The notes under the pieces are model-generated. The model made no database searches. It saw only the letters and a program-made list of their open reading frames with translations, and had not been told where the DNA came from. A stretch of 64,000 nucleotides of DNA from Vulcanimicrobiota bacterium (GTDB taxonomy: Bacteria; Vulcanimicrobiota; Vulcanimicrobiia; Vulcanimicrobiales; Vulcanimicrobiaceae), in NCBI GenBank assembly GCA_963777315.1, contig CAVZQC010000003.1:1-64000 (forward strand), read 5' to 3'. Each line of letters opens with the position of its first letter. Position 1 is the stretch's first letter. The position numbers and the translations under genes were made by a program. Below, piece after piece: positions 1 through 64,000 of this stretch.

Positions 1-88
1 TGACGCGACTCGATTTCGCGGATGATCGCGTGCTGAACGTCTGGACCACGCGCCGCTTCACTCCGTACCGATCCGAACGTGAGTCTCA

Positions 89-550
89 CTATTTCGCCAT
101 GAGGGAGGCGCGAGCGAAATTACCGCGGCGGGTATACGTCTCGAACTCGATCGTCGCTGACTTGAGATAGAGACGTTCGATCATCGCGCCAACTCGTGCA
201 TCGTAACGCGACTGGCTCCATGCGTGATGATCTGCCCATTCGGTGAGAACGACCATGGTTTTCTTGTCTACGCTGACAAGGATTTGCGCTGCTACGAATC
301 CTTGCAGAGCTTGCGCCTCCGCAGCTAAGACCTCAAGGCTTTCGGCTAGCAATCCCGGCGCATCCGTCGCTTCGATCCGAATCTTAATAACGCCAATGAC
401 GGGTCCTGCGCCGCCTTTATCATTCGGGGCAGCCCCATCAAGGCGTTCCATGCTGTCGGCTTTAATGTCGTTAATATCATCGGGGTCCGTGTCGCCGGGA
501 AAAATTGGATCGTCACGTAATTCATCGGCTCGTGGCTGGGGCGGTTTCAT
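89..550 (-). CDS. Antibiotic biosynthesis monooxygenase (ABM) domain protein with acidic N-terminal extension
   Basis: C-terminal half has the ABM pattern (QGFVAAQILVSVDKKTMVVLTEWADHHAW). ATG 550 follows AAGGA; 568 is an alternative start. Confidence 0.7.
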   Translation of the reverse strand: MKPPQPRADELRDDPIFPGDTDPDDINDIKADSMERLDGAAPNDKGGAGPVIGVIKIRIEATDAPGLLAESLEVLAAEAQALQGFVAAQILVSVDKKTMVVLTEWADHHAWSQSRYDARVGAMIERLYLKSATIEFETYTRRGNFARASLMAK

Positions 551-576
551 CCTGTCGATTCCTTCCATGCCACGCG

Positions 577-621
577 AGCCTAGCATGCAGCGGGCTCGCT
601 AATCTGTGCGGGTTTTAGGCA
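577..621 (-). promoter_or_regulatory. Crp-type box copy A (TGCCTAAAACCCGCACA, 605-621) + 22 bp + -10 TAGGCT
   Basis: Matches the motif repeated 8 times in the window, with one extra C; faces the ABM gene. Confidence 0.65.
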
Positions 622-635
622 AAGAAAAAACACTC

Positions 636-1427
636 TTATTTTGCCTCCACGCAGGGTTCAGCGCTCTGAACAACATGCAGGAAGCCGGTGAATTGATCTC
701 GCGCCACGGCGTAACACTCACAGGTCGTCTCTTCAAGGCCCACACGATCGAGGATTGTAATACATCCATGCGCGTACTGAATATATCCGGCGCGCTGAAG
801 CGCGGCGAGCGCGATGGTCACGCCCGATCGCCGGCTGCCTAGCATCATGGCGAGATATTCGTGCGTTAACAGAATCTCGTCCCTGCCTACGCGATCGTGC
901 GTCAGTAGCAGCCAACGGGCGCAGCGTTCGTACACGCTGTGCAGACGGTTGCAGCCGGTAAGCTGCCCAAGGAAATTGACGTACGCCTGTAAGTAGCGAT
1001 TTAACACCGCGTTGAACTGCTTATCCATCGTCCGCAGATGGTGGAAATGGTTCGTGGGCATCTTTATGGCGCGCCCGGGTACTTGGCAATAACTATCGTT
1101 CGCCGTGGTGGTGCCGTCCATGAGCAACGGGATGCCCGAAGTCCCTTCGCGGCCGATCGTCCCGACCTCAATCTCGCCGCCGTCCTTCATCCGTGTTACC
1201 ACGGAGAGCACGCAGTCGATCGGGAAAAAGACTTCGACTATTGGTTCGCCGGCACGGTAGATCGCAAAACGGGCGGGCATCTCCAGAAGTTCGGCGCCTT
1301 CTAACGCCTGCGTCGTCTCGCTGCTGCTGAGGAGCCGCAAGATGGCGTTCCCCTCCAAATTAGCAAGAGTCAGCCCGTTATGAGGCGGCTTCGAGGCGTG
1401 CGGCGCTTTGCGCTCGTTCCGTGGCAA
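636..1427 (-). CDS. Crp/Fnr family transcriptional regulator
   Basis: cNMP-binding-like domain (EVGTIGREG), HTH LTHEYLAMMLGSRRSGVT, C-terminal CECY; TTG start after GGAG. Confidence 0.92.
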   Translation of the reverse strand: MPRNERKAPHASKPPHNGLTLANLEGNAILRLLSSSETTQALEGAELLEMPARFAIYRAGEPIVEVFFPIDCVLSVVTRMKDGGEIEVGTIGREGTSGIPLLMDGTTTANDSYCQVPGRAIKMPTNHFHHLRTMDKQFNAVLNRYLQAYVNFLGQLTGCNRLHSVYERCARWLLLTHDRVGRDEILLTHEYLAMMLGSRRSGVTIALAALQRAGYIQYAHGCITILDRVGLEETTCECYAVARDQFTGFLHVVQSAEPCVEAK

Positions 1428-1490
1428 GAGGTGTGTGCTCCAGTGAGGCAGTTTTGGTCAATTGCTTTATTCCCCGCCCCCCGCTTTCCT

Positions 1491-1533
1491 TGACTAAAAC
1501 CGTACAGAAAGCGCGGCGTTTTACCGCTAACTT
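1491..1533 (+). promoter_or_regulatory. Crp-type box copy B (TGACTAAAACCGTACA, 1491-1506) + 21 bp + -10 TAACTT
   Basis: Repeated motif lying between the divergent crp and STAS genes. Confidence 0.7.
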
Positions 1534-1569
1534 CAGCTTATGCAGTTACTGATGAAAGAAGATTCCCGT

Positions 1570-1941
1570 ATGCCTGAGACAATCGAAATGATGCACGGGC
1601 ACGCGCGGCGCGTGGCGCGCACCGGTATTTCAGATGTCTGCTTTTCGTTGTTCGGGGAGTTCGATATTTATAACAAACATCATCTCGCAGACGCCCTTGC
1701 TTCGCATATAGCCTTTCGAACGGTCACCCTGGATTTCGCCCAGACGAAGTTTATCGATGCCGGGATCCTGGGAGTCCTTGCCCGCTTCGCCGGCTTGCGA
1801 CGCGACGTCGGCGCGGCTCGATTGCAGCTCATCAACGTCAACAGGCATTTCCGCAGGCTTTTATCCATTTGCAGGCTGGATACGAACTTTCGCATTGAGG
1901 ATGGGTCGCTGGAGGAAAAACAACGTGACGACAACGAGTGA
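1570..1941 (+). CDS. STAS domain protein (anti-sigma factor antagonist-like)
   Basis: GEFDIYN, TLDFAQTKFIDAGILGVL and RRLLSICRLD STAS motifs; start uncertain (1540/1570/1588). Confidence 0.75.
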   Translation: MPETIEMMHGHARRVARTGISDVCFSLFGEFDIYNKHHLADALASHIAFRTVTLDFAQTKFIDAGILGVLARFAGLRRDVGAARLQLINVNRHFRRLLSICRLDTNFRIEDGSLEEKQRDDNE

Positions 1942-3716
1942 TTTTCTGCTCGAACGGCTCGTCGAATGGGGCTTCTATCGCATTTACGGTTATCCGGGCG
2001 ACGGGATCAATGGGATCATGGGGGCTTTCGATCGGATTGGCGACAAACTGCAGTTCATCCAGGTTCGCCATGAAGAGATGGCGGCGTTCATGGCGTGCGC
2101 GCATGCCAAGTTCACGGGCGAAACGGGTATTTGCCTTGCAACGTCAGGCCCCGGCGCGGTCCATTTGCTCAACGGCCTTTACGATGCCAAGATGGATCAC
2201 GTTCCAGTCGTCGCCATTGTCGGCCAAGCCGCGACGTCCGCGTTAGGCGGATCCTATCAGCAAGAGGTCGATCTGCAAGTGCTGCTGCAGGACGTCACCG
2301 AGTACGTGTACACAGTCTCAAATCCGGCAGCGATGCGCCATGTCCTCGACCGCGCGGTACGCACGGCAAAAGGCATGCGCGCCGTTACGTGCGTCATCGT
2401 ACCGAAAGACGTGCAGGAATCCGAAGCGGTTCCCGATCCTCCTCGCGCGCACAACAATATGAGCAGCAGCGTGGGCTACTGCGCCCCGGTCGTCATTCCG
2501 GCGCAGCGAGACTTGCAGCGAGCGGCAGATATTCTCAATGCCGGCAAGCGCGTTGTATTGATGGTCGGGCAAGGCGCCGCCAACGCGACTGATGAGGTGC
2601 TGGCGGTCGCGGATCGTTTGGGAGCCGGCATCGCAAAAGCGCTGCTCGGCAAATACGTCGTCCCCGACGATTTGCCGTACGTGACTGGTACGCTGGGTTT
2701 ACTCGGAACGCGCCCAAGTTACGAGATGATGAACGACTGCGATACGCTCTTGCTCGTGGGAACGTGCTATCCGTACTACGAATTCCTGCCCAAGCCGGGC
2801 GAAGCACGTGGTGTTCAGATCGACATCGATCCGCGTAACGTTGGCTTGCGCTTTCCAACCGAAGTGAATTTGATCGGCGATAGCCGCGATACGCTTGCCG
2901 CGCTCCTACCGCTGCTCAAACCCAAAGCCGACAATGCGTGGCGCGAGAAGATTGAAAAGGGACAAAAGGACTGGCATGCCGACGAAGAAGCGCGCTGCCA
3001 TGTCAAGGGCGATTTGATCAACCCGCAATTGGTTTTCTGGGAACTGAACGAACGCCTGCCGGATAAGGCGATCCTTACCGGAGACGCGGGCACGCCGACC
3101 AACTGGTTTGCGCGCAACATTCAGATGCGCCGCGGCATGAAATCTTCGCTTTCCGGCAGCCTCAGCTACGATGGGGTCCGCCGTTCCGTATGCTATCGCA
3201 GCGAAGTTCGCCTACCCCCATTGTGTCGTTATCGCGTGCGCGGGCGACGGTGCGATGCAGATGAACGGCAACGCGGAGCTGCTGACGATCAAGAAATACT
3301 GGAAGACCTGGTCCGATCCGCGATTGATCATCCTCGTGCTGAACAATTCGGATCTCAACCAGGTGACCTGGGAGATGCGCATCGAATCGGGCAATCCGAA
3401 ATACGAAGCCTCGCAGGACTTGCCGGTCTTCAACTACGCGCAGTACGGCGAGTCGTTAGGTTTGAACGGCATTCGCGTCGAGCGCTCGGAGGACATTGGG
3501 CCGGCCTGGGATCGCGCGCTCGCGTCCGACCGTCCGGTGATCTTCGATGCCGTCGTCGATCCGAACATCGCCCAGCTGCCGCCGCACATCACGCTTGAAC
3601 AGGCACATAACCTCTTCTCCGCGATGCGCAAGGGCGATCCCGACGAGGGCGGGGTCATTAAGGAAAGCATCAAGAGCGTGCTCGCCGGCATCTTGCCGCA
3701 TCACGCAGAGCGTTAA
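1925..3716 (+). CDS. Thiamine pyrophosphate-requiring enzyme (pyruvate oxidase/PoxB-like), frameshifted at about 3164
   Basis: GYPGDGIN, RHEEMAAFMA, SGPGAVHLLNGLYDA; GDGAMQMN TPP motif in the second frame. Removing A3164 restores SGSLATMGSAVPY. Confidence 0.88.
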
Positions 3717-3735
3717 AACGTGGCGTTGACCGGCC

Positions 3736-4281
3736 GAAGGACAGACGGGCATCGGGTGCACTTACGCTGATATCGCTACCGCGAAACTCGTCGAGATGTT
3801 GCGCAACCGCCTGCTGGGACAGCGACGCGATGCAGATTTGCGCGCGCTGGAACGACATGGGCAACGTCACGCGTAATCTTGGACGCGACGGCATCACGTC
3901 CATGGCGATCTCGGCAGTCGATGTAGCGCTGTGGGATCTCAGAGGCAAGATTCTGGGTCAACCGGTCTGCTCGGTGCGGCGGGGAAGCGCGTGCCAATCT
4001 ACGGCAGCGGCGGCTTTAGCGGCTTACTCGCAGTTGACGAGTTGTGCCAGACCAAGATGATGCCGCTTTCGACGCATTGCGCACCGCATCTCCATCTACA
4101 CGCCGCGCTCGCGTGCAAACAGATTCGTCACATGAAATATTTTTTCGATCATGTGCGCATTGAGAACATGCTTTTCGATGGCGCAGCGGCGCCCGTAGAC
4201 GGCATTCTGGCGGCCGATCTGAGCCGTCCCGGCATCGGCCTGGAACTCAAGCACGCCGACGCGCAGCAGTATATGGTTTAG
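3736..4281 (+). pseudogene. Mandelate racemase/enolase superfamily remnant
   Basis: Fragments GIGCTYADIATA, AISAVDVALWDLRGK, VPIYGSGGF and LSRPGIGLELK lie in different frames; the central TIM barrel is deleted. Confidence 0.75.
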
Positions 4282-4290
4282 GATGAACGC

Positions 4291-7200
4291 ATGATAAAGA
4301 TTCTGACGTCTGTCGAATCGCGTGGAGATCGCAACGGAAACGACCCTGCGCCCACGCAACGCCCCGACGCGGTAAACGAAACCAACGTCGACCTCACGGG
4401 CCTCGAACGCGCCCTGCGCGCAAGCGTTCGCGGCGAAGTGCGCTTTGACGACGGCAGCCGCGCCTTGTACGCGACCGATGCCTCCAACTACCGTCAGGTA
4501 CCCGTCGCCGTCGTGATCCCGCATGATGCCGACGACGTTGAAGCGGCCGTGGCGGCGTGCCGGACGCACGGCGCTCCAGTCTTTGCTCGCGGCGGAGGCA
4601 CGGATTTAGCGGGCAGCACGTGCAATGCTGCCGTGGTGTTGGACTTCTCCAAATACATGAATCGCGTCGTGGAGATCGATTGGGAGGCGAAAACCGCACG
4701 CGTCCAGCCCGGCTGCGTTCTGGACGATCTGCGTGACGCGGCCGAAAAGCGCACGCTAACCTTTGGGCCCGATCCGGCAACGCACAACCGCAACACGCTC
4801 GGCGGGATGATCGGCAACAACTCGTGCGGGATGCACGCCCAGATGGCCGGCAAAGTTGAAGAGAATACGGAAGAGCTCGAGATTCTTACCTACGACGGCT
4901 TGCGCATGCGAGTCGGGCCGACGAGCGATGAAGAGCTTGAAACGATCATCAGCCAGGGCGGCCGGCGCGGCGAGATCTACGCTACGCTGCGCGATCTCCG
5001 GGATCGCTACGGAGATCAAATCCGGGCGCGGTTCCCAAACATCCCGCGGTTGGTTTCCGGCTATCCGTTGCAGCAGCTGTTGCCCGAAAACCACTTCAAC
5101 GTTGCGCGCGCCCTCATCGGCACGGAAAACACCTGTGTGACCGTGCTCGAAGCGACGCTGCGACTCGTTCACAGTCCGCCATGCCGCACGATGGTCCTCT
5201 TTGGATTCTCGGATATCGCGACCGCTGCCGACCACGTGCCCTTTTGCAACGGCCATGGGCCCATCGCGCTCGAAGGTCTTGATACAAGCATGTTCATGTA
5301 CATGCATGACAAAGGCATGTCGACCAAAGGCCGCGACATGTTTCCCGACGGCAACGCGTGGCTCATCGTTGAATTCGGCGCAGATACCGCGCAAGGAGCG
5401 GACGACAAGGCAGCCGGGCTGATGGAGGCATTCAAGGCGCGCGACATCGTGCCGAGCATGAAGCGCTTCGACGACGAACGTGAAGAGAAGCTGCTCTGGG
5501 AGATCCGCGAGTCGGGCCTCGGCTCGACCTCGAAGATTCCGAACCTTCCTGATTTTTATCCCGGTTGGGAAGACTCGGCGGTCGGTCCCGACAAGCTCGG
5601 CCCGTACATCCGCGACTTCCAGAAACTCATGTCGGATTACGGATACCATGCCTCGCTCTACGGGCATTTCGGCCAAGGTTGCCTGCATTGCAGCATCGAC
5701 TTCGATCTGTATACGGCTGAGGGAATTGCGAAGTACCGCAAGTTCGTCACCGAGGCGGCCCACATTTGCGTGAAGTACGGCGGCTCTTTATCGGGCGAGC
5801 ATGGCGACGGTCAAGCCCGCGGCGAGCTGCTGCCGATCATGTTCGGCGACGACCTGGTCAAAGCGTTCGGAGAGTTCAAAGCGATCTGGGATCCCCAAAA
5901 TAAAATGAACCCCGGCAAAGTCGTGCACCCGTATAAACTCGATGAGAATCTGCGCTGGGGGACGCATTATGCGCCGTGGGAACCGCAAACGCACTTCGGC
6001 TTCGTCGAGGACAACGGCAGCTTTGCCTATGCCGCCAACCGCTGCGTGGGCACCGGTAAATGCCGCAAGCATGATTCGGGCGTGATGTGTCCCAGCTACA
6101 TGGCAACGCGCGAAGAGATGCATTCGACGCGCGGTCGTGCGCGATTGCTGTTCGAGATGTTGGAGGGCAATCCGCTCAAGAACGGGTGGAGAGACGAAGC
6201 CGTCAAAGAGGCGCTGGATTTGTGTCTGGCCTGCAAAGGCTGCAAGGGCGAATGCCCGGTCCAGGTCGACATCGCGACCTACAAGGCGGAATTTCTTTCG
6301 CATTACTACGAGGGCCGTCGCCGGCCGATCGCGGCGTACGCGTTCGGATTGATGTACTGGTGGGCGAAAGCTGCGGCCCTCGCTCCGTCCCTGGTCAACT
6401 TCTTCACCCAGACGCCCGGCCTACGTGATCTCGCGAAGGCGGCTGCGACGATCGCGCCGCGGCGGCGCATTCCAATGTTCGCACCCCAGACGTTCAGGGC
6501 GTGGTTCGCCGCGCGGCCACCGCTCAACGTTGGAAAGCCGGACGTCATCTTGTGGCCTGATACGTGGAACAACAACTTTCACCCCACGACGGCGCAAGCC
6601 GCCGTGGAAGTACTCGAGGACGCCGGGTTCCACGTGAGCATTCCGAAGGTTGCGCTCTGTTGTGGCCGGCCGCTCTACGATTACGGGATGCTCGACTTGG
6701 CCAAAACAATGTTGCACGAGATCATCGCTGCGCTCAAGCCACAGATCGAAGCGGGCACGTGCATCGTCGGTCTCGAGCCCAGTTGCGTTTCCGTGTTCCG
6801 CGACGAGATGACCAACCTCTTGCACGGCAACGAAGACGCTAACCGTTTCAAGAAACAGACCTTTTTGCTCAGCGAGTTCCTTGAGAAGCACGCTCCGCAC
6901 TATCAACCACCCAAGCTCAAGCGCAAGGTTGTCGCTCAGGCGCACTGTCATCAGCGCTCGGTCCTCGATGTGTCCGCTGAAGAGCATTTACTCAAGAAGC
7001 TCGGCGTGAACTATTCATTTCCCGACTCGGGTTGCTGCGGAATGTGCGGCGCTTTCGGCTTTGAGAGCGGAGAACACTATAAGGTTTCGATGGCGGCCGG
7101 CGAGCGCAGCTTGCTGCCCGCTGTGCGCGCCGCCTCCACCGATACGGTGATCGTCGCGACCGGGTTTAGTTGCCGCGAGCAGATTTCGCAGACGACGAAT

Positions 7201-7407
7201 CGGCAGGCATTGCACCCAGCCCAGCTGGTGAAGATGGCCCTGGATGACCGCAATACCGAGCGCGACGATACGTTTCCCGAACTGCGCTACATGCCCGATC
7301 CCGCCGTCGGACGGCGCAAACTCATGCAGCGCGCGGGAGTGGCCATCGCAATAGTAGCGGGACTTGCCGCTGCGGCAAGCGTCATTGCCCTTCGCAAACG
7401 GAAATAG
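4291..7407 (+). CDS. FAD-binding and (Fe-S)-binding oxidoreductase (GlcD/YdiJ-like)
   Basis: RGGGT FAD loop, SGEHGDG, CVGTGKC and CLACKGCKGECP ferredoxin motifs, two CCG domains, hydrophobic C-tail. Confidence 0.92.
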   Translation: MIKILTSVESRGDRNGNDPAPTQRPDAVNETNVDLTGLERALRASVRGEVRFDDGSRALYATDASNYRQVPVAVVIPHDADDVEAAVAACRTHGAPVFARGGGTDLAGSTCNAAVVLDFSKYMNRVVEIDWEAKTARVQPGCVLDDLRDAAEKRTLTFGPDPATHNRNTLGGMIGNNSCGMHAQMAGKVEENTEELEILTYDGLRMRVGPTSDEELETIISQGGRRGEIYATLRDLRDRYGDQIRARFPNIPRLVSGYPLQQLLPENHFNVARALIGTENTCVTVLEATLRLVHSPPCRTMVLFGFSDIATAADHVPFCNGHGPIALEGLDTSMFMYMHDKGMSTKGRDMFPDGNAWLIVEFGADTAQGADDKAAGLMEAFKARDIVPSMKRFDDEREEKLLWEIRESGLGSTSKIPNLPDFYPGWEDSAVGPDKLGPYIRDFQKLMSDYGYHASLYGHFGQGCLHCSIDFDLYTAEGIAKYRKFVTEAAHICVKYGGSLSGEHGDGQARGELLPIMFGDDLVKAFGEFKAIWDPQNKMNPGKVVHPYKLDENLRWGTHYAPWEPQTHFGFVEDNGSFAYAANRCVGTGKCRKHDSGVMCPSYMATREEMHSTRGRARLLFEMLEGNPLKNGWRDEAVKEALDLCLACKGCKGECPVQVDIATYKAEFLSHYYEGRRRPIAAYAFGLMYWWAKAAALAPSLVNFFTQTPGLRDLAKAAATIAPRRRIPMFAPQTFRAWFAARPPLNVGKPDVILWPDTWNNNFHPTTAQAAVEVLEDAGFHVSIPKVALCCGRPLYDYGMLDLAKTMLHEIIAALKPQIEAGTCIVGLEPSCVSVFRDEMTNLLHGNEDANRFKKQTFLLSEFLEKHAPHYQPPKLKRKVVAQAHCHQRSVLDVSAEEHLLKKLGVNYSFPDSGCCGMCGAFGFESGEHYKVSMAAGERSLLPAVRAASTDTVIVATGFSCREQISQTTNRQALHPAQLVKMALDDRNTERDDTFPELRYMPDPAVGRRKLMQRAGVAIAIVAGLAAAASVIALRKRK

Positions 7408-7409
7408 CG

Positions 7410-7616
7410 TTGCAGCCGATTCTCATTGCCGGCGGCGGCTTCGCCGGTACGTCCGCTGCGCGCGCATTTGAAAAACTAACTCGGCGCGCGCACGTAGATG
7501 TGCTGCTGGTCGATCGGGATGAGGGGCTTACCAGCGCGAAGGATATGCGCCGGGTCCTTCCTATTGAACTCGATGACAGCGGCTTTTGCGTTCTTGAATT
7601 GCGACAGGAGAACTAA
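7410..7616 (+). pseudogene. Remnant of NAD(P)/FAD-dependent oxidoreductase (NDH-2-like)
   Basis: ILIAGGGFAG...VLLVDR Rossmann start only; 68 aa. Confidence 0.6.
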
Positions 7617-8491
7617 TGGCGAATTCTTATCGCTTTGGCGTTAGCGAATTTACAACGTGGCCGTGGTCCTTCGAGCGAGACCTCGAGCGTTATCCGGCGC
7701 ACGGCATCGATGTCATTGAAATTTGCGAGTTCAAATTGAACGGCGATGACTATGCGCCGCAGTTGCGCCTCCTCAAGGACAAGGCGATGACGGTAAGCTC
7801 GGTGCAGTCGACCGTGCATTCACTCTTTCCGGATAGTTTGGCGCCGCAACCCACCGCACCCGAAGACCGCGTTCGTCATATCAAAGATGCGGTGGCCCGC
7901 ATCTCTCCGCACGTTCCGGGGCAGACGCCCTTCGTTATCATCACTGGGGCCGCGCCCGGCGGAAATACGCAAATGGTGTATGACGAGTGCCTGAAGCGCT
8001 TTCCGGATCTTGCGGATTTTGCAGCGGAGCGTGGCATGCGCCTCGCATATGAGCCGTTAAACCCGGTCTTGTTCAACACCGATACGGCACTGTGGGGCTT
8101 GGATCAAGCGCTCGAGTTGATTCAGCGCATCGGTCACGAGGCGCTGGGCATGTGTCTGGATACGTGGAACGTCTTCCAGACGCCGAACCTGCACGATGTT
8201 ATTGCGCGCTGCAAAGATCGCATTTTCCTCGTTCAAGTCAGCGATTGGCACCGGCCGCGATCCGGCGCGGACCGCATCAACCTCGGGCAGGGCGAGATTG
8301 ACAACGCCGCGATCCTGCGCTCCGTTCACGAGACCGGCTATGGCGGGCCGTACGTACTCGAAATTTTCTCAGGCGAGTCGCTGCCCGACTCGATCTGGCG
8401 TGCGGATCTCGATGCGGTACTTCAGCAAAACGTCGCTGCATTCGCACGCATCTGGGAAGACAGCGAGGCGGAGGTTCATGGTCCCCACTAA
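7616..8491 (+). CDS. Sugar phosphate isomerase/epimerase (xylose isomerase-like TIM barrel)
   Basis: LAYEPLNP, CLDTWN, VQVSDW, DRINLGQG and YVLEIFS metal-site motifs. Confidence 0.85.
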   Translation: MANSYRFGVSEFTTWPWSFERDLERYPAHGIDVIEICEFKLNGDDYAPQLRLLKDKAMTVSSVQSTVHSLFPDSLAPQPTAPEDRVRHIKDAVARISPHVPGQTPFVIITGAAPGGNTQMVYDECLKRFPDLADFAAERGMRLAYEPLNPVLFNTDTALWGLDQALELIQRIGHEALGMCLDTWNVFQTPNLHDVIARCKDRIFLVQVSDWHRPRSGADRINLGQGEIDNAAILRSVHETGYGGPYVLEIFSGESLPDSIWRADLDAVLQQNVAAFARIWEDSEAEVHGPH

Positions 8492-9149
8492 GATCTACGA
8501 CCTTAGCCAGCCGGTCTTCACGAACTGTCCGCAGTACCCGGATAGCAACCCGCGTCCCGTGCAGGTGCAGCTGTTCTACATGCTCGCCGTGCAAGGTGTC
8601 AACAAAGAAATTGTGGAGATGAGCACGCATACTGGAACGCACTGCGATGCGCCGTTTCATTTTTTCGACGACGGTAAGACGATCGACGAGGTCCCGCTCG
8701 ACACATACGTCGGGCCCGCCACGGTTCTCGATCTGCGGGATAAGCAACCCGGATCGTCGATCCAGCACGCCGATATCACACGATTCGCGGATCGCATCGC
8801 ACCGGGCGATATCGTGCTCCTCAACACCGGTGGAGGCCACCGGCGCGCCAACAGCAAACAGTTTTTGACGGAATACGTTTATCTGGGCGGCGAGGCTGCA
8901 CAGCTCTTGGTCGATCTCCGCGTAAAGGGGGTTGGCATCGATGCGGTGAGCCTCGGCGGCTATGATGATCCCGAGAAGGCCGGACCTCCGCATAGAACAT
9001 TGCTCGGCAACGCCAAATTCATCGTCGAGGAGCTGTATTTCCCCGACGAGGTGATGGACGGCCGCAAGCGCCTATTCTGCGCGGCCCCGATCAAACTGCG
9101 CGGGTGCGGTGGCGCCTGGACGCGGGCAATGCTCTGGGAGTTCGATTAG
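8478..9149 (+). CDS. Cyclase family protein (kynurenine formamidase-like)
   Basis: HTGTHCDAPFH motif and GVGIDAVS; ATG 8478 overlaps the upstream gene. Confidence 0.88.
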   Translation: MVPTKIYDLSQPVFTNCPQYPDSNPRPVQVQLFYMLAVQGVNKEIVEMSTHTGTHCDAPFHFFDDGKTIDEVPLDTYVGPATVLDLRDKQPGSSIQHADITRFADRIAPGDIVLLNTGGGHRRANSKQFLTEYVYLGGEAAQLLVDLRVKGVGIDAVSLGGYDDPEKAGPPHRTLLGNAKFIVEELYFPDEVMDGRKRLFCAAPIKLRGCGGAWTRAMLWEFD

Positions 9150-9712
9150 TGCCTCACCTTTCGGACGCCAGTATACGCGAGCTGACCTGGAACGGTGCGT
9201 TGGACGGCAAGATCAAATTGCTGGAATCACACCCGTGGAGCTGCTCGAGGGTCGCAGCCGCGGTCTCACAATCGTCAATGCGGCCACGGGACGGCGAAGC
9301 GCAAAAGGGGCTCGCGGCTTGGAATCGCGGTGGGCAGCCGGCAGCGGACTTCGCCGAGCAGGTCTTTCTTCACGATCCCGCTGCGTGCACCGACGGCCGG
9401 TCAGCTGCCGTATTGCACGACGCGGAGCTGCGCGGTGGTCGTGGACTTGCACTCGCGATTCGATTCGATCCAACGCAGTTACCGGCGCTCTTCACCTGGA
9501 GAATGCTCGGCTATGGAACGTATGTCATGGGTATTGAACCGGCGAATTGCCCGACGATCGAAGGCCGGGTGAAAGCGGAAGAACTCGGAACGCTTCCGTT
9601 CTTGGAACCCGGGGAAAGCCGCCGGTACGATCTTGAGTTTCGGATTCTGAGCGAAGCCGACGCGATCGCGGCATCCCTACAACGGATCCCCAGACGGGCT
9701 GGGGACACGTGA
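9149..9712 (+). pseudogene. DUF4432/aldose 1-epimerase-like protein, frameshifted and internally deleted
   Basis: N-terminus (FGRQYTRADLERCVG...NAATG) is joined directly to the C-terminus (LFTWRMLGYGTYVMGIEPAN, LEPGESRRYDL). Confidence 0.7.
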
Positions 9713-11388
9713 TCCATTTCGACGAGGCGCACAAACGGGTTCATCTGCCGGACGATCGACGTATGGTTTTCATCTTGCGACGCCGATACCTCATCTGGCT
9801 CATCGTGCTCATCATCATTCCCATCGTGCTCGCCTGGACGCAAGTGCTCGCGTTCGGCATCCATTCGGCGTTTTCGCCGGTCGCCGGAATCACGGGCAAT
9901 GGCCCGAACGGTGCGCCACGCGGTTTTCCCGTATGGATCCGCTGGACGCATTTTGCAAACCTGCTCTTCCTGTTCTTGCTGATGCGCAGCGGTCTCTCGA
10001 TCCTCATGGACCATCCGCGGCTGTACTGGAACAACAACTGCACGCCGGGGTCTGAATGGCTGCGCCTCACGCCGCTGACCGTTCCCAACGATCGCGTTTG
10101 GACGGCGAAAGAGGATGCACGCTATATTTCACCGCTCATCGCGCTGCCCGGGTATCGGCACACGATCGGAATGGGCCGCTCCTGGCATTTCATCACCGAT
10201 TACGGCTTCATTCTTACCGGCGCCGTTTACGTCATCATGCTGCTCGTCAGCGGGCAGTGGCCGCGCCTGATCCCAACGTCGTGGGCGATCTTTCCGTACG
10301 CGTGGCAGACGTTCGTCCACTACGCGACCTTCCACTTTCCGATCGAGCCAGACGGCTTCTACGCGTACAACGCGTTGCAACAGTTGACGTACTTCGTGGT
10401 CGTGTTCATCATGGCGCCGCTCTCGATCTTGAGCGGGATCGCCATGTCGCCGGCGCTGGATAGCGCCTTCCCGTGGTATCCGCGCGTTTTCGGCGGGCGC
10501 CAAGGAGCCCGGTCAATCCATTTCTTGCTGCTGTGCGGATATATCGCGTTCACCATCGTCCACGTCAGCCTGGTTTTCGCCACTGGAGCGCAGCGAAATT
10601 TCAATCATATCGTTCTGGGCACGGATAACACGCGGCCGCTCGGGCTCATCCTCGGGTGCATCGGTCTTGCGGTCGTCGTGGGATCCTGGATCGCCGCGTA
10701 CGTCATCGCCTGGCGCTATCCGCGTGCGATCCAACGGCTGCACAAAGCGCTGATCCTGCCGCTGGAATTGCGCGTGAGTGCCTGGAAGCGCTTCAATCCG
10801 GCGGAGCGCTATACACGTAAAGACCTCTCACCGTACTTCTGGCCGAACGGCAAGATGCCGAACTCCGATGAATGGAAGCGTCTTGCGGCTGGCGAGTTCC
10901 GCGAGTTCCGCCTGCGCATCAGCGGCTGCGTCGAGAACCCGGTCGATTTAAGCCTGGACGATCTGCGGGCACTCGGACACGACGAACACGTGGCGTTGCA
11001 TCACTGCATTCAAGGCTGGAGCGGGATCGCGCAGTGGGGCGGAGTCTCGCTGGTGCGGTTGATCGATTTGGTGAAGCCGCGCGCCACCGCACGCGCGGTC
11101 GAGTTCATTTCGTTCGGCGATGGCATTTTTGGTGGCGTCTATTACGATACGCAGCGTCTCGAAGACATCATCAAGCCCGAATGTTTACTCGCGTACGAAA
11201 TGAACGATGCGGCGCTTCCGCAGATCCACGGTGCTCCGTTGCGCCTTCGCGTCGAGAATCAACTCGGCTTTAAGATGGTCAAGTGGATCCGCGAGATCCG
11301 CTTTGTCGAAACGGCGAGCGCCGTGGGCAAAGGCTACGGCGGGAAAAACGAAGATGATGAGTATTTCGATCTCTTGCCGTACATTTAG
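9709..11388 (+). CDS. Cytochrome b - molybdopterin oxidoreductase fusion (sulfite oxidase/MsrP-like family)
   Basis: TM helices with His (RWTHF, RSWHF, RSIHF, IVHV); HHCIQGWS Mo-Cys; HGAPLRLRVENQLGFKMVKW. Confidence 0.87.
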   Translation: MIHFDEAHKRVHLPDDRRMVFILRRRYLIWLIVLIIIPIVLAWTQVLAFGIHSAFSPVAGITGNGPNGAPRGFPVWIRWTHFANLLFLFLLMRSGLSILMDHPRLYWNNNCTPGSEWLRLTPLTVPNDRVWTAKEDARYISPLIALPGYRHTIGMGRSWHFITDYGFILTGAVYVIMLLVSGQWPRLIPTSWAIFPYAWQTFVHYATFHFPIEPDGFYAYNALQQLTYFVVVFIMAPLSILSGIAMSPALDSAFPWYPRVFGGRQGARSIHFLLLCGYIAFTIVHVSLVFATGAQRNFNHIVLGTDNTRPLGLILGCIGLAVVVGSWIAAYVIAWRYPRAIQRLHKALILPLELRVSAWKRFNPAERYTRKDLSPYFWPNGKMPNSDEWKRLAAGEFREFRLRISGCVENPVDLSLDDLRALGHDEHVALHHCIQGWSGIAQWGGVSLVRLIDLVKPRATARAVEFISFGDGIFGGVYYDTQRLEDIIKPECLLAYEMNDAALPQIHGAPLRLRVENQLGFKMVKWIREIRFVETASAVGKGYGGKNEDDEYFDLLPYI

Positions 11389-11407
11389 CGTGCACCGCCC
11401 GTCACCG

Positions 11408-12009
11408 TCAACCGAGGGGTAGTATTTCGCGCTCGAACGCGCTGTTGAGCACGATGGCGAGGCGGCATATAAGGCCAACAACGTAGAAAGGATCAAGAAA
11501 TACCCGCCGATGTGGCCGACACTCGCTCGCGCGTCCAAATAGCAGTGCCGCGAGCGTGAACCCGGGCACGAGTGACCAGAGCAGCGCGACGAATGTTGCG
11601 TTGATCTGCAGGCGGCTATGCCCAAGACCAAGGAGATGTACCCGAAGCAGAGCATCCCAACCGCTAGTAGGAGCTGATCGCCCGGTGAGCCGGCGATGAC
11701 TTTTGCATGGTTGAGCCAGAGGTATGTGGCGGTCAACGCATTGTTGGCGCCGTACGAGCAGAACGCCGTCCCGGCGAAGGTAGTGCCGTTGCCGAAGACC
11801 AGGACGCCGGCGACGAACTGCGCGATGCCGGCGAAGATCAGCCCGGAGCGGACAGCGGCGATAAGCGAGTTGGTAGACGCGAAACCGCCGAAGACCAAGG
11901 CGATCACAAGCGTTCCGACGGCGAATCCCAAGAGCCCCATCGCGCTGGGATCGGTGGGCGCTAGGTCTAGCGTTTCAGGCTGGTCGTGTTTGTGCGATGC
12001 CGTGGTCAT
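11408..12009 (-). pseudogene. GPR1/FUN34/YaaH (SatP) acetate transporter, frameshifted
   Basis: DPSAMGLLGFAVGT, GIAQFVAG, FAGTAFCSYG; later TM segments (INATFVALLWSLVPGF; IVLNSAFEREILPLG*) are in other frames. Confidence 0.75.
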
Positions 12010-12165
12010 GGGGGCGAAGTTCCTCGAAAACTGCACGAATCGACGAGGCTGGAGAACGGCACGTAGGTTTTGCAAGCCGGAACACGGCGGCACCGGCTGA
12101 GACGGCATCTCACAGATAAGCGGGATCTTCGACGCGTAACGCCCGCTTCCTGAGGCGAGACCTTC

Positions 12166-12208
12166 TGCCTAAAACCGCACAGAGTTGCCGGCTTCGCCGG
12201 TTTAGACT
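12166..12208 (+). promoter_or_regulatory. Crp-type box copy C (TGCCTAAAACCGCACA) + 21 bp + -10 TAGACT
   Basis: Consensus copy of the repeated motif. Confidence 0.78.
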
Positions 12209-12355
12209 GTACTGGTGCAACCTCGCCGTTCGGTGTGTACCGCTTTCCTCATCGTTCGCAGAAGGCCGCCGATAGACAATTACGCGTTGAAATGAGCCAC
12301 GGAAGGTCGGCGCTGTCCTGGCGGCGATTCCGGCATTTCTCGAAGGAGATATGAT

Positions 12356-12568
12356 ATGGCTACTAAGCAAAAGACGTTCAAGACGATCCCCGTTGGTACC
12401 AAAGTATCGTGGCATTACCGCAGTGCCATCGGTCATGGAACGGTCACCGGCGTGTTCAAGATGGGCACCAACGCAGATAACACAATGTACAGCGTGCACG
12501 AGACTGATCACCACCCGGGCGAACCAGACATCGTGCACCATACCGGCAAAGCACTCAGTCGCGCATGA
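12356..12568 (+). CDS. DUF2945 / Tudor-like small protein
   Basis: GTKVSW...GTV...HTGKALS pattern; strong RBS GAAGGAG. Confidence 0.75.
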   Translation: MATKQKTFKTIPVGTKVSWHYRSAIGHGTVTGVFKMGTNADNTMYSVHETDHHPGEPDIVHHTGKALSRA

Positions 12569-12689
12569 GTTTTCACGACCTCAAGGTTGCGGTTTCGCCC
12601 GCCAGGCTCTAGAGCTTTGAAATCGACAGTTGCGTCCGCTGCAATGCTCCGGATTATTTGGTCATGCTGGCGCCGATGACGACCGATCG

Positions 12690-12790
12690 TCGGCGATTTT
12701 TTCGGGCTTGGCCATCCGCCGCAGTGGAATTTCAACAAGCAGCGCCCGACATTTCTCCGCATTTGTTTCAGGGTTCTCGTCCATCATTGT
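12690..12790 (-). pseudogene. Possible SDR C-terminal remnant
   Basis: AEKCRALLVEIPLRRMAKPEKIAD resembles the IPLxRxxxPEEIA motif of glucose dehydrogenase-type SDRs. Confidence 0.4.
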
Positions 12791-12936
12791 ATAGAGCCTA
12801 GAATCGGCGACAGGTAATTCGACCCAGGCCAAGCGCCCACACGGTTCCATGGCAGGGGTGTATCGAGCGGCCCCAGGTGAAGCAAGGGGACGACGCACTT
12901 AGCCAACCGCGCGAAAAGCGCGACTCCGGATTCCCT

Positions 12937-12979
12937 TGTCTAAAACCGCGCGGATTTGCCCATGGCGGCGAGTTAGACT
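12937..12979 (+). promoter_or_regulatory. Crp-type box copy D (TGTCTAAAACCGCGCG) + 21 bp + -10 TAGACT
   Basis: Repeated motif upstream of the truncated glycosyltransferase. Confidence 0.72.
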
Positions 12980-13154
12980 GTACTTTGAGAGTACCGTGAT
13001 TGGAGAGTCACTGATTGATCGCGATGAATGAAAACAAAAGCTGCAATGCTGCAACGCGCCCGCGACATCCTCAATCTAAGACAGGCAGCTTCATGTCGGG
13101 GATGGCCTAAGATTGACCTCCACGCCAACGTCGCGATAGCTACGGAGCGGCCCC

Positions 13155-13646
13155 ATGATAAGAAATGAACGTTTGGTTTCCGACAAACGGCCTGCGAAAG
13201 TTGCCGTATCGAGCGCGGTGACTGTGCCCACGCTTTTTGTGGGATCTTTTCCATCCCGGGAATGCGGCATCGCCACCTTTACGAAAGACATCGTCGACAG
13301 TTACGATGCGCACGGCAGGTCTCGGAGCCACGTCGTTGCAATCGACGATCGGTCGGATTTTGGTTACGTCCACGACTCTCGGGTCATCGGCCGCATCAAG
13401 GCGAATGAGCGCCCATCGTATTATGAGGCCGCGTCACTGGCCAATCGTCATCGGTGCGGCGTGGTCAACATACAACACGAATACGGGCTGTTCGGTGGGC
13501 AAAACGGTGAGTGGTGTCTTGACTTCATTAGCGCATTGAAGAAACCCGTCGTCCTCACCTTGCATACGGTTGTTCCGGCGCCGAACTCGGACCCCGTGAT
13601 CATCCGTCGCGAAAAGCAACATGAAGAAGCTGTTGACAAAATGTAA
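13155..13646 (+). pseudogene. GT4 glycosyltransferase N-terminal fragment
   Basis: FPSRECGIATFT, NIQHEYGLFGG and PVVLTLHTV; similarity stops near 13590 and there is no C-terminal domain. Confidence 0.75.
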
Positions 13647-13902
13647 GATGATGATCTAAGGCGGGAATTCGAACATATAAGGGCGTCTCTTATGAGAGAT
13701 CCCCAATAGGCGGCGCCGTTACGCGCCTGCATGCGGCCCGTCGGGCTCGGAGATGAGCGTGATCCGACCATTATTCGTAGCATTTTACGCCATGGCCCGG
13801 AAAAGAGCACGGCCACTGCCCGAAAGACGACCGATGCTGCAAGTCGGGCTATGGGGCCAGCAGATAGTCTTCGTTATACGCGGTCGAATGCGGAGATCCG
13901 AT

Positions 13903-14643
13903 TTAATAGCCCGTATATTCTTCGACGCGGACGTCATCGCTGGAAACGCCGGTTCCGGTAAGCATGGCCTTCAGGCCCTTTACCATCCCAGGCGGTCCGG
14001 TGATGTAATAGATGGCGTTCTGCGTCGCATCGGCATAGTTTGCCAACAGTGCGGCGTCGATCTGACGCGTCTCGCCATCCCAGGGCTGCTTGGAGTCTTT
14101 CATATCGGTCATCGTCGCAACCAAGGAGTAGTTGGGATTGGTTTGTTGTAACGCTTGTAGTTCGGCCAAGAACGCTGCGTCTTCCGGACGACGGTTGGAG
14201 TAGAACAACACGATCCGATGAGGAAGTTTCAGGTGAGCCGCCTGGAAAACGATGCTGCGAAACGTCGTTACGCCAATGCCTCCAGTGAGCAACACCGCCG
14301 GGCGAGCAGCATTCTCGTGTAACGTTAGATCTCCAAATGGTCCTTCGATCCTCGCTCCGCTCCCTAACGGTTCCGATTTCAGGACTCGTTTGAACGCCGT
14401 ATCTCGCATGCGCGTAGTAATCATGATGGAATCTTCATAGGGTGCGCTTGCGATGGAAAACCCGCGCTTATTACCTTCGCCGTCCGTCTCGGGTGGATTC
14501 GGAAGCGTGATGTCGATGAACTGTCCCGCGATAAACGTCCAATCCGGTGGCTTTTGAAATTCGAAAGCCATCGTGCCCTCGGCCACTTGCCGGCGTGCCT
14601 TGAGTGGGGATAAAAATGTCGGCCACGTTGTTGCAGTTTCCAC
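13903..14643 (-). CDS. FNR-like FAD/NAD(P)-binding oxidoreductase
   Basis: RGFSIAS, GPFG, TGGIGVT, YITGPPGMV, EEYTGY; GTG start after GAAGG. Confidence 0.9.
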   Translation of the reverse strand: METATTWPTFLSPLKARRQVAEGTMAFEFQKPPDWTFIAGQFIDITLPNPPETDGEGNKRGFSIASAPYEDSIMITTRMRDTAFKRVLKSEPLGSGARIEGPFGDLTLHENAARPAVLLTGGIGVTTFRSIVFQAAHLKLPHRIVLFYSNRRPEDAAFLAELQALQQTNPNYSLVATMTDMKDSKQPWDGETRQIDAALLANYADATQNAIYYITGPPGMVKGLKAMLTGTGVSSDDVRVEEYTGY

Positions 14644-14709
14644 GTTCCAACCTTCGATAAATCGCAACTGACAACCTACAGCCGCAGCGCCGTTCCACGA
14701 GGGAACCTT

Positions 14710-14752
14710 TGCCTAAAACCGCACAGAACTGCACGCCTCGTGCAGTTAGACT
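14710..14752 (+). promoter_or_regulatory. Crp-type box copy E (TGCCTAAAACCGCACA) + 21 bp + -10 TAGACT
   Basis: Consensus copy in a divergent intergenic region. Confidence 0.78.
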
Positions 14753-14953
14753 GTAGTGGCAGAACTTCGGATATTTGGATACGTGGTTTTGCGGCTTAGT
14801 TTAAGCGTGCCTGACCGCGTGTGACGCGTGCGCAGCTGGCACGACGGAATGCTTCGTGCTCTTCCTTCCTATCGCCGCGATTTTCAAACTCCGCACCGTC
14901 GTCCACCATATGCTGATGTTCGCACCTCTCGCGACGCTTGGAGCAACTGTTAC

Positions 14954-15565
14954 ATGATCAAACATCTCACTGCAACCTCAATTACAGCCATCGTGCTGCT
15001 TACGTCCGCCGTTCCATTCGCCGCGTTGGGAGCAGCGATGAACCGCTACGGCGGTCCCGTGTACACAGGCGCGCCGGCTCTCGGCACGACGGCGGCCTTG
15101 GTGAAAGCCGGCGGCGGGGCCGGACATTTTTCGCTCGCCACCGCGCTGACCTCAATGGTCGGCCCCAAACTCGTCAACGATGAGGTTGGAAAGTTGACGA
15201 AGCAGTACGGGAAGCACGCCGTCAGTCAATGGATGACAGGGTTTAATTTTTCGGTGGAAGATTCGTTGCGGCTTGCCGCCAAGGCCGGCGTCAGTCTTCC
15301 AAGTCCGACCGCCGACTTACACGGCAAAGCGCTAGCGGCTGCGCTCGTTAGTGCAGGCGTCGACCCGCAAACCAATGTGTTCTGGGCCGGTCGACTGTAC
15401 GACAAGACGGTCACTCACGCAATCCACGATCAAGCAATGAACGATATCGACGCCAAGTACGGCGCAACGACGGATATGATCACGCACAAAATTAGCAACC
15501 AAGCGATGTACGATCTTGCGCACTCGCTGGGCGATACACATGTACGTCTTGCGTCGCTGCACTGA
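14954..15565 (+). CDS. Secreted hypothetical protein with helical, His-containing C-terminus
   Basis: Signal peptide; [22 protein letters not shown]...LASLH. Confidence 0.75.
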
Positions 15566-15582
15566 ACTGGAGCACGCAAATC

Positions 15583-16422
15583 ATGTTTGCATCTATTCCA
15601 TTCCTCGTCGTTTACGCCATCATCGTGTTGCTGCTGATTGCCTCGGTAAAGATTATGCGCGAGTACGAACGGGCTGTGCTCTTTCACCTTGGCCGCTTCC
15701 GTAGCGTCAAAGGCCCAGGGCTGATTCTGGTGATTCCGTTCATCCAGCAAATCGTACGCGTGGATCTGCGTGTGGTGGTCATGGAAGTGCCGACGCAGGA
15801 TGTAATATCGAAGGACAACGTGTCGATGAAGGTTGACGCGGTCCTATATTTCCGCGTGGTCGACGCGGAGAAAGCCATCATTCAGGTCGAAAACTTCTTG
15901 CCCGCCACGAATATGCTTGCCCAGACGACTCTACGGTCGGTGCTCGGCGAGCATGAGCTTGACGAGATGCTGTCTGAGCGAAATAAACTCAACGCCGACG
16001 TGCAGACGATCGTAGACGCGCAAACGGAAGCCTGGGGAATTAAAGTCAGCAACGTTGAGATTCGCACGGTCGAGTTGACGGAAAACATGATTCGGGCAAT
16101 TGCGAAGCAAGCCGAAGCGGAGCGCGACCGGCGCGCGAAAGTCATTCATGCCGAAGCCGAGTTCCAGGCTGCACAGAATCTGGTCAATGCTGCGCAAATT
16201 CTTGCGAGTATTCCCGCGGCCATGCAACTGCGCTATCTCCAAACGCTCAGCGAGATCGGCGCAGAACAAAACTCCACAACGATCTTCCCGATGCCCATAG
16301 ACCTCATCAAGCCGTTCTTGGAAATTCTTGATAAAAAAGCGGCAGTGCCCGTATCCCTTGTTGCTACGGACATGTCGATACCCGCTCCGGATTCGAACGG
16401 ACGGCCGCTGAGCCCAACGTAA
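15583..16422 (+). CDS. SPFH/slipin (stomatin-like) protein
   Basis: N-terminal [31 protein letters not shown]. Confidence 0.93.
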
Positions 16423-16591
16423 CGCTCATGCGTAAGTCTCGAGTAGACTTTTGGTATTCCCGCACCGCAGCATAACCCCGTCAGCCTGGCGAGGAAATCG
16501 CGATTCTGGGCCCTTTGGAGGGATAAAGTCAGCACCGTATCTTTTTTCTGATGGCCGTGCTTGTTAGCGCAAAAGCTCAGTCGTTAGGGTC

Positions 16592-17350
16592 ATGAGCGAG
16601 ACGCTTAGCGCGCAGGTCGGCGCTCGCGGCCTTGGCTCGACGGATCGTCAGGACCGTTGGTGGCTCGCGCCGGCTGCGGGCGGCCTTGGGCTCGCGATCT
16701 TCATTGTCTACTCGACTTGGGCGGCATTCGCCGGCGTTGACTTCAGCTACGGACCCTATCTATCGCCATTTTATTCGCCGTATTTTCGGCCGGCGTGGTT
16801 CCCGCTTTCCGGTTCATTGCTCGTCCTGTGGGTTCCGCTCGGTTTTCGCTTGAGTTGCTATTACTATCGAAAATTGTACTATCGATCGTATTTCTTGAGC
16901 CCGCCCGCGTGCGATGTGAGCGAGCCGTCACGCACCTACACCGGCGAAACCGCCTTTCCGCTGAAATATCTGCCGATGGTGCACCGCTGGTTTCTCTATC
17001 TCTCGATCGTGGTGCTGATTTGGCTGTGGATCGATGCCTTTAGAGCCTTTGATTTCGGCGGCCGTTTCGGCATCGGACTCGGAACGCTCGTCATGCTGGT
17101 GAACGTCGTTCTCTTAAGCGGATTCACGTTCGGCTGCCATGCGCTGCGAAACGCCGTCGGCGGCAACTTACGGTGCTTTTCGTGCGCGGCGTGCGGCGGT
17201 GTGCGCTATGGTGTCTGGCGGACCGTGACCCGGCTCACGATGCAGCATCAATTCTGGGCGTGGCTGAGTTTGTACGGAGTGGGGCTCACGGACTTGTATA
17301 TCCGGCTGTGCGCGATGGGAGCGATCAACGACCCGAGGTTGCTTTTCTGA
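16592..17350 (+). CDS. Succinate dehydrogenase membrane anchor, actinobacterial Sdh1 type
   Basis: YLSPFYSP, FRLSCYYYRKLYYRSY, YTGETAFPL and GCHALR motifs; upstream of sdhA/B. Confidence 0.85.
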   Translation: MSETLSAQVGARGLGSTDRQDRWWLAPAAGGLGLAIFIVYSTWAAFAGVDFSYGPYLSPFYSPYFRPAWFPLSGSLLVLWVPLGFRLSCYYYRKLYYRSYFLSPPACDVSEPSRTYTGETAFPLKYLPMVHRWFLYLSIVVLIWLWIDAFRAFDFGGRFGIGLGTLVMLVNVVLLSGFTFGCHALRNAVGGNLRCFSCAACGGVRYGVWRTVTRLTMQHQFWAWLSLYGVGLTDLYIRLCAMGAINDPRLLF

Positions 17351-19158
17351 TGGATGAAAGCGGACATCCGGTTTATCGCGCGGACGTTCTGGTCATCGGA
17401 GCGGGCGGCGCAGGACTTCGGGCAGCGATCGAAGCTCCGGCAGCCGGTGCGCACGTGGCGATCGTCTGCAAATCGCTTCTCGGCAAAGCGCACACGGTCG
17501 TCGCCGAAGGCGGCATCGCCGCGGCAATCGGCAGCGTAGATCGGGAAGACACGTGGCAAGTCCATTTCCGCGATACGATGGCCGGCGGTAAATACGTCAA
17601 CGATTGGCGGATGGCGGAACTGCTTGCGCGCGAAGCGCCGGGTGAGATTCATAATCTCGAGCAGTGGGGCGCGCTCTTCGATCGCACGCCGGAGGGCGGC
17701 ATCATGCAGCGGCTTTTCGGCGGGCACACCTTTAGCCGGCTGGTTCAGGTTGCGGACCGAACCGGGATCGAACTCATTCGAACGCTACAAGACCGAACCG
17801 TGGAACTTAAGCTCGACGTGTACATGGAGTATACGATTACGCGGCTGCTGCTGCGCGACGGACGCATCGCCGGCGCAGCGGGCTACGTTCGCGAAACGGG
17901 CCGCTTCGTGGTGTTCGAGGCGCCCGCCGTGATCGTGGCCACCGGCGGTTCCGGACGACTGTACTCCGTCACGTCGAACTCCTGGGAAGGCACGGGTGAC
18001 GGCCACGCGCTCGCGTTCGCCGCCGGCGCCGAACTCATCGACATGGAATTCGTGCAGTTTCACCCGACCGGCATGGTGTGGCCCTTAAGCGTGCGCGGCA
18101 TTCTGGTCACCGAATCGGTGCGCGGCGAGGGTGGCATTCTTACGAACAGCACGGGCGAGCGGTTCATGCAGCGCTACGACCCGAAACGCATGGAACTTTC
18201 CACGCGCGACATCGTCGCGCGCGCGATTCATACCGAGGTTACCGAGGGGCGCGGCTCGCCGCACGGCGGCGCATTCTTGTCGATCGCGCACAAGTCCGCA
18301 AAGTTCATCAAACGGAAATTGCCCTCAATGTACAGCCAGTTCATGGAGTTCGCACACGTGGATATTACCAAGGAGCCGATGGAGGTGTACCCCACGACGC
18401 ATTACATCATGGGCGGTATCCGTGTCGATCCCGAAACTGCGGCGACGACCGTACCTGGCTTGTTCGCCGCCGGCGAATGCGCGGGTGGTTTGCACGGCGC
18501 GAATCGGCTGGGCGGAAACTCGCTCTCCGATCTGCTCGTCTTCGGCCGGCGAGCCGGCGCGGCTGCGGCGGCGTATGCGCGCAGCGCCGACCGCCCTATG
18601 CCAGAGCCGCTGCAGATCGAATGTGCGGAGCACGAGATGCTCGCGCCTTTCGAGCCCGGCGATGGCGAGAATCCATTCGCGGTGCAGGAAGATCTGCAGA
18701 GCATGATGATGGCAAACGTCGGCGTGTTTCGCACGGAGCAGGGATTGCGGAATGCGCTCGACCGGCTAGACGGCCTTCGCAGACGGGCCGCCAATGCGCG
18801 CGCTACCGGTTCAAGGCTCTACAATCCGGGTTGGCACACGGCGCTCGACCTCAAGCACATGGTGCAGATCGCCGAAGCGATCGTGCGGGCCGCGCTGCTG
18901 CGATGCGAGAGCCGTGGTGCCCACACACGCGTCGATTTTCCAGCTTTGGACGGTGCACTGGAAAAGGTCAATACGGTGACAACGATGGTCGATGGAGCAA
19001 TGCAGACGACGTTCGTCGAGCGCGCGCGCATGCCGGGTAATCTCGCACGTATCCTGTTCCCAAACGTTGCCTCCAACGGCGAACTGACGGGATACGATAA
19101 AACGCTGGCCGATTCGTTTCCCGCCAGCGATCCGCCGCCCGGACCGTTGACGATCTAA
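17350..19158 (+). CDS. sdhA: Succinate dehydrogenase/fumarate reductase flavoprotein subunit
   Basis: GAGGAG, KAHTVVAEGG (FAD-His), QFHPTG, THYIMGG, HGANRLGGNSL, ESRGAH. Confidence 0.92.
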   Translation: MDESGHPVYRADVLVIGAGGAGLRAAIEAPAAGAHVAIVCKSLLGKAHTVVAEGGIAAAIGSVDREDTWQVHFRDTMAGGKYVNDWRMAELLAREAPGEIHNLEQWGALFDRTPEGGIMQRLFGGHTFSRLVQVADRTGIELIRTLQDRTVELKLDVYMEYTITRLLLRDGRIAGAAGYVRETGRFVVFEAPAVIVATGGSGRLYSVTSNSWEGTGDGHALAFAAGAELIDMEFVQFHPTGMVWPLSVRGILVTESVRGEGGILTNSTGERFMQRYDPKRMELSTRDIVARAIHTEVTEGRGSPHGGAFLSIAHKSAKFIKRKLPSMYSQFMEFAHVDITKEPMEVYPTTHYIMGGIRVDPETAATTVPGLFAAGECAGGLHGANRLGGNSLSDLLVFGRRAGAAAAAYARSADRPMPEPLQIECAEHEMLAPFEPGDGENPFAVQEDLQSMMMANVGVFRTEQGLRNALDRLDGLRRRAANARATGSRLYNPGWHTALDLKHMVQIAEAIVRAALLRCESRGAHTRVDFPALDGALEKVNTVTTMVDGAMQTTFVERARMPGNLARILFPNVASNGELTGYDKTLADSFPASDPPPGPLTI

Positions 19159-19989
19159 TGCGCATGCCGCAACCACTTGCGCTCGAACGCACACCGACGG
19201 ACCAGCTCGATGCGCGCCGTGCGCAGACGGGGCAAATGGTGACGCTGCGGATCAATCGCGGCGAAAAGGGTGACGTGGCCGGAACTTGGGTCGATTTTGC
19301 CGTTCCGCTCGAGCCCGGCATGGTGGTTCTGGATGCGGTCTTGTACGTCCAAGCGCATTTCGCCAATGACCTTGCCGTCCGCTGGAACTGCAAGGCGGCG
19401 AAGTGCGGGTCGTGCTCGGCCGAAGTCTGCGGCCGTCCGAAGCTCGATGTGCCGCACGCGGCTGGAAGAACTGGACTGCAAAGAACCGATCCTGGTTCAG
19501 CCGCTCCAGACGTTTCCGCGGATTCGCGACCTGGTTACCGACGTATCGTGGAACTATCGCGTGAACCAGACGATCCCGCCGTTCAAGCCGCGTTCCGACC
19601 GGGAGTGGCGGTTTTATCAGCGCGACGTCAATCGCGCGCAGGAGATGCGCAAATGCATCGAGTGCTTTTTGTGTCAAGATGTCTGCCACGTCCTGCGTTA
19701 TCAGACCGAGGTGAAGCCTCGATACGCCGGGCCCCGCTTCTACGTTCGAATCCTCGGCCTTGACGCTCATCCAATGGACAGCGAGAATCGGCTCGAACTG
19801 CTCAAGGGTGAAGCCGGCATCGGATTATGCAACGTCACGAAATGCTGCACGGAAGTGTGCCCTGCGTACATCGAGATCACCGATAATGCGATCATTCCGG
19901 CGAAGGAGCGCATCGTCGACGCGTATCACGACCCACTCAGAACGCTGTTTCATAAAGTGCGCCTCTTGATGAAGCGCAAGTCATCGTAA
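19158..19989 (+). CDS. sdhB: Succinate dehydrogenase/fumarate reductase Fe-S subunit, frameshifted at about 19446
   Basis: CKAAKCGSC in the first frame; MC, CIECFLCQDVC and CNVTKCCTEVCP in the second. Removing G19446 restores RPKLMCRTRL. Confidence 0.88.
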
Positions 19990-20846
19990 TGGTGCTTTGT
20001 TTCGTAGCCGCGCTAGCGGCAGCCGTTTTCGCTTGTAGTGGACCGCCGGCCTCATCGCAAAAGCTCTACGTCGTGAACGCCGGTAATAGCACGGTGAGCG
20101 TATTCGACCTAACCGGTTCCTTGGCCGCAGTCACCGTGATCTCGGGCGGCGGCCTGTACGGGCCCTCGGGGGCAGCCGTCGACGCGAAGGAAGATCTCTA
20201 CGTCACGAATCCGGTCCTCGACAGCGTGAGCGTCTTCGATACGCGGCATGATGATGCGGCACTGCCGCCGATCACCGGCCCGCGTAATCGATATTATCCC
20301 GGCGGCGCGGCATTCGATGCCGACGGCAATCTCTACATCGCCAATGCCGGCGTCGACGCCATCTCCGTGTTCAATAATTTACCGAGCGCGGCGGCGCGGA
20401 CGATAACCGGAGGCGGCTTGAGCGCACCTTGGGGCGTAGCAGTCGGCGTCGACGGCAAGCTTTACGTCGCCAACGAGCGCCGCAACAGCGTGAGCGTTTT
20501 CGATACCAGACATGGCAACGCTTCGCTTACCGCGATTACCGGCAACGGGCTGAACTTTCCCTTCGGAGTAGCGATCGCGCCGAATGGCAAGCTCTACGTC
20601 GCGAATTTTGACGGCAACAGCGTGAGCGTTTTTAACACCACGCGGGCAAATGCCCCGCTCGCGCCGATTACCGGCGGAGGTTTGCACCACCCCTCCGGCC
20701 TGGCACTCGGCGCCCATGCCAGGCTCTACGTTGCAAACGCCGCTTCCAACAGCGTAAGCGTGTTCGACACGACGCTCAGAAACGCGGCGCTAAAACCGAT
20801 CACCGGCGGCGGCTTGAACTTTCCGTATGGCGTTGCAATCCGCTAA
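19989..20846 (+). CDS. NHL/YncE-like beta-propeller putative lipoprotein
   Basis: Six repeats of about 43 aa (LYVAN...SVSVFDT...ITGGGL..P.GVA); lipobox-like VFAC. Confidence 0.85.
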   Translation: MVLCFVAALAAAVFACSGPPASSQKLYVVNAGNSTVSVFDLTGSLAAVTVISGGGLYGPSGAAVDAKEDLYVTNPVLDSVSVFDTRHDDAALPPITGPRNRYYPGGAAFDADGNLYIANAGVDAISVFNNLPSAAARTITGGGLSAPWGVAVGVDGKLYVANERRNSVSVFDTRHGNASLTAITGNGLNFPFGVAIAPNGKLYVANFDGNSVSVFNTTRANAPLAPITGGGLHHPSGLALGAHARLYVANAASNSVSVFDTTLRNAALKPITGGGLNFPYGVAIR

Positions 20847-20877
20847 AAACGCATTTCCGTCAGCCGGTGAGGTTTGA

Positions 20878-22539
20878 ATGCCGCTCGTCCCTTCTCGCTA
20901 TCAGCCGGCACTCCCAATCGACCGTATCATCGTTCACGGCACGCCGGATAGCGATGCCGTCACGATGGATGTCGTGTTTGTCGGCGGTGGCGCTGCGGGG
21001 CTGGCTGGAGCGATCGAATTGGCGAACCTCGTGAAGCAAGACAACGCGAGCGGCGGTTCGCTGGGCGATGTGCAGATCGCCGTACTCGAGAAAGCACCGG
21101 GATTAGGAGAACACAGCCTCTCGGGTGCAATCGTCAACCCGAGCGCGATGCGTGAACTTTTCCCCGACGTTTCCGACGCTGAGTTTCCATTCCGCGGACT
21201 CGTTAAGAACGAGCGAGTATGCTTGCTCACCCGTGACCGTACTATCCGAATCCCGACGCCGCCGACAATGGGAAATCACGGCTACTACATCGCGTCTCTA
21301 TCCGAGATCGTGCGCTGGTTAGGCCGGCAGGCGGAAGCGTTAGGAGTAAACGTGTTTACGGGGTTCCCGGTGGATGCGCTGCTCGTCGATGACAATCGCG
21401 TGATCGGCGTGCGGACAGCGGCGTCAGGCCTACTGCGCGACGGCTCGCGCGGCAACGCATACGAGCCGCCGCAAGAGATCGCTTCGCGCGTCACCGTGTT
21501 GAGCGAGGGCAGCCGCGGCATGCTCGCGGAGGCGTATTTTCAGTGGCAGGGCATCACAAGCGAGAACCCTCAGATCTTCGCGCTTGGCGTAAAAGAAATC
21601 TGGGAGAGCAAAAGCACACTCGAGAGCGTCATCCACACGCTCGGCTGGCCTTTACGGCGCGACACGTTCGGCGGCAGCTTCATCTATCCGCTCGCACCGA
21701 ATCTCATCGCGATCGGTTTGGTTGTCGGAATGGACTATCCGGATGCCTCGCTCGACGTGCACGCGATGCTGCAGCAACTGAAGCTACATACGCTAATCCG
21801 CCCATTGCTCGAAGGCGGCCGCATGCTCGAATGGGGCGCGAAGACGATTCCGGAGGGTGGCTATTATGCGCTGCGCAGCCGGCGATCCGGTGACGGACTC
21901 ATTATCATCGGCGATGCTGCCGGTTATGTCGAAGTCGCGTCGCTTAAAGGAATCCATTACGCGATGCAGTCCGGAATGTATGCGGCGCGCGCGATCTTCG
22001 ACGCGTTGAAGTCGAGTGATACCTCGGGCAGATCGCTCGCTGCTTGCGACCGATCCGTCGACGCAAGCTTCATCGCGAGTGATCTGCGCAAGCGCCGTAA
22101 CATGCGTCTTGCTTTTCAAGGCAGCAACCTTTACGCCGGCGGCATCAAGGCTGCGATGAGCGGGCTGACGAACGGTGCGCTTTTTGGCCGCAAGATCGAT
22201 TCGCGTGCCGACGCAGACGTCCCGCGCGCTGTACGGGCTACCGCAGTATCGGCGTTCACTGCCGATGGCACGCTCACATTCAACAAGCTCGAAGCGAACT
22301 TCCGCTCCGGCAATGCGACGCGCGACGACATCCCATCGCACCTCATCGTCGGCCCCGACATTTCACCTACCGTCGCGGACTTGTATTCGCACATGTGCCC
22401 CGCGGGCGTTTACGAGCGACATGGGGACAAACTCATCGTAAATTCGCCGAATTGCATCGATTGCAAAGCGACCGATGTGATCGGTCCGCGGTGGACGCCG
22501 CGCGAGGGCACGAGTGGACCCCGCTATCGGTTAATGTAA
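20878..22539 (+). CDS. Electron transfer flavoprotein:quinone oxidoreductase (FixCX-like)
   Basis: VGGGAAG, LGEHSLSGA, WGAKTIPEGG, KGIHYAMQSG, CPAGVYE...NCIDCKAT. Confidence 0.9.
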   Translation: MPLVPSRYQPALPIDRIIVHGTPDSDAVTMDVVFVGGGAAGLAGAIELANLVKQDNASGGSLGDVQIAVLEKAPGLGEHSLSGAIVNPSAMRELFPDVSDAEFPFRGLVKNERVCLLTRDRTIRIPTPPTMGNHGYYIASLSEIVRWLGRQAEALGVNVFTGFPVDALLVDDNRVIGVRTAASGLLRDGSRGNAYEPPQEIASRVTVLSEGSRGMLAEAYFQWQGITSENPQIFALGVKEIWESKSTLESVIHTLGWPLRRDTFGGSFIYPLAPNLIAIGLVVGMDYPDASLDVHAMLQQLKLHTLIRPLLEGGRMLEWGAKTIPEGGYYALRSRRSGDGLIIIGDAAGYVEVASLKGIHYAMQSGMYAARAIFDALKSSDTSGRSLAACDRSVDASFIASDLRKRRNMRLAFQGSNLYAGGIKAAMSGLTNGALFGRKIDSRADADVPRAVRATAVSAFTADGTLTFNKLEANFRSGNATRDDIPSHLIVGPDISPTVADLYSHMCPAGVYERHGDKLIVNSPNCIDCKATDVIGPRWTPREGTSGPRYRLM

Positions 22540-22549
22540 GAGGCGCTTA

Positions 22550-22723
22550 TCACTCGCCAGGTAGCGCCCCCGTAGCGAGATAGAGCACCCATGGTTTTCC
22601 AGGATGGTGATCCTTCGGGAACACCGTTCCTTTTTCGAACGCCTGCCGGTGGCCGCATTCAGCACATTCATACTCGCCGCTAACCGTTACGGTATCGCCG
22701 CACTTTCCAAATATTTCCGCCAT
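22550..22723 (-). CDS. Small zinc-ribbon/YjzC-like protein (57 aa)
   Basis: Translated by hand: MAEIFGKCGDTVTVSGEYECAECGHRQAFEKGTVFPKDHHPGKPWVLYLATGALPGE; below the ORF-track cutoff. Confidence 0.65.
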   Translation of the reverse strand: MAEIFGKCGDTVTVSGEYECAECGHRQAFEKGTVFPKDHHPGKPWVLYLATGALPGE

Positions 22724-22746
22724 TTAATCAGCGTACCCAGGTCAGC

Positions 22747-23469
22747 CTAGGCATTAGAGAACAACGGAATATTGACGCCACTGGCAGCCGCCCAGGGAGT
22801 GTCGAGCAACGCGACGATCAGCCCGGCCACGTCGTTGGGGGTCAGCCCCGGCCGCAGGTGAGGATTGGCGCGCCTCAACATCTCGGTGTCCACCGCACCT
22901 GGGCTGATGCAAAACGCGCTGATTCCGTGCGGTTTGCCCTCCGCGGCGATCGCCTCGGTGAGCCCGACTACCCCGTGCTTGGAGGCGGTGTACGCGGCTA
23001 AGCCCGCAAACTTCTCGGTCGCGTAGATGCCCGAGAGAGACGCGATATTGACGATGCGGCCCTCGCCGGCCGCGCGCATCGCGGCAAAAGCCGCGCGGCA
23101 GCACAGGAAGGTTCCGGTGAGATTGGCGGCGAGCGTCTCCTCCCACATCTGGACTGTCGTTTCATCAAACGGTACGTTGATGAGGGATCCGGCGGCGCAG
23201 ACCAGCGCAGCAGGCGCGCCGAGGCCGGCAGCAACGGCGAAGAGCGCCGCCACACCCTCAGCCCGGCTGACGTCTGTCGGCACCGCTGTTGCCTCACCGC
23301 CGGCTTTGCGTATGCAGTCGCTCACCGTTTCGAGTGCCGCTCTGTCCCTGGCAGCGAGAACCACGTGCGCGCCCGCTTTCGCCATCGCTTCGGCGGTTGC
23401 GCGACCGATGCCGCGGCTTGCACCGGTGACAATAGCGATGCGGCCGGCGAGCCAATGGTCATCAGGCAC
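22747..23469 (-). CDS. SDR family oxidoreductase
   Basis: TGASRGIG, NIAS, YTASK, PGAVDT. Confidence 0.92.
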   Translation of the reverse strand: MPDDHWLAGRIAIVTGASRGIGRATAEAMAKAGAHVVLAARDRAALETVSDCIRKAGGEATAVPTDVSRAEGVAALFAVAAGLGAPAALVCAAGSLINVPFDETTVQMWEETLAANLTGTFLCCRAAFAAMRAAGEGRIVNIASLSGIYATEKFAGLAAYTASKHGVVGLTEAIAAEGKPHGISAFCISPGAVDTEMLRRANPHLRPGLTPNDVAGLIVALLDTPWAAASGVNIPLFSNA

Positions 23470-24556
23470 CGATGTGTGTCCCCACCGATCGCATCATCCG
23501 GCTGTACAGTTCCTCGTGAGCCTTAAGACTAGACTCCAGGCCGAGGCACATCTCCGCCCGCTGACGACAGGCATAACGCGAAATGCCGGTTGCGGCCTTG
23601 CGCACCGCCGTTGCGGCCGCTGCGATGTCGTCCCGAGCAACGAGAAACCCGGTCCGCCCGTCTGCGACGACCTCCTCGAGACCGCCGCGTCGGAAGGCCA
23701 CGACCGGCGTTCCGGCGGCCTGTGCCTCCGCCGCGACCATGCCGAAGGGCTCATCCCACATGGACGGGCACACCACGACGCTCGCATGCGACATGATCGT
23801 CCAAAGAACGGCCCGGTCGACCGCGGCATGGACCGCAACGCCGGGTTCGCCGTGCCGGGGATAGACGTGTTTGCGCGCGTAGTCGAGATCGTAGGGGTCG
23901 CCGTAGAGATCGATGTGCTCGCCGGCAAGCTTGGCGATATCAATGGCCTTTGCCGCACCTTTCTCCGGGCTGAACCGCCCTGCGAAGACGACGCCAACGC
24001 CGCTCGATCGCGACCACGGCACCTCATGCGTCGGCACTCCGTTGGGCAGCACCTGGTCAATGCGGGTGAGCATGTTCCAAGCGTGCTCCTGAAAAGCGGA
24101 AACAGCGGCCACGGCTGGAGAGGCGGCGCTACGGCGCACAACTTCGAGGGCAGCGAGCACCGATGGATCCGGGGGCAGGTGCAGGGTATGGACGACGGGG
24201 ACGGCCAAGGCGGCGGCGAGCCTGATCGCCGCCGCGTCAAATGCATGATTGTGCACGATGTCATACGGAACTTCCCGAACGGCTGCATAGACCGTGGCGA
24301 ACGCCTTTTCTGCAGTCAAACCGTCGCGGCGAATTGGCGAGTCGGCGCGATACAGCGTGCTCGCAAGCGTTGCCGCATCGATCCCGGTGTCGATCGTCGA
24401 AACCGCCGGTATGTCCGATCCAGTGGCCGCGTAGACGTGGACCTCGTGGCCTCGCGTTTGCAAACCAGCGGCGAGATCGGCGACAACCGACTGTGAGCCA
24501 CCGCGTTGTGGTTCGCGAATGGCGCTCACCAGCGGCGCAATAAGCGCGATTTTCAA
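23462..24556 (-). CDS. GT4 glycosyltransferase
   Basis: GGSQSVV, GRFSPEKG, WDEPFGMVAAEAQAAGTPV. Confidence 0.92.
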   Translation of the reverse strand: MKIALIAPLVSAIREPQRGGSQSVVADLAAGLQTRGHEVHVYAATGSDIPAVSTIDTGIDAATLASTLYRADSPIRRDGLTAEKAFATVYAAVREVPYDIVHNHAFDAAAIRLAAALAVPVVHTLHLPPDPSVLAALEVVRRSAASPAVAAVSAFQEHAWNMLTRIDQVLPNGVPTHEVPWSRSSGVGVVFAGRFSPEKGAAKAIDIAKLAGEHIDLYGDPYDLDYARKHVYPRHGEPGVAVHAAVDRAVLWTIMSHASVVVCPSMWDEPFGMVAAEAQAAGTPVVAFRRGGLEEVVADGRTGFLVARDDIAAAATAVRKAATGISRYACRQRAEMCLGLESSLKAHEELYSRMMRSVGTHIGA

Positions 24557-25323
24557 GTGCCGATTTTCTTGTATGCCAAGTCCCGCGGCGGGTTTATCTT
24601 CAATATTTCATACGGGACGTGCCGCTTGCCGCGGTGCCGGATCTGTTGGACAGCATGAGGATAAAAGATCGCCGCCAGCTCCACCGCTTCAGAAACGCTC
24701 GCGAATTCCACCGCCATCTCGCCGGGAAATGACTCGTACGTATAGCCACGCTCCGCCAGCCATTCCGGATGGTTCGGCCACACTATAACCACCCGACCTC
24801 CGGTTGCGCACGCGCGTTCCATCTCCGCGAGACCGGCATCGCCGCCGTGCGCCGGATCAGGTGTAAGCGCGGAGCAGCTCACCACGAGTTCGGCCGATCC
24901 ATCGGACACCGGAAGCGAATCGAAAAATCCGGAAGTGACGTGCAGATCGGAGGCGCCGGTGCGGTCGGCAAACTTTTTCGCTAGGAGGGTTCGCAACTGG
25001 GCAGAGGGTTCAACCGCTATGAGGTGATCACAGCGATCGCTAAGCGTTGCGGTGAGCCGGCCGGTGCCCGGGGCGACCTCGACGATCCTCGCGACGTGAT
25101 GCGGCAGCCGGTCGAGGACTCCGGCATGGATCCGCTCCGCGCTGACCAGGCGATCGTAGATTTCAGGCTCGAGCCGGTACAGCAGTTCCCACGCAAGCGC
25201 GATGTGCTTTTGCGGATCGGGTTCCGGGCTGAGAAAGCGCCGCGCCTCATCTTGGTTGAGGACGCTCAGATCTTCCCTGGTGTAACGGCGACCCAGCTCG
25301 CCGACGCGCGCCGACGCGATCAC
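24553..25323 (-). CDS. Class I SAM-dependent methyltransferase
   Basis: VEVAPGTG, AVEPS, LPVSDGSAELV; GTG start just after the upstream stop. Confidence 0.82.
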   Translation of the reverse strand: MIASARVGELGRRYTREDLSVLNQDEARRFLSPEPDPQKHIALAWELLYRLEPEIYDRLVSAERIHAGVLDRLPHHVARIVEVAPGTGRLTATLSDRCDHLIAVEPSAQLRTLLAKKFADRTGASDLHVTSGFFDSLPVSDGSAELVVSCSALTPDPAHGGDAGLAEMERACATGGRVVIVWPNHPEWLAERGYTYESFPGEMAVEFASVSEAVELAAIFYPHAVQQIRHRGKRHVPYEILKINPPRDLAYKKIGT

Positions 25324-25327
25324 GGCG

Positions 25328-26353
25328 TCAACCGTCTGCGCTGTACTCGGCGCAGTTCTTCTCGGTTTCCCAAACCTTGATGCAGCGCAACGTGGCGACG
25401 CCTCGGAAGTGCGGCGCAAGCCGATTCCAGAACGCCACGGCCAGGTTCTCGGCGGTGGGAATGCATCCCACAAGCCACGGCACGTCGGTGTTCAAATTGC
25501 GGTGGTCGACGTGCTCGATGATCTCGCGACCGATAAGGTGCGAGAGCTCCTTCAGATCAGCGACGTAGCCCGTTGAAGCATCGGCTTTCCCGCCGATGGC
25601 GACTTCGAGCACATAGTTGTGGCCGTGGAGATTCACACATTTTCCGAACAAGCGCCGGTTTTCGTGATCGGGAAGATCCGGGTCGCATAGTTGGTGAGCG
25701 GCGCTGAACGATTCGCGGCGGCTAATGCGGAGTTCGGCACGGCGGGCGACGCCGTTCCTTCCTTCGGCGCGCGCCAAAAATTCCGCGCGGGCGCCGGCAT
25801 CGTCGCGAAGCGCGCCGAGCAGCATCGAGGTCGCGGTCTTCGTACCCGGTTTTTGCACACCGCGAAGCGACATGCACAGATGCTCCGCTTCGAGTACCAC
25901 GCCAACGCCCTTGGCATTCAAGGAGTGCTGGAGGCTATTGGCAATCTGCGCGGTGAGATGCTCTTGCGTTTGGAGGCTGCGCGCAAAGTGCTCCACCAGG
26001 CGAACCAACTTGGAGAGACCGACGATTCTGCCCACCGGCAGATAACCGATGTGCGCAACTCCGACGAACGGCAAAAGATGGTGACGACATAGCGAGTGGA
26101 ACGGGATCGCGCGCATGAGCACGAGGCCATCGTAACGCTCCTCGTTCGCAAAGGTCGTCATCGCGAACGCCGGCGGAGTGACCATCTCCGCGAGCGCCGC
26201 TGCAACGCGCCTTGGCGTTTCCGCGAGGTCTTCTTCCGATGGATCGAAGCCGAGGGCGATAAGCAAGTTTCTGGCGGCCTTCTGCACCGCAGGCACGTCG
26301 ACGGCACGCTCGGCCTCATCGCACGCGAGCCCGAATGTCACAGCAGCGCGCAT
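25328..26353 (-). CDS. folE: GTP cyclohydrolase I fused to a 6-pyruvoyl/6-carboxy-tetrahydropterin synthase (PTPS/QueD) domain
   Basis: ETPRRVA, SLCRHHLLPF, GLSKL, QTQE, HLCMSLRGV, then in-frame FSAAH, CVNLHGHNY, PTAEN and VWET. Confidence 0.9.
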   Translation of the reverse strand: MRAAVTFGLACDEAERAVDVPAVQKAARNLLIALGFDPSEEDLAETPRRVAAALAEMVTPPAFAMTTFANEERYDGLVLMRAIPFHSLCRHHLLPFVGVAHIGYLPVGRIVGLSKLVRLVEHFARSLQTQEHLTAQIANSLQHSLNAKGVGVVLEAEHLCMSLRGVQKPGTKTATSMLLGALRDDAGARAEFLARAEGRNGVARRAELRISRRESFSAAHQLCDPDLPDHENRRLFGKCVNLHGHNYVLEVAIGGKADASTGYVADLKELSHLIGREIIEHVDHRNLNTDVPWLVGCIPTAENLAVAFWNRLAPHFRGVATLRCIKVWETEKNCAEYSADG

Positions 26354-26376
26354 CTGCTTGCGACCTCCACTACGGC

Positions 26377-26766
26377 TTATCGCCTTCCGGTTGTCGCATT
26401 TGTCGATCGCAATCGGCGCTTCAATACGCCGCGCAACACGACGGCTTCGTTGTGTTCGGTATCCTTTGCGCCGTAGATCAGCGTTATAGCGTGTCTGGGT
26501 TTCGCGTGAGTGACGATAGCCGCAATTGTCTCGCGCGCCTCGGATTCTTTCAGCTCGGCTTTATAGCGCTTCTCGAACTCGGGCCAACGCTCGGGATCAT
26601 GACCGAACCACTTCCGTAAAGCGGTGCTCGGTGAAACGCCTTTCGCCCACATATCGAGATGAAGGCTGACTTTACTGACCCCACGTGGCCAGAGCCGGTC
26701 GACCAGTACACGAAAGCCGTCGTTCCTCGTTCGTTTTTCGTACGCGCGTTTCAATAGAAGTTCCAC
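26377..26766 (-). CDS. DUF488 family protein (YeaO type)
   Basis: DGFRVLVDRLWPRG, LRKWFGHDP, HNEAVVL. Confidence 0.9.
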   Translation of the reverse strand: MELLLKRAYEKRTRNDGFRVLVDRLWPRGVSKVSLHLDMWAKGVSPSTALRKWFGHDPERWPEFEKRYKAELKESEARETIAAIVTHAKPRHAITLIYGAKDTEHNEAVVLRGVLKRRLRSTNATTGRR

Positions 26767-26832
26767 GTTAAGTCTTCCTGTTGCGGATTGTCTGCGAGGC
26801 AGCCGCTCGGTGTAACGGAAGCCGGCAAAGAC

Positions 26833-26876
26833 AGCATAATCGGTTCGGAAGCCGAGAGTCTGTGCGCTTTTAGACG
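26833..26876 (-). promoter_or_regulatory. Crp-type box copy F (CGTCTAAAAGCGCACA, 26861-26876) + 22 bp + -10 TATGCT
   Basis: Repeated motif facing the DUF488-folE operon. Confidence 0.68.
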
Positions 26877-27038
26877 GCGGAGATGAACCTTCTGGGGCTA
26901 CGATTCAGGAGGTCGATTGAGGCGCAGCCGCTGTCGCCTGATGAGCCTATTTAAGGAAGGGAATGCATGCTAAGGGATTGGTTAATCGAGTTTGCCACCT
27001 GCCAGCGCTACGAATAGAACGAAGAAAGAAGACCCCGA

Positions 27039-27509
27039 ATGAACGCGATCACTTTACTGAAAGCCGATCACAATGCCGTCCAAGGCTTGTTACAGCAAAT
27101 CAAATGTCTCGACGAGTCAGCGCATGGACAGCGGCGAGAACTCTTTCGACAGATCGATAAAGAGCTAACCCTGCATTCCAAGATTGAAGAAACGATCTTT
27201 TATCCCGCGCTCAAGCAAAAGGCTTCGTTTTCGGACGACGATGATGCTACACAGGAGGTTCTGGAGGCATACGAAGAGCATGCCAACGTGAAGAGCATGC
27301 TGCAAAGGTTGGAAAGTACCGATGCGGCGGACGAGACGTACAACGCGAAACTTCAGGTGCTGAGCGAGTTGGTGAAACATCACGTGCACGAAGAAGAGCA
27401 CGAGATGTTCAAAGAAGCGAAAGACCTGATGAGTGAATCGGAGCTCGAGCAGCTTGGAGCACAATTGGCGCAAGCCAAAGAGCAGATGCTCAGCAGGGCC
27501 GCTGTATAG
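27039..27509 (+). CDS. Hemerythrin/HHE domain protein
   Basis: ADH, HSKIEETIFYP, EEH, HHVHEEEHEMF. Confidence 0.9.
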   Translation: MNAITLLKADHNAVQGLLQQIKCLDESAHGQRRELFRQIDKELTLHSKIEETIFYPALKQKASFSDDDDATQEVLEAYEEHANVKSMLQRLESTDAADETYNAKLQVLSELVKHHVHEEEHEMFKEAKDLMSESELEQLGAQLAQAKEQMLSRAAV

Positions 27510-28063
27510 AAGCGCCGCGGCTGCTCACGCTCGGACACGGAACTGCGAGTGAGGATGACCTCGCGCGGCTCATTCGGGGAGCCGCGATCCAATCGCTCGT
27601 CGACGTCCGCACCGTCCCCAAAAGCCGCCGCCATCCGCAGTTTTGGCGCGAAGAGATGGAGCGCTGGGTCCCGGAACGCAGTGGAAGCACGTATCGCTGG
27701 GAGCCCGCTCTGGGGGGCTTTCGCAAGACCAACCGCAACAGCCATAACGTCGCGCTGCGCCACCCTTCGTTTCGCTCGTATGCAGATTACATGGAAACCG
27801 AGGCCTTCGCAATCGCACTCAAAGACGTTCTCGCGCAAGTGACGATGGTGCAGCTGGCGATCATGTGTTCGGAGACCGTTTGGTGGCGTTGCCACCGCCG
27901 GCTCATCTCGGATGCCGCACTCCTGCTCCACGGCGTTCCGGTGCGGCACTTGATGCACGACGGCAAACTGCGGCCGCACATTCCCACGGCCGGCGTTCGC
28001 ACGACGGCGGAGGGAATGCTCCGCTATGACGTACTGTTCGAGACCGCTGACATTATGGAGTGA
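27506..28063 (+). CDS. DUF488 domain protein (long type); no canonical start codon
   Basis: LLTLGHGT, LVDVRTVPKSRRHPQF, MCSETVWWRCHRRLISD; the frame is open upstream of ATG 27656 with only ATA (27506) or CTG (27521). Confidence 0.8.
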   Translation: MEAPRLLTLGHGTASEDDLARLIRGAAIQSLVDVRTVPKSRRHPQFWREEMERWVPERSGSTYRWEPALGGFRKTNRNSHNVALRHPSFRSYADYMETEAFAIALKDVLAQVTMVQLAIMCSETVWWRCHRRLISDAALLLHGVPVRHLMHDGKLRPHIPTAGVRTTAEGMLRYDVLFETADIME

Positions 28064-28957
28064 ATGATCGATATGGCAACACCAGACATCACGGGCGGAT
28101 CCGATCCCCAAGAATCCAAGGAAACACGAGCCGTTGCAGAAAGCGCGCAGAAACTGGTGCATAAAGCGTTCGCCGGCGCGGGGCCGAGCGGTCAAACGCT
28201 CAAGAACTTTCTGAACGGAACCTGGCTTGGGAATCCACTGCACGTCGTTCTAACAGACGTTCCCATCGGCGCGTGGACGGCCGCCCTGGTTTTCGACGCA
28301 ATGCAGTGGGCCGGCGGCCGCGACGACCTTGCAACTGCCGCAGACGCCGCCGTGGCGATCGGCATAGCGGGCGCGCTCGGAGCAGCGCTTACCGGCGTAA
28401 CCGATTGGCAGGATGCGGACGCCCCGGCTCGCCGAATCGGCATGCTGCACGGTATCTTGAACGTGAGCGGAACGGCCTTGTTCGCCGCCTCGCTGATTTC
28501 GCGCAAGCGCAAGTCACGCAGTATGTCTCGAATACTGCGTGCGCTCGGGTATGGGCTAATGACCACCGCTGCCCATCTGGGTGGCGAGATGATTTACACG
28601 CACCGCGTGGGCGTTGACCGTACCGCCGGCCAAACGTTTCCAACGGACTTTGTTTCGGTGTTGGCCGACTCGGATCTGTTAGAATCACAGCCGAAGCGCG
28701 CCGAGCACGATGGTGTTCCGATCCTGTTGGTGCGACGTGGAGCGCAGATCTTTGCTCTGGCTGAGACGTGTTCGCATTTCAGCGGACCGCTCTCGGAAGG
28801 CAAACTCATGGGAGACAGCATTCAGTGTCCGTGGCACAAATCACGATTCGCGCTGGAAGACGGCCGCGTACTCGACGGACCGGCTGTACACCCGCAACCG
28901 TGTCTGGAAACTCGCGTGCGCAACGGCCAGATTGAAGTGCGATCACGCGTTGGTTGA
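28064..28957 (+). CDS. DUF2231 membrane domain + Rieske [2Fe-2S] protein
   Basis: PLHVVLTDVPIGAW, LHGILN, AHLGG; CSH...CPWH Rieske motifs. Confidence 0.9.
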   Translation: MIDMATPDITGGSDPQESKETRAVAESAQKLVHKAFAGAGPSGQTLKNFLNGTWLGNPLHVVLTDVPIGAWTAALVFDAMQWAGGRDDLATAADAAVAIGIAGALGAALTGVTDWQDADAPARRIGMLHGILNVSGTALFAASLISRKRKSRSMSRILRALGYGLMTTAAHLGGEMIYTHRVGVDRTAGQTFPTDFVSVLADSDLLESQPKRAEHDGVPILLVRRGAQIFALAETCSHFSGPLSEGKLMGDSIQCPWHKSRFALEDGRVLDGPAVHPQPCLETRVRNGQIEVRSRVG

Positions 28958-29971
28958 TAAACACGGCAAGATACTTCTAACGGGAGTGAAGCCGACCGGA
29001 AAGCCCCACTTGGGAAACTATCTCGGCGCGATGCGACCTGCGTTGGCTCTGGCAAAGAATGGATCGGCCATGCTTTTTATCGCAAACTATCACGCCTTGA
29101 CGACCGTGATCGATGCCGGCCAACTGCGTTGCTTTACATACGATGTTGCCGCATCGTGGCTCGCTGCGGGCCTGGATCCCGAACGCGTGGTCTTCTATCG
29201 CCAATCCGACGTGCCTGAAACGTTCGAGCTGTTCTGGCTGCTTTGCTGCACGACGCCGAAGGGAATGATGAATCGCGCGCATGCGTACAAGGCGATCGTC
29301 GATGAGGATTTGGCCCTCGGACGCGCCACCGACGCCCACGTTAACATGGGCACCTATGGCTATCCGATTCTGATGGCGGCAGACATCCTGCTTTTCGATG
29401 CCAATCTCGTCCCAGTAGGAACAGACCAGACGCAGCACGTCGAAATGGCGCGCGACATCGCGCAACGGTTCAACCGTTCGTTCGGCCCGGTCTTGACCGT
29501 TCCAGAACTGCTCCTGAGCTGCGATCATGACCCCTTTCTTGGCATCGACGGCCGCAAGATGAGCAAGTCCTTCGATAATGCTATCCCACTATTTGCTTCG
29601 AGCGACGAATTGCAAAAGCTGCTGGGTGCCTATAAGACCGACAGCACCGATGCCCGCGCGCCGAAGGATCCCGGTACAAACGGCCTATTTAGCATTTACG
29701 CAGAATTTGTCGACGCGGAAAAAGCAGCCGCTGTGCGCAAGGCGCTCCTCGAAGGTGACATGTCTTGGGCCGACCTCAAGTGCCTCACGTTTGAAACCGT
29801 CGACGAAGAGCTTTCTCCACTGCGGCAGCGCTACGATAGAATGCGCGATGATGTGGCCATGCTGGAACACACGCTTACTCGTGGAGGGGCAAGGCGCGTG
29901 CAATTGCACGAAACACCATGTGTCGCGTGCGCGACGCAATAGGCGTCGGGCAGGCGTACGAGCTACGGTGA
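28950..29971 (+). CDS. trpS: Tryptophanyl-tRNA synthetase (probably accessory), frameshift near the C-terminus at about 29888
   Basis: TGVKPTGKPHLGN, YPILMAADIL, VPVGTDQ, KMSKS; the final helix KARAIARNTMCRVRDAIG is in a shifted frame. Confidence 0.88.
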
Positions 29972-30862
29972 CCGCCGCAGTGTCGCGCGGAACATGTCTT
30001 TGTCGGCGATGGAATAGTACAGGTAAATCGCATCGCCTTCTTCCACCGAGGAAGCCGCAAAGGCGATATCGGTATCACTTGTCTCGCGCGGAGGAGGCGG
30101 CGTAATCATCGGTTCTTCGCAACGCGCAACGATACGAGTATACCTTGCGTCGAAGACGGCCCAACCGATTCGCCATTGCGCCTCTCTGGTCGCGCCGTTA
30201 TAGAACATGACCGGCCGCTCTGGATCCGTAGCGAGCACGGGTCCTGTGCTCAGGTGCCACGAGTCCCACCGTTCCGGCCGCGAATCGAAGAATGAGGGCA
30301 GCACTTGCCACGGACCATCGACGGCGGGGGCGGATGCAATGCCAATTTTCGATGCGGCCTCGAAAGCGTACTCGAAAAAGAGTCGCCACGTGCCATCCGC
30401 AACCCGGGCAATCGTTGCTTCCTTTGGGTTTTGGCGCTGCGGCGCCGAAGAAAGCACGACCCCTCGCTTTTCTAAATGTTCGACGTCGGGCCCGGCACCG
30501 AGCAACAGTTGCCCACGCTTGAATGTTTGGTTCCAGCCGGTGTAATAGACGTAGCATGTTCCGTCGACTCTCGCCAGTGTCGGATCTTCGCATCCGTCTT
30601 TGTCGTCGTCACCGGGGCCCGGCGCAATCACCGGATGATCCCCCATGCTGAAGTGCAAACCATCGCGCGAGCGGCCGTAGTAGACGCGGGCAACCTTTTC
30701 GGCTGCAATCGTCGAGCGATTGACGGCGCGCAGTAAGAGTCCATACTGCGGTCCCTGCCGCCACACGAACGGACTGAGCGTGTACATCTGGGCAAGCGGG
30801 CTGTTCCGCTTCAACTCAAGTGACGTAATTTCTGCGACCGCGAAACCCGGTGTCTGAGCCAT
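29963..30862 (-). CDS. GH130/DUF377-like five-bladed glycosidase/phosphorylase
   Basis: GCEDP, VYYTG, NPKE, MFYNG, LYYSIAD. Confidence 0.78.
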   Translation of the reverse strand: MAQTPGFAVAEITSLELKRNSPLAQMYTLSPFVWRQGPQYGLLLRAVNRSTIAAEKVARVYYGRSRDGLHFSMGDHPVIAPGPGDDDKDGCEDPTLARVDGTCYVYYTGWNQTFKRGQLLLGAGPDVEHLEKRGVVLSSAPQRQNPKEATIARVADGTWRLFFEYAFEAASKIGIASAPAVDGPWQVLPSFFDSRPERWDSWHLSTGPVLATDPERPVMFYNGATREAQWRIGWAVFDARYTRIVARCEEPMITPPPPRETSDTDIAFAASSVEEGDAIYLYYSIADKDMFRATLRRSP

Positions 30863-30889
30863 TATCCATTCCCCTCAAACCTTCGTGCA

Positions 30890-31300
30890 TCACAGCCCAA
30901 AACTGCTGACGATAAATATTCCCGCTGCAACGCTTACGGCTAACGTCCTCGCCCAGCCGGCGGCCTTGAGCCATGGCGAAAAGGGCCTGCCTTGCATCAC
31001 TTTCTGATCTCCCGCTTGCGAGCGGCATGAAGACGAGCGTTATCGGTGTGGCGATGCCGCCGGAGATCGAACTGATGAAAAGCAGCCGTATCGGCTGATG
31101 GCTTGCACGGCCGCAAGCATGGGGATCGCGAGCAACACCAGCCAGCCTAGTCCGTAGGCCGTTGTCGACCCGATAACAGCCAGCGTCGCAACGGTCGTCG
31201 GATCATTGTCCGATGCCGCCGAAATGATGCCCGGACCATTGAACGCAAGAAGCCGGACCTGCCCCGCTGAGGGGATCACCGCTTGCGCCTTCTTTTCTGC
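30890..31300 (-). pseudogene. NRAMP-family divalent metal transporter, internally deleted
   Basis: GPGIISAASDNDPTTVAT N-terminus abuts C-terminal LLFISSISGGIATPITLVFM and QKVMQG...WLKAAGW. Confidence 0.72.
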
Positions 31301-31371
31301 CGGGCAAGATTCATCGTTTTTGCCGTTACCCAGCGCGTGTAAGCGAAACGGCGCTTGGGCATGGGAAGACC

Positions 31372-31779
31372 ATGGAACAAAACGAAAACGTTGTTCTCCA
31401 AGAGCGCTTCGGGCAGGCCGTTAACTCAGGCGATTTCAGCGCCTTCAATCAGATCGTCGCGCCCGATGTTCTCGACCACGATCCAGCTCCCGCTCAGAGA
31501 GCCGGGCCCGAGGGCTACAAGGATTTCTTCGGCGCGCTCCGCACCGCGTTTCCGGACCTGAAAATCAGCGTCGACCACCTCGTCGCAGGCGGCGACTCCG
31601 TCGCAATAGCGTACACCATCACCGGGACGCATCGCGGCAACCTCCTCGACCATGCCGCGACGGGCAAGCCGGTCAGCGCGCGCGGCGTGCAGATAGCGCG
31701 CTTTCGGCAGGGCAAAATGGTCGAACGCTGGGGAAGTTCCGATCAGCTCGGTATTCTCCAGCAAATCGGCGCGGTTTAA
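31372..31779 (+). CDS. SnoaL-like ester cyclase
   Basis: AFPDL, TGTHRG, ATGKPV, GKMVERW. Confidence 0.9.
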   Translation: MEQNENVVLQERFGQAVNSGDFSAFNQIVAPDVLDHDPAPAQRAGPEGYKDFFGALRTAFPDLKISVDHLVAGGDSVAIAYTITGTHRGNLLDHAATGKPVSARGVQIARFRQGKMVERWGSSDQLGILQQIGAV

Positions 31780-31866
31780 AAGCGATCGTCTGTCTGGACG
31801 GACCGGCCGAGCCGGATCACGTGGGGCGGACGGATGGGTCGCTCGCGTGAGCCGAGAGAGGCGTAA

Positions 31867-33222
31867 ATGATGGAGCAACTCTTCGACCTTGTGGTCATCG
31901 GCACGGGAAGTGCCGGACAGACCGTTGCGCAGCGGTGCCGTAAAGCCGGCTGGAGTGTGGCCATCGTCGATCGCCTGCCCTTCGGCGGTACGTGCGCGTT
32001 GCGCGGCTGCGATCCCAAGAAGGTTCTCGTGGACGTTGCGCGGTTGGTCGCTTGGAGCGAACGGATGCACGAGCGCGGCGTTGTGACGCAGCCGCTCCAT
32101 ATTGATTGGACCGAACTCATGCGCTTCAAGCGCACGTTTACCGATTCTGTTCCCGAGGAGCGTGAACGTGCGTACGCGGAAAGCGGTATCGTGCCGTTTC
32201 ATGCGCAGGCACGGTTCGTCGACCGCGATCGCGTTGCGGTCGGCGAACACGTGCTGATTGCAAAACACGTCGTTATCGCCAGTGGAGCAAAACCGGCACC
32301 CTTGCATATCGACGGAGAAGAGCATCTCGCGACGAGCACGGATTTTCTCGAGCTCGAAAATCTGCCGAAGCGCCTGATCTTCCTGGGCGGCGGATTCATT
32401 TCGTTTGAGTTTGCGCATGTCGCGGCCCGCGCGGGCGCGCAAACGCGCATCCTCGAACGCGAGCCACGCGTGCTCGCCCAGTTCGATGGCGACCTCGTTG
32501 AGCGTCTCGTTCTGGCGACACGCGAGCGCAGCATCGAAGTTGATCTCGAAACGACGGTTACGGCGATAGAGAAAACTGATGGAGACTTCATCGTACGTGC
32601 TACCCGAGGCGGGAAACCGCTTGAACTGCACGCCGATCTCGTCGTACACGGCGGCGGCCGCGTACCGGACGTCGATGATCTGCAACTTGCGGCCGGGAGT
32701 GTCGCTCGTATCGGTGCAGGTATCGAGGTGAATGAATACTTGCAAAGCACGAGCAACCCGGCTGTGTATGCGGCCGGCGATTGCGCCGCCGGCGGAGGAG
32801 CCCCGCTTACACCGGTCTCGGCGTTGGAAGGCGAGCTGGTGGCAGAGAACCTGCTGGGCGGAAACACACGAACGGCCGATTTCGCCGGACTGGCAAGCAT
32901 GGTATATGCAATCCCGCCGCTCGCGATGGTCGGGTTGACGGAGGAGACCGCTCGCACCCAAGGACGAAAAGTGCGCGTTCAGTGCGGCGACACTTCGCAA
33001 TGGTACTCCTCCCGCCGTGTTGGCGCAAAGCACACTGCGTACAAGATTGTCTTCGACGACGACCGCAATGAGATCGCCGGTGCGCATATCTTGGGCTTCG
33101 ATGCGGAAGAACTTGGCAACATTTGTTCACTCGCAATCCGGGCTAAGGTCAAGGCATCCTCCATACCCGGCGTGCTTTTCGCCTATCCGACCGGCGCCTC
33201 GGAGCTCCAATACATGCTATAG
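31867..33222 (+). CDS. Pyridine nucleotide-disulfide oxidoreductase class I (glutathione reductase-like)
   Basis: GTGSAG, GGTCALRGCDPKK, GGGFIS, YAAGD, C-terminal YPT. Confidence 0.9.
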   Translation: MMEQLFDLVVIGTGSAGQTVAQRCRKAGWSVAIVDRLPFGGTCALRGCDPKKVLVDVARLVAWSERMHERGVVTQPLHIDWTELMRFKRTFTDSVPEERERAYAESGIVPFHAQARFVDRDRVAVGEHVLIAKHVVIASGAKPAPLHIDGEEHLATSTDFLELENLPKRLIFLGGGFISFEFAHVAARAGAQTRILEREPRVLAQFDGDLVERLVLATRERSIEVDLETTVTAIEKTDGDFIVRATRGGKPLELHADLVVHGGGRVPDVDDLQLAAGSVARIGAGIEVNEYLQSTSNPAVYAAGDCAAGGGAPLTPVSALEGELVAENLLGGNTRTADFAGLASMVYAIPPLAMVGLTEETARTQGRKVRVQCGDTSQWYSSRRVGAKHTAYKIVFDDDRNEIAGAHILGFDAEELGNICSLAIRAKVKASSIPGVLFAYPTGASELQYML

Positions 33223-33237
33223 AATGAGTATTGCCGT

Positions 33238-33657
33238 TTACAGCACCGGATAGCCCAGGCCGCCGCCCCAATAGGGTGCGTAACCGTAGTAGCCGTAGTA
33301 CGGGCCCCAGAACTCGGGGTTTCGGATCTCATCGAGCTTCGGATCGTATGCAGGCGAGTTCACAACGTGCTCGCGCGTGTGCTTAATGCTCACCGCGTCC
33401 GGGGTAATGCTCGAAACCGCTTCGACGGGAATCAAGAAGTGGCGCTCGCCTAGTCCAAGAAAACCACCTGCGGCAACTTGGAGCATCCGGACTTTTCTCT
33501 TGTCTTGATCGATGAACAGATCACTGACGTGCCCGATGTCTTCGCCGTGCTGATCCAGCACTTTTCGTTCTCGAATGTCTTGGTCCGGCGCTGAAACGGT
33601 GAGGTTCGCGTCGCTTAATTTGACGAGGACATCTTTTTCTTGCGAGTCTTGTGGCAT
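33238..33657 (-). CDS. PRC-barrel domain protein
   Basis: DIRERKVLDQHGEDIGHVSDLFID, GGFLGLGERHFLIP, YYGYYGYAPYW. Confidence 0.88.
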   Translation of the reverse strand: MPQDSQEKDVLVKLSDANLTVSAPDQDIRERKVLDQHGEDIGHVSDLFIDQDKRKVRMLQVAAGGFLGLGERHFLIPVEAVSSITPDAVSIKHTREHVVNSPAYDPKLDEIRNPEFWGPYYGYYGYAPYWGGGLGYPVL

Positions 33658-33773
33658 CAAACTGTCCTTTAGGTAGCGGCACGAAGCGCCGCTACCTACA
33701 TAATAGGTCATCGGCGTACCCCTTTCCGCGCGGTTTCGAACGGCCGCGGTTGTGCCGAACCGCTTTTTTCCGC

Positions 33774-33816
33774 TGTCTAAAACCGCACAGATTCCCCGCT
33801 TCCTGTGGCTTAAAAT
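33774..33816 (+). promoter_or_regulatory. Crp-type box copy G (TGTCTAAAACCGCACA) + 21 bp + -10 TAAAAT
   Basis: Best TGT-N10-ACA copy; precedes the cytochrome c/GMC/oxidase operon. Confidence 0.78.
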
Positions 33817-33854
33817 GGGGTTTTCAGGCCACCGGTACCCTGCGCGGAGCGCCC

Positions 33855-34220
33855 ATGCTTTTGAGCAATCGGCCTCGGACAATATCGCTGCTCGCCCTCC
33901 TGATACCGCTGGTGAGCGCATGTTCGCACGGCACAAGTTCTCAAAGTCCAACATCCCGCTTGTCGCCTTCGGCAACGCAGCTTTCGGGCAGTGTTTCACG
34001 AGGCGCCGTCGTGTTTGCCACCAACTGCGCGGTTTGCCATGGAGCTTCCGGAAAGCAGGGGGGCGTCGGCCCGTCCCTTGCTTACGAACGCGGCCGAAAG
34101 AATGACGCCGCGACCATTTCCTGGATCAAAAACCCGGCGCCGCCGATGCCCAAACTCTACCCCTCGCCTTTGAGCGCGCAAGACGTTGTGGACGTCGCCG
34201 CCTACGTGCAGTCGTTATAG
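33855..34220 (+). CDS. Monoheme cytochrome c lipoprotein
   Basis: Lipobox VSAC, CAVCH, distal Met (PMP). Confidence 0.88.
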   Translation: MLLSNRPRTISLLALLIPLVSACSHGTSSQSPTSRLSPSATQLSGSVSRGAVVFATNCAVCHGASGKQGGVGPSLAYERGRKNDAATISWIKNPAPPMPKLYPSPLSAQDVVDVAAYVQSL

Positions 34221-34235
34221 CAGTGGAGCGTTTTT

Positions 34236-34961
34236 ATGGCTGATGGTAAGACCGCACCGATCGATCGCCGCGGCTTTTTGAAGACGAGCGCCGCGGGGCT
34301 GTTGCTTGGAACGAGCGCGGTCGGCGGATGCGCGCCGAAGATGGCCGATACTTCAACCAACGCGGCGCAGGAAGCCCGACGAACCGCTCTGCTTTTTTTC
34401 ACGCAGACGGAAGCGAACACGGTCATCGCCATGGCCGAACGCGTCTTCCCGGCTGACGCAAACGGTCCCGGCGCAACCGATACGCACGTGATGCAGTTTT
34501 TGGACCGTCGATTGGACGGCGCGTATGGACTCGGCGCGACGATGTACCTGCAGGGGCCGTTTGTCAAACCGCAGACGAGCGGGCACGGGTGGCAGATTCC
34601 CGCCACACCGCGGGACGTCTATCGCGATGCCATCGCGGCTATAAACGTGTTCGCTTCCGCTAAACACGGAAGCCAATTTTACAATATCCCCATCGAGCAG
34701 CAAGATGCGGTTCTTGCTGCTGCCGAGAAGGGCCACATCGACTCCTTCCATATCTTTAAGTCGGACGACTTTATGACGCTGTTCATCACGCATGTTACCC
34801 AAGGGTTGTTTGCCGATCCCCTCTACGCCGGAAACTACGGCGTAGTCGGATGGAAATTCATAGGATTTCCCGGCGACCCCATGGCGTACGGCGATCAATA
34901 TGAAAAATTGATCGATCAGTACAAGACGTCTTACAACGTAACGCCGGAGCCGTTACAGTGA
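34236..34961 (+). CDS. Gluconate 2-dehydrogenase subunit 3 family protein (Tat signal)
   Basis: DRRGFLK Tat motif, GLFADPLYAGN, GWKFIGFPG. Confidence 0.9.
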   Translation: MADGKTAPIDRRGFLKTSAAGLLLGTSAVGGCAPKMADTSTNAAQEARRTALLFFTQTEANTVIAMAERVFPADANGPGATDTHVMQFLDRRLDGAYGLGATMYLQGPFVKPQTSGHGWQIPATPRDVYRDAIAAINVFASAKHGSQFYNIPIEQQDAVLAAAEKGHIDSFHIFKSDDFMTLFITHVTQGLFADPLYAGNYGVVGWKFIGFPGDPMAYGDQYEKLIDQYKTSYNVTPEPLQ

Positions 34962-36703
34962 TTACGCATAAAGAGGTGGACGCCGTGACGATCGGCGTGG
35001 GCTGGACCGGTGGAATCTTAGCCGCCGAGTTGACGAAAGCGGGGCACACGGTCGTCGGCCTCGAACGCGGCGGTCCGCGCACCACCCAAGATTGGCAAAA
35101 CGATCACGATGAGCTGCGCTTCGCCGTCGATAATGCCCTGATGCAGAAGATGGCCGTCGAGAGTTGGACGCTGCGCCATGACCTACGCGAAACGGCACTC
35201 CCGTTTCGGCAACTCGGTTCCTTTCTGCCCGGGATTGGCGTTGGCGGTGCCGGAGTCCATTGGAACGGCCAGACGTACCGATTCCATCCCAGCGACTTCA
35301 TCATGCGAAGCCATCTGATCCAGCGGTACGGCAAGCAAATGCTCCCTGCCGATTGCACGATTGCCGACTGGGGCATCACGTGGACTGAGATCGAGCCGTA
35401 CTACGACAAATTCGAATATATGGCCGGCGTTGCGGGCAAGGCCGGCAACGTCAAAGGCAAGATCATCGCGGGCGGCAATCCCTTCGAAGGTCCCCGTGCA
35501 CGCGATTACGCGTTACCGCCCGCCAAGCTCGCGGAAACGACGGTACTCTGGGGCCAAGGCTGCACTAAAATGGGATACCACCCCTTCCCGCAACCGTCGT
35601 CAAATTTGCCGGAAGCCTATACGAATCCCGACGGCATCGCTCGTGCGGCCTGCACCTACTGCGGCTTTTGCGAGCGCTTTGGCTGTGAAGTCGGAGCCAA
35701 AGCGGATCCGACCGTCACCGTATTGCCGGTTGCGCAACGCAGCGGGAAATATGAATTGCGCACGGGCGTTAACGTCATCCGCATTAACCACGACGGGAAG
35801 CGCGCGCGCAGCGTCACGTATATCGACCGCCTGGGTGAGGAACACGAACAGCCCGCGCACATCATCCTGCTCACGGCGTTCGTTTTCAATAACTGCAAAC
35901 TGCTGCTCGTTTCGAAGATGGGTCGGCCGTACGACCCGCACAGCGGCCAAGGCGTCGTGGGCCGCAACTACGCCTATCAAACGACGCAAGGCCACACGGG
36001 CTTTTTCGATGATAAGTCGTTTAAGCGCTACATGGGCTCAGGCGCGAATGCGGTGACGATCGACGACTTCAACGCCGATAACTACGACCATCACGGCCTC
36101 GGCTTTTTCGGCGGCGGTTCGATCTACTGTCAAAACACTGGGGCGCGGCCAATAACGCAAGTGAGCGTCCCTGAGGGTACGCCGAAGTGGGGCGCACGGT
36201 GGAAGGCAGCGCTCAAAAAGTATTACGACGCGCAAATGGAGATCGTCTATCAGGGGGAGAGCCCATCATATCGAGCGCACAGTTTGGATCTCGATCCGAC
36301 CTACCGCGACGCCTACGGGCTCCCGCTCACGCGCATCACGTTCGACTACACCGAGAACGAGCGCAAGATGGTACGGTTCGGCGCAGACAAAGTGCGAGGC
36401 ATTCTGCATGCGGCGGGCGCTTCGCACATGAACGTGCATCCCGAACTCGAGCCGCACTACAGCACCGTCCGCTATCAAACCACGCATAATGTCGGCGGCT
36501 GCATCATGGGAAACGATCCCGGCAATTCAGTCGTCAATAACTATCTGCAGATGTGGGATTTTGACAACGTCTTTGTCATCGGCGCCTCCGCTTTTCCGCA
36601 GAATGCGGGATTCAATCCAACCGATACCGTTGGCGCCCTTTCATATCGGGCTGCGGACGGAATCATCAATCATTACATGAAGAAACCCGGACCGTTGGTC
36701 TAA
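34958..36703 (+). CDS. GMC oxidoreductase, gluconate 2-dehydrogenase flavoprotein
   Basis: GVGWTG, GVGGAGVHWNG, CTYCGFCERFGC, YQTTHNVGG, NPTDT. Confidence 0.92.
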   Translation: MITHKEVDAVTIGVGWTGGILAAELTKAGHTVVGLERGGPRTTQDWQNDHDELRFAVDNALMQKMAVESWTLRHDLRETALPFRQLGSFLPGIGVGGAGVHWNGQTYRFHPSDFIMRSHLIQRYGKQMLPADCTIADWGITWTEIEPYYDKFEYMAGVAGKAGNVKGKIIAGGNPFEGPRARDYALPPAKLAETTVLWGQGCTKMGYHPFPQPSSNLPEAYTNPDGIARAACTYCGFCERFGCEVGAKADPTVTVLPVAQRSGKYELRTGVNVIRINHDGKRARSVTYIDRLGEEHEQPAHIILLTAFVFNNCKLLLVSKMGRPYDPHSGQGVVGRNYAYQTTQGHTGFFDDKSFKRYMGSGANAVTIDDFNADNYDHHGLGFFGGGSIYCQNTGARPITQVSVPEGTPKWGARWKAALKKYYDAQMEIVYQGESPSYRAHSLDLDPTYRDAYGLPLTRITFDYTENERKMVRFGADKVRGILHAAGASHMNVHPELEPHYSTVRYQTTHNVGGCIMGNDPGNSVVNNYLQMWDFDNVFVIGASAFPQNAGFNPTDTVGALSYRAADGIINHYMKKPGPLV

Positions 36704-36737
36704 TGGGGCACGATGGCGCACCTCGCTCGGATCTCGC

Positions 36738-37643
36738 GTGAGCGTGCGCGTCACCATCACGCCCGTTGCGCCGTATCGCCTGGACTTGACGGCTCAGGCC
36801 TTGCGCCGCGTGAACAGCAACCTCGTCGACGTCCTCACGCCCGATGGAACGTATTTACGGGCGTTGCGCGGCGACGGCTGCGTCAACATCGTTGAAGCGC
36901 AACAAGAACCGGACGGACCCCTCGCGGTGCGGATTAGCGGACGCGGCGCCGGCGCGCATGTGGAAACCGTCAGCACGATCTTGGGGACGGATGTTGACCT
37001 GCGCCGTTGGTACCGCCGCGTTGCGCGGTTCCCTTGGTTAGCCGCCCTTGCTCGAGATCTTCGCGGCGTGAAGCCCCCACGCTATCCGGGGTTGTGGGAG
37101 GCCCTGTGCAACGGGATCGTGTTCCAGCAGCTGAGCATAGCGGCCGCCTCCACGGCCATGCGGCGGCTTGTGGAGCGCTTCTCGGAGCCCCTGGAACACC
37201 GCGGCGTTGCGCTTCGCGCCTTTCCGTCCCCGGATGTGATCGTGCAGGCTGACGATCACGACCTGTTGAGCTTGGGATTGAGCCGCCAAAAAGTGACGTA
37301 TCTGAAGGGTGCCGCCGCAACGGTGATGTCGGGCGCGATTACCTCTGCACGCATTGAATCACTCCCGACGCCGCAGGCGCTCATAGAGTTGCAAACGCTC
37401 GACGGGATCGGGCGCTGGAGCGCCGCGAACATCTTACTGCGCGGCTTCGGGCGTCTGGACGTGTTCCCAATGGGCGACACTGGCGTAGCACGGAACATCA
37501 ATCTCCTATCCGGCGATCCGCGCATTAGCCTGGACGAGGTCCTCCTTGCGCTCGGCGATATGCAAGGGATGCTGTACTTTCACCTCCTGCTCGGCAAACT
37601 GCGCAGTCGCCCGGCATTTTCACCGGCAGCGGCTGTGAATTGA
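36738..37643 (+). CDS. DNA-3-methyladenine glycosylase II (AlkA/HhH-GPD family)
   Basis: IVFQQLS, AFPSP, GLSRQK, LDGIGRWSA, VFPMGD. Confidence 0.88.
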   Translation: MSVRVTITPVAPYRLDLTAQALRRVNSNLVDVLTPDGTYLRALRGDGCVNIVEAQQEPDGPLAVRISGRGAGAHVETVSTILGTDVDLRRWYRRVARFPWLAALARDLRGVKPPRYPGLWEALCNGIVFQQLSIAAASTAMRRLVERFSEPLEHRGVALRAFPSPDVIVQADDHDLLSLGLSRQKVTYLKGAAATVMSGAITSARIESLPTPQALIELQTLDGIGRWSAANILLRGFGRLDVFPMGDTGVARNINLLSGDPRISLDEVLLALGDMQGMLYFHLLLGKLRSRPAFSPAAAVN

Positions 37644-38162
37644 ATGACAAAAGGCCAAGACATTCTGCTCGCATTCGCTATCGCCGCAGCCATGGCTGTT
37701 GCGTTGATGCTTGCTATAGCCTTCAGCACATTGGGCCGCACCGCCGATTCATCAACGCGAGAACACGGCGCACGCACACTGCGCCGCTGGTGGTTTGTCG
37801 CGCTGCTCGGCGCGGTTATCGCATCATTTGTTATCTCGATCCGCTGGTTTCCGTATCCCACCGTGGCCGAAAGTGCATCGTCTCGGCATTTTTCCGTTGT
37901 CGCATTTCAATATCACTTTCAAGTCCCGGCGGAGGTCCCCGTGAATACGCATATCATCTTTGATGTGACTTCCGCAGACGTCAACCACGGCTTCGGCATC
38001 TACGATCCGCAAGGTACGCTGCTGGGGCAAGTGCAGGCGATGCCCAACTACACCAATCATCTGCCGTTCTATTTCAGTCGAATAGGTCGCTACACGATTC
38101 GCTGCCTGGAATATTGCGGCATCGGACACCCCGCGATGCTTGCCGTGTTCCGGGTGCAATGA
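37644..38162 (+). CDS. Heme-copper oxidoreductase subunit II (CuA)
   Basis: DVNHGF, QAMP, CLEYCGIGHPAM CuA ligands; N-terminal TM helices. Confidence 0.9.
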   Translation: MTKGQDILLAFAIAAAMAVALMLAIAFSTLGRTADSSTREHGARTLRRWWFVALLGAVIASFVISIRWFPYPTVAESASSRHFSVVAFQYHFQVPAEVPVNTHIIFDVTSADVNHGFGIYDPQGTLLGQVQAMPNYTNHLPFYFSRIGRYTIRCLEYCGIGHPAMLAVFRVQ

Positions 38163-39667
38163 TGGCGTCTGTGGTCGCAATCGATGCAAGCCCGGCTCGT
38201 CGCATCATGTGGATGTACATCAATGCCGGTCTGGCGATTTTTGCCGGCATGGCGGTGGTCGGCTTTCTGATGCGAGCAGAGCAGGCGCGTCTCATCGCGC
38301 TCAGTCCCGCCATGTTTTACGAGCTGATGACCGTGCACGGCACATTAATGGTGCTGGCCGTCGTGATGGCTTCGATGGGAATGTTGTGGTATCTGCTTCG
38401 AGCCGAAGGATATATGGACGAAAACGTTGCGACGTGCGCGTACGGCGTTATGAGCGCAGGCGTCGCGACCATATTCGCGAGCGTGTTCGCAGGAGGCTTC
38501 GGCGGCAGTTGGACGTATCTCTATCCGCTGCCGTTCGTCAATCCATCGTGGGCGCAGTGGTCGATAGGCCTGTTCCTGATCGGTCTCGCGCTCGTCACTC
38601 TCGGCTGGAGCGTGTGGTGTATCCAACTGCTCGGTCTGGTTCTTGCGAAATACGGCGGATTCCGCGGAGCCTTCGGTTGGGATGTCGTTTTCCATCCGAA
38701 GTCCGCCTCCCTAAAAGAAACGCCGTCGCTGCCGGCGCTCGCAGCATTGGTGGTTTCACTTTCGGGGCTCATCACGGCCGCGGACGGCACGACCATCGGC
38801 GTTGCGCTCATGGTTCACTGGATCGATCGCAGCGTAGCGCTCGACCCGCTTTGGGCGAAGAACCTGACGTATTTCTTTGGACACGAGCTGGCGAACCTCG
38901 CGATGTATATGGCGGTAGCCGCCGTGATTATCGGCTTGCCGCGTTACACGGGCAGAGAGCTGCGCGTCTCGCCGATGTGGATCATCGCCTGGTGGGCGAC
39001 GCTCGTCTATGTCGCACTCGCCACGTTCCACCATCTGTACTATGACTTCGTCCAATTTCGTCCGCTCCAATACATCGGCGAGTTCGCATCGTATTCGGAG
39101 GCCCTGCCGGTCGCGGTTGTGACAATTTTCAGCGGGCTGATGCTCGTCTATCGCTCCGCAATGCGATGGACGATGGGCTCGTTGTTTATTTATGCCGGCT
39201 TGATCGGGTGGGTTGTCGGCGGCATCGGCGCACTCACTGACGCGACGATCCCGTTCAACATGGTGCTTCATAACACGTTGTGGGTGCCGGCGCACTTTCA
39301 CAGCTATTTGCTGGAAGGCGTGCTGCTCTTCATCATTGGCTGGGTGTTCATGATGCTGGAAGAGCGCAGCCGCAAGGCGACCTCGCTGCTGATTCGCTGG
39401 GTCATCGGTCTCGGAGTCTTCGGCGGCGGAGCGCTGTTCTTAGCCGGCTTTTACGTAGCGGGTGCGAACGGCGTGCCGCGCCGCGAAGCCGAGCAACCTG
39501 CGCCGGGACCGCACATCGCTCTGTGGGCAACGTTTGGCGCGATCGTGTTGCTCCTTGGGCTCATCGTAGCGCTCCTCGAGGCCATCCGATTGGCAGCACC
39601 ACCGCGCGTGGAGGCAATCGAAGTCGCCGCAGCACCGCCCCTCGACAGTCGACCGGCAAGAGGCTGA
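38159..39667 (+). CDS. Heme-copper oxidoreductase subunit I, B-family-derived, probable sNOR-type nitric oxide reductase
   Basis: Six His ligands (TVHG, FFGH, FHHL, AHFH); HELAN has Asn where O2 reductases have the cross-linked Tyr. Confidence 0.8.
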   Translation: MMASVVAIDASPARRIMWMYINAGLAIFAGMAVVGFLMRAEQARLIALSPAMFYELMTVHGTLMVLAVVMASMGMLWYLLRAEGYMDENVATCAYGVMSAGVATIFASVFAGGFGGSWTYLYPLPFVNPSWAQWSIGLFLIGLALVTLGWSVWCIQLLGLVLAKYGGFRGAFGWDVVFHPKSASLKETPSLPALAALVVSLSGLITAADGTTIGVALMVHWIDRSVALDPLWAKNLTYFFGHELANLAMYMAVAAVIIGLPRYTGRELRVSPMWIIAWWATLVYVALATFHHLYYDFVQFRPLQYIGEFASYSEALPVAVVTIFSGLMLVYRSAMRWTMGSLFIYAGLIGWVVGGIGALTDATIPFNMVLHNTLWVPAHFHSYLLEGVLLFIIGWVFMMLEERSRKATSLLIRWVIGLGVFGGGALFLAGFYVAGANGVPRREAEQPAPGPHIALWATFGAIVLLLGLIVALLEAIRLAAPPRVEAIEVAAAPPLDSRPARG

Positions 39668-39675
39668 AATACAAC

Positions 39676-40131
39676 ATGAAAAGCCCGATGTGGCGCATTG
39701 CTGCATGGACGCTCGGCGCCGTGAGCGTCGCCGTAGCGGTAACACCCTCAGTGATGGCGCCCATCACGGTGCCGGTTTCTCTGCACCACGTTTGGCATGC
39801 TGCTGTGATCGCACTCGGTATCGCCACCGGCCTGCTCGCGAGCGCAGAATCAAAACCGAGCCTTGAACATCCGAGCGCGATGTGGATTGTACCGGTCGTT
39901 ATCGCGCCGATGGCCGCAATGTATCTGATGTGGCCGGCCCTCTTTGGATATCTCGACGTGCATCCGTCACTCCATGGTTTGGATCATCTGATTTTTGTCG
40001 GGCTCGGATTCATCACAGCGTACGCCGGCGAACGGTACGTTCGCGGAGTGGGATGGACTACCGGGATTTTGTTCGAATGCATGGCGCTGGCCGCAGCCGG
40101 CTTTTTCGGGATCTCGCCAGGCGCCGGTTGA
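39676..40131 (+). CDS. Membrane protein, possibly CtaG/DUF1404-like oxidase assembly factor
   Basis: Several TM helices with HHVWH and HPSLHGLDH; directly after subunit I. Confidence 0.55.
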   Translation: MKSPMWRIAAWTLGAVSVAVAVTPSVMAPITVPVSLHHVWHAAVIALGIATGLLASAESKPSLEHPSAMWIVPVVIAPMAAMYLMWPALFGYLDVHPSLHGLDHLIFVGLGFITAYAGERYVRGVGWTTGILFECMALAAAGFFGISPGAG

Positions 40132-40183
40132 GATTGTCGAGATTGCGACGAGCCGCTGTATCAACGGCTACATTGGAGACACT

Positions 40184-40328
40184 GTGAAATTAGTAACTGC
40201 AATAAATGCGCAAGCCTCGAGCATGCGACGCTGATTACGGAATCCAATGAATTCGCGAACTATGATGTCGGCAACGATACCTGCACGCTCGTCCATCGAC
40301 ATGCAGCCCTTGAATGGCAGGCAATTAC
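40184..40328 (+). pseudogene. Truncated, frameshifted copy of the small gene at 62516-62767
   Basis: Colinear nucleotide similarity from CATTGGAGA (40171 vs 62503) to ATTAC (40328 vs 62661). Confidence 0.75.
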
Positions 40329-41103
40329 TGGCGCGCCTGCCGATCGACCCTAACGCAGCGATCGTCGCTGCATCGGCCTGGGCGAAAATCGGGGACCGCG
40401 TTCATCGGTCCGGCGGATCGCCGGAAACAGCGGAAAGAATCGCTGAAAGTATCGCTAGCGCATAGTGCGGACGATTGTAGCCAGAAGCCAAACAATTGTC
40501 AAACCTCCTGCCGATGCGCCACATAGCATGAACAACCAGTGTGAAACGAACGTCGACATCCCGTTCCGCTCCACCACCATCGTTTCCGCAGCAGCGGAGC
40601 CGCCGTGCGTGGTCACGCATGCGCTGGGCGGGACGCGGCATGATGCCTAGTTAGCTCAGCGCCGCACAGCCCGCCTTGGAAATTATCGCAGCTACTGGCC
40701 AGCACATTAAAGGACAATTGCTTTCTGCAAAGGACTTCATAGCGCCCACTCCTGCGCCCCCAAATGTTCTAGGTTACTATCTGTATGATAGCCGAGCAAT
40801 TCCGTGGAACGGAAGGCTTCCATCGCATCCCATACGGATCCGGATTCGAGCGTCGATGCCGACCGCCGTCGGAGGCGTGGAACTGAAAAAATGCCGTGTT
40901 TCAATCGGTAATTGCATCGCCTTCGACCGGAACAAAGGCGCGTCTATTCGTCCCAAGTCGCGGCGGGCAATGTTCTGATGGGACGCCTTCGTTGAAAAAA
41001 GGCTGCTTGCATTTGCCGTAAACACGACCGGCGATGCCTGGATCGTCCACTAAGGCTGTTATGCTTGAAATGTTTGTCGAAGTCGAGTAACGTTGTGATC
41101 CTA

Positions 41104-42728
41104 ATGACCAGTCGTACTTTACTTCGAAGCGGCGCCCTTTTTGCGATGGGCGTCGCGGTCGCAGTTGCCGCCGTCATCAACGTTGCCCGCTCGAGCGCGG
41201 CGACCCCCACCGTTCCATCCGATATTCGCGCGATCTTCGATAAGCCGGCTTATAAGAATGCAACGTGGGGATTGCGCGTTCAGGATGGGCCGAACGTCCT
41301 TTTGAATCTAAATGCCGCGCGGCCGTTTCTCATCGGATCGGTGCGAAAGATCTTCACAGTCGGCGAGCTGCTGAATGCAGTCGGCGGTGCCCACACGTAT
41401 GACACGCCGGTGTACCGCTCCGGCACGATCCAGGGGGCGTCCTGCGCGGGAATCTGATTTTGGTCGCGTCGGGCGATCTCACGATGGGCGGCCGCGCCAA
41501 TCCAGAAGGAACGATCGCCGTCAGCAACTGGGACCACAACGAAGCCGATAGTTTGGGCAACGCCATATTGACCAAGCCGGATCCCCTCGCAGGGTATCGC
41601 CGGTTAGCGAGGGCGATCAAATCTGCCGGTATCAATCGGGTTGCGGGTGAAGTGGTCATCGACGACCGGCTGTTCAAGCCGTTCGATTTTCGTGGCCAAT
41701 TCAACGTCAAGCCGATCTTTGTCAACGACGATTTGGTGGACATTTCGGCCGTGCCTGGCGGTAAGATTGGAAACGTAAGTAATGTGACTTGGCGGCCGAA
41801 ATCCAACGCGCTTAGCATCAACAATCGTTTACGCACTGGAGCTCCGAATTCTGCGCCTAGCGTCGCTATCGATCCGTTTTTGCCCGCGTGTATCGGACGG
41901 CTCAATTGTAGCTCCGCCATCAAAGGAAATTTGCCGCGCGGTTACGTTCCGCCGCTTACAGGGCGGCACGTCCTCGTTCAAGCTGTGCGGATCGTACAGC
42001 CGTCCAATTATGCGAGAACCGTCTTGATCGAGGCGCTCAATGCAGCAGGGGTTCGTGTCGACGCGCCGGTTGTAGAGCCGAACCCGACGCGCTTGTTACC
42101 CGCGAAAGGCTCGTATCGCTCGAACGCCAAAGTCGCCGAATTAACTGGCATGCCTTATGGTGAGGACGCCAAGCTGATTCTAAAGATCAGCTACAATATC
42201 GGTGCGGACACGAGTTTAGTGCTCTTCGGACTGACGCGCAACGTGGATTCGATGCCTGCGGCGCTGCAGGTGGAGCGACAGAACCTCAAGTCGCATTACG
42301 GCATCAACCCTGATCAGTACCACTTTGTTGATGGAAGCGGGGGTGGAGATTCCACCGCAACGAATGCAGCGGTGACGGGCATGCTCGACCAGCTCGCGAA
42401 AACGCGGGAGCATAAAGCGCTTTTTGACGCGCTGCCTATCCTGGGAGTCGACGGTTCGCTGGCCTTCGTCAAAGATTTCGAGCGCGATTCCACGCTTGCA
42501 GGAGCGGCCGGCAAAGTACACGCGAAGACCGGGACGTACGTAGGCGGATCGCCTTCGGCGATGATGCTGAAAGGACAAACTTTGGGCGGCTACATTACAA
42601 CCAAAACCGGCCGCCATCTAACGTTTGAACTCGTGGTCAATAACGTGCCCATTACCGGCATCCACGATCTAACAAAAGTGTTCCAAGACGAAGGCACGAT
42701 TTCGGCAATGCTCTGGCGCGACTACTAA
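41104..42728 (+). CDS. dacB: D-alanyl-D-alanine carboxypeptidase/endopeptidase (PBP4, peptidase S13), frameshift at about 41435
   Basis: Signal peptide, SVRK (SxxK), SYN, AKTGT; one more G in the G5 run joins the two ORFs (GGVLRGNLILVASGD). Confidence 0.82.
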
Positions 42729-42759
42729 GTTTAATTGGTATTCCTAGAATCAACTCACG

Positions 42760-43125
42760 ATGTTACGCGAGCAGTTACGCGACCACTCGACGTTCTTCGG
42801 TTTCGCATCTGCGCTGGTTTGCGCGATTGTCGCCGGCAGTGTATCCCATTGGTCTCCTATCTGGATGGCCGCGACTACTATTGCGGGCATTTTCCTTTTT
42901 CCGCGCTGCTTCTATGGGTTCCAAGAAGCGCGAGCACTTCGTGATGCGGACTTCGAACTAGGTTCTGGAAAGTCCGTCAGCTGGTACGTCGAGCCGCCTC
43001 CGAATCAGCTTAAAGCGAAAGCCCATGCTGAGATGCGTCGCCAGGAAGCGGGTGACGCACCAGACGACACCGAGTGGCGGCGTCTTGCCGGCGAAAACGA
43101 CACCCGTCGGGGCGATACACGTTAA
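42760..43125 (+). CDS. Hypothetical membrane protein
   Basis: Two hydrophobic segments followed by a charged tail. Confidence 0.45.
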   Translation: MLREQLRDHSTFFGFASALVCAIVAGSVSHWSPIWMAATTIAGIFLFPRCFYGFQEARALRDADFELGSGKSVSWYVEPPPNQLKAKAHAEMRRQEAGDAPDDTEWRRLAGENDTRRGDTR

Positions 43126-43415
43126 GTTCGTTGCATAGCAATCTACGTGTTCCAGAGGGCGTTTCCGCCGAAACGATTGCCGAATATGGTCTAAGATCGG
43201 GTCATAGCGACCATGCGCTTTTGAAAAGCATTACGCTTGACACGATAGCGCTGCTTTGGGACGCGAATGCAAAACCTCATAGCAATGATTGAGTGAAACC
43301 CGCGTGCTGCGGCGTAATGAAACCCGGTATCTGCAAGCAGCAGCATGACCTAAAGGAACGGCGGACGATTCGGCAAAGGCTGACCAGCCCCCAGTGGCAG
43401 AACGGAGCAGAATTT

Positions 43416-43589
43416 ATGTCAACCGACGCGAAGCAGGCACTAGACGAACACGCGCGTTCTATCGATTCGCTGCATCAACAGTTGGCCGCCATGCCGGGCG
43501 CGGACAAAGAACGTTTGAAAGAAGTCGTCGGCAAATACAAGGCGGCCCACAAGCAGTTTGAAGACGACGCGCTCGGGTGTATGAACTAA
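43416..43589 (+). CDS. Small helical hypothetical protein
   Basis: GGAG RBS before ATG; amphipathic 57 aa ending CMN. Confidence 0.55.
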   Translation: MSTDAKQALDEHARSIDSLHQQLAAMPGADKERLKEVVGKYKAAHKQFEDDALGCMN

Positions 43590-45085
43590 CCGCGCAGCAG
43601 TTCCTCGAGCGCGATCCCATCGGGACAGCCTAGTCCCGTGCACGGGTTCCATCCCGCTTGCGCGTTGTAGACTCCATTACTCCCGCCAACCACCTCCCGC
43701 ATGGGTTGTGGATTCGAACCATAGAGCAGCGGCGCGAAAAAGCCGATAGGTTTCGAAAGCCGTTCGTTCAGCCGTGCAGCAAGCGCCGCCCACATCGGTG
43801 CGACTGCGCTCGTTCCCCCTGCGGCTAATTCCGTGCCGTTGAGATATACCAAATATCCCGGCGATTCTTGTGCTGCAACGTCGGGCACACCCCGTCCCGG
43901 CGTCACCCGCAGCGCAGCCGCAACTTCTCGTGCACGATCTTGCCACGCGGGCAGTGGAAAATGCTCGCTGAATCCGCCGCCCGTGTGCTCCCATGCAACC
44001 TCAGCGCCCCCGGATTGAATTTGCGTCGCTCCGGCGGCGTGCGCGAAGGGTGCCGATGCAGGCGCAACGACGTGCGGCTTTCCATCGAGCTGCAGTTCGG
44101 CGCCATGATCTCCTGAAGAGCAAATAACGGTTATGCCGAGTAATGCCGCCGCCGCGAACAAGTCGTTTAAAATATCGAGTGCGCAAGGGGTCCACAGCGG
44201 CTCTGGCCATCCGTAACTGACGGATATAATCGAGGGGCGCATCTCCTCGTCGAAAACCGCGGCGCGCAGCGCGTCTAGGAGGCCGCGCTCGTCGTCGGGC
44301 GCCTGATACAGCACGATGCGCGCATCGGGTGCGAGCGCTGCGGCAATTTGCACGTCCAGCGCCGCCTCCAAGTCTTTGACCGTTTCTATCTCGTGGACCA
44401 GGCTCGCGTTGTCGAGGCGTTTCACCTGCGGCTGCTGCGTCGTAAGTGACTGTGCCTGCATGCATTGGGCGAAATCATCCTCGCGAAACTCGCCGCGCAA
44501 TTGCAGGATAGCGATGGTTTGGCCACGCCCGGTGGCCTGGGGAAAGCGGTAGCGTTCCGCTATTTCGGCCGCGCGAAGCGGCGATTCGCGGCGTTGCAAA
44601 GCGCCCAACCTCTGCGAACGCGGCCACTGGTGAAACCCGAACACGCCCCGCAGTAACGCCGCGATTTCCGCCGGCGCATGCAACGCGCCGTCGCGATGGC
44701 GGAAACGGTATCCGCTGGAATCCTCGAACGTCGCGACGGAAGCTCCGAACGCTTCGATGGAACGATCCAACGGTGCGCGCAAGACCAAGCAACGCCAGTG
44801 CTGTTCGAGGACTTCAATGCGGTGACGAGTGCAGTATGCCCGAAATTCATCGATGGCGCTATCGTCGGCCGCGCTTGCCTTAACCAGGGCCGCGCGTTCT
44901 GCATACGTTCGCGCGCCGATGGAAGTGTGGCCGATCTCGTACGCTCGGCTCACATCCACCGCGTTCTGCGCGTGGGGCTGCAGCCAGGCCGTCAGTAAGA
45001 CCTCGTTCTCCGCTCGAACGTCTCCTACGCGCGTACTCGCCGGCCACTGTGTGCGTTTCGTTCCTGGAATGGCAACGCTCGTCAT
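43586..45085 (-). CDS. Peptidase S53 (sedolisin/kumamolisin) with prodomain
   Basis: EAALD, SSGDHG, GRGVPDVA, GGTSAVAP, WNPCTGLG; no evident signal peptide. Confidence 0.9.
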   Translation of the reverse strand: MTSVAIPGTKRTQWPASTRVGDVRAENEVLLTAWLQPHAQNAVDVSRAYEIGHTSIGARTYAERAALVKASAADDSAIDEFRAYCTRHRIEVLEQHWRCLVLRAPLDRSIEAFGASVATFEDSSGYRFRHRDGALHAPAEIAALLRGVFGFHQWPRSQRLGALQRRESPLRAAEIAERYRFPQATGRGQTIAILQLRGEFREDDFAQCMQAQSLTTQQPQVKRLDNASLVHEIETVKDLEAALDVQIAAALAPDARIVLYQAPDDERGLLDALRAAVFDEEMRPSIISVSYGWPEPLWTPCALDILNDLFAAAALLGITVICSSGDHGAELQLDGKPHVVAPASAPFAHAAGATQIQSGGAEVAWEHTGGGFSEHFPLPAWQDRAREVAAALRVTPGRGVPDVAAQESPGYLVYLNGTELAAGGTSAVAPMWAALAARLNERLSKPIGFFAPLLYGSNPQPMREVVGGSNGVYNAQAGWNPCTGLGCPDGIALEELLRG

Positions 45086-45171
45086 GCGTGGCAGATTGGA
45101 CAAGGGTGAAACGGAACCCGCCGGCCGGCGCGTTCGGCGGAGGGAAGCAACCCCAGCACGAAGCAGGTCGT

Positions 45172-47970
45172 ATGGGGATGCAGGCTGAGGCCGAAAACAC
45201 GGTCTCCGTTCTCCCTACCGGTACGGTGACGTTTTTGTTTTCGGATATCGAAGGCAGCACCGTGCGGTGGGAAAGCGCGCCCGATGCAATGGCGCTTGCG
45301 TTAGCGCGCCATGACGCGATGATGCGCGAGCTCATCGAAGCGCACGGCGGATACGTGTTTAAAACGATCGGAGATGCTTTCTGCGCGGCCTTCGCAAGTA
45401 CGCCTGAAGCGACCGCCGCCGCCCTTGACGCCCAGCGCGCCCTTATCGCCGAAGATTTTTCGCACGTCGACGGACTGCGCGTGCGCATGGCACTGCATTC
45501 GGGAACTTGCGGCGAGCGCGGCGGCGACTACTTCGGTCCCACCGTCAATCGGGTTGCGAGGTTGCTCGCAATCGGTCATGGCGGTCAGGTGCTGCTCTCG
45601 CGTGCCTGCGCGGAGCTCCTACGCGGTGACACGCCGCAATACGCTCTGCGCGATCTCGGCAGCCACCGGCTCAAGGACCTCTCCCAACCGGAATACGTCT
45701 ATCAGCTGATGGCGCCGGAATTGCCCGACGCGTTTCCGGAGTTGCTCTCGCTCGATCATCTGTCAAACAATTTGCCGGCTCAATTAACGTCGTTCGTCGG
45801 ACGCGAGGAGGTGATGGGTGAGATTAAGGCGCTGCTCGCGCATAACCGGCTCGTGACGCTCGTCGGAACGGGCGGTGCGGGCAAGACGCGTTGTGCGATT
45901 CAGGTCGGCGCAGAATTGCTCGACGGTTCGGGCGACGGCGTATGGTTAGCCGAACTGGCGCCGATCTCCGACGCCTCGCTCGTCACGAGTGCCATTGCGC
46001 GCGCATTGAACGTACAAGCATCGCCGAACCGCCCGATACTGGATACGCTGATCGGTTATCTCAAGCGTAAACGGCTGCTGCTGATTCTTGACAACTGCGA
46101 ACACGTCATCGACGAAGCGCGAACCGTCGCGAGCGCAATACTGCGGGCTTCTCCCGAGGTGCGTATTCTCGTAACGAGCCGTGAGGCGTTGAATATTGCG
46201 GGCGAACGGCTCTATCGCATGCCTTCGCTTGCCGTGCCGCCTACAACGCAGGCGCTATCGCCGCAGGACATCCTCGGATTCGGTGCCTCATTGCTTTTTA
46301 GCGACCGAGCCTTGTCCGTGACCGATCGATTTACGTTGACGGATGAGAACGTCTCGCATGTCGCGGAGATCTGCCGGAGACTCGATGGGATTCCACTGGC
46401 CATTGAACTGGCGGCCGCACGGGTGAAAGTGCTCTCGCCCAAGCACATCGCGCAGATGCTCGACGAGCGCTTCCGTTTGCTGACCGGCGGCGATCGCAAT
46501 GCGCTGCCGCGCCAGCAGACCATGCGCGCCCTGATCGATTGGAGCTACGATCTGCTCACGGACGACGAACGAGCGCTTTTCCGCAAACTCTCGATCTTCG
46601 CCGGCGGCTTCACGCTGGAGGCCGCCGCGATCGTATGCACCGGGAGCGAGATGGATGAAATCGCCATGCTGGATCCGCTTTCGTCGCTCGTAGACAAGTC
46701 GCTCCTGCAAGCCGAGCAAGTTGAAAGTGGGACGCGGTACCGATTCTTGGAATCCACGCGGCAATATGCCCGCGAGCGTCTCGCCGAGCATGGAGAGCAT
46801 GCAGCGGTTGCACAGGCGCATGCAACCGCATTTCTGACCCTTGCTGAAAAGCTGGGGCGAAGTTGGGAGACGACGTCCGATCGGGAGTGGTTCGCCCAGT
46901 TGGAGCCGGAGCTGGAAAACTTCCGCGCAGCGTTGAGCTGGTCGCTCGGCGCGCGAGGCGATGTTTTGCTTGGGCAGCGGCTGGCGGGGGCGTTGCATCA
47001 AGCGTGGTGGTCGCTGGCGACGGCAGAGGGGCGCAGGTGGGTGCAGATGGCGCGCGATCTTACCAACGACCAGACGCCCCGGCCGGTGATGGCCGTACTC
47101 GATCTCACGGAAGCCGAGCTCGCCGCGTCGCTCGTACAATATACGGCAAGCCGTACGGCGTGTGAACGTGCTCTGGGGCACTACAGTGCGATTGGCGATG
47201 CCATGGGAATTGCGTACGCGCAGCGATGTCTGGCCCTCGCGCTGATCTTTCTGGGAAAGATCGAAGAGGGTGAGGCGCTGCTGGGGCCGGCCCTATCGCA
47301 AGCTCGAGCGCTGGGAGCGCGAAGACTGACGGGAGTCGTGCTGCAGACGCTAGCGGACGCGCGTCATTCGGTCGGTGACGTCAGCGAAGCTCGACGCCTG
47401 CACGCCGAAGCATTGGCCAACCTTCGAGCCGTCGGCGCGGAACGCACGGCCGCAAACGTCTGTGTAAATCTCGGCGAAGCGGAGTTTCACGGCGGAAACG
47501 CAGACGAAGCGCTTCGATGGGCAAGTGAGGCGCTCGCTACCCACCGGTCGTTCAACGCCACGCGCGGTATCGCGTTTGCGCAGATCAACATGACGGCATA
47601 TTTGACGGCGCTCGAACGGTACGATGAAGCGCGCCTTTGCGCGCGCGCGGCGATCGGCGCGGCACGCGACGCGCAACTCCAAGTAGGTACGGCATGGGCG
47701 CTGCAGCATCTTGCGGCAACGGTTGTGCTGCGCCCGGCAGATCCCAAGCAGGCGCGTGACGAACGGCGTTGCGGGACGCGTCTTTTGGGCTACGCCGATG
47801 CGCGCCTGACTGAACTGGAATCGTTGCGTGAATTCACCGAGCAGCAGGAGTACGAAAAAATGCTTGCCGCATTAGGCGCGGCGTTAGATGCGGATGAAGT
47901 TGCAAAGCTCATGCGGGAAGGCAGCCTCTGGAGCGAAGATCAAGCCGTCGCCGAGGCGATGCTCATTTAA
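45172..47970 (+). CDS. Class III nucleotide cyclase - STAND ATPase - TPR protein
   Basis: FSDIEGST, KTIGDAF, VNRVARL; GTGGAGKT Walker A, LDNCEH, GIPLAIELAA; helical C-terminus. Confidence 0.92.
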   Translation: MGMQAEAENTVSVLPTGTVTFLFSDIEGSTVRWESAPDAMALALARHDAMMRELIEAHGGYVFKTIGDAFCAAFASTPEATAAALDAQRALIAEDFSHVDGLRVRMALHSGTCGERGGDYFGPTVNRVARLLAIGHGGQVLLSRACAELLRGDTPQYALRDLGSHRLKDLSQPEYVYQLMAPELPDAFPELLSLDHLSNNLPAQLTSFVGREEVMGEIKALLAHNRLVTLVGTGGAGKTRCAIQVGAELLDGSGDGVWLAELAPISDASLVTSAIARALNVQASPNRPILDTLIGYLKRKRLLLILDNCEHVIDEARTVASAILRASPEVRILVTSREALNIAGERLYRMPSLAVPPTTQALSPQDILGFGASLLFSDRALSVTDRFTLTDENVSHVAEICRRLDGIPLAIELAAARVKVLSPKHIAQMLDERFRLLTGGDRNALPRQQTMRALIDWSYDLLTDDERALFRKLSIFAGGFTLEAAAIVCTGSEMDEIAMLDPLSSLVDKSLLQAEQVESGTRYRFLESTRQYARERLAEHGEHAAVAQAHATAFLTLAEKLGRSWETTSDREWFAQLEPELENFRAALSWSLGARGDVLLGQRLAGALHQAWWSLATAEGRRWVQMARDLTNDQTPRPVMAVLDLTEAELAASLVQYTASRTACERALGHYSAIGDAMGIAYAQRCLALALIFLGKIEEGEALLGPALSQARALGARRLTGVVLQTLADARHSVGDVSEARRLHAEALANLRAVGAERTAANVCVNLGEAEFHGGNADEALRWASEALATHRSFNATRGIAFAQINMTAYLTALERYDEARLCARAAIGAARDAQLQVGTAWALQHLAATVVLRPADPKQARDERRCGTRLLGYADARLTELESLREFTEQQEYEKMLAALGAALDADEVAKLMREGSLWSEDQAVAEAMLI

Positions 47971-48026
47971 GCGTACCAGTGCCGCGTTGCGCTCAGATGC
48001 ACAGCGGCGCCACCGAGGAAAACGCT

Positions 48027-49229
48027 TCAAGGCTTTCCGCGCTTCTTCGTGTGCCACCAAGTCCAGGATGGCCTTCGGCGCGTTTTGCGCAAAGCGGGCT
48101 GGGCCGCCGAAGGGGCGACCGGAGCAGGGCGAAAGTTCATGATGACGACGCGAAGTATACCGGCCACCGGCACCGCGAGCAGAAGGCCCGGAATACCGGC
48201 CAGCTCACCGCCTGCGAGCAAGGCGAGCACGACCGCAAGCGGCGTCAACTCGACGCTCTTGCTGACGACGTTGGGAGCGATAATGTGGCCTTCGAGCTGA
48301 TTTATCACAACGATTCCCAACGTGACGAACAGCGCATTTTCTACGCCGTTTGTGAATAGAGCGATGAAGAAGGCCGGGAGCCAACCGGCAATCGCGCCGA
48401 TGTAGGGAATGACGTCAAGAACGCCGGCAACGGCGCCGATAAGTGCCGCATATTGCACGTGCAATCCCAGCAGCAGGAGCGTCACGAGCGTACCAACGAT
48501 CGCGGCGACGATGAGCTGCCCGCGGATAAAACCGCCGACGACGTGATCGAGATCGGCAATGATTTTCAGCGCCTTCGGCTGCGCGTTCTTGGGGACGAAC
48601 CCCAGGAGGGTTCGCTTGAGCCCTTCAGATTCGATCATCAGATATGCCGCCACCACCGGAATGATGACAAACAGCGCCCCTACGGTCACGATGGAGACGA
48701 GGACGGGCAATACGGTACTGGCCACGCCGGCGCCGTATTTCGAAATGTTCAGCTCGAGCTGCGCGGGGAAATCCTTGAGGTAATCACGCAGCCCCGACGG
48801 TAGATGCTTGGTAAATGGATTGTTTGGATCGACTAGCGCGGATTGCGCATGGTTCACCAGCCTGGGAGCATCGTGAACGAGCTGCTGCGCGTCGGCACCA
48901 AGGATCGGCGCGGCGATATAAATCCCGAACGCAATGAGCAGCGCGATCCCCAGATACACGATGGCGATGGAGACACCGAGCGGGAGCCTGCGATTCAGCC
49001 GGGTTATGAGCGGAAAGACGAGATATGCAAAAAGTACCGCGCCGATGACGACGATTGTAAAGGTGCGAACCCGCACCAAAAACTCCAGCGCCTTATAGAG
49101 AATGAAACCTGCGAGTATGGCGAGCCAGCAGATGCGCACCGCGTACAGCACGCGATCGCTGCGCTGGACGAGCCGTAGCCGCGCGGTTTCTTCCTGTTCT
49201 TGACGGCCGGGAACCGTTCCGTCCTCCAT
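48027..49229 (-). CDS. AI-2E family transporter
   Basis: GGFIRGQ, IPYIG, QLEGHIIAP, GLLLAVP. Confidence 0.9.
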   Translation of the reverse strand: MEDGTVPGRQEQEETARLRLVQRSDRVLYAVRICWLAILAGFILYKALEFLVRVRTFTIVVIGAVLFAYLVFPLITRLNRRLPLGVSIAIVYLGIALLIAFGIYIAAPILGADAQQLVHDAPRLVNHAQSALVDPNNPFTKHLPSGLRDYLKDFPAQLELNISKYGAGVASTVLPVLVSIVTVGALFVIIPVVAAYLMIESEGLKRTLLGFVPKNAQPKALKIIADLDHVVGGFIRGQLIVAAIVGTLVTLLLLGLHVQYAALIGAVAGVLDVIPYIGAIAGWLPAFFIALFTNGVENALFVTLGIVVINQLEGHIIAPNVVSKSVELTPLAVVLALLAGGELAGIPGLLLAVPVAGILRVVIMNFRPAPVAPSAAQPALRKTRRRPSWTWWHTKKRGKP

Positions 49230-49309
49230 TGCGCAGCCGCTCCACTCATGACGATCGCTGCTCCCACCGTTGGTGGCGCTCCTCGCAGTATTTCACTGCG
49301 TTCGCCGGC

Positions 49310-50818
49310 TCAAACGATTTTGACGCGAAATTTTGCAACCACTTTGCCGTTGACCGGCAGCGAGCCGCCGCTATAGGTAAAGGTAACCGTTCCGCCGGAC
49401 TGAGCGGGCGCGCACGAGAGCGGCCCGGGCGTGGTCACGCAGGTTGCGCTCGCCGCCACGTATGCCGTGTATTGCGGGATGGGGTCGCTGATGGAAAACG
49501 ACTGCAGCGCGAACGCGCGGTGATTGGTAAACGTCAGCGTGTATTCCAGTACGTCGCCGGGCAGTCCATTCACCGTATTTCCCGGCCCGAGGGACTCGGT
49601 GATGTTCGCGACCTGTTTGACGAGATTCGCCGCGGTAAACGTCGTCGTGACCGCGTTCGAAGAAAGTGTTTGCCCACCGTACTCCGAGGGGTCGAACGGA
49701 ACGCTTCCCTGCGCGGTATTGACGGCGCTGCCGCTCGAGGAGCTCGTCGAGCCGACCACGTGCAGCGTCGCCGTAGCGCCCGCGCTCAAGTTTGAAGCGG
49801 TTGCAACGACGGTTTGAGCGCTGGCAGCCGACGTTACGGCGCAAGTGCCGGCGCCGCCGGTCACCGCGCATGATGGCGGTGTGATAGACGAGATTGTGAT
49901 GCTCGCAGGGATCGGGTCGGTCAGCGAGGCGCTCGCGGCGGCGAAATATCCCGTGTTCTTGAGCGCGACGTCGTAGAAGAGTGAATCGCCCGGACCGGCA
50001 GCGCCGGTGCCCGCCTTCGCGATCGTGAATGTGGCCGGTACGGATGCGAGATCGTTGACCACGTCGCTTCCGGTCGCAATCGCGGTGTGGCTGCCGACAA
50101 GCGCGCCTGCGGTGGTGTATTCCCACAGCGTCCAAGGAGAACCGCTGCCGATTTGCTCGCAGGCGGCCAGGTCGCCGTTGGGCAAAAGCGCCGCGCCCGT
50201 AAGGCTTCCGCTGGGCCCACTGAGCGTTACGGGACCGGTGACTGCGCCGGTCGTTGCGTTGATCGTGTACAGACTGTGCGTCGCAACGACGTAAAGCGTT
50301 TCGTTGTTGGCTGCAGTCGGAGCGGCGACGATGTCGCCGTTGGTACCGATCGACGTGCTCAGCGTAAGCGTCTTTTGAACCGCGGCCGTGGATGGGTTTA
50401 CCCAGGCGACGGTGTTTGCGCTGGTCATCGTCACGAGGCATCCCGCAGCGCAATACTTCGTCGTAGGATCGAACGACATGCGCGCCTCCGTACCGGACAA
50501 ACCGGAGATCGATCCCACGATCGTTGCGGCACCATAGGCCGTTGCCGACGTCGGCGCGTTCGGATTGAAAGCCGCCTTGACCAGCTGCCCGGAAGCATTC
50601 GAAACGTACAGATTGCCGCTCAAGTCCTGCGCCAGATCCTGGGCGCTGGTTCCCGAAAAAATACTCCCGTACGATTGAACGACGGAGCCCGACGTGGTGT
50701 CGATGAGATAGACGCCGGCGCTGTCGCTGAGCACCATGATGGTTGCCGCGCGTCCGGCAGCCATCGCACCGATCCATCCCAGCACGGCCAGCGCCGCCGC
50801 AAGAAGATAGCGGCGCAT
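49310..50818 (-). CDS. Secreted protein: beta-propeller-like head + DUF11 domains (putative tip subunit)
   Basis: Signal peptide; IAK...PGDSLFY...TDPIP...VNTA complete domain; terminal LVK...PGDVLEY...SDPIP...FRVKIV incomplete domain. Confidence 0.8.
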   Translation of the reverse strand: MRRYLLAAALAVLGWIGAMAAGRAATIMVLSDSAGVYLIDTTSGSVVQSYGSIFSGTSAQDLAQDLSGNLYVSNASGQLVKAAFNPNAPTSATAYGAATIVGSISGLSGTEARMSFDPTTKYCAAGCLVTMTSANTVAWVNPSTAAVQKTLTLSTSIGTNGDIVAAPTAANNETLYVVATHSLYTINATTGAVTGPVTLSGPSGSLTGAALLPNGDLAACEQIGSGSPWTLWEYTTAGALVGSHTAIATGSDVVNDLASVPATFTIAKAGTGAAGPGDSLFYDVALKNTGYFAAASASLTDPIPASITISSITPPSCAVTGGAGTCAVTSAASAQTVVATASNLSAGATATLHVVGSTSSSSGSAVNTAQGSVPFDPSEYGGQTLSSNAVTTTFTAANLVKQVANITESLGPGNTVNGLPGDVLEYTLTFTNHRAFALQSFSISDPIPQYTAYVAASATCVTTPGPLSCAPAQSGGTVTFTYSGGSLPVNGKVVAKFRVKIV

Positions 50819-53800
50819 CTACCGGCTTGCCCCCCAGCCGAAGATGCGATCGATGAGGGTTGTGAACGTGAAATAGAATCCCTTGCGTTGCGGCTTTCCG
50901 CTCAACGTCGGATCGATGCTCCCGGAAAAATTGTATCCGGCTGCCAGACGCGCGTCGTTGCCGATTGTGTAACCCGCCTCGGCGGCCACGTCGGTCGTTT
51001 GCGCACCGGGAACGTTGGCCGCATTCAACATCCGCAGCTCAGCGCCCACGTCGAACCGCGTTCCGACGTTTTGACGGGCCCGTAGTCCGAAAAGTGAGGT
51101 GTGGGCGGCGTAATAGCCGTCTCCGTCGAGTTTCTCGGCCACTCTTCCAGCCAGTTCGAACGTATTCCATGGCCGGTACACTTCTTCGAAGGAAAGCACG
51201 TCGGTGCGCTCGGGCAGCAAGGACGAAGTTCCGGTGAGGCGCTCATAGCCGAGCAACGATACCAAGGTGTCGTTGTTCTGCGGACGATAGGCGAGCGAGA
51301 TGCGGTCGTCGGCGGCGTTCGTGCCGCTTCCGGAAACCTGATTGAGCGTTCCGAGCACCGCAATATTCGGTCCGACGTGGCCGGTAAGACCTCCGCTGAA
51401 CGTGGTTCCTCCCAGCGACCCGGTACGCGACTGATATGCCAGGGCCGCGCGAAAATCTTTGGAATCGGAATAGGCAACCGAGCCGCCGTAGACGGTAAAT
51501 CCTGCGGCGCCCGCGCCGGACGCGTTCGCCTGCTGCATCGTGAGGTTTCCACTGAGCCGTTTACCGATGCTGAATTTTTGCGTGACGCCGAGCGCGGAGT
51601 AGATGTCAGTAGCGTTTCCGGTATCCGTAATCAGATAATCGCTCTCAACGTTCATGGCCGGGCTCATCGCGCGTTCGAAGCCGATTTGCGTCGAACGCGT
51701 TCCAAGGTTCGTCAATCCGAGCGCGCCTGCAGATTGCGCGAACGCCGTTGCAGCAGAATCGCTGAGCAGTTGCCGCACGAACACTTTGCTGCGGTCGTCG
51801 AACGCATAACTCAATTCAGCGGAGGTTTGTGCCGGCTGCGTGGTCTGCGCGGTTGCTCCGGTCAGATCCTGATCGCGCTGAACGTTCAAGCCGACGCGCT
51901 TGCTCGGTTTCCAGTCGAAGCCGAGCTGAGCTTGCATTTGCGTGGAGCGTTGCAGCACATTCGGCTCAGGGGAGCTGCCCGTGAGCGGCGGCGATATGGT
52001 CAGTGGAACGTTTTGCTGCGCGTGCGCCTGGACGCCGAACAGCAGCGAAATCGTTTTGTTCACCGCTGTATTCCACAGCAGGCTCGCGTTGTTTTGCGCG
52101 TCTTCAACGCCCGCTCCATGATTGCGCTGGCCATCGGCTTCGAGCGTCAACGTCTGGCCGGGCGCTGCATGACGAGACCACGCAACGCGATAATTGGTAA
52201 AGCCCGGCGAGGATATCCCGCCGAACGGGTCGGCGAAACCGGCTGCGGTGTCTTGATACAGCGCGTCGATTTGATTGGGGCCAATGCGGTCGTTCAAGGT
52301 GAGATCGATCGCGTTGCCGCCGCCCCCGCTCGAAAGTTGACCCCCCGTAACGCCGGGCGCCGACCCCGAACTCGACGCGTGTGAAAGTATCCACTGGCCG
52401 CCCGGAAGCTTTCCGGTTAATGATTGCGAGACCAAGGAGAAGTTCGATGCTCCGGTGGCATCGTTGACGTAGGAAACGCGCAGTTTGGCTGCCGCTGAGC
52501 CGCCGATATCGACCCATGCGTTGCCTCCGGTTACTGCCGAATGCGTGGCGATTCCTTGATACTGATACTGCAGCTGCAGCACCTGAGGATTGAAATAGGG
52601 GTCGAACGGCAGCGGAACGTTGATGAAACGCAGCGTTCCGGTTGCATAATCTATCGTGTAATCGACGTTTCGAATCAACGGCGTTTGCGAGATGACGGCG
52701 CCGGTTCGCCGGTCTATCGACGCAAGGGTGATGTAATCGGATCCGACGACGATGTCGGGCTGCAGCGGCTGCGCAAGCGTCAAAAGGCCGCTCACGGGAA
52801 TGGTCGTCGAGACGTACGCCACTTGATTGCGCGCCGTGAACGCGTTCACATGAATGTGAGAATCCTTGTTCGCCAACTCGACTTTTGCACCCGAGAGCAA
52901 CTGTCGATACGCGCCAACCGCGTTGTCATCGCCGGCGGTTGCTTGAAATTGTCCCCACATGATACTGTCGCGTCCGCTGTCGAGGCGTGCGTACAACCGA
53001 TCGTTGGACTCAAAATCGGAAGATCGCGTCGAGGAATCTCCATAGGTTTGATACGGGCGTTCGTTCGGATCGTCCACGAAGGGACCATACGAAGAGAGCG
53101 GGGCAAGCGTGTTCTGCGACTCGTACGCAACGGTCAGCAGAGACTGTTTGCCGACGCGGCCGCTGGCAAACAGTGCAGCGCGTGCCCGGCGCGCGCTGCC
53201 GCCGTCGTCTACGCCATCGCCGTCGACCGCAATCGGCACGGCTCCGGCGCCTACGCTGACCAGTCCGTTGACCAGCGGTTTACGCAGATAGGGCGCGACG
53301 TACAGCGTTTGTGCAGACGTGAGTTCGCCCGCCGCGATTTGCAGCGTGATGTCGCCGGCCGTCAGCCCGGGAACGATGGGAATGCCGACATGCCCTCCGA
53401 GGCCGAGCTGCGCGGTGAAAACCGCGTTTTCGCTGCCGGGCGAGGCTGTGGGCGCCGGCGACGCGCCGGTGGTCGCCGACGGTAAGCCGGCGGATGCAAA
53501 GCGCGCATCGCCGCGCATGAGCGTGACCTTCACTGGGACTCCCGCCATCGCGGGATCCCCCCAGCGGTCCGTCGCGGAAACATCGAGCAATACGGCGCTT
53601 CGGCCGTCGGCCACGAGCGTGCCTTGCAACTGGGTGCGCAGCGTTGCGGGAGGCCCGCAACCGTAGATTAACGCCGTTGCCGAAGCTCCGCGCAACCCTG
53701 CTGCGCCTATCGGGGTGGCGACGAGCTCATTTGGGCCGGGCTTGAGGACGACGCCGAAATATTCGAACTGCGCCGTTCCCCCTTTGGCCGAAGCGGTACG

Positions 53801-54148
53801 GCGTCCGATGCGGGTAAGCGGCACGAGTTCGCCGTTCACGCGCAGCTCCACGCCGGCGCCGTACACCGTGTCGACGACGACTCGCGTTGCAACTGAAGGC
53901 GATACCGTTTTGTCGGACGGAAAAGCGAACGATGCCGTCAGCGGGCCGGTCGCGGTGTACGATTCATGCGCAAGATCCGCGTACTTGATCGAATTCGGCG
54001 ACTCGGACGGTGCCGGGCTCGGGCTGGAGATCGGCGCGGCAACGTCGTCGCCGGTGGCCCCCGATCGCGTCGCCGCCGCGCAGATCAACGAAATGGCAAT
54101 CATCATGGCGCCGATTCGGCGAAGCGCATGTGCGATGGCGATTGTCAT
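50819..54148 (-). CDS. Large exported protein with Ig-like N-region and probable outer-membrane beta-barrel
   Basis: Signal peptide; long run of amphipathic strands (FDVGAELRML, ARLAAGYNFSG, GFYFTFT); ATGA overlap with the upstream gene. Confidence 0.72.
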   Translation of the reverse strand: MTIAIAHALRRIGAMMIAISLICAAATRSGATGDDVAAPISSPSPAPSESPNSIKYADLAHESYTATGPLTASFAFPSDKTVSPSVATRVVVDTVYGAGVELRVNGELVPLTRIGRRTASAKGGTAQFEYFGVVLKPGPNELVATPIGAAGLRGASATALIYGCGPPATLRTQLQGTLVADGRSAVLLDVSATDRWGDPAMAGVPVKVTLMRGDARFASAGLPSATTGASPAPTASPGSENAVFTAQLGLGGHVGIPIVPGLTAGDITLQIAAGELTSAQTLYVAPYLRKPLVNGLVSVGAGAVPIAVDGDGVDDGGSARRARAALFASGRVGKQSLLTVAYESQNTLAPLSSYGPFVDDPNERPYQTYGDSSTRSSDFESNDRLYARLDSGRDSIMWGQFQATAGDDNAVGAYRQLLSGAKVELANKDSHIHVNAFTARNQVAYVSTTIPVSGLLTLAQPLQPDIVVGSDYITLASIDRRTGAVISQTPLIRNVDYTIDYATGTLRFINVPLPFDPYFNPQVLQLQYQYQGIATHSAVTGGNAWVDIGGSAAAKLRVSYVNDATGASNFSLVSQSLTGKLPGGQWILSHASSSGSAPGVTGGQLSSGGGGNAIDLTLNDRIGPNQIDALYQDTAAGFADPFGGISSPGFTNYRVAWSRHAAPGQTLTLEADGQRNHGAGVEDAQNNASLLWNTAVNKTISLLFGVQAHAQQNVPLTISPPLTGSSPEPNVLQRSTQMQAQLGFDWKPSKRVGLNVQRDQDLTGATAQTTQPAQTSAELSYAFDDRSKVFVRQLLSDSAATAFAQSAGALGLTNLGTRSTQIGFERAMSPAMNVESDYLITDTGNATDIYSALGVTQKFSIGKRLSGNLTMQQANASGAGAAGFTVYGGSVAYSDSKDFRAALAYQSRTGSLGGTTFSGGLTGHVGPNIAVLGTLNQVSGSGTNAADDRISLAYRPQNNDTLVSLLGYERLTGTSSLLPERTDVLSFEEVYRPWNTFELAGRVAEKLDGDGYYAAHTSLFGLRARQNVGTRFDVGAELRMLNAANVPGAQTTDVAAEAGYTIGNDARLAAGYNFSGSIDPTLSGKPQRKGFYFTFTTLIDRIFGWGASR

Positions 54149-56316
54149 CGTGTATCCTGCAGAGCGAAGTTGACGTCTTCCATGAGGCCGTCGTCGAAGA
54201 GTCCGTGCACCAAACGCTGCATCGACCACGTGCTGTTCATGCGCGCGTTCGAGAAGGGACGAACGGTCTGCGGAATCGTCGCCGGATCCACGCGTAGCAC
54301 GTGCATCCCGGGCCTCACGGCCGCGAACGAGTAGCGTCCGTTCTGATCCGTAAGGACGGAGCTCCCGTCCTCCAGAAAGATACGCACGCCCGCAATGCCC
54401 TCATCGCCTGTGCTGAACCGTCCGGTGCGATGCACGTCCAGAAACACGCGGCCCGTGATCACGCCGCGCTGCGAGAACGCTCCGGCGACCACGCGTACGT
54501 CGGCAGTTGCGCCGGCCGTCGCCGAAACGGCGGTTCCCGGAATCTTCGCTGAAGCGGTCACCGTGTTGACGAGCGTCGTTCCGGCCACCGCTGATGGAAA
54601 AACGAGGGCGGCGTAGACGATGTCGTGCGTCGTCGAGGGAGGTAACGCCGGAACGTTCCAGGTCAGAACGCGCCCGTTTACCGAAGGTTCCAGCGGCGTT
54701 GAGTCCATGCGCGCCGTGCCGGGTGCGTACGATTCGCCCGGCGGAAGCACGTCCGCTACTTGCGTTTCACCGAGTCCGGATTGCGATGGATTCCCGAATT
54801 GGATCGTGTAGATCAGCCGATCTCCGGGCTGCGCGACCGGCTTATCCACCGCTTTGCTCACCGAGATCGATCGCGCGGTGAACAGCGGGACGTTTCCGAA
54901 CAATCCGAACACGTTGGCAAGCGTTACGTTGGCGGAAGTCAGCACAAAACCACCTGCTTGCGCCAGCGGCTGACCGTCCAGCGACGAAGCCGTGACGTCG
55001 TACAGCATCTTGCCGGCATCGAGTTTTATAATCAGACCGATCTTGCGGTTCATGAATCCCGGAGCGGTAATCGTCAGGAAAAACTGCGATCCCCCGGGCG
55101 CAATCATGCTCGGCGCGACCGCGAAGGAATACGCGCCGTTCGCGCCGGTGGTGAACGGATTCTGCGTGTTCGCCGTATCGACGGGCGGCACGCCGCTCAT
55201 ATTCACCGGTTTACCGTTTGCATCCAATAGCGTGACGACTGCTGCGCCCACCGGGCGATCGGCATTTGAAGGATCGAAAACGAGGTTTGCAGTCCCGATC
55301 AGCACGCTCGCAGGCGTCGTATTGGTGGCGGATACGCCGTCGGCCGCCACTTGCGCAACGTTGGTGAAGGTCGCACCGGTCGTCGAATTGGCCAGAACCG
55401 AGGCAGTAAAGGAGACGTCGAACGTCGCCCCGGCCGCAACCGAAGGAATGCGGACCGACAGCGTCCGACCGGAAAGCGTCGCAGCCGAACCCGCCGGCGA
55501 CCCGTCGAGCAGCACCGACGAAAGATTCGCTTGCAATCCGGCCGGAACAACATCGGTGACCACCACGTTCGTCGCTGCCGCTTCGCCCGAGTTCTTCGCG
55601 CGAATGTCGAACGTGACGTCGGCGCCGGGGTTGGACTGTACGATCAGCTGCTGATCGACCGTTTTCGATATCTGCGTCGCAGGGCCGCCGATCCCGGTGA
55701 ATTGCGGACCTTGCGCTGCCAAGGCCCATTGCATGCCGGTGTCGCTTTGCAATCCGTTGGAGGTACCTGCGACCGTGGTTTGCGCCGTAATGGAAAGCGG
55801 AAACGCCGTTCTAAGCGCGATGCCGCCCGTTGAAACGACGATCTGCAACTCAATGGAGTCACCCGGCGGGACGCTGGGCGAAACCGTCGATCCAATCGTC
55901 GCGGGATACGATGCGCCGCCTGCGACGAACGCCGCGGAGAGCAGCTTACCGGGACCGGTGCTTGCGGTCTGGATCGTGTACGCGTCGGTGACGTTGCTGA
56001 CGTTCGTGATTGTGAACGCGCGCGTCACGTTCGATCCGGCGGCGTAGGCGTCGGTCGCCGGATCGACTTTCGATTCCTTCGGCGTGACGGTGAGCGCTCC
56101 GACCGGCGCGTACGTTGTAATCACCGGGTTCGAATCGGCAACATAACTCTGCCCCGAACCGTCTTCATATGTGGCGGTCGCGGTGTTCTGCACTTTGGAG
56201 CCTGCCGGAGTCGCGGTAATCATCGGCCTGAAAGGCGCCGCCTGCAGCAGTCCCGGTGCGAGCGCAGCCAGCGCGAACACGGGGAGAATCTGCCGAACAA
56301 CGCGTGCGATGTTCAC
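54145..56316 (-). CDS. Secreted DUF11 repeat protein with C-terminal SdrD B-like domain (putative base subunit)
   Basis: Signal peptide, [17 protein letters not shown], two complete DUF11 domains, ITGRVFLD...[14 protein letters not shown]...TDQNGRYSF. Confidence 0.82.
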
Positions 56317-56340
56317 GCCGGATGCGCTAAACGCTTCCCG

Positions 56341-58674
56341 TTATTTCGCGATCACCGCGAAGTACAGGATGCCGCCGACCTGTGGCGTCAGCACGAACGT
56401 ACCGCCGCCGACTTGATCCATGAACGCGTTGGATGCGACCGCGTTGCCGTTGTCGTTGGGCGTGCTGGATCCGCCGACGACCGCGTACGTCGAGCCCGTG
56501 GTGTTGTCGCCGCAGGTTCCCGCAACGTTGCCGCACTGATTGGTTACCGCAGCACCCGAGGTGAGCGCTTCCTTCAATCCACCCGAATACGTGGCCCAGG
56601 TATTCGTGCCGGCGCCGCCGTCTTCGGTGATTTTTAGCGTTCCCGCGACCATCGCGAGGGCAACGTTTCCTGCTCCACTGACCGTGCTTACCGGAAGCGT
56701 ATTGAGATAGGCGACTTTGTATTGGATTACGCCGGCCGGACAAACGCCGTTCGCCGGAACGGAAGCACCCGCGGGACACCCGGTTGAGAGCACGGTTGCG
56801 GTTTTTTGCAGCGAGATGAAGCCGCCCGGCATGAGCACGTGATAGGTCGAGTTACTGTACGATCCGGATGCTTGTGAGGTCGCGAGCACCTGAACGTATA
56901 TTGGATTGAAGTCCGTCGGCGCGTTTGCTCCGCTTGCGCTGCTGTATTTCACGCAGTACGGCGCGGTCGCGCTCGCCGAAACGGAGATCTGATAGTTGCC
57001 TGAGCCGTCTTTGGTAGCCAGATTCGTGCAGTTATAGTCCGTGTACACGCCGGTCACCGTGACGGCCGCCGGCAGGCTCGGAAACGTAAAGGAGTACGTG
57101 TCGTTGCCGCTCGACGTATTCTGAAGATCGCCTGGAACGTTGAGCACCGTGCCGCCGGGGAGCTGGGCGCCGAACGTGCCGTTGGATCCCAGACTCGCTT
57201 GCGTGAAATCGGTGTTGGTAGTGTTGCTGCCGCAGGTCGCGGTGTTGTAGCAGCCGGAAGCGCCGGCGGCGCCTTTCGGGCCGTTGAGCACACCGGGAAC
57301 GTTGCTGGTCGTAGTATTCGACAGGCCGTTGGCCGCAGGATTTCCGCTCGCGGCATTATACGCGGTCGATGGATCGGCGGTACCGTTATTGGGAACCGTT
57401 CCCGGCGCGATGCCCGGACCTTCTACAAAGCCCGCGTTGTCCGCGTATGCCGTGACCGCGACGTTCTTGATCGCATTTCCGGGCGGCAAGTTGGTGAGCG
57501 TGAGCGTAAACTCCAGTTCCGCTTGCGCGTTGCTGACGTTGCCTGCACTCGACCCCGACGACCCGACCGGAATCGCCCCGGTACCGGTGATGTAAACACC
57601 CACAAAGTACGCGGTGCCGGCGGATGGAGCGGTGGTCGTCCAGCCGGATTTTCCCGTGTTGTCCGTGGTGTAGACGATCGTTGCGGTGTCGCCCGCGATG
57701 CTGATGTTCTTGGTGATGCTGGCGCTCGAAACGGTAAGCGGCACGCCGCCGTTTTGCGGAATCTTGTCGGTGACCAGGATGCCGTTGTTGGTTGCGCTGA
57801 GCGCCGAGCCGGTAATCGTCGTACCGCTTTGGCGAATCGACTGCAGCAACTGCGCGGGCGCAGCGCCGCCGTTGTTCACGTCGATCGTGTAGGTGAGGGT
57901 ATTGCCCGAAACGACGCCGGCGGTTTTCTGCAAATCCAAGCGTGCGTCGGCGACGACCGTATCGCCGTACGTGTTCGATACCGCATTGGACGTCGAAGCG
58001 CCGTAATTCGAACCGGTCCCCGGATAAGTGATCGTCGCACCGGCAACCGTAGTGCCCACGGTGCCGGATCCCGCCGTTGTGACTTTATATTGAATCGCCA
58101 CGTTGATGAACGCGCCTGCTGGCAGGCCGTAGACGTTCGTGTTTGCGGCCGTCGAAAGATACGTATTGGCTGCGGCGACCGTCGCGAACGTATGCGGCAC
58201 GCCGTCCGTACCGGTGACGATGACGTTTTGGAACGTACCGGGTCCGCTGACCGTCGACGTGCCGGCGCCGAGCTGAAAGTAGCCGCTGGAATTTCCGGTG
58301 TTCGTCAGCGTGTAAATGTCGTTGATGACGTTGCCGTACACAATGGGACCGGCCGGCACGTTTTGATTTTGCGTGGTCGAACCCGGCGCAGTTCCGTTGT
58401 TCGTCGTGATCACCAGCGAAGGCGCGTTCTGGACGAACGTCTGGACTTGATTGGACGTCGAGCTGTAGGTGTTCGTGCCGTCGCTGTATGATGCGCTGGC
58501 GGTGTTGTTGATCGCGGTACCCGGCGCGGTGGAGGATGTCGGCGTTGGCATCGGCGTGTAGATTGGCGGCGGCGTGGCGGCAATGGCGGGTGAAACGCCG
58601 ATTCTCACCGCCGCAAGAGCCAGCCCACAGGCCAGAACGAAAAGCAGGGCCAGCAGGCCGCGCGAAGTCTTCAC
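56341..58674 (-). CDS. Secreted Thr/Gly/Asn-rich DUF11 protein (putative major subunit)
   Basis: GTG after GAGGA, signal peptide, TAPGTAINNTASASYSD N-motif, LQKTA repeats, ends GILYFAVIAK. Confidence 0.82.
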   Translation of the reverse strand: MKTSRGLLALLFVLACGLALAAVRIGVSPAIAATPPPIYTPMPTPTSSTAPGTAINNTASASYSDGTNTYSSTSNQVQTFVQNAPSLVITTNNGTAPGSTTQNQNVPAGPIVYGNVINDIYTLTNTGNSSGYFQLGAGTSTVSGPGTFQNVIVTGTDGVPHTFATVAAANTYLSTAANTNVYGLPAGAFINVAIQYKVTTAGSGTVGTTVAGATITYPGTGSNYGASTSNAVSNTYGDTVVADARLDLQKTAGVVSGNTLTYTIDVNNGGAAPAQLLQSIRQSGTTITGSALSATNNGILVTDKIPQNGGVPLTVSSASITKNISIAGDTATIVYTTDNTGKSGWTTTAPSAGTAYFVGVYITGTGAIPVGSSGSSAGNVSNAQAELEFTLTLTNLPPGNAIKNVAVTAYADNAGFVEGPGIAPGTVPNNGTADPSTAYNAASGNPAANGLSNTTTSNVPGVLNGPKGAAGASGCYNTATCGSNTTNTDFTQASLGSNGTFGAQLPGGTVLNVPGDLQNTSSGNDTYSFTFPSLPAAVTVTGVYTDYNCTNLATKDGSGNYQISVSASATAPYCVKYSSASGANAPTDFNPIYVQVLATSQASGSYSNSTYHVLMPGGFISLQKTATVLSTGCPAGASVPANGVCPAGVIQYKVAYLNTLPVSTVSGAGNVALAMVAGTLKITEDGGAGTNTWATYSGGLKEALTSGAAVTNQCGNVAGTCGDNTTGSTYAVVGGSSTPNDNGNAVASNAFMDQVGGGTFVLTPQVGGILYFAVIAK

Positions 58675-58687
58675 TGATGTTCCTCGA

Positions 58688-59191
58688 TTACGGCTTTTTG
58701 GCGGCGGGATGTCCGTTGACGCGCACTTCATAGCTGAACGTCTGCGTCTTATGCGGTGCAAGTGCCCGTGGCGCGATCCAGCGCACGGCCTTGTACAACG
58801 CCGGGTCGGCGGCTTTCACGAGCGTTCTTCGCGGCGTCTTCACCGAAAAGGCCGGCCGGGCGGACCAGCTCTTCCCATCCAGCGTGTATTGGACGGCGGC
58901 ATCGTCGCCGCGCGCAGACTGCAGAACGTATGAAGTTGCTTGGGGGATGGGGCCGACCGGAACGAGTTTGAACGCGGGAGAGGTTCCTACGTTCGTCGCG
59001 ACGATCGTGTAGCGAACGAGATCGCCGGCCTTGAGCGTCAGCCCTTGCACGGGCGTTTGTTTGATTTGACCGTTGCTATGCTGCACAAGCACGCCGCTCA
59101 AATGCAGTTTCACCGCGGGTGCCGCCGCGGCTGCCGCCGAGCAGCACGCAAAAATCGCGCCCAACAGTAAAGGCGCGCGCAGAACTCTCAT
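58688..59191 (-). CDS. Small secreted single-DUF11-like protein (putative chaperone)
   Basis: GGAGGA RBS, signal peptide, AGDLVRYTIVATNVG, PIPQATSYV, VRW, FSYEVRV. Confidence 0.82.
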   Translation of the reverse strand: MRVLRAPLLLGAIFACCSAAAAAAPAVKLHLSGVLVQHSNGQIKQTPVQGLTLKAGDLVRYTIVATNVGTSPAFKLVPVGPIPQATSYVLQSARGDDAAVQYTLDGKSWSARPAFSVKTPRRTLVKAADPALYKAVRWIAPRALAPHKTQTFSYEVRVNGHPAAKKP

Positions 59192-59339
59192 GTATCCTCC
59201 CAACAGCGTGCGGTGCACCGGACCGCAACGCTTATTAGCACCACTATCGGAAGGGAAGGCTCGCGCTATAGGTGTCCGGCACTGTACATACGAAAATTTA
59301 ACGCTGCACCGCTCGAGCTCAGCACGCCCACCGATTTCA

Positions 59340-59859
59340 CTTCAGCGCGTCGCCGTACTTACCCGAGAGGTTCTCATTTACTTGACCGGTTTCGCCGGCC
59401 CAGGGCTGCTTGGAGTCCTTCATGTCCGTCATCGTCGCAACCAAGGTATAGCGCGGGTTGATCCTCCTGGCGGCGGTTGGAATAAAACAGCACGATACGA
59501 TGCTGCAGCTTGAGATGAGCCGCTTGGACGACGATGCTCCGAAACGTCGTGATACGTGTAATGTCAGGTCTCCGAATGGACCCTCGATGTTCGTGGCGCT
59601 CTCCAATGCTTCGGATTTCAAGACGCGTTTAAACGCCGTGCCTCGCGTACGCGTAGCGATCATAATATGTTCTTCGTACGGAGCGCTTGCAACGGAAAAG
59701 CCGCGTATTGCCTTCGCTGTCGTTCTCAGGCGGAATTGGAAAGCGTGATGTCGATAAACTGCCCGGCCGTAAACGTCCAATCGGCCGGCTTTGAAATTCG
59801 AAAGCCATCGTGCCCTTAGCGGCTTGCTCGCCTTAAGCGGCGATATAAACGTCGGCCAC
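59340..59859 (-). pseudogene. Degenerate copy of the FNR-like oxidoreductase at 13903-14643
   Basis: RGFSVASAPYE, AFKRVLKSE, IEGPFGDLTLH and YTLVATMTDMKDSKQPW shared; multiple deletions and frameshifts. Confidence 0.85.
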
Positions 59860-59860
59860 C

Positions 59861-59898
59861 AAACCGCACAGATAACGTGGACATTTGCCCCCTACGGT
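59861..59898 (+). promoter_or_regulatory. Truncated Crp-type box copy H (AAACCGCACAGA) + 22 bp + TACGGT
   Basis: Right half of the motif; the left half was lost at the deletion junction. Confidence 0.5.
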
Positions 59899-59951
59899 GC
59901 AACGATGAATCGCGACATTTTTGCTGGGCCGCGGCCCAACGCTACGATAGT

Positions 59952-60507
59952 ATGAGGCGCATGCTGCTCACGCTCGGACATGGAACTGCGGCTGAGGATG
60001 AACTTGCGGCAATCATTCGTGGAGCGGGGTTCGAGTCGCTCGTCGACGTCCGCACTGTCCCTAAGAGCCGTCGTCATCCGCAGTTTTGGCGCAAAGAGAT
60101 GGAACGCTGGGTCCCGGAACGCAGTAGAAGCGCGTATCGGTGGGAGCCGGCTTTGGGCGGCTTTCGAAAAGCCAATCGCAATAGCCATAACGTCGCCTTG
60201 CGTCATCCTTCATTTCGCTGGTATGCCGATTACATGGAGACCGATGCCTTCGCAGTCGCGCTCGACGACCTTCTCGCGCAAACGAGGACGGCGCAGGTGG
60301 CGATCATGTGTTCCGAAACCGTTTGGTGGCGCTCTCACCGCCGGCTGATATCGGATGCCGCGCTCCTGCTTCATGGCGTTTCCTGTGCAGCACGTAATGC
60401 ACGATGGCAAACTTCGGCCGCACATTCCCACGGCCGGTGTTCGCACGACGGCGGAGGGAACGCTCCGTTATGACGTACTGTTCGAGACCGCTGACGCTAT
60501 GGATTAG
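59952..60507 (+). pseudogene. Second DUF488 (long type) copy, frameshift at about 60380
   Basis: Close paralogue of 27521-28063; extra T in GGCGTTTCC; RSH replaces RCH. Confidence 0.82.
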
Positions 60508-60597
60508 ACGAGATTTATATGGCAACGCCATCCGGTCGGATTGATGCCGACTTGATGAGGCGGTACGTGTTGCTGGCCGGTAAAACGACCTTATGTT

Positions 60598-62279
60598 TCA
60601 GCGGCTCCGCTCGGGACGATTTGCGTAGCTGAATATTGGCCGCATTGTCAGCCATGCGTAACCCGCCCCCGCTCGATGTGCTAGCGCCTGCAGTGTATCG
60701 ATTTCTTCGGGAATATAGTGCGTGTGGTCGGTCTTCGGCCCACAAACGATAAACCCAACCAAGTGAGTGCGTGCCGTCATCGGAAGCATGAGCGCCGCCC
60801 GCAAGGGGTGCTGCGGTGCATCGCATTCGAAGGGCTCGCTCCAGCGGCGTAGTCGCAGCACGGCCAGATCGTTTGCCGACAGTATCTCCGGCGTGCCCTG
60901 CACAATCGGGTGCGACTGTACGAACGTCGCGCCGTCTGCGGTGAAGATTGCGACGTATTGCGACTCGAGGCGCATGCGAAGCGTTTGAAGGGTTTGCGCG
61001 AGCAGCTGGCCTGGGTCGCTTATGAGATCCACCTCATGAGTGAAACGGCGGATAGCGGCCAGTGCAAGCGCCTGCGCGTGAAAGATGATGCGGTTCAAGG
61101 CCCGTTCGATATATTTGTGCATGCTCGTAATCGAAAAGCCCAGCGCAAGCGCTAAGGCGACTTCCGCGACGATGTGGAAGCGCGAATGCTCGAGCCACTT
61201 CCCGAAAGCCCAATCTGCTAACGCAAGGATGCCGATCGTTAACGTCGTCATGAAACCGAAGACAAGAGCACGGCTCACGACGAAGCGAATATCGAACAAC
61301 CGGTGCTTAAGGATCGTGTATGCCAGGGCAACAGGAGCAACAATGAGCCACGCCTGAGTGAGATTTGCGACCGATAACGAAAGTAAACGTCCCGCCGCGT
61401 TTTCAACAGCGGTAAAGAAAACGTAGGGCAAAAAGGCGATTGCGAAAGCGGAGATGGCCCACCGTAGGCGCGTCCGTTCGTCTTGTTCCGAACGCGTATA
61501 CCTGAAAATCAATACGGCAATGCCCGGCACGTAAAGCGCGGCGATGGCTATTTGAATGTCGCTGGTGAGCGCTTGCGGATAACGTATGCCGATTAAGCTC
61601 GCGCCGCTGCAGATATTTGCTAGAGCAAGGACCGGCGCGACAGCGAACCAGAGTATTCGCTCGACGCGTTGAGGCAGGCCGGTGGGCTGCGCATTTGGAA
61701 AGCGCAGACCGAACGAAAATAGTGCGAACGGGGCGATCGCCTGCAGTACCGGGATCGTAAAGAAGCTGAAGAGTACAATGAGCCACGGCGGAAAATACTG
61801 GAGTGCCTGATCGCCGTTGTACAAGAAGGAAGAAGAAAATATAAAGAACGACCACGTCGTGGGCATGGGACGCAGCAGTACCAAAGCGGCAGCGATCAGT
61901 GTATACGCCACTAAGGACAAGACAGACTGCAATATCCGTCGCATTCTCGGCAAGAGTTCGTGCCCTCGGATGTGCCACCAGCGTCGCGCTTTTTCCGGAA
62001 AGTAGCGGTAGCACGATGACTTGTCCGGCGTAGCCGACTCCCACGGCGCCTAAGCTTGGTGCGTTCCGCCAGGGTCATCCGAGAGAGGTCGACAGCGTCT
62101 CCCACATGCAAGCCTTGGGCGCGCGCATAGTCGTCGACCGCCGTAACAACCCCGGCGCTATTCGTTCCAAATCCAAAGCTGCTCCAGGGCTGCCATGGAT
62201 CAACGATGTCGGGGGCAGTAAATGCCAATGCGCCGAGCGCCAGAAAGAGGATAACGGAGACTCGCAAAAATGTGCGCAT
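60598..62279 (-). CDS. Multi-TM sensor-like protein (PDZ-like N-loop, GAF-like C-terminus), two frameshifts
   Basis: VVTAVD..A...GLHVGD; TM bundle; AYTILKHRLFDI; LVGFIVCGPK...Y.PEEIDTL. Frames switch near 62045 and 61900-61935. Confidence 0.65.
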
Positions 62280-62371
62280 AGTCGTCTCTCCTGCGGCTTT
62301 TGCTACGGTTTGGGAGGACACCCCTAGGGCGTGGTCGTCGCGTGCACTGCTCGCAATCGAGTGAGGGTCCG

Positions 62372-62477
62372 CGTACCCGAGGCCGCCGCTCCAATAGGGA
62401 GCGTAACCGTAATACCCGTAATACGGCTTCCAGGACTCGCCGCTCGGGATTTGCGCTAACTTTGGGTCGTATGCAGG
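62372..62477 (-). pseudogene. C-terminal remnant of a PRC-barrel gene
   Basis: PAYDPKL...WKPYYGYYGYAPYWSGGLGY matches the C-terminus encoded at about 33251-33355. Confidence 0.75.
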
Positions 62478-62515
62478 ACACTGGACGCAGCCTCGTGGGC
62501 TGCATTGGAGAGATT

Positions 62516-62767
62516 GTGAAACTCGTAAACGCAATAAATGCCCAAGCTCTCAAGCATGCCACGCTGATCGCGGAATCGAACGAGTTTGCGATCTACGATG
62601 TCGGCAATGATACCTACGCGCTCGTGCATCGGCATGCAGCCGTTGAATGGCAAGCCATTACGATCTCGGGCGACGGCCTCTTCCGCGTGCTCGAAATATT
62701 GGCTCAGGCTACCCGCACCTTGTACCGAGATGTCGCGGGTGAGCTTTCAAAGCAACGGCGCTCCTAG
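62516..62767 (+). CDS. Small hypothetical protein (83 aa)
   Basis: GGAG RBS + GTG; a degenerate paralogue at 40184 differs mostly at third codon positions. Confidence 0.7.
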   Translation: MKLVNAINAQALKHATLIAESNEFAIYDVGNDTYALVHRHAAVEWQAITISGDGLFRVLEILAQATRTLYRDVAGELSKQRRS

Positions 62768-62799
62768 CCGAAGCTCGAAGCCGTACTCGGCGACGCGAA

Positions 62800-63981
62800 A
62801 TGTTCTGCACGTTTCTTCTGAGCGCAATACTTACCATCGCGCCCTCCGACGGCTTGCGGGATCGCGCCGTGACGATTGCCGCGCATACGGCGCCGGATCG
62901 TGCGCTGGAGTTCGTTCTGCACCTGCGTGATGCCAACGGCGTCGCTTGGACTTCCCGCGTAGTTGCAGCGACCGACGCGCGCGGCGAGGCCAAGCTCGCC
63001 GAACCCAGGCGCCTTTTCAGCAGCGCGCTGCCATCGGTGGGTACGGCGCCGTTCGCATGGCCGCGGGATCTGCAGCCCGCCACGGGGAGACTCGAGTTAG
63101 TGGAAAACGGTCGCGTCGTCGCGCAACAGCCGCTCGTACGCCGGCAAATCGGCGCCAATGTGATGCGGCAGCGCATCGCCACGTCGCGCGTGTACGGCGA
63201 ATCATTCATTCCGCGCAACGGCACATCGCTGCCCGCCGTCGTCGTTTTGGGAGGATCGGAGGGCGGTTACCCGATCGACATTCCTGCGATGCTGGCCTCC
63301 CATCGGATCGCCGCGCTTTCCAGTGCATATTTCGGGGAACCGGGCTTACCGCAAGACCTCGTGGAAGTTCCAATCGAACGGGTGCGCGACGCGGTGCATT
63401 ACCTCGCCGCCCTGTCTCGAGTCAACCCGCGCAGAATCGCGGTGCTCGGCGTTTCGCGCGGCGGTGAGCTTGCGTTCGTCGCCGCTGCGCATTTTCCCGA
63501 AATTCGCGCCGCCGCCGGCATCGTGCCAAGCCCGATCGTGGAAGCCGGATTGCGCTTCGGAAAAAGTCCGGTGAACGAATCAGCCTGGACGCTCCAAGGG
63601 AAACCGCTGCCGTTCGCATCTTACGCGCAGATCATGGAGTTCATTCGCAGTGGCAACGCCGCGTCGGTCCCAAACGCCGTGATCGATTTTCAGCGCATCA
63701 ACGGCCCCGTCGCAATCATCGCCGGTGCGGACGATCGCCTCGGCCTTTCCGGCCTGCTCTTCAGGCGCACGCTCAACCTGCTTCACCTCCGCGCCGGCGA
63801 TCTGTTCGAGGACTATCGCGGCGCCGGGCACCTCATCGAGATCCCTTACACGCCGACCGCAAATCGCGAAACCCTTAAAACTCCGTACGGAATGCTCCAA
63901 TTCGGCGGCAACCCAGACGCGTACGCAGCGGCCGATGCTCAAAGCTGGCCACTGCTCGTACACTTCTTGTACGCCCACTAA
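62800..63981 (+). CDS. Acyl-CoA thioesterase/BAAT family alpha/beta hydrolase
   Basis: GGSEGG, GVSRGGE nucleophile elbow, GADD, GAGH. Confidence 0.87.
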   Translation: MFCTFLLSAILTIAPSDGLRDRAVTIAAHTAPDRALEFVLHLRDANGVAWTSRVVAATDARGEAKLAEPRRLFSSALPSVGTAPFAWPRDLQPATGRLELVENGRVVAQQPLVRRQIGANVMRQRIATSRVYGESFIPRNGTSLPAVVVLGGSEGGYPIDIPAMLASHRIAALSSAYFGEPGLPQDLVEVPIERVRDAVHYLAALSRVNPRRIAVLGVSRGGELAFVAAAHFPEIRAAAGIVPSPIVEAGLRFGKSPVNESAWTLQGKPLPFASYAQIMEFIRSGNAASVPNAVIDFQRINGPVAIIAGADDRLGLSGLLFRRTLNLLHLRAGDLFEDYRGAGHLIEIPYTPTANRETLKTPYGMLQFGGNPDAYAAADAQSWPLLVHFLYAH

Positions 63982-64000
63982 TTGGTTCTTCGGGGGTTGC

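Follow-up and report, generated by a model that had tools for sequence, protein, structure and literature searches.

The window analysed here, a stretch of 64,000 nucleotides, carries an island of genes preceded by a recurring, lopsided promoter box, and it raises the question of which protein reads this box and why its two halves differ. The first-pass annotation had reported eight such boxes, attributed them to a Crp/Fnr-type protein encoded in the island, and considered their strongly non-palindromic, orientation-fixed core unusual for a homodimeric Crp.

All eight boxes are present in the window sequence on the strands and with the hexamers originally assigned to them. Each is intergenic and aimed at a same-strand start codon lying 19–202 bp beyond a TAnnnT hexamer, and the spacer between box and hexamer is 21 bp in 5 boxes and 22 bp in 3. 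A 16-bp core ending 21–22 bp ahead of TAnnnT, as at class II promoters, is found at all eight sites. The -35 hexamers at the boxes are poor (CAGAnn), and the trailing GA of the box maps onto -35 positions 3–4. TAnnnT has a frequency of 0.0036 per position genome-wide, against 0.0096 around the sites; at the local rate the chance of finding 8/8 hexamers at either of two spacings is ~2e-14, a naive figure given that the spacing was picked post hoc. The two-fold symmetry expected of a class II site is present in the sites of relatives and missing from the window boxes, where the far half (the one away from the promoter) matches the ideal half-site at only 2–3 of 6 positions but shows the same degree of conservation as the near half. 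The proposed TG-N12-CA form holds strictly for four of the eight. The box at 605..621 has N13 with one extra C, the box at 12937 ends in CG, that at 26861 starts with CG, and 59855..59870 has no far half.

The gene for the Crp/Fnr-family regulator, P0001 (636..1427, minus strand), is flanked by two boxes as claimed. However, both are aimed away from or past crp, no full box is aimed at it, and autoactivation does not follow. The box 3′ of crp (605..621, minus; -10 TAGGCT at 577–582) is aimed at an ABM-like gene (89–568) and has orthologous boxes in genomes G128 and G096, from which the extra C is absent. The divergent box 5′ of crp (1491..1506, plus; -10 TAACTT at 1528–1533) is aimed at a STAS-domain gene (1570..1941, plus; start uncertain, 1540–1591), a conserved neighbour and likely first target, and at the predicted operon behind it (1570..11388, plus), which would include STAS, TPP oxidase, enolase-like, FAD/Fe-S oxidase, TIM-barrel, cyclase, DUF4432 and Mo-oxidoreductase/cytochrome b genes.

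Three further plus-strand boxes have the hexamer TAGACT. The first (12166..12181; -10 at 12203–12208) is aimed at a gene for a 70-aa Hva1/TUDOR-like protein (12356–12568; E 0.0007, below the cut-off). The second (12937..12952; -10 at 12974–12979) is aimed at an ORF (13155–13646) with no Pfam match, which we take to resemble a glycosyltransferase N-terminus. The third (14710..14725; -10 at 14747–14752) has orthologous boxes in G019, G084 and metagenome loci, and is aimed at a putative operon (14954–22539) for a secreted protein of no assigned function, SPFH, a succinate-dehydrogenase-like pair, NHL and ETF-QO. On the minus strand, the box at 26861..26876 (-10 TATGCT at 26833–26838) is aimed at a DUF488 gene and a putative operon extending down to 22747; a second hexamer, TACGAT (26899–26904, plus), lies 22 bp off its opposite end, toward a PA2171-like hemerythrin gene. 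The box at 33774..33789 (plus; -10 TAAAAT at 33811–33816) is aimed at a putative operon (33855–40131) for cytochrome c, gluconate 2-DH subunit 3, a GMC oxidoreductase, HhH-GPD and Cox II/I-like proteins. A weak candidate ninth box, absent from the earlier list, lies at 33727..33742 (minus; -10 TATTAT at 33700–33705; cross-genome matrix score 10.0) and is aimed at a PRC-barrel gene. The half box at 59855..59870 (plus; -10 TACGGT at 59893–59898; matrix score 7.4) consists of the promoter-side half alone and is aimed at a second DUF488 gene. Units behind boxes cover ~29.4 of the first 40 kb when operons are predicted from same-strand adjacency. The claim that the Crp activates most operons of the island is thus roughly right as to their share, and activation itself remains a prediction. 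By annotation, the predicted targets are of the general-stress type. The host of this eight-promoter cluster is a soil bacterium.

The regulon is restricted to the island. With a matrix built from six of the boxes, those six scored 26.9–32.4 bits, and the next best match in the 2.83-Mb genome scored 18.5. A matrix combining the box with the -10, trained on 24 sites, all from other genomes, placed the same six at the top of the genome (24.1–48.6, next 14.6). The promoter-side half alone gave no genome-wide spacing peak (among 3970 half-sites, the two spacings have 12 and 16 hexamers and other spacings 6–22), which limits the signal to the island. A genome-wide regulon was rejected on this ground and because strong sites were not found outside the window. 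In the 31 kb examined around this genome's three other family paralogues, no box of the lopsided type was found. A structured RNA or tRNA-linked repeat was also rejected, as the window has no Rfam match or tRNA and spacer hairpins vary among sites, as was a Sigma-E-type promoter (GAAC...TCTA), because the spacing does not match. Far-half registers of N3, N5 and N6, compared by eye, were not clearly superior to N4.

P0001 has the general build of the Crp/Fnr superfamily, with an N-terminal cNMP-type beta-barrel, a long dimer helix and a C-terminal HTH. The HTH matches PF13545 (HTH_Crp_2; E 7.5e-14) and the weak cNMP domain reaches 27.4 bits against PF00027 (cut-off 27.5). The predicted model has a Crp fold (pLDDT 88; Foldseek GlxR/Mtb CRP, TM 0.65–0.70), and no close solved structure was found for the subfamily. 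P0001 is not a CRP proper. The pocket Glu and Arg of GlxR (FGEL...PRTS) align to non-matching residues, and the recognition helix (R200-S-G-V-T-I-A-L207) reads R-S-G-V-T-I rather than RExxxR; the accessible part of one study gives RExxR as the motif of the CRP recognition helix (PMC3590769). Nor is it an FNR, a type marked by an N-terminal Fe-S cysteine cluster and an ExSR helix: P0001 has no Cys before residue 72, conserved Cys at 159, 236 and 238, and no ExSR. Instead, a C-N-x-x-H motif closes the dimer helix and the tail carries C-E-C-Y, each residue being found in 96–98 of 99 sequences. On sequence grounds P0001 belongs to a widespread Crp subfamily defined by CNxxH, CECY and the lack of the cAMP pocket residues. 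The subfamily, together with its GTRCG-N4-CGYAC box, is an informal grouping with no curated model, and no NCBIfam model scored above its cut-off. Family members occur in 125 of 201 genomes, and a STAS ORF adjoins 35 of 72 P0001 orthologues. No description of the box or of the subfamily was found in the literature searched, and an earlier description is possible; the only motif-string match, AnfA (PMC7294313), concerns a different regulator in the portion of that paper available.

Relatives of P0001 carry a palindrome, GTRCG-N4-CGYAC, at the same spacing to the -10. It was found in 24 of 201 genomes (control 2), and 22 of these 24 have a family member, compared with 125/201 overall. Among the 29 palindrome matches listed, 8 are within ~200 bp of an orthologue, and in five of five related genomes, selected for having the palindrome, it adjoins the sole family member. 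On Burkholderia multivorans plasmid NZ_CP090706.1, 13 palindromes are followed after 21 bp by YANNNT (control 0), and two Crp genes with identical helices (RRSGVTE) lie among CsbD, PRC-barrel, BON and DUF3309 genes. In an unselected 30-kb stretch, 8 of 14 are at 21 bp, with at most one at any other spacing. Among plasmids and genomes of other phyla with a family member, five of each, strict palindromic patterns had no match in three of the plasmids and four of the genomes. The promoter-side half-site and its spacing flank orthologous crp genes throughout the class, which supports both a class II arrangement and an association with the Crp encoded at 636..1427.

Among 385 genomes of the class, 7 have the lopsided TGYCTA-AAAC pattern, and the reversed control gave none; a separate count gave 6 of 201 (control 0). 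In a quick tree built from the 49 of 99 sequences that have a clear flanking site, the nine Crps whose site is lopsided group on a single branch (SH-aLRT 98). As this subclade has a single origin, its clustering does not amount to co-evolution, and its members are not independent. Subclade members L093, L096 and L161 have no box nearby. Of 10 box-bearing metagenome loci, 7 have genes in common with the island and 4 encode an orthologue. The single-contig genome G084 (97% complete) contains a perfect lopsided box without the island Crp (best 43%), and the gene behind it is interrupted by an insertion sequence; in the fragmented G019 and G183 the box is present and an orthologue was not found. 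Across 72 orthologue loci, 46 stretches matched a symmetric site with ≤3 mismatches. The promoter-side half was the better one in 34, equal in 7 and worse in 5, and GA followed the promoter side in 43/46, while the mirror TC was found on the far side in 0/46. Sequence comparison places the window boxes at the extreme of a family-wide gradient that is partly explained by -35 overlap, in a clade variant in which the promoter-side half is kept almost everywhere and the far half alone drifts. The asymmetry seen at first pass is real, and less unusual than it seemed.

The boxes are probably class II sites of the island's own Crp/Fnr protein. A P0001 homodimer centred near -41.5 would switch on the general-stress genes from a primary-sigma-type -10. 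The ancestral-type site of this Crp subfamily is the palindrome K-GTRCG-N4-CGYAC-M. The promoter-side half (CGYACA) would stay near-perfect because its subunit sits against RNA polymerase, and the trailing GA(C/T) would serve as positions 3–5 of the -35 hexamer. The far half would be a weak half-site, fixed in the subclade as TGYCTA plus an A-tract; a helix without the Glu and second Arg of CRP would read it indirectly, by shape, and selection for this readout has likely maintained it. The signal is likely not cAMP. Cys159, His163, Cys236 and Cys238 are a candidate metal or redox sensor, and the STAS protein is a candidate feedback partner. A more far-reaching version is less likely, namely a portable, sigma-independent Cys3His master stress switch found across phyla, acting here as an asymmetric dimer that reads two different half-sites, possibly shaped by the STAS partner. 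Each box would then be locked to one direction of transcription, in contrast to its bidirectional palindromic cousins.

It is unlikely that the box has two readers. In that case the island Crp would bind the half nearer the promoter, and TGYCTAAAA would be read by another protein, be it a paralogous Crp acting as heterodimer partner, the alpha tail of the polymerase on the A-tract, or some other factor. Between genera, and between promoters that are not orthologous, the far half is as well conserved as the near half; a half-site that was simply weak would not be expected to show this, which is a difficulty for the weak-half-site reading above. The A-tract is at about -44 to -41, the position of the proximal UP element. 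Further family paralogues, often with an R-P-S/V-V helix, occur in each of the five lopsided-clade genomes that have the island Crp, and five genomes with one family member have palindromes. However, the paralogues are not orthologous between genomes with the same far half (those of G000 share 27–31% identity with those of G096/G128 and 32–38% with those of G312/G004), and no further DNA-binding gene was seen among the window ORFs scanned (1–42 kb). In G060, which has a single family member, the sites differ from the palindrome by one mismatch, so the far half can drift without a partner. A fixed heterodimer partner is unlikely.

Rather improbable is a reading in which the Crp link is correct and the far half is unread, being common to the island promoters by descent from one copied promoter. 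The promoters at 12166, 12937 and 14710 share TTAGACTGTA and are 47–53% identical in the spacer; across all promoter pairs, the spacer and the sequence downstream are slightly more alike than in shuffles (p 0.04–0.05), and the half box at 59855 has no far half. Against this, the far half reaches 0.66 identity while the sequence upstream of the eight sites does not rise above background (0.257 vs 0.258) and most spacer pairs are unrelated, and the same ten bases persist on either side of crp although the proteins are only 67–72% alike.

That the box is the extended -35 of an alternative sigma factor, with crp merely adjacent, is very improbable. The fixed orientation, general-stress targets, the STAS (anti-anti-sigma-like) gene as first target and 16 sigma-70 region 2 matches across the genome would fit. 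However, relatives have the full palindrome, two Burkholderia plasmid copies have hexamers at 21 bp on both sides, contig C3 has no sigma gene, and site type tracks the Crp tree. Equally improbable is that the Crp acts on these boxes as a repressor, keeping the -35 region blocked until it is released by a signal. In favour, the box lies over the -35 position, and RedB, another Crp of uncharacterised type whose motif is non-palindromic, acts as a repressor of many genes according to the available part of PMC9603854. However, the poor -35 hexamers leave little basal promoter to repress, and a repressor does not require the fixed 21–22 bp spacing of 30/31 distinct lopsided boxes (many loci being retrieved with hexamer-requiring patterns).

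With P0001 acting as a class II activator, a large Crp subfamily, for which no characterised members were found in our searches, gains a proposed DNA site, promoter class and target set, and extends to the Eremiobacterota, a group with little-studied gene regulation. The series from palindrome to lopsided box, each form tied to a protein subclade, offers a test set for how a symmetric dimer acquires a preference for an asymmetric site, and bears on the differing constraint that class II promoters place on two halves. The class II mechanism itself is textbook, and the asymmetry is a variant on a known mode of activation.

Class II CRP sites are centred at -41.5. The site at such promoters overlaps the -35, as stated in the accessible text of PMC10187061. 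The P0001 system resembles E. coli CRP (CAP; TGTGA-N6-TCACA) in fold, 16-bp core, the 21–22 bp to the -10 and -35 overlap. It differs in its helix (R-S-G-V-T-I, CRP having R-E-T-V-G-R), the lack of pocket Glu/Arg, an inner CG-N4-CG core, the CNxxH/CECY motifs, an island-local regulon and the lopsided far half. Cyanobacterial NtcA promoters have the form GTA-N8-TAC-N22-TAN3T, and the family palindrome GTACG-N4-CGTAC includes GTA-N8-TAC at the same spacing. NtcA structures are among the profile matches of P0001, but are distant (profile E 5e-9, 17–18% structural identity); NtcA targets nitrogen genes rather than stress genes, and the window boxes have no far GTA. SyCrp1 (PMC3159480) and RedB (PMC9603854) are Crp-family proteins on asymmetric AT-rich sites, ascribed to DNA bending in the parts of those papers available. 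There, the asymmetry is that of a binding conformer or a 12-bp ChIP motif, whereas in the window it is tied to promoter direction and one protein subclade. General stress regulons are driven by sigma factors in the SigB, RpoS and PhyR-EcfG systems. These have similar targets (CsbD, PRC-barrel, hemerythrin, DUF488, oxidoreductases) and a STAS protein, but the switch here is likely a Crp activator at primary-sigma-type promoters, travelling with its targets.

All eight boxes reported in the first-pass annotation were found with their TAnnnT hexamers, at 605-621(-), 1491-1506, 12166-12181, 12937-12952, 14710-14725, 26861-26876(-), 33774-33789 and 59855-59870. The hexamer lies 21 bp downstream in five and 22 bp downstream in three, and every box faces a gene on the same strand. 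The TG-N12-CA form ascribed to them holds strictly in four and not in the other four; box 605-621 carries a single additional C, CG stands at the end of 12937 and at the start of 26861, and 59855-59870 retains the promoter-side half only. Only box 26861 has a hexamer on its other side as well (22 bp). With a matrix trained on the boxes themselves, six score 26.9-32.4 bits against 18.5 for the best match elsewhere in the 2.83-Mb genome. A matrix from 24 sites of other genomes, of which the unpublished genome G019 gives at most two, scores the same six at 24.1-48.6 against 14.6 elsewhere in the genome, and the two imperfect boxes at 5.7 and 7.4. It also gives a weak candidate extra box at 33727-33742(-) (score 10.0), facing a PRC-barrel gene, and none in 42-59 kb of the window. 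A genome-wide count of the half-site alone by distance to the hexamer shows no spacing peak. The box is a real feature of the sequence, and the first reading, activation by a Crp/Fnr protein in class II geometry, is supported, in what is apparently a new form.

The asymmetry has two layers, a trailing GA and a weaker far half. When sites were scored symmetrically at the 72 loci carrying an orthologue of the island Crp (P0001, 636-1427(-)), 43 of the 46 good windows had GA after the promoter-side half and none of the 46 had its mirror ahead of the far side, so the trailing GA lies outside the dyad. It occupies positions 3-4 of a -35 hexamer, which makes sigma region 4 its likely reader. The far half is worse in 34, equal in 7 and better in 5 of the 46 windows, which include kin and are not independent. 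The lopsided form in the window is the extreme of the family. Among 385 class genomes, 7 have it (control 0), including G019, as do 10 metagenome loci (7 sharing island genes, 4 carrying the orthologue). In G084 a piece of the island (C1:1940001-1960000, locus L264) has a single perfect box without an island crp, adjoining a phage-type integrase and two IS3-type transposases. The nine Crp sequences with a lopsided flank form one branch (SH-aLRT 98) in a quick tree of 49 rows. Its members are distinguished by Leu207 in the recognition helix and, where the dimer helix ends, by F152/T157/G158. The groups were drawn only after the flank sites had been compared, and the single origin of the branch cannot show co-evolution.

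Flanks of orthologous crp genes, both divergent and downstream, repeatedly contain the half-site CGYACMGA, followed 19-20 bp later by TAnnnT. The far half differs by clade: family f3 has GGTACG-tttc, the ARRSG clade GGTGCT-atag or GTGYG-aaac, the TQRSG clade GGTKA-aaaa (with TGCRCAGA) and the window subclade TGYCTA-aaac. The palindrome GTRCG-N4-CGYAC was found in 24 of 201 class genomes versus 2 for the control; 22 of the 24 hold a member of the subfamily (Crp with CNxxH and CECY motifs), and 8 of the 29 listed matches lie within ~200 bp of one. Five f3 genomes, selected for having the palindrome, contain exactly one family member each, with the palindrome beside it. Among unpublished genomes, G073 is one of the 24 and one tree row, G059 is one row of the palindromic clade and G036 is one isolated match; no conclusion hangs solely on these genomes or on G019. 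Beyond the phylum, Burkholderia multivorans plasmid NZ_CP090706.1 carries 13 palindromes that have YANNNT at 21 bp (control 0). They lie among genes for CsbD, PRC-barrel, BON and DUF3309 proteins and for Crp proteins of the RRSGVTE type. In an unselected 30-kb stretch of it, 8 of 14 orientations have a hexamer at 21 bp, and no other spacing has more than one. On a Calothrix plasmid a single copy directly follows crp, and looser sites flank crp in Scytonema and Acidobacteriota loci. Of five plasmids and five other-phylum genomes with a family member, three and four respectively gave no match to strict palindromic patterns, which counts against the generality of the palindrome.

The crp cassette and both flanking boxes are duplicated 11.5 kb apart in G128 (C1:1635217-1647326), the second crp copy being frameshifted. 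By eye, an A-rich run (TAAAGC, ATAAGC, AAAAA) was seen on the crp-facing side of the box nearest crp, ~21 bp beyond its far end, at window 1464-1470 and upstream of crp in loci L018, L019, L025, L028, L033, L035 and L040. It may be a promoter element of crp itself or a site for the alpha tail.

P0001 has a predicted Crp fold (model pLDDT 88), with GlxR and M. tuberculosis CRP as best Foldseek matches (18-19% identity); a PDB single-sequence search returned two weak matches only, and no NCBIfam model exceeded its cut-off. Subfamily members occur in 125 of 201 class genomes (E 1e-30) and 310 plasmid records, and their Atlas clusters are mostly Pseudomonadota. Because the pocket Glu and Arg of GlxR have no match in the P0001 alignment and the recognition helices differ (R200-S-G-V-T-I versus R-E-T-V-N-K), the effector is unlikely to be cAMP and there are probably few base-specific contacts. 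C159-N-x-x-H163 and C236-E-C238-Y are kept in 96-98 of 99 subfamily sequences, and this Cys/His set and the STAS neighbour are candidates for signal input. At 35 of the 72 orthologue loci a STAS gene lies directly behind a box adjoining crp, on one side of crp or the other. The window copy (1540-1941) has D-A-G where others (loci L018-L129) have D-A-S or D-S/T-T, and thus lacks the Ser that is usually phosphorylated. Three further CNxxH/CxCY Crp genes are present in the source genome (C4:168786-170491 and C4:88614-89423), two in tandem with R-P-S-V helices and one near a sigma-28-like gene and cheR/cheB. None of the three was found to have a lopsided box close by. Crp genes in L113, L119, L137 and L145, labelled as other phyla, are 58-63% identical to P0001 and nest among Vulcanimicrobiota sequences, through either mis-binning or transfer.

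The boxes precede genes for STAS, TPP oxidase, Hva1/TUDOR-like, SPFH, DUF488, SDR, glycosyltransferase and PRC-barrel proteins and gluconate dehydrogenase subunits, which we take to be of general-stress type. A hemerythrin like P. aeruginosa PA2171 (27039-27509, below cut-off) lies opposite one box. Predicted box-led units span ~29.4 of the first 40 kb, in keeping with the proposal that the Crp drives most operons of the island. The island also includes a GTP cyclohydrolase I-PTPS fusion (25328-26353) and a class I Trp/Tyr tRNA synthetase (28710-29942); an adenylate/guanylate cyclase-NB-ARC-TPR protein (45049-47970) and a cluster of large DUF11 surface proteins (49310-59218) were also found in the window. 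The TPP oxidase (1757-3716) and the succinate-dehydrogenase Fe-S subunit (19158-19989) are both broken across two reading frames, the ORF 13155-13646 is cut short, and an additional NAD-binding oxidoreductase copy (59337-59859) contains stops; these and the extra C in box 605-621 may be assembly indels or decay. Island genes recur at 71-89% DNA identity, in differing order, in G096, G128, G084, G183, G019 and metagenome contigs. In G001, the sole same-genus genome (93% complete), both the box and the orthologue are absent (best Crp match 41%). This patchy occurrence over five genera suggests a mobile cluster. Its left end is cut off, as the window starts the contig, and no integrase among 67 ORFs scanned and no tRNA were found in the window.

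The shared far half could stem from recent copying of promoters rather than selection, and three promoters do have similar spacers, but the far half stays conserved where identity in the upstream flanks is no higher than background, which argues for selection. Short hairpins occur in several spacers (12182-12208, 14726-14752, 26833-26860), and the -10 region (GTTTAGAC) at 12166 and its orthologues partially mirrors the far half GYCTAAAA. A fixed heterodimer partner of the island Crp is unlikely to read the box, as the paralogues found in these genomes are no orthologues of one another (27-38% identity). All five genomes do hold some paralogue, so a loose class of partners is conceivable. We consider it probable that the boxes are class II sites at which the island Crp activates general-stress genes as a homodimer. 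The dimer would bind at about -41.5 with its promoter-side subunit contacting polymerase, as PMC10187061 describes for class II activation, and weak -35 hexamers would make output depend on Crp. The far subunit would occupy a poor half-site, with an A-tract in support; asymmetric AT-rich Crp sites are attributed to bending in PMC3159480 and PMC9603854.

No published paper on the box or subfamily was found, and supplements may bear on this; the motif is not given in the main text of PMC3590769, PMC8510549 and PMC9045368. The present analysis adds the members from Eremiobacterota, the tie to a single-copy family gene, the interpretation of GA as part of the -35 element, the drift of the far half from clade to clade and the pairing with STAS. 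That this is a Crp stress switch portable across phyla, here reading two different half-sites in one direction, is a doubtful extension. The lopsided box may restrict firing to one direction: two lone Burkholderia palindromes (NZ_CP090706.1, 8538-8607 and 23843-23912) have hexamers 21 bp off both sides, between divergent small stress genes, whereas among the window boxes only 26861 has a hexamer on the other side too, at 22 bp.

Follow-up and report, generated by a model that had tools for sequence, protein, structure and literature searches.

The window analysed here is a stretch of 64,000 nucleotides from Vulcanimicrobiota bacterium (GCA_963777315.1 CAVZQC010000003.1:1-64000), an uncultured soil bacterium with two membranes. 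The phylum is diderm, and an outer membrane is present in its one cultured member (PMC9758169, in part). At 49310-59191 the window carries an operon of five co-oriented, closely spaced minus-strand ORFs whose products, named P1 to P5 here, are predicted to be exported (Table 1). The ATG of P4 shares bases with the stop codon of P3 (ATGA overlap), and P5 starts immediately after the stop of P4. All five N-termini contain a hydrophobic, signal-peptide-like stretch, as read by eye, in agreement with the original prediction of five co-oriented exported proteins. No promoter or terminator signals of the operon were found above chance.

Table 1. Genes and features of the operon in the window.
Feature	Position	Strand	Size	Description
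P1	58688-59191	minus	167 aa	Exported; single shortened DUF11/CLIPPER-type domain; no hairpin
P2, proposed shaft	56341-58674	minus	777 aa, GTG start	N-terminal hairpin donor and C-terminal acceptor domain
P2 donor hairpin	58426-58530	minus	residues 49-83	Contains Asn57 and Asn75
P2 acceptor domain	56344-56841	minus	residues 612-777	Contains Lys624 and Glu684; stops at the strand preceding the missing hairpin
P3, proposed base	54145-56316	minus	723 aa	N-terminal hairpin donor, complete domains, no terminal acceptor
P3 donor hairpin	56113-56205	minus	residues 38-68	Contains N44
P4	50819-54148	minus	1109 aa	Two Ig-like domains, then about 40 long strands; presumed outer-membrane barrel
P5, proposed tip	49310-50818	minus	502 aa	Variable N-terminal head, one complete DUF11 domain, C-terminal acceptor, no hairpin
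P5 acceptor	49313-49636	minus		Lys and Asp present; reads LVK...ISDPIP...FRVKIV-stop

The LPXTG end is absent from all five proteins, whose C-termini include ...FAVIAK, ...ALQDTR and ...FRVKIV, and sortase (PF04203) had no match in the host genome, which is 89.9% complete. The claim that chaperone-usher genes are missing held for the operon but not for the genome. No member of the Usher or PapD families was detected among the five operon proteins with Pfam and NCBIfam. The genome's sole Usher match (PF00577) lies on another contig, at C2:386243-387673, and its sole PapD_N match, at C2:385020-385385, is also outside the operon. TasA/BsaA was not among the Pfam/NCBIfam matches of the five proteins.

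The DUF11 domains noticed earlier were recovered by Pfam in P3 (69.4 bits) and P5 (32.1 bits; cut-off 24.6). In P3, residues 215-335 span profile positions 3-111 of 114, whereas the last 108 residues of P5 match positions 15-81 only. TIGR01451 was above its cut-off in P1, P3 and P5, and TIGR04226 (RrgB D2 type) in P3. P3 has two complete DUF11 domains, with the triads K218-D255-N319 and K488-D522-N584; the first is kept in its relatives (K218 in 58/59, D255 in 60/60, N319 in 60/60). Matches to the LPXTG pilin structures 8kb2 and 8w5b were found for P3 residues 211-453 (E ~1e-10). Residues 484-595 resemble 9ifr (E 9e-5), the solved CLIPPER domain whose triad is Lys715-Asp748-Asn806 (PMC12617251, in part). 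The last domains of P2 and P5 are missing the strand with the Asn, which is located on the N-terminus of another protein.

P2 itself had no Pfam or NCBIfam match at all, and its ends missed DUF11 even at E 10. Profile-profile alignment of these ends with complete DUF11 domains was insignificant (probability at most 17%; hairpins E 0.03-0.12). By sequence, then, P2 does not count as a DUF11 member, and the status of its ends as DUF11 halves rests on the motifs and the complex model described below. We found 165 homologues of P2, every one unnamed or annotated as "hypothetical". In their alignment the invariant residues are concentrated at both ends of the protein. In the hairpin, T49, I55, N57, A59, D65, S74, N75, V81 and N83, together with A84, were invariant among 109 sequences. 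In most relatives the hairpin runs without a linker straight into the following domain.

Relatives of the operon were collected from two lineages, the first with 71 genome loci, which with few exceptions bear the names Eremiobacterota or Vulcanimicrobiota, and the second with 80 metagenome loci. In the first lineage, P1 was upstream of P2 in 59/66 loci with room; downstream, P3 came next in 57/58 and P4 in 48/49. A custom hairpin pattern was present in 63/65 relatives of P2 and 56/60 of P3, and in 0/69 of P1 and 0/51 of P4. The C-terminus fell within 2 residues of a common strand in 59/65 P2 relatives and 65/69 P1 relatives. In the window, hairpins start P2 and P3, and the strand that precedes the hairpin ends P2 and P5; P1 goes 9 residues beyond it, one of 4 exceptions among its 69 relatives. 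The gene that follows P4, at the position of P5, is variable, yet keeps the strand-type end. Of the 35 complete ORFs at this position, about 27 were judged by eye to have a signal-like start, no hairpin and the C-terminal strand; by regex, the strand ended 21/35.

The second lineage had the same polarity. P2 and P1 were upstream in 45/45 loci with room and a downstream ORF was present in 52/52; 53/57 complete downstream ORFs ended in the strand. Here the P3-type protein is fused to a P4-type protein and retains its N-terminal hairpin; some of the fusion proteins bear Acidobacteriota or Blastocatellia names. Because fusion joins the hairpin-only protein to the large beta-sheet protein, the former is assigned as the base. 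In both lineages the neighbourhoods keep the donor/acceptor polarity proposed for base, shaft and tip, the fusion fits the donor-only protein as base, and the split domain proved to be family-wide. The head of P5 shows a likeness to DUF4394/NHL clusters (score 0.86), which is a lead only; it is possibly beta-propeller-like.

The residues expected for a Lys-Asn bond were followed through both lineages. N57 of P2 was found in 63/63 relatives, K624 in 61/63 non-gap rows, and position 684 was E or D in 63/64. The corresponding counts in the second lineage were 51/51, 50/51 and 51/51. The donor Asn of P3, N44, was present in 57/58 relatives. This conservation points to an isopeptide triad divided between proteins, with nearly invariant residues throughout: Lys and Glu/Asp on the acceptor, Asn on the hairpin. 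The original prediction had proposed this division. For the variable tip domains, acid and Lys motifs were located by a crude regex only, both together in 36/53 and in 15/21.

We modelled P2 residues 606-777 (acceptor) with P2 residues 44-92 (hairpin), along with 3 controls. The hairpin docked into P2's own last domain with an ipSAE of 0.78, compared with 0.00 for the best of the 3 controls. By a rough comparison, made with our own alignment, this mark is reached by 116/157 solved complexes and 2/215 mismatched pairs. At least 85% of the contacts were common to the runs, and the pLDDT of the partner was at least 71. On the hairpin, the modelled interface comprises residues 49, 53-66 and 69-83. 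The acceptor strand 679-686, which bears E684, pairs with donor residues 59-63, the first strand of the hairpin, and K624 is on the strand that partners the second hairpin strand. Such an arrangement is expected of a complete CLIPPER domain. The model supports binding of the P2 hairpin to the last acceptor domain, as had been proposed.

Which Asn would be bonded is uncertain, since the contacts listed for K624 in the model are S74, N75 and V77 and do not name N57. The equivalent of N75 is Asn in 0/58 fused base proteins, which speaks against N75 without proving N57. The bonded residue is most likely N57, which lies where a canonical CLIPPER domain has its Asn.

Pfam assigned P4 to no family at E 0.1, and structural comparison gave no specific relative. 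Its AlphaFold2 model has a mean pLDDT of 76 and a pTM of 0.66. Domains of invasin and intimin are matched by the Ig-like part (Z 12.5-14). The strand region resembles a range of outer-membrane barrels to about the same degree, with TamA (Z 13.8) and porins (~12.5) ahead of FimD (Z 10.6, rmsd 7.7, 304 aligned) and PapC (Z 10.5, rmsd 7.5, 313 aligned). The earlier description of P4 as an outer-membrane barrel needs qualifying: from its strand lists and fold matches, both a single barrel and an outer-membrane site are presumed.

The base, shaft and tip roles given earlier to the other genes were supported, and P1, which had been left without a role, proved to be of the acceptor type. P1 scored 29.0 bits against TIGR01451 (cut-off 24) and 21.7 bits, under the cut-off, against Pfam DUF11, and hhalign matched its first half to a complete P3 domain with a probability of 95%. 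The P1 of the window is without the cross-link Lys and acid. Among 69 relatives, the Lys position was K in 36, and the acid position was G in 49 and D/E in 11. In the second lineage, the Lys position was R in 48/49, and the acid position was G in 42/49 and D/E in none. P1 keeps the fold and the C-terminal stop but not the Lys and acid, as expected if those residues serve chemistry and not folding. P1 may be a reversible, non-covalent binder of free hairpins, and as such a candidate cap or periplasmic chaperone, a role that we regard as possible rather than probable.

The reading that we favour, and consider fairly likely, is a polar cell-surface fibre of tip, repeated shaft and base, rooted at the outer-membrane barrel that P4 is presumed to form, with Lys-Asn bonds as its probable lock. 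Each acceptor would be a CLIPPER/DUF11-type Ig-like domain that is two strands too short, and the two missing strands would be given by the mature N-terminal hairpin of the next subunit. The order would run from the P5 tip (acceptor only) through n copies of the P2 shaft (hairpin and acceptor) to the P3 base (hairpin only), with every subunit oriented C-terminus toward the cell. The base would be held at P4; in the second lineage, base and barrel would be a single polypeptide. Once the hairpin is seated, K624, E684 and the hairpin Asn could form an autocatalytic isopeptide, making covalent joints like those of a natural tag/catcher pair. P1 might hold free hairpins reversibly until a cross-linking acceptor displaces it. 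We found no paper describing such a pilus in the literature.

The same parts could assemble into a donor-strand fibre without the covalent lock, where Lys, acid and Asn are kept for packing or hydrogen bonding. Some DUF11 domains have no isopeptide bonds (PMC12617251, in part), and BsaA oligomers are SDS-stable even without their bond (bioRxiv 10.1101/2024.11.04.621531, in part). However, in both lineages the shaft acceptors and donors keep a nearly invariant triad, whereas P1 has lost it and retained the fold, so we consider an unlocked fibre unlikely. Quite unlikely, in our view, is closure in cis, in which the P2 hairpin completes its own last domain, as a circularly permuted domain into which the remaining protein is inserted, and the P3 hairpin pairs 1:1 with P1 or P5, giving closed monomers or small heterodimers. 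Both modelled chains came from P2, so the complex fits cis as well as trans. Also, in the P3 monomer model the hairpin was not disordered (pLDDT ~86, compared with 92-98 for its neighbours), so the expectation that an unpaired donor would look uncertain lent the fibre no support. Against this, the hairpin-only P3 and the acceptor-only P5 and P1 have no partner in cis, and both lineages preserve this asymmetry. Fixed 1:1 pairs would leave two acceptor-only types for one donor-only type. The absence of a hairpin linker in most relatives would moreover force all domains of a 700-residue protein into a ring.

It could also be argued that the proteins are separate monomeric adhesins, in which the hairpin is part of a shared first domain, the C-terminal domains are complete variants of reduced length, and P4 serves P3 only, as an autotransporter-like anchor or pore. 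P2 and P3 are homologous over their first ~250 residues, the sequence evidence for the P2 ends as DUF11 halves is weak, and P4-like regions also terminate giant proteins with multiple DUF11 domains (up to 3654 aa), as an ordinary adhesin anchor would. Yet the domain next to the hairpin already has nine strands of its own in the P3 model. The pLDDT of the acceptor domain fell from 82-83 with the hairpin to 55-69 with unrelated partners. In addition, the exact C-terminus falls at the same strand in three protein classes unrelated to one another. We consider monomeric adhesins very unlikely.

The proposed fibre resembles chaperone-usher pili in that an N-terminal donor completes the Ig-like fold of the previous subunit, here in the model only. 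In those pili, FimH/PapG form the tip, FimA/PapA the shaft and PapH the terminator, with FimD/PapC as usher and FimC/PapD as chaperone. Their tip is acceptor-only with a binding head, their shaft subunits have donor and acceptor, and their last subunit is donor-only. The operon follows the same polarity logic and has a dedicated large beta-sheet protein. A general description of chaperone-usher pili is given in PMC11821415 (in part). However, the chaperone-usher donor is one strand, whereas the donor here is a two-strand hairpin. The subunits of the operon are multi-domain proteins of 500-800 residues, the fold of P4 is no closer to FimD/PapC than to other barrels, base and barrel protein form a fusion in one lineage, and covalent joints are probable.

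BsaA of Clostridium perfringens (TasA family, "exchange and lock") also inserts an N-terminal segment into the sheet of the next subunit (bioRxiv 10.1101/2024.11.04.621531, in part). There, a donor Asn bonds an acceptor Lys with Glu as catalyst, and mutation of each residue led to a loss of oligomers. BsaA differs in fold and family, in its single-domain subunit and in its Gram-positive host. Type IV pilus genes and SipW are linked to its export, and it has neither an outer-membrane component nor tip or base subunits. The archaeal threads of Sulfolobus acidocaldarius (Saci_0406) combine donor-strand complementation with apparent inter-subunit isopeptide bonds (PMC9715654, in part). In these threads, however, the N-terminal amino group is bonded to an Asn two subunits away, the fold is unrelated, and the archaeal host has no outer membrane. 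Gram-positive sortase pili of the SpaA/RrgB type share with the operon the pilin matches of P3 and its TIGR04226 hit; unlike them, the five proteins carry no LPXTG end, the 89.9% complete genome gave no sortase match, and the joints would be autocatalytic.

The operon is also close to CLIPPER/DUF11 (PF01345), the intramolecular isopeptide domain found in fibrillar adhesins (structure 9IFR). P3 and P5 hold complete domains of this family above the Pfam cut-off, with the Lys-Asp-Asn triad; the acceptors stop inside this fold, and the hairpins bear its x-N-x-A motif. The family's bond lies inside a single domain of a single chain, and no split form is described in the parts of PMC12617251 used here. 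In the operon, by contrast, two proteins share the domain between them, and its bond would therefore link one subunit to another.

Five genes, P1 to P5, lie in one row and are listed in the table. The intergenic gaps in the row are 13, 24 and 0 bases, and the start codon of P4 shares ATGA with the stop codon of P3. Because the gaps are this small and P3 and P4 overlap, the arrangement suggests one translationally coupled operon. A consensus scan for promoter and terminator signals gave counts no higher than in shuffled sequences. As read by eye, all five products begin with a hydrophobic, signal-peptide-like segment. Close homologues bear names that put the organism in Eremiobacterota, family Vulcanimicrobiaceae. 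The envelope of the sole cultured member of this phylum is Gram-negative and includes an outer membrane, as stated in the available part of its description (PMC9758169). An ORF beyond the far side of the operon resembles, by eye, a sedolisin/kumamolisin-type serine peptidase. Another joins an adenylate-cyclase domain to an ATPase and TPR-type repeats, and was likened by eye to a LuxR-less "AAA+ TPR" regulator.

Coordinates of the P1-P5 genes and of other features noted in the window
Feature	Position	Strand	Length	Remark
P1	58688-59191	minus	167 aa	small, acceptor-type
P2	56341-58674	minus	777 aa	putative shaft; GTG start, same in database copy P0001
P3	54145-56316	minus	723 aa	putative base
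P4	50819-54148	minus	1109 aa	presumed outer-membrane barrel
P5	49310-50818	minus	502 aa	putative tip
Pro/Thr-rich linker	58426-58560	minus		P2 residues 32-48
Peptidase-like ORF	43586-45103	minus	505 aa	
Cyclase/ATPase/TPR ORF	45049-47970	plus	973 aa	

DUF11 (PF01345) was recently renamed CLIPPER, and crystallography found a Lys-Asp-Asn isopeptide bond in it; in the structure 9IFR the triad is Lys715, Asp748 and Asn806 (both from the accessible text of PMC12617251). PF01345 matched P3 with 69.4 bits and P5 with 32.1 bits; in P3 the match spans residues 215-335 and positions 3-111 of the 114 in the profile. TIGR01451 was above its cut-off in P1, P3 and P5, and TIGR04226, the RrgB-D2-type isopeptide model, in P3. 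The first complete P3 domain keeps the triad across relatives (K218 in 58/59, D255 in 60/60, N319 in 60/60), as does the second (K488, D522 and N584).

The original prediction held that some of these proteins stop before the Asn-bearing strands and that others start with them. This was borne out by the P5 profile match, by direct reading and by the N-terminal block of P2 and P3. Of the 114 positions in the DUF11 profile, the last 108 residues of P5 align to 15-81 only, and by direct reading P5 ends in the strand that precedes "G-x-T-F-x-N-x-A" in P3. The block that follows the signal peptide, here called the donor hairpin, is closely similar in P2 and P3. The C-terminal domain that stops before these strands is called the acceptor. 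Among 109 P2 homologues, the invariant N-terminal residues are T49, I55, N57, A59, D65, S74, N75, V81, N83 and A84, and the invariant C-terminal residues are K624, G686, W693, G699 and F772. In P2 of the window and its closest relatives, a Pro/Thr-rich linker separates the signal peptide from the hairpin. Most P2 relatives lack it, and the hairpin directly follows the predicted cleavage site.

P2 is the weak point of the split-domain reading, because it has no Pfam or NCBIfam match, whole or in pieces, and because the profile-profile alignments of its ends are insignificant. With hhalign, the P2 ends and the P3 hairpin gave only short local matches to the complete P3 domains, at the expected profile positions. 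When the P2 hairpin, the last domain of P2 and the hairpin of P3 were compared with Pfam as separate pieces, nothing was returned at E 10, and a PDB search with the P2 profile returned nothing at E 1.

To survey gene order, we scanned one genome from each species with a pattern. This gave 71 loci, almost all from genomes that bear the name Eremiobacterota or Vulcanimicrobiota (lineage 1). Only loci with enough sequence were counted. P1 precedes P2 in 59 of 66 loci. P3 follows P2 in 57 of 58 and P4 comes next in 48 of 49, one locus (L048) being the exception to both. A hairpin pattern of our own design was found in 63/65 P2, 56/60 P3, 0/69 P1 and 0/51 P4 proteins. P2 ends within two residues of the final strand in 59/65; the six exceptions are three proteins with two or three extra residues and three broken ORFs. 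P1 ends the same way in 65/69, and P1 of the window, with nine extra residues, is among the four exceptions. The gene after P4 varies between loci in length and family. By eye, about 27 of the 35 complete ORFs at this position start like an exported protein with a signal peptide, lack the hairpin and finish in a strand right at the C-terminus; 21/35 were accepted by a stricter regular expression. One Eremiobacterota contig (L070) has a full P3-P4-tip set followed directly downstream by a second set, P1-P2-P3, which suggests tandem operon copies.

The P4 profile was compared with 1.84 billion cluster representatives and matched 3252 proteins at E ≤0.001, 1329 of them at ≤1e-30. Many of the matches have lengths of 1500-3654 residues, and their P4-like part is C-terminal. 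Six matches were inspected, and among them were proteins of about 1900 residues that run from a hairpin through P3-like domains and a low-complexity linker into P4. The named fused proteins are from Acidobacteriota or Blastocatellia and are labelled "hypothetical", "TIGR01451 repeat protein" or "isopeptide-forming domain-containing fimbrial protein". A metagenome scan from a 9-row alignment of the fused proteins gave 80 loci (lineage 2). These carry contig identifiers only and are probably from Acidobacteriota, as read from the names of the query proteins. Their gene order is P1, P2, fused P3-P4 and a variable gene: P2 and P1 lie upstream of the fused gene in 45/45 loci with room, and an ORF lies downstream in 52/52. 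Complete downstream ORFs end in the acceptor-type final strand in 53 of 57 cases. Fused genes with an intact start have the P3 part in 58/60 and the hairpin pattern in 54/60. The fusion in lineage 2 thus makes a physical link between the donor-only protein and the barrel protein, and this link is the best evidence that the donor-only protein is the base. The donor/acceptor polarity predates the split between the two lineages.

Other P4-like C-terminal ends were seen in giant proteins with dozens of DUF11-type repeats, such as P0298 (3654 aa) and its cluster mates of up to 5826 aa. The barrel family may also root single-chain giant adhesins.

The P3 model (mean pLDDT 90.3) is a string of beta domains. 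In the PDB, the P3 profile found the LPXTG pilins 8kb2 and 8w5b over residues 211-453 (E ~1e-10) and 9ifr over 484-595 (E 9e-5); the P3 sequence alone found nothing there. An unpaired donor was expected to be modelled with low confidence; the hairpin strands of the P3 monomer model have a pLDDT of about 86, which lends no support to the unpaired-donor reading. The domain that follows has nine modelled strands of its own. The P4 model has a mean pLDDT of 76 and a pTM of 0.66. Two Ig-like domains at about residues 60-290 resemble invasin/intimin domains (Z 12.5-14). About 40 long strands follow between residues 293 and 1100, and residues 473-509 form a small insert among them. The whole model matched TamA (Z 13.8), porins (about 12.5), FimD (10.6) and PapC (10.5). 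Among the LptD and TonB-dependent receptor barrels listed by Foldseek, TM scores were 0.16-0.27 when the target served for normalisation and 0.13-0.16 when the model did. With the whole model, the matches that Foldseek and VIA found were to barrels and Ig-like folds in general, and none was a specific structural relative. P4 may form one giant barrel, which would sit in the outer membrane. A protein atlas search with the P5 head gave only beta-propeller-like leads, all under 0.9.

We predicted a complex of P2 residues 606-777 with partner P2 residues 44-92, both taken from the 109-row alignment. The ipSAE was 0.78 vs 0.00 for the best of three controls. In calibration, 116 of the 157 solved complexes reached the mark, as did 2 of the 215 mismatched pairs; these figures apply only approximately, since our own alignment was in use. 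Partner pLDDT was at least 71, and the runs had 85% or more of their contacts in common. When the hairpin was the partner, the acceptor reached a pLDDT of 82-83; for unrelated partners the values were 69 and 55. Strand 679-686, which bears E684, is paired with residues 59-63 of the donor. The model supports, but does not demonstrate, binding of the P2 hairpin to the P2 last domain; both pieces come from P2, so trans and cis binding look alike in it.

The residues of the putative cross-link are kept in both lineages. N57 is present in 63/63 lineage 1 and 51/51 lineage 2 sequences, K624 in 61/63 and 50/51, and E or D at position 684 in 63/64 and 51/51. Two hairpin residues were weighed as the bonded Asn. 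In the complex model K624 contacts S74, N75 and V77, and N57 contacts Y652 and W693; by contact N75 would be the partner of K624. The counterpart of N75 in split P3, N63, is Asn in 58/58, but the equivalent is Asn in 0/58 fused bases, and N75 was ranked below N57. The first hairpin Asn is kept in 54/58 fused bases, and N57 lies in an x-N-x-A motif, the one in which each complete P3 domain has its triad Asn. Because the N75 equivalent is never Asn in fused bases and the first Asn is kept, N57 in P2 and N44 in P3 are the favoured candidates. P5 carries Lys and Asp (LVK, ISDPIP), and by a crude regular expression both the Lys and acid motifs occur in 36/53 variable tip genes of lineage 2 and 15/21 of lineage 1.

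P1 aligns to a complete domain over its first half (probability 95%) and stops at the acceptor point. In lineage 1 its Lys position is K in only 36/69, and its acid position is G in 49/69 and D or E in 11/69. In lineage 2 these positions are R in 48/49 and G in 42/49, respectively, the latter never being D or E. These substitutions indicate that P1 has probably lost the cross-link chemistry. Because P1 has not kept the Lys and the acid, their chemical role in P2 is supported. We infer that P1 could be a reversible hairpin binder, acting as a cap or chaperone. A PapD-type chaperone donates a strand. P1 as a cap would do the reverse and receive strands.

These observations point, tentatively, to an undescribed pilus class of two-membrane bacteria. 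It would be a natural tag/catcher polymer made from a split cross-linking adhesin domain, whose N-terminal hairpin snaps into the last domain of the previous subunit and bonds to it without an enzyme. P1 would be a catalytically dead acceptor copy serving as reversible hairpin chaperone or cap, and the giant barrel, fused to the base in some phyla, would be export pore and root. We consider this broad reading possible, though somewhat more likely to fail than to hold. A plainer reading, more likely to hold than not, is a polar fibre that would run from the tip (variable head plus acceptor) through n shaft subunits to the base and barrel, with N-termini outward. At each joint a CLIPPER-type domain would be made whole again, and a Lys-Asn bond would probably lock it. 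Growth could take place in the periplasm, with the tip made first and subunits joined at the base end, chaperone-usher-like, and with the barrel-tethered base captured last. Alternatively, it could take place at the distal end on the surface, with P1 covering the free hairpin until permanently displaced by a cross-linking acceptor.

The genome of the window has one P4 gene. Of the 301 genomes sampled from the phylum, 72 have P4, two of these 72 being flagged as unpublished (G213 and G263); among the high-quality genomes P4 is present in 51 of 234. Its occurrence is patchy by genus, with 17/19 in one and 0/59 in another. The 3252 cluster representatives suggest that the barrel family is widespread in soil bacteria. 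Outside the window, contig C2 of the same genome carries PapD_N (48.6 bits) and Usher (87.1 bits) matches at 385020-387673, both above cut-offs. The genome therefore has an ordinary chaperone-usher pilus locus besides the P1-P5 operon. No sortase was found in this genome, which is 89.9% complete.

In a literature search that covered few subscription journals, no description of a split DUF11 fibre or of the P4 barrel family was found. The accessible text of the CLIPPER survey covers intramolecular bonds only (PMC12617251). Related work includes a preprint on BsaA "exchange and lock" (bioRxiv 10.1101/2024.11.04.621531) and a report on archaeal threads (PMC9715654), both available in part, as well as chaperone-usher studies. 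A "DUF11" match in the accessible part of the "tafi" paper (PMC11821415) was to "DUF1102" only, and that paper does not treat DUF11.

If correct, the proposal would give functions to unnamed proteins, 165 of them in the P2 family and 3252 cluster representatives in the P4 family, whose present labels are hypothetical, "TIGR01451 repeat protein" or "isopeptide-forming fimbrial protein". It would also raise the question of how folded multi-domain fibres are rooted in and pass through the outer membrane without a classical usher. A further pilus class would stand beside the chaperone-usher, type IV, type V, sortase and curli systems, in little-studied but abundant soil phyla. It would bridge Gram-negative strand complementation and Gram-positive pilin isopeptide chemistry, so far treated apart. 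It would also be nature's equivalent of the engineered tag/catcher pairs, P1 being an inbuilt non-reactive competitor, and its parts could serve protein engineers.
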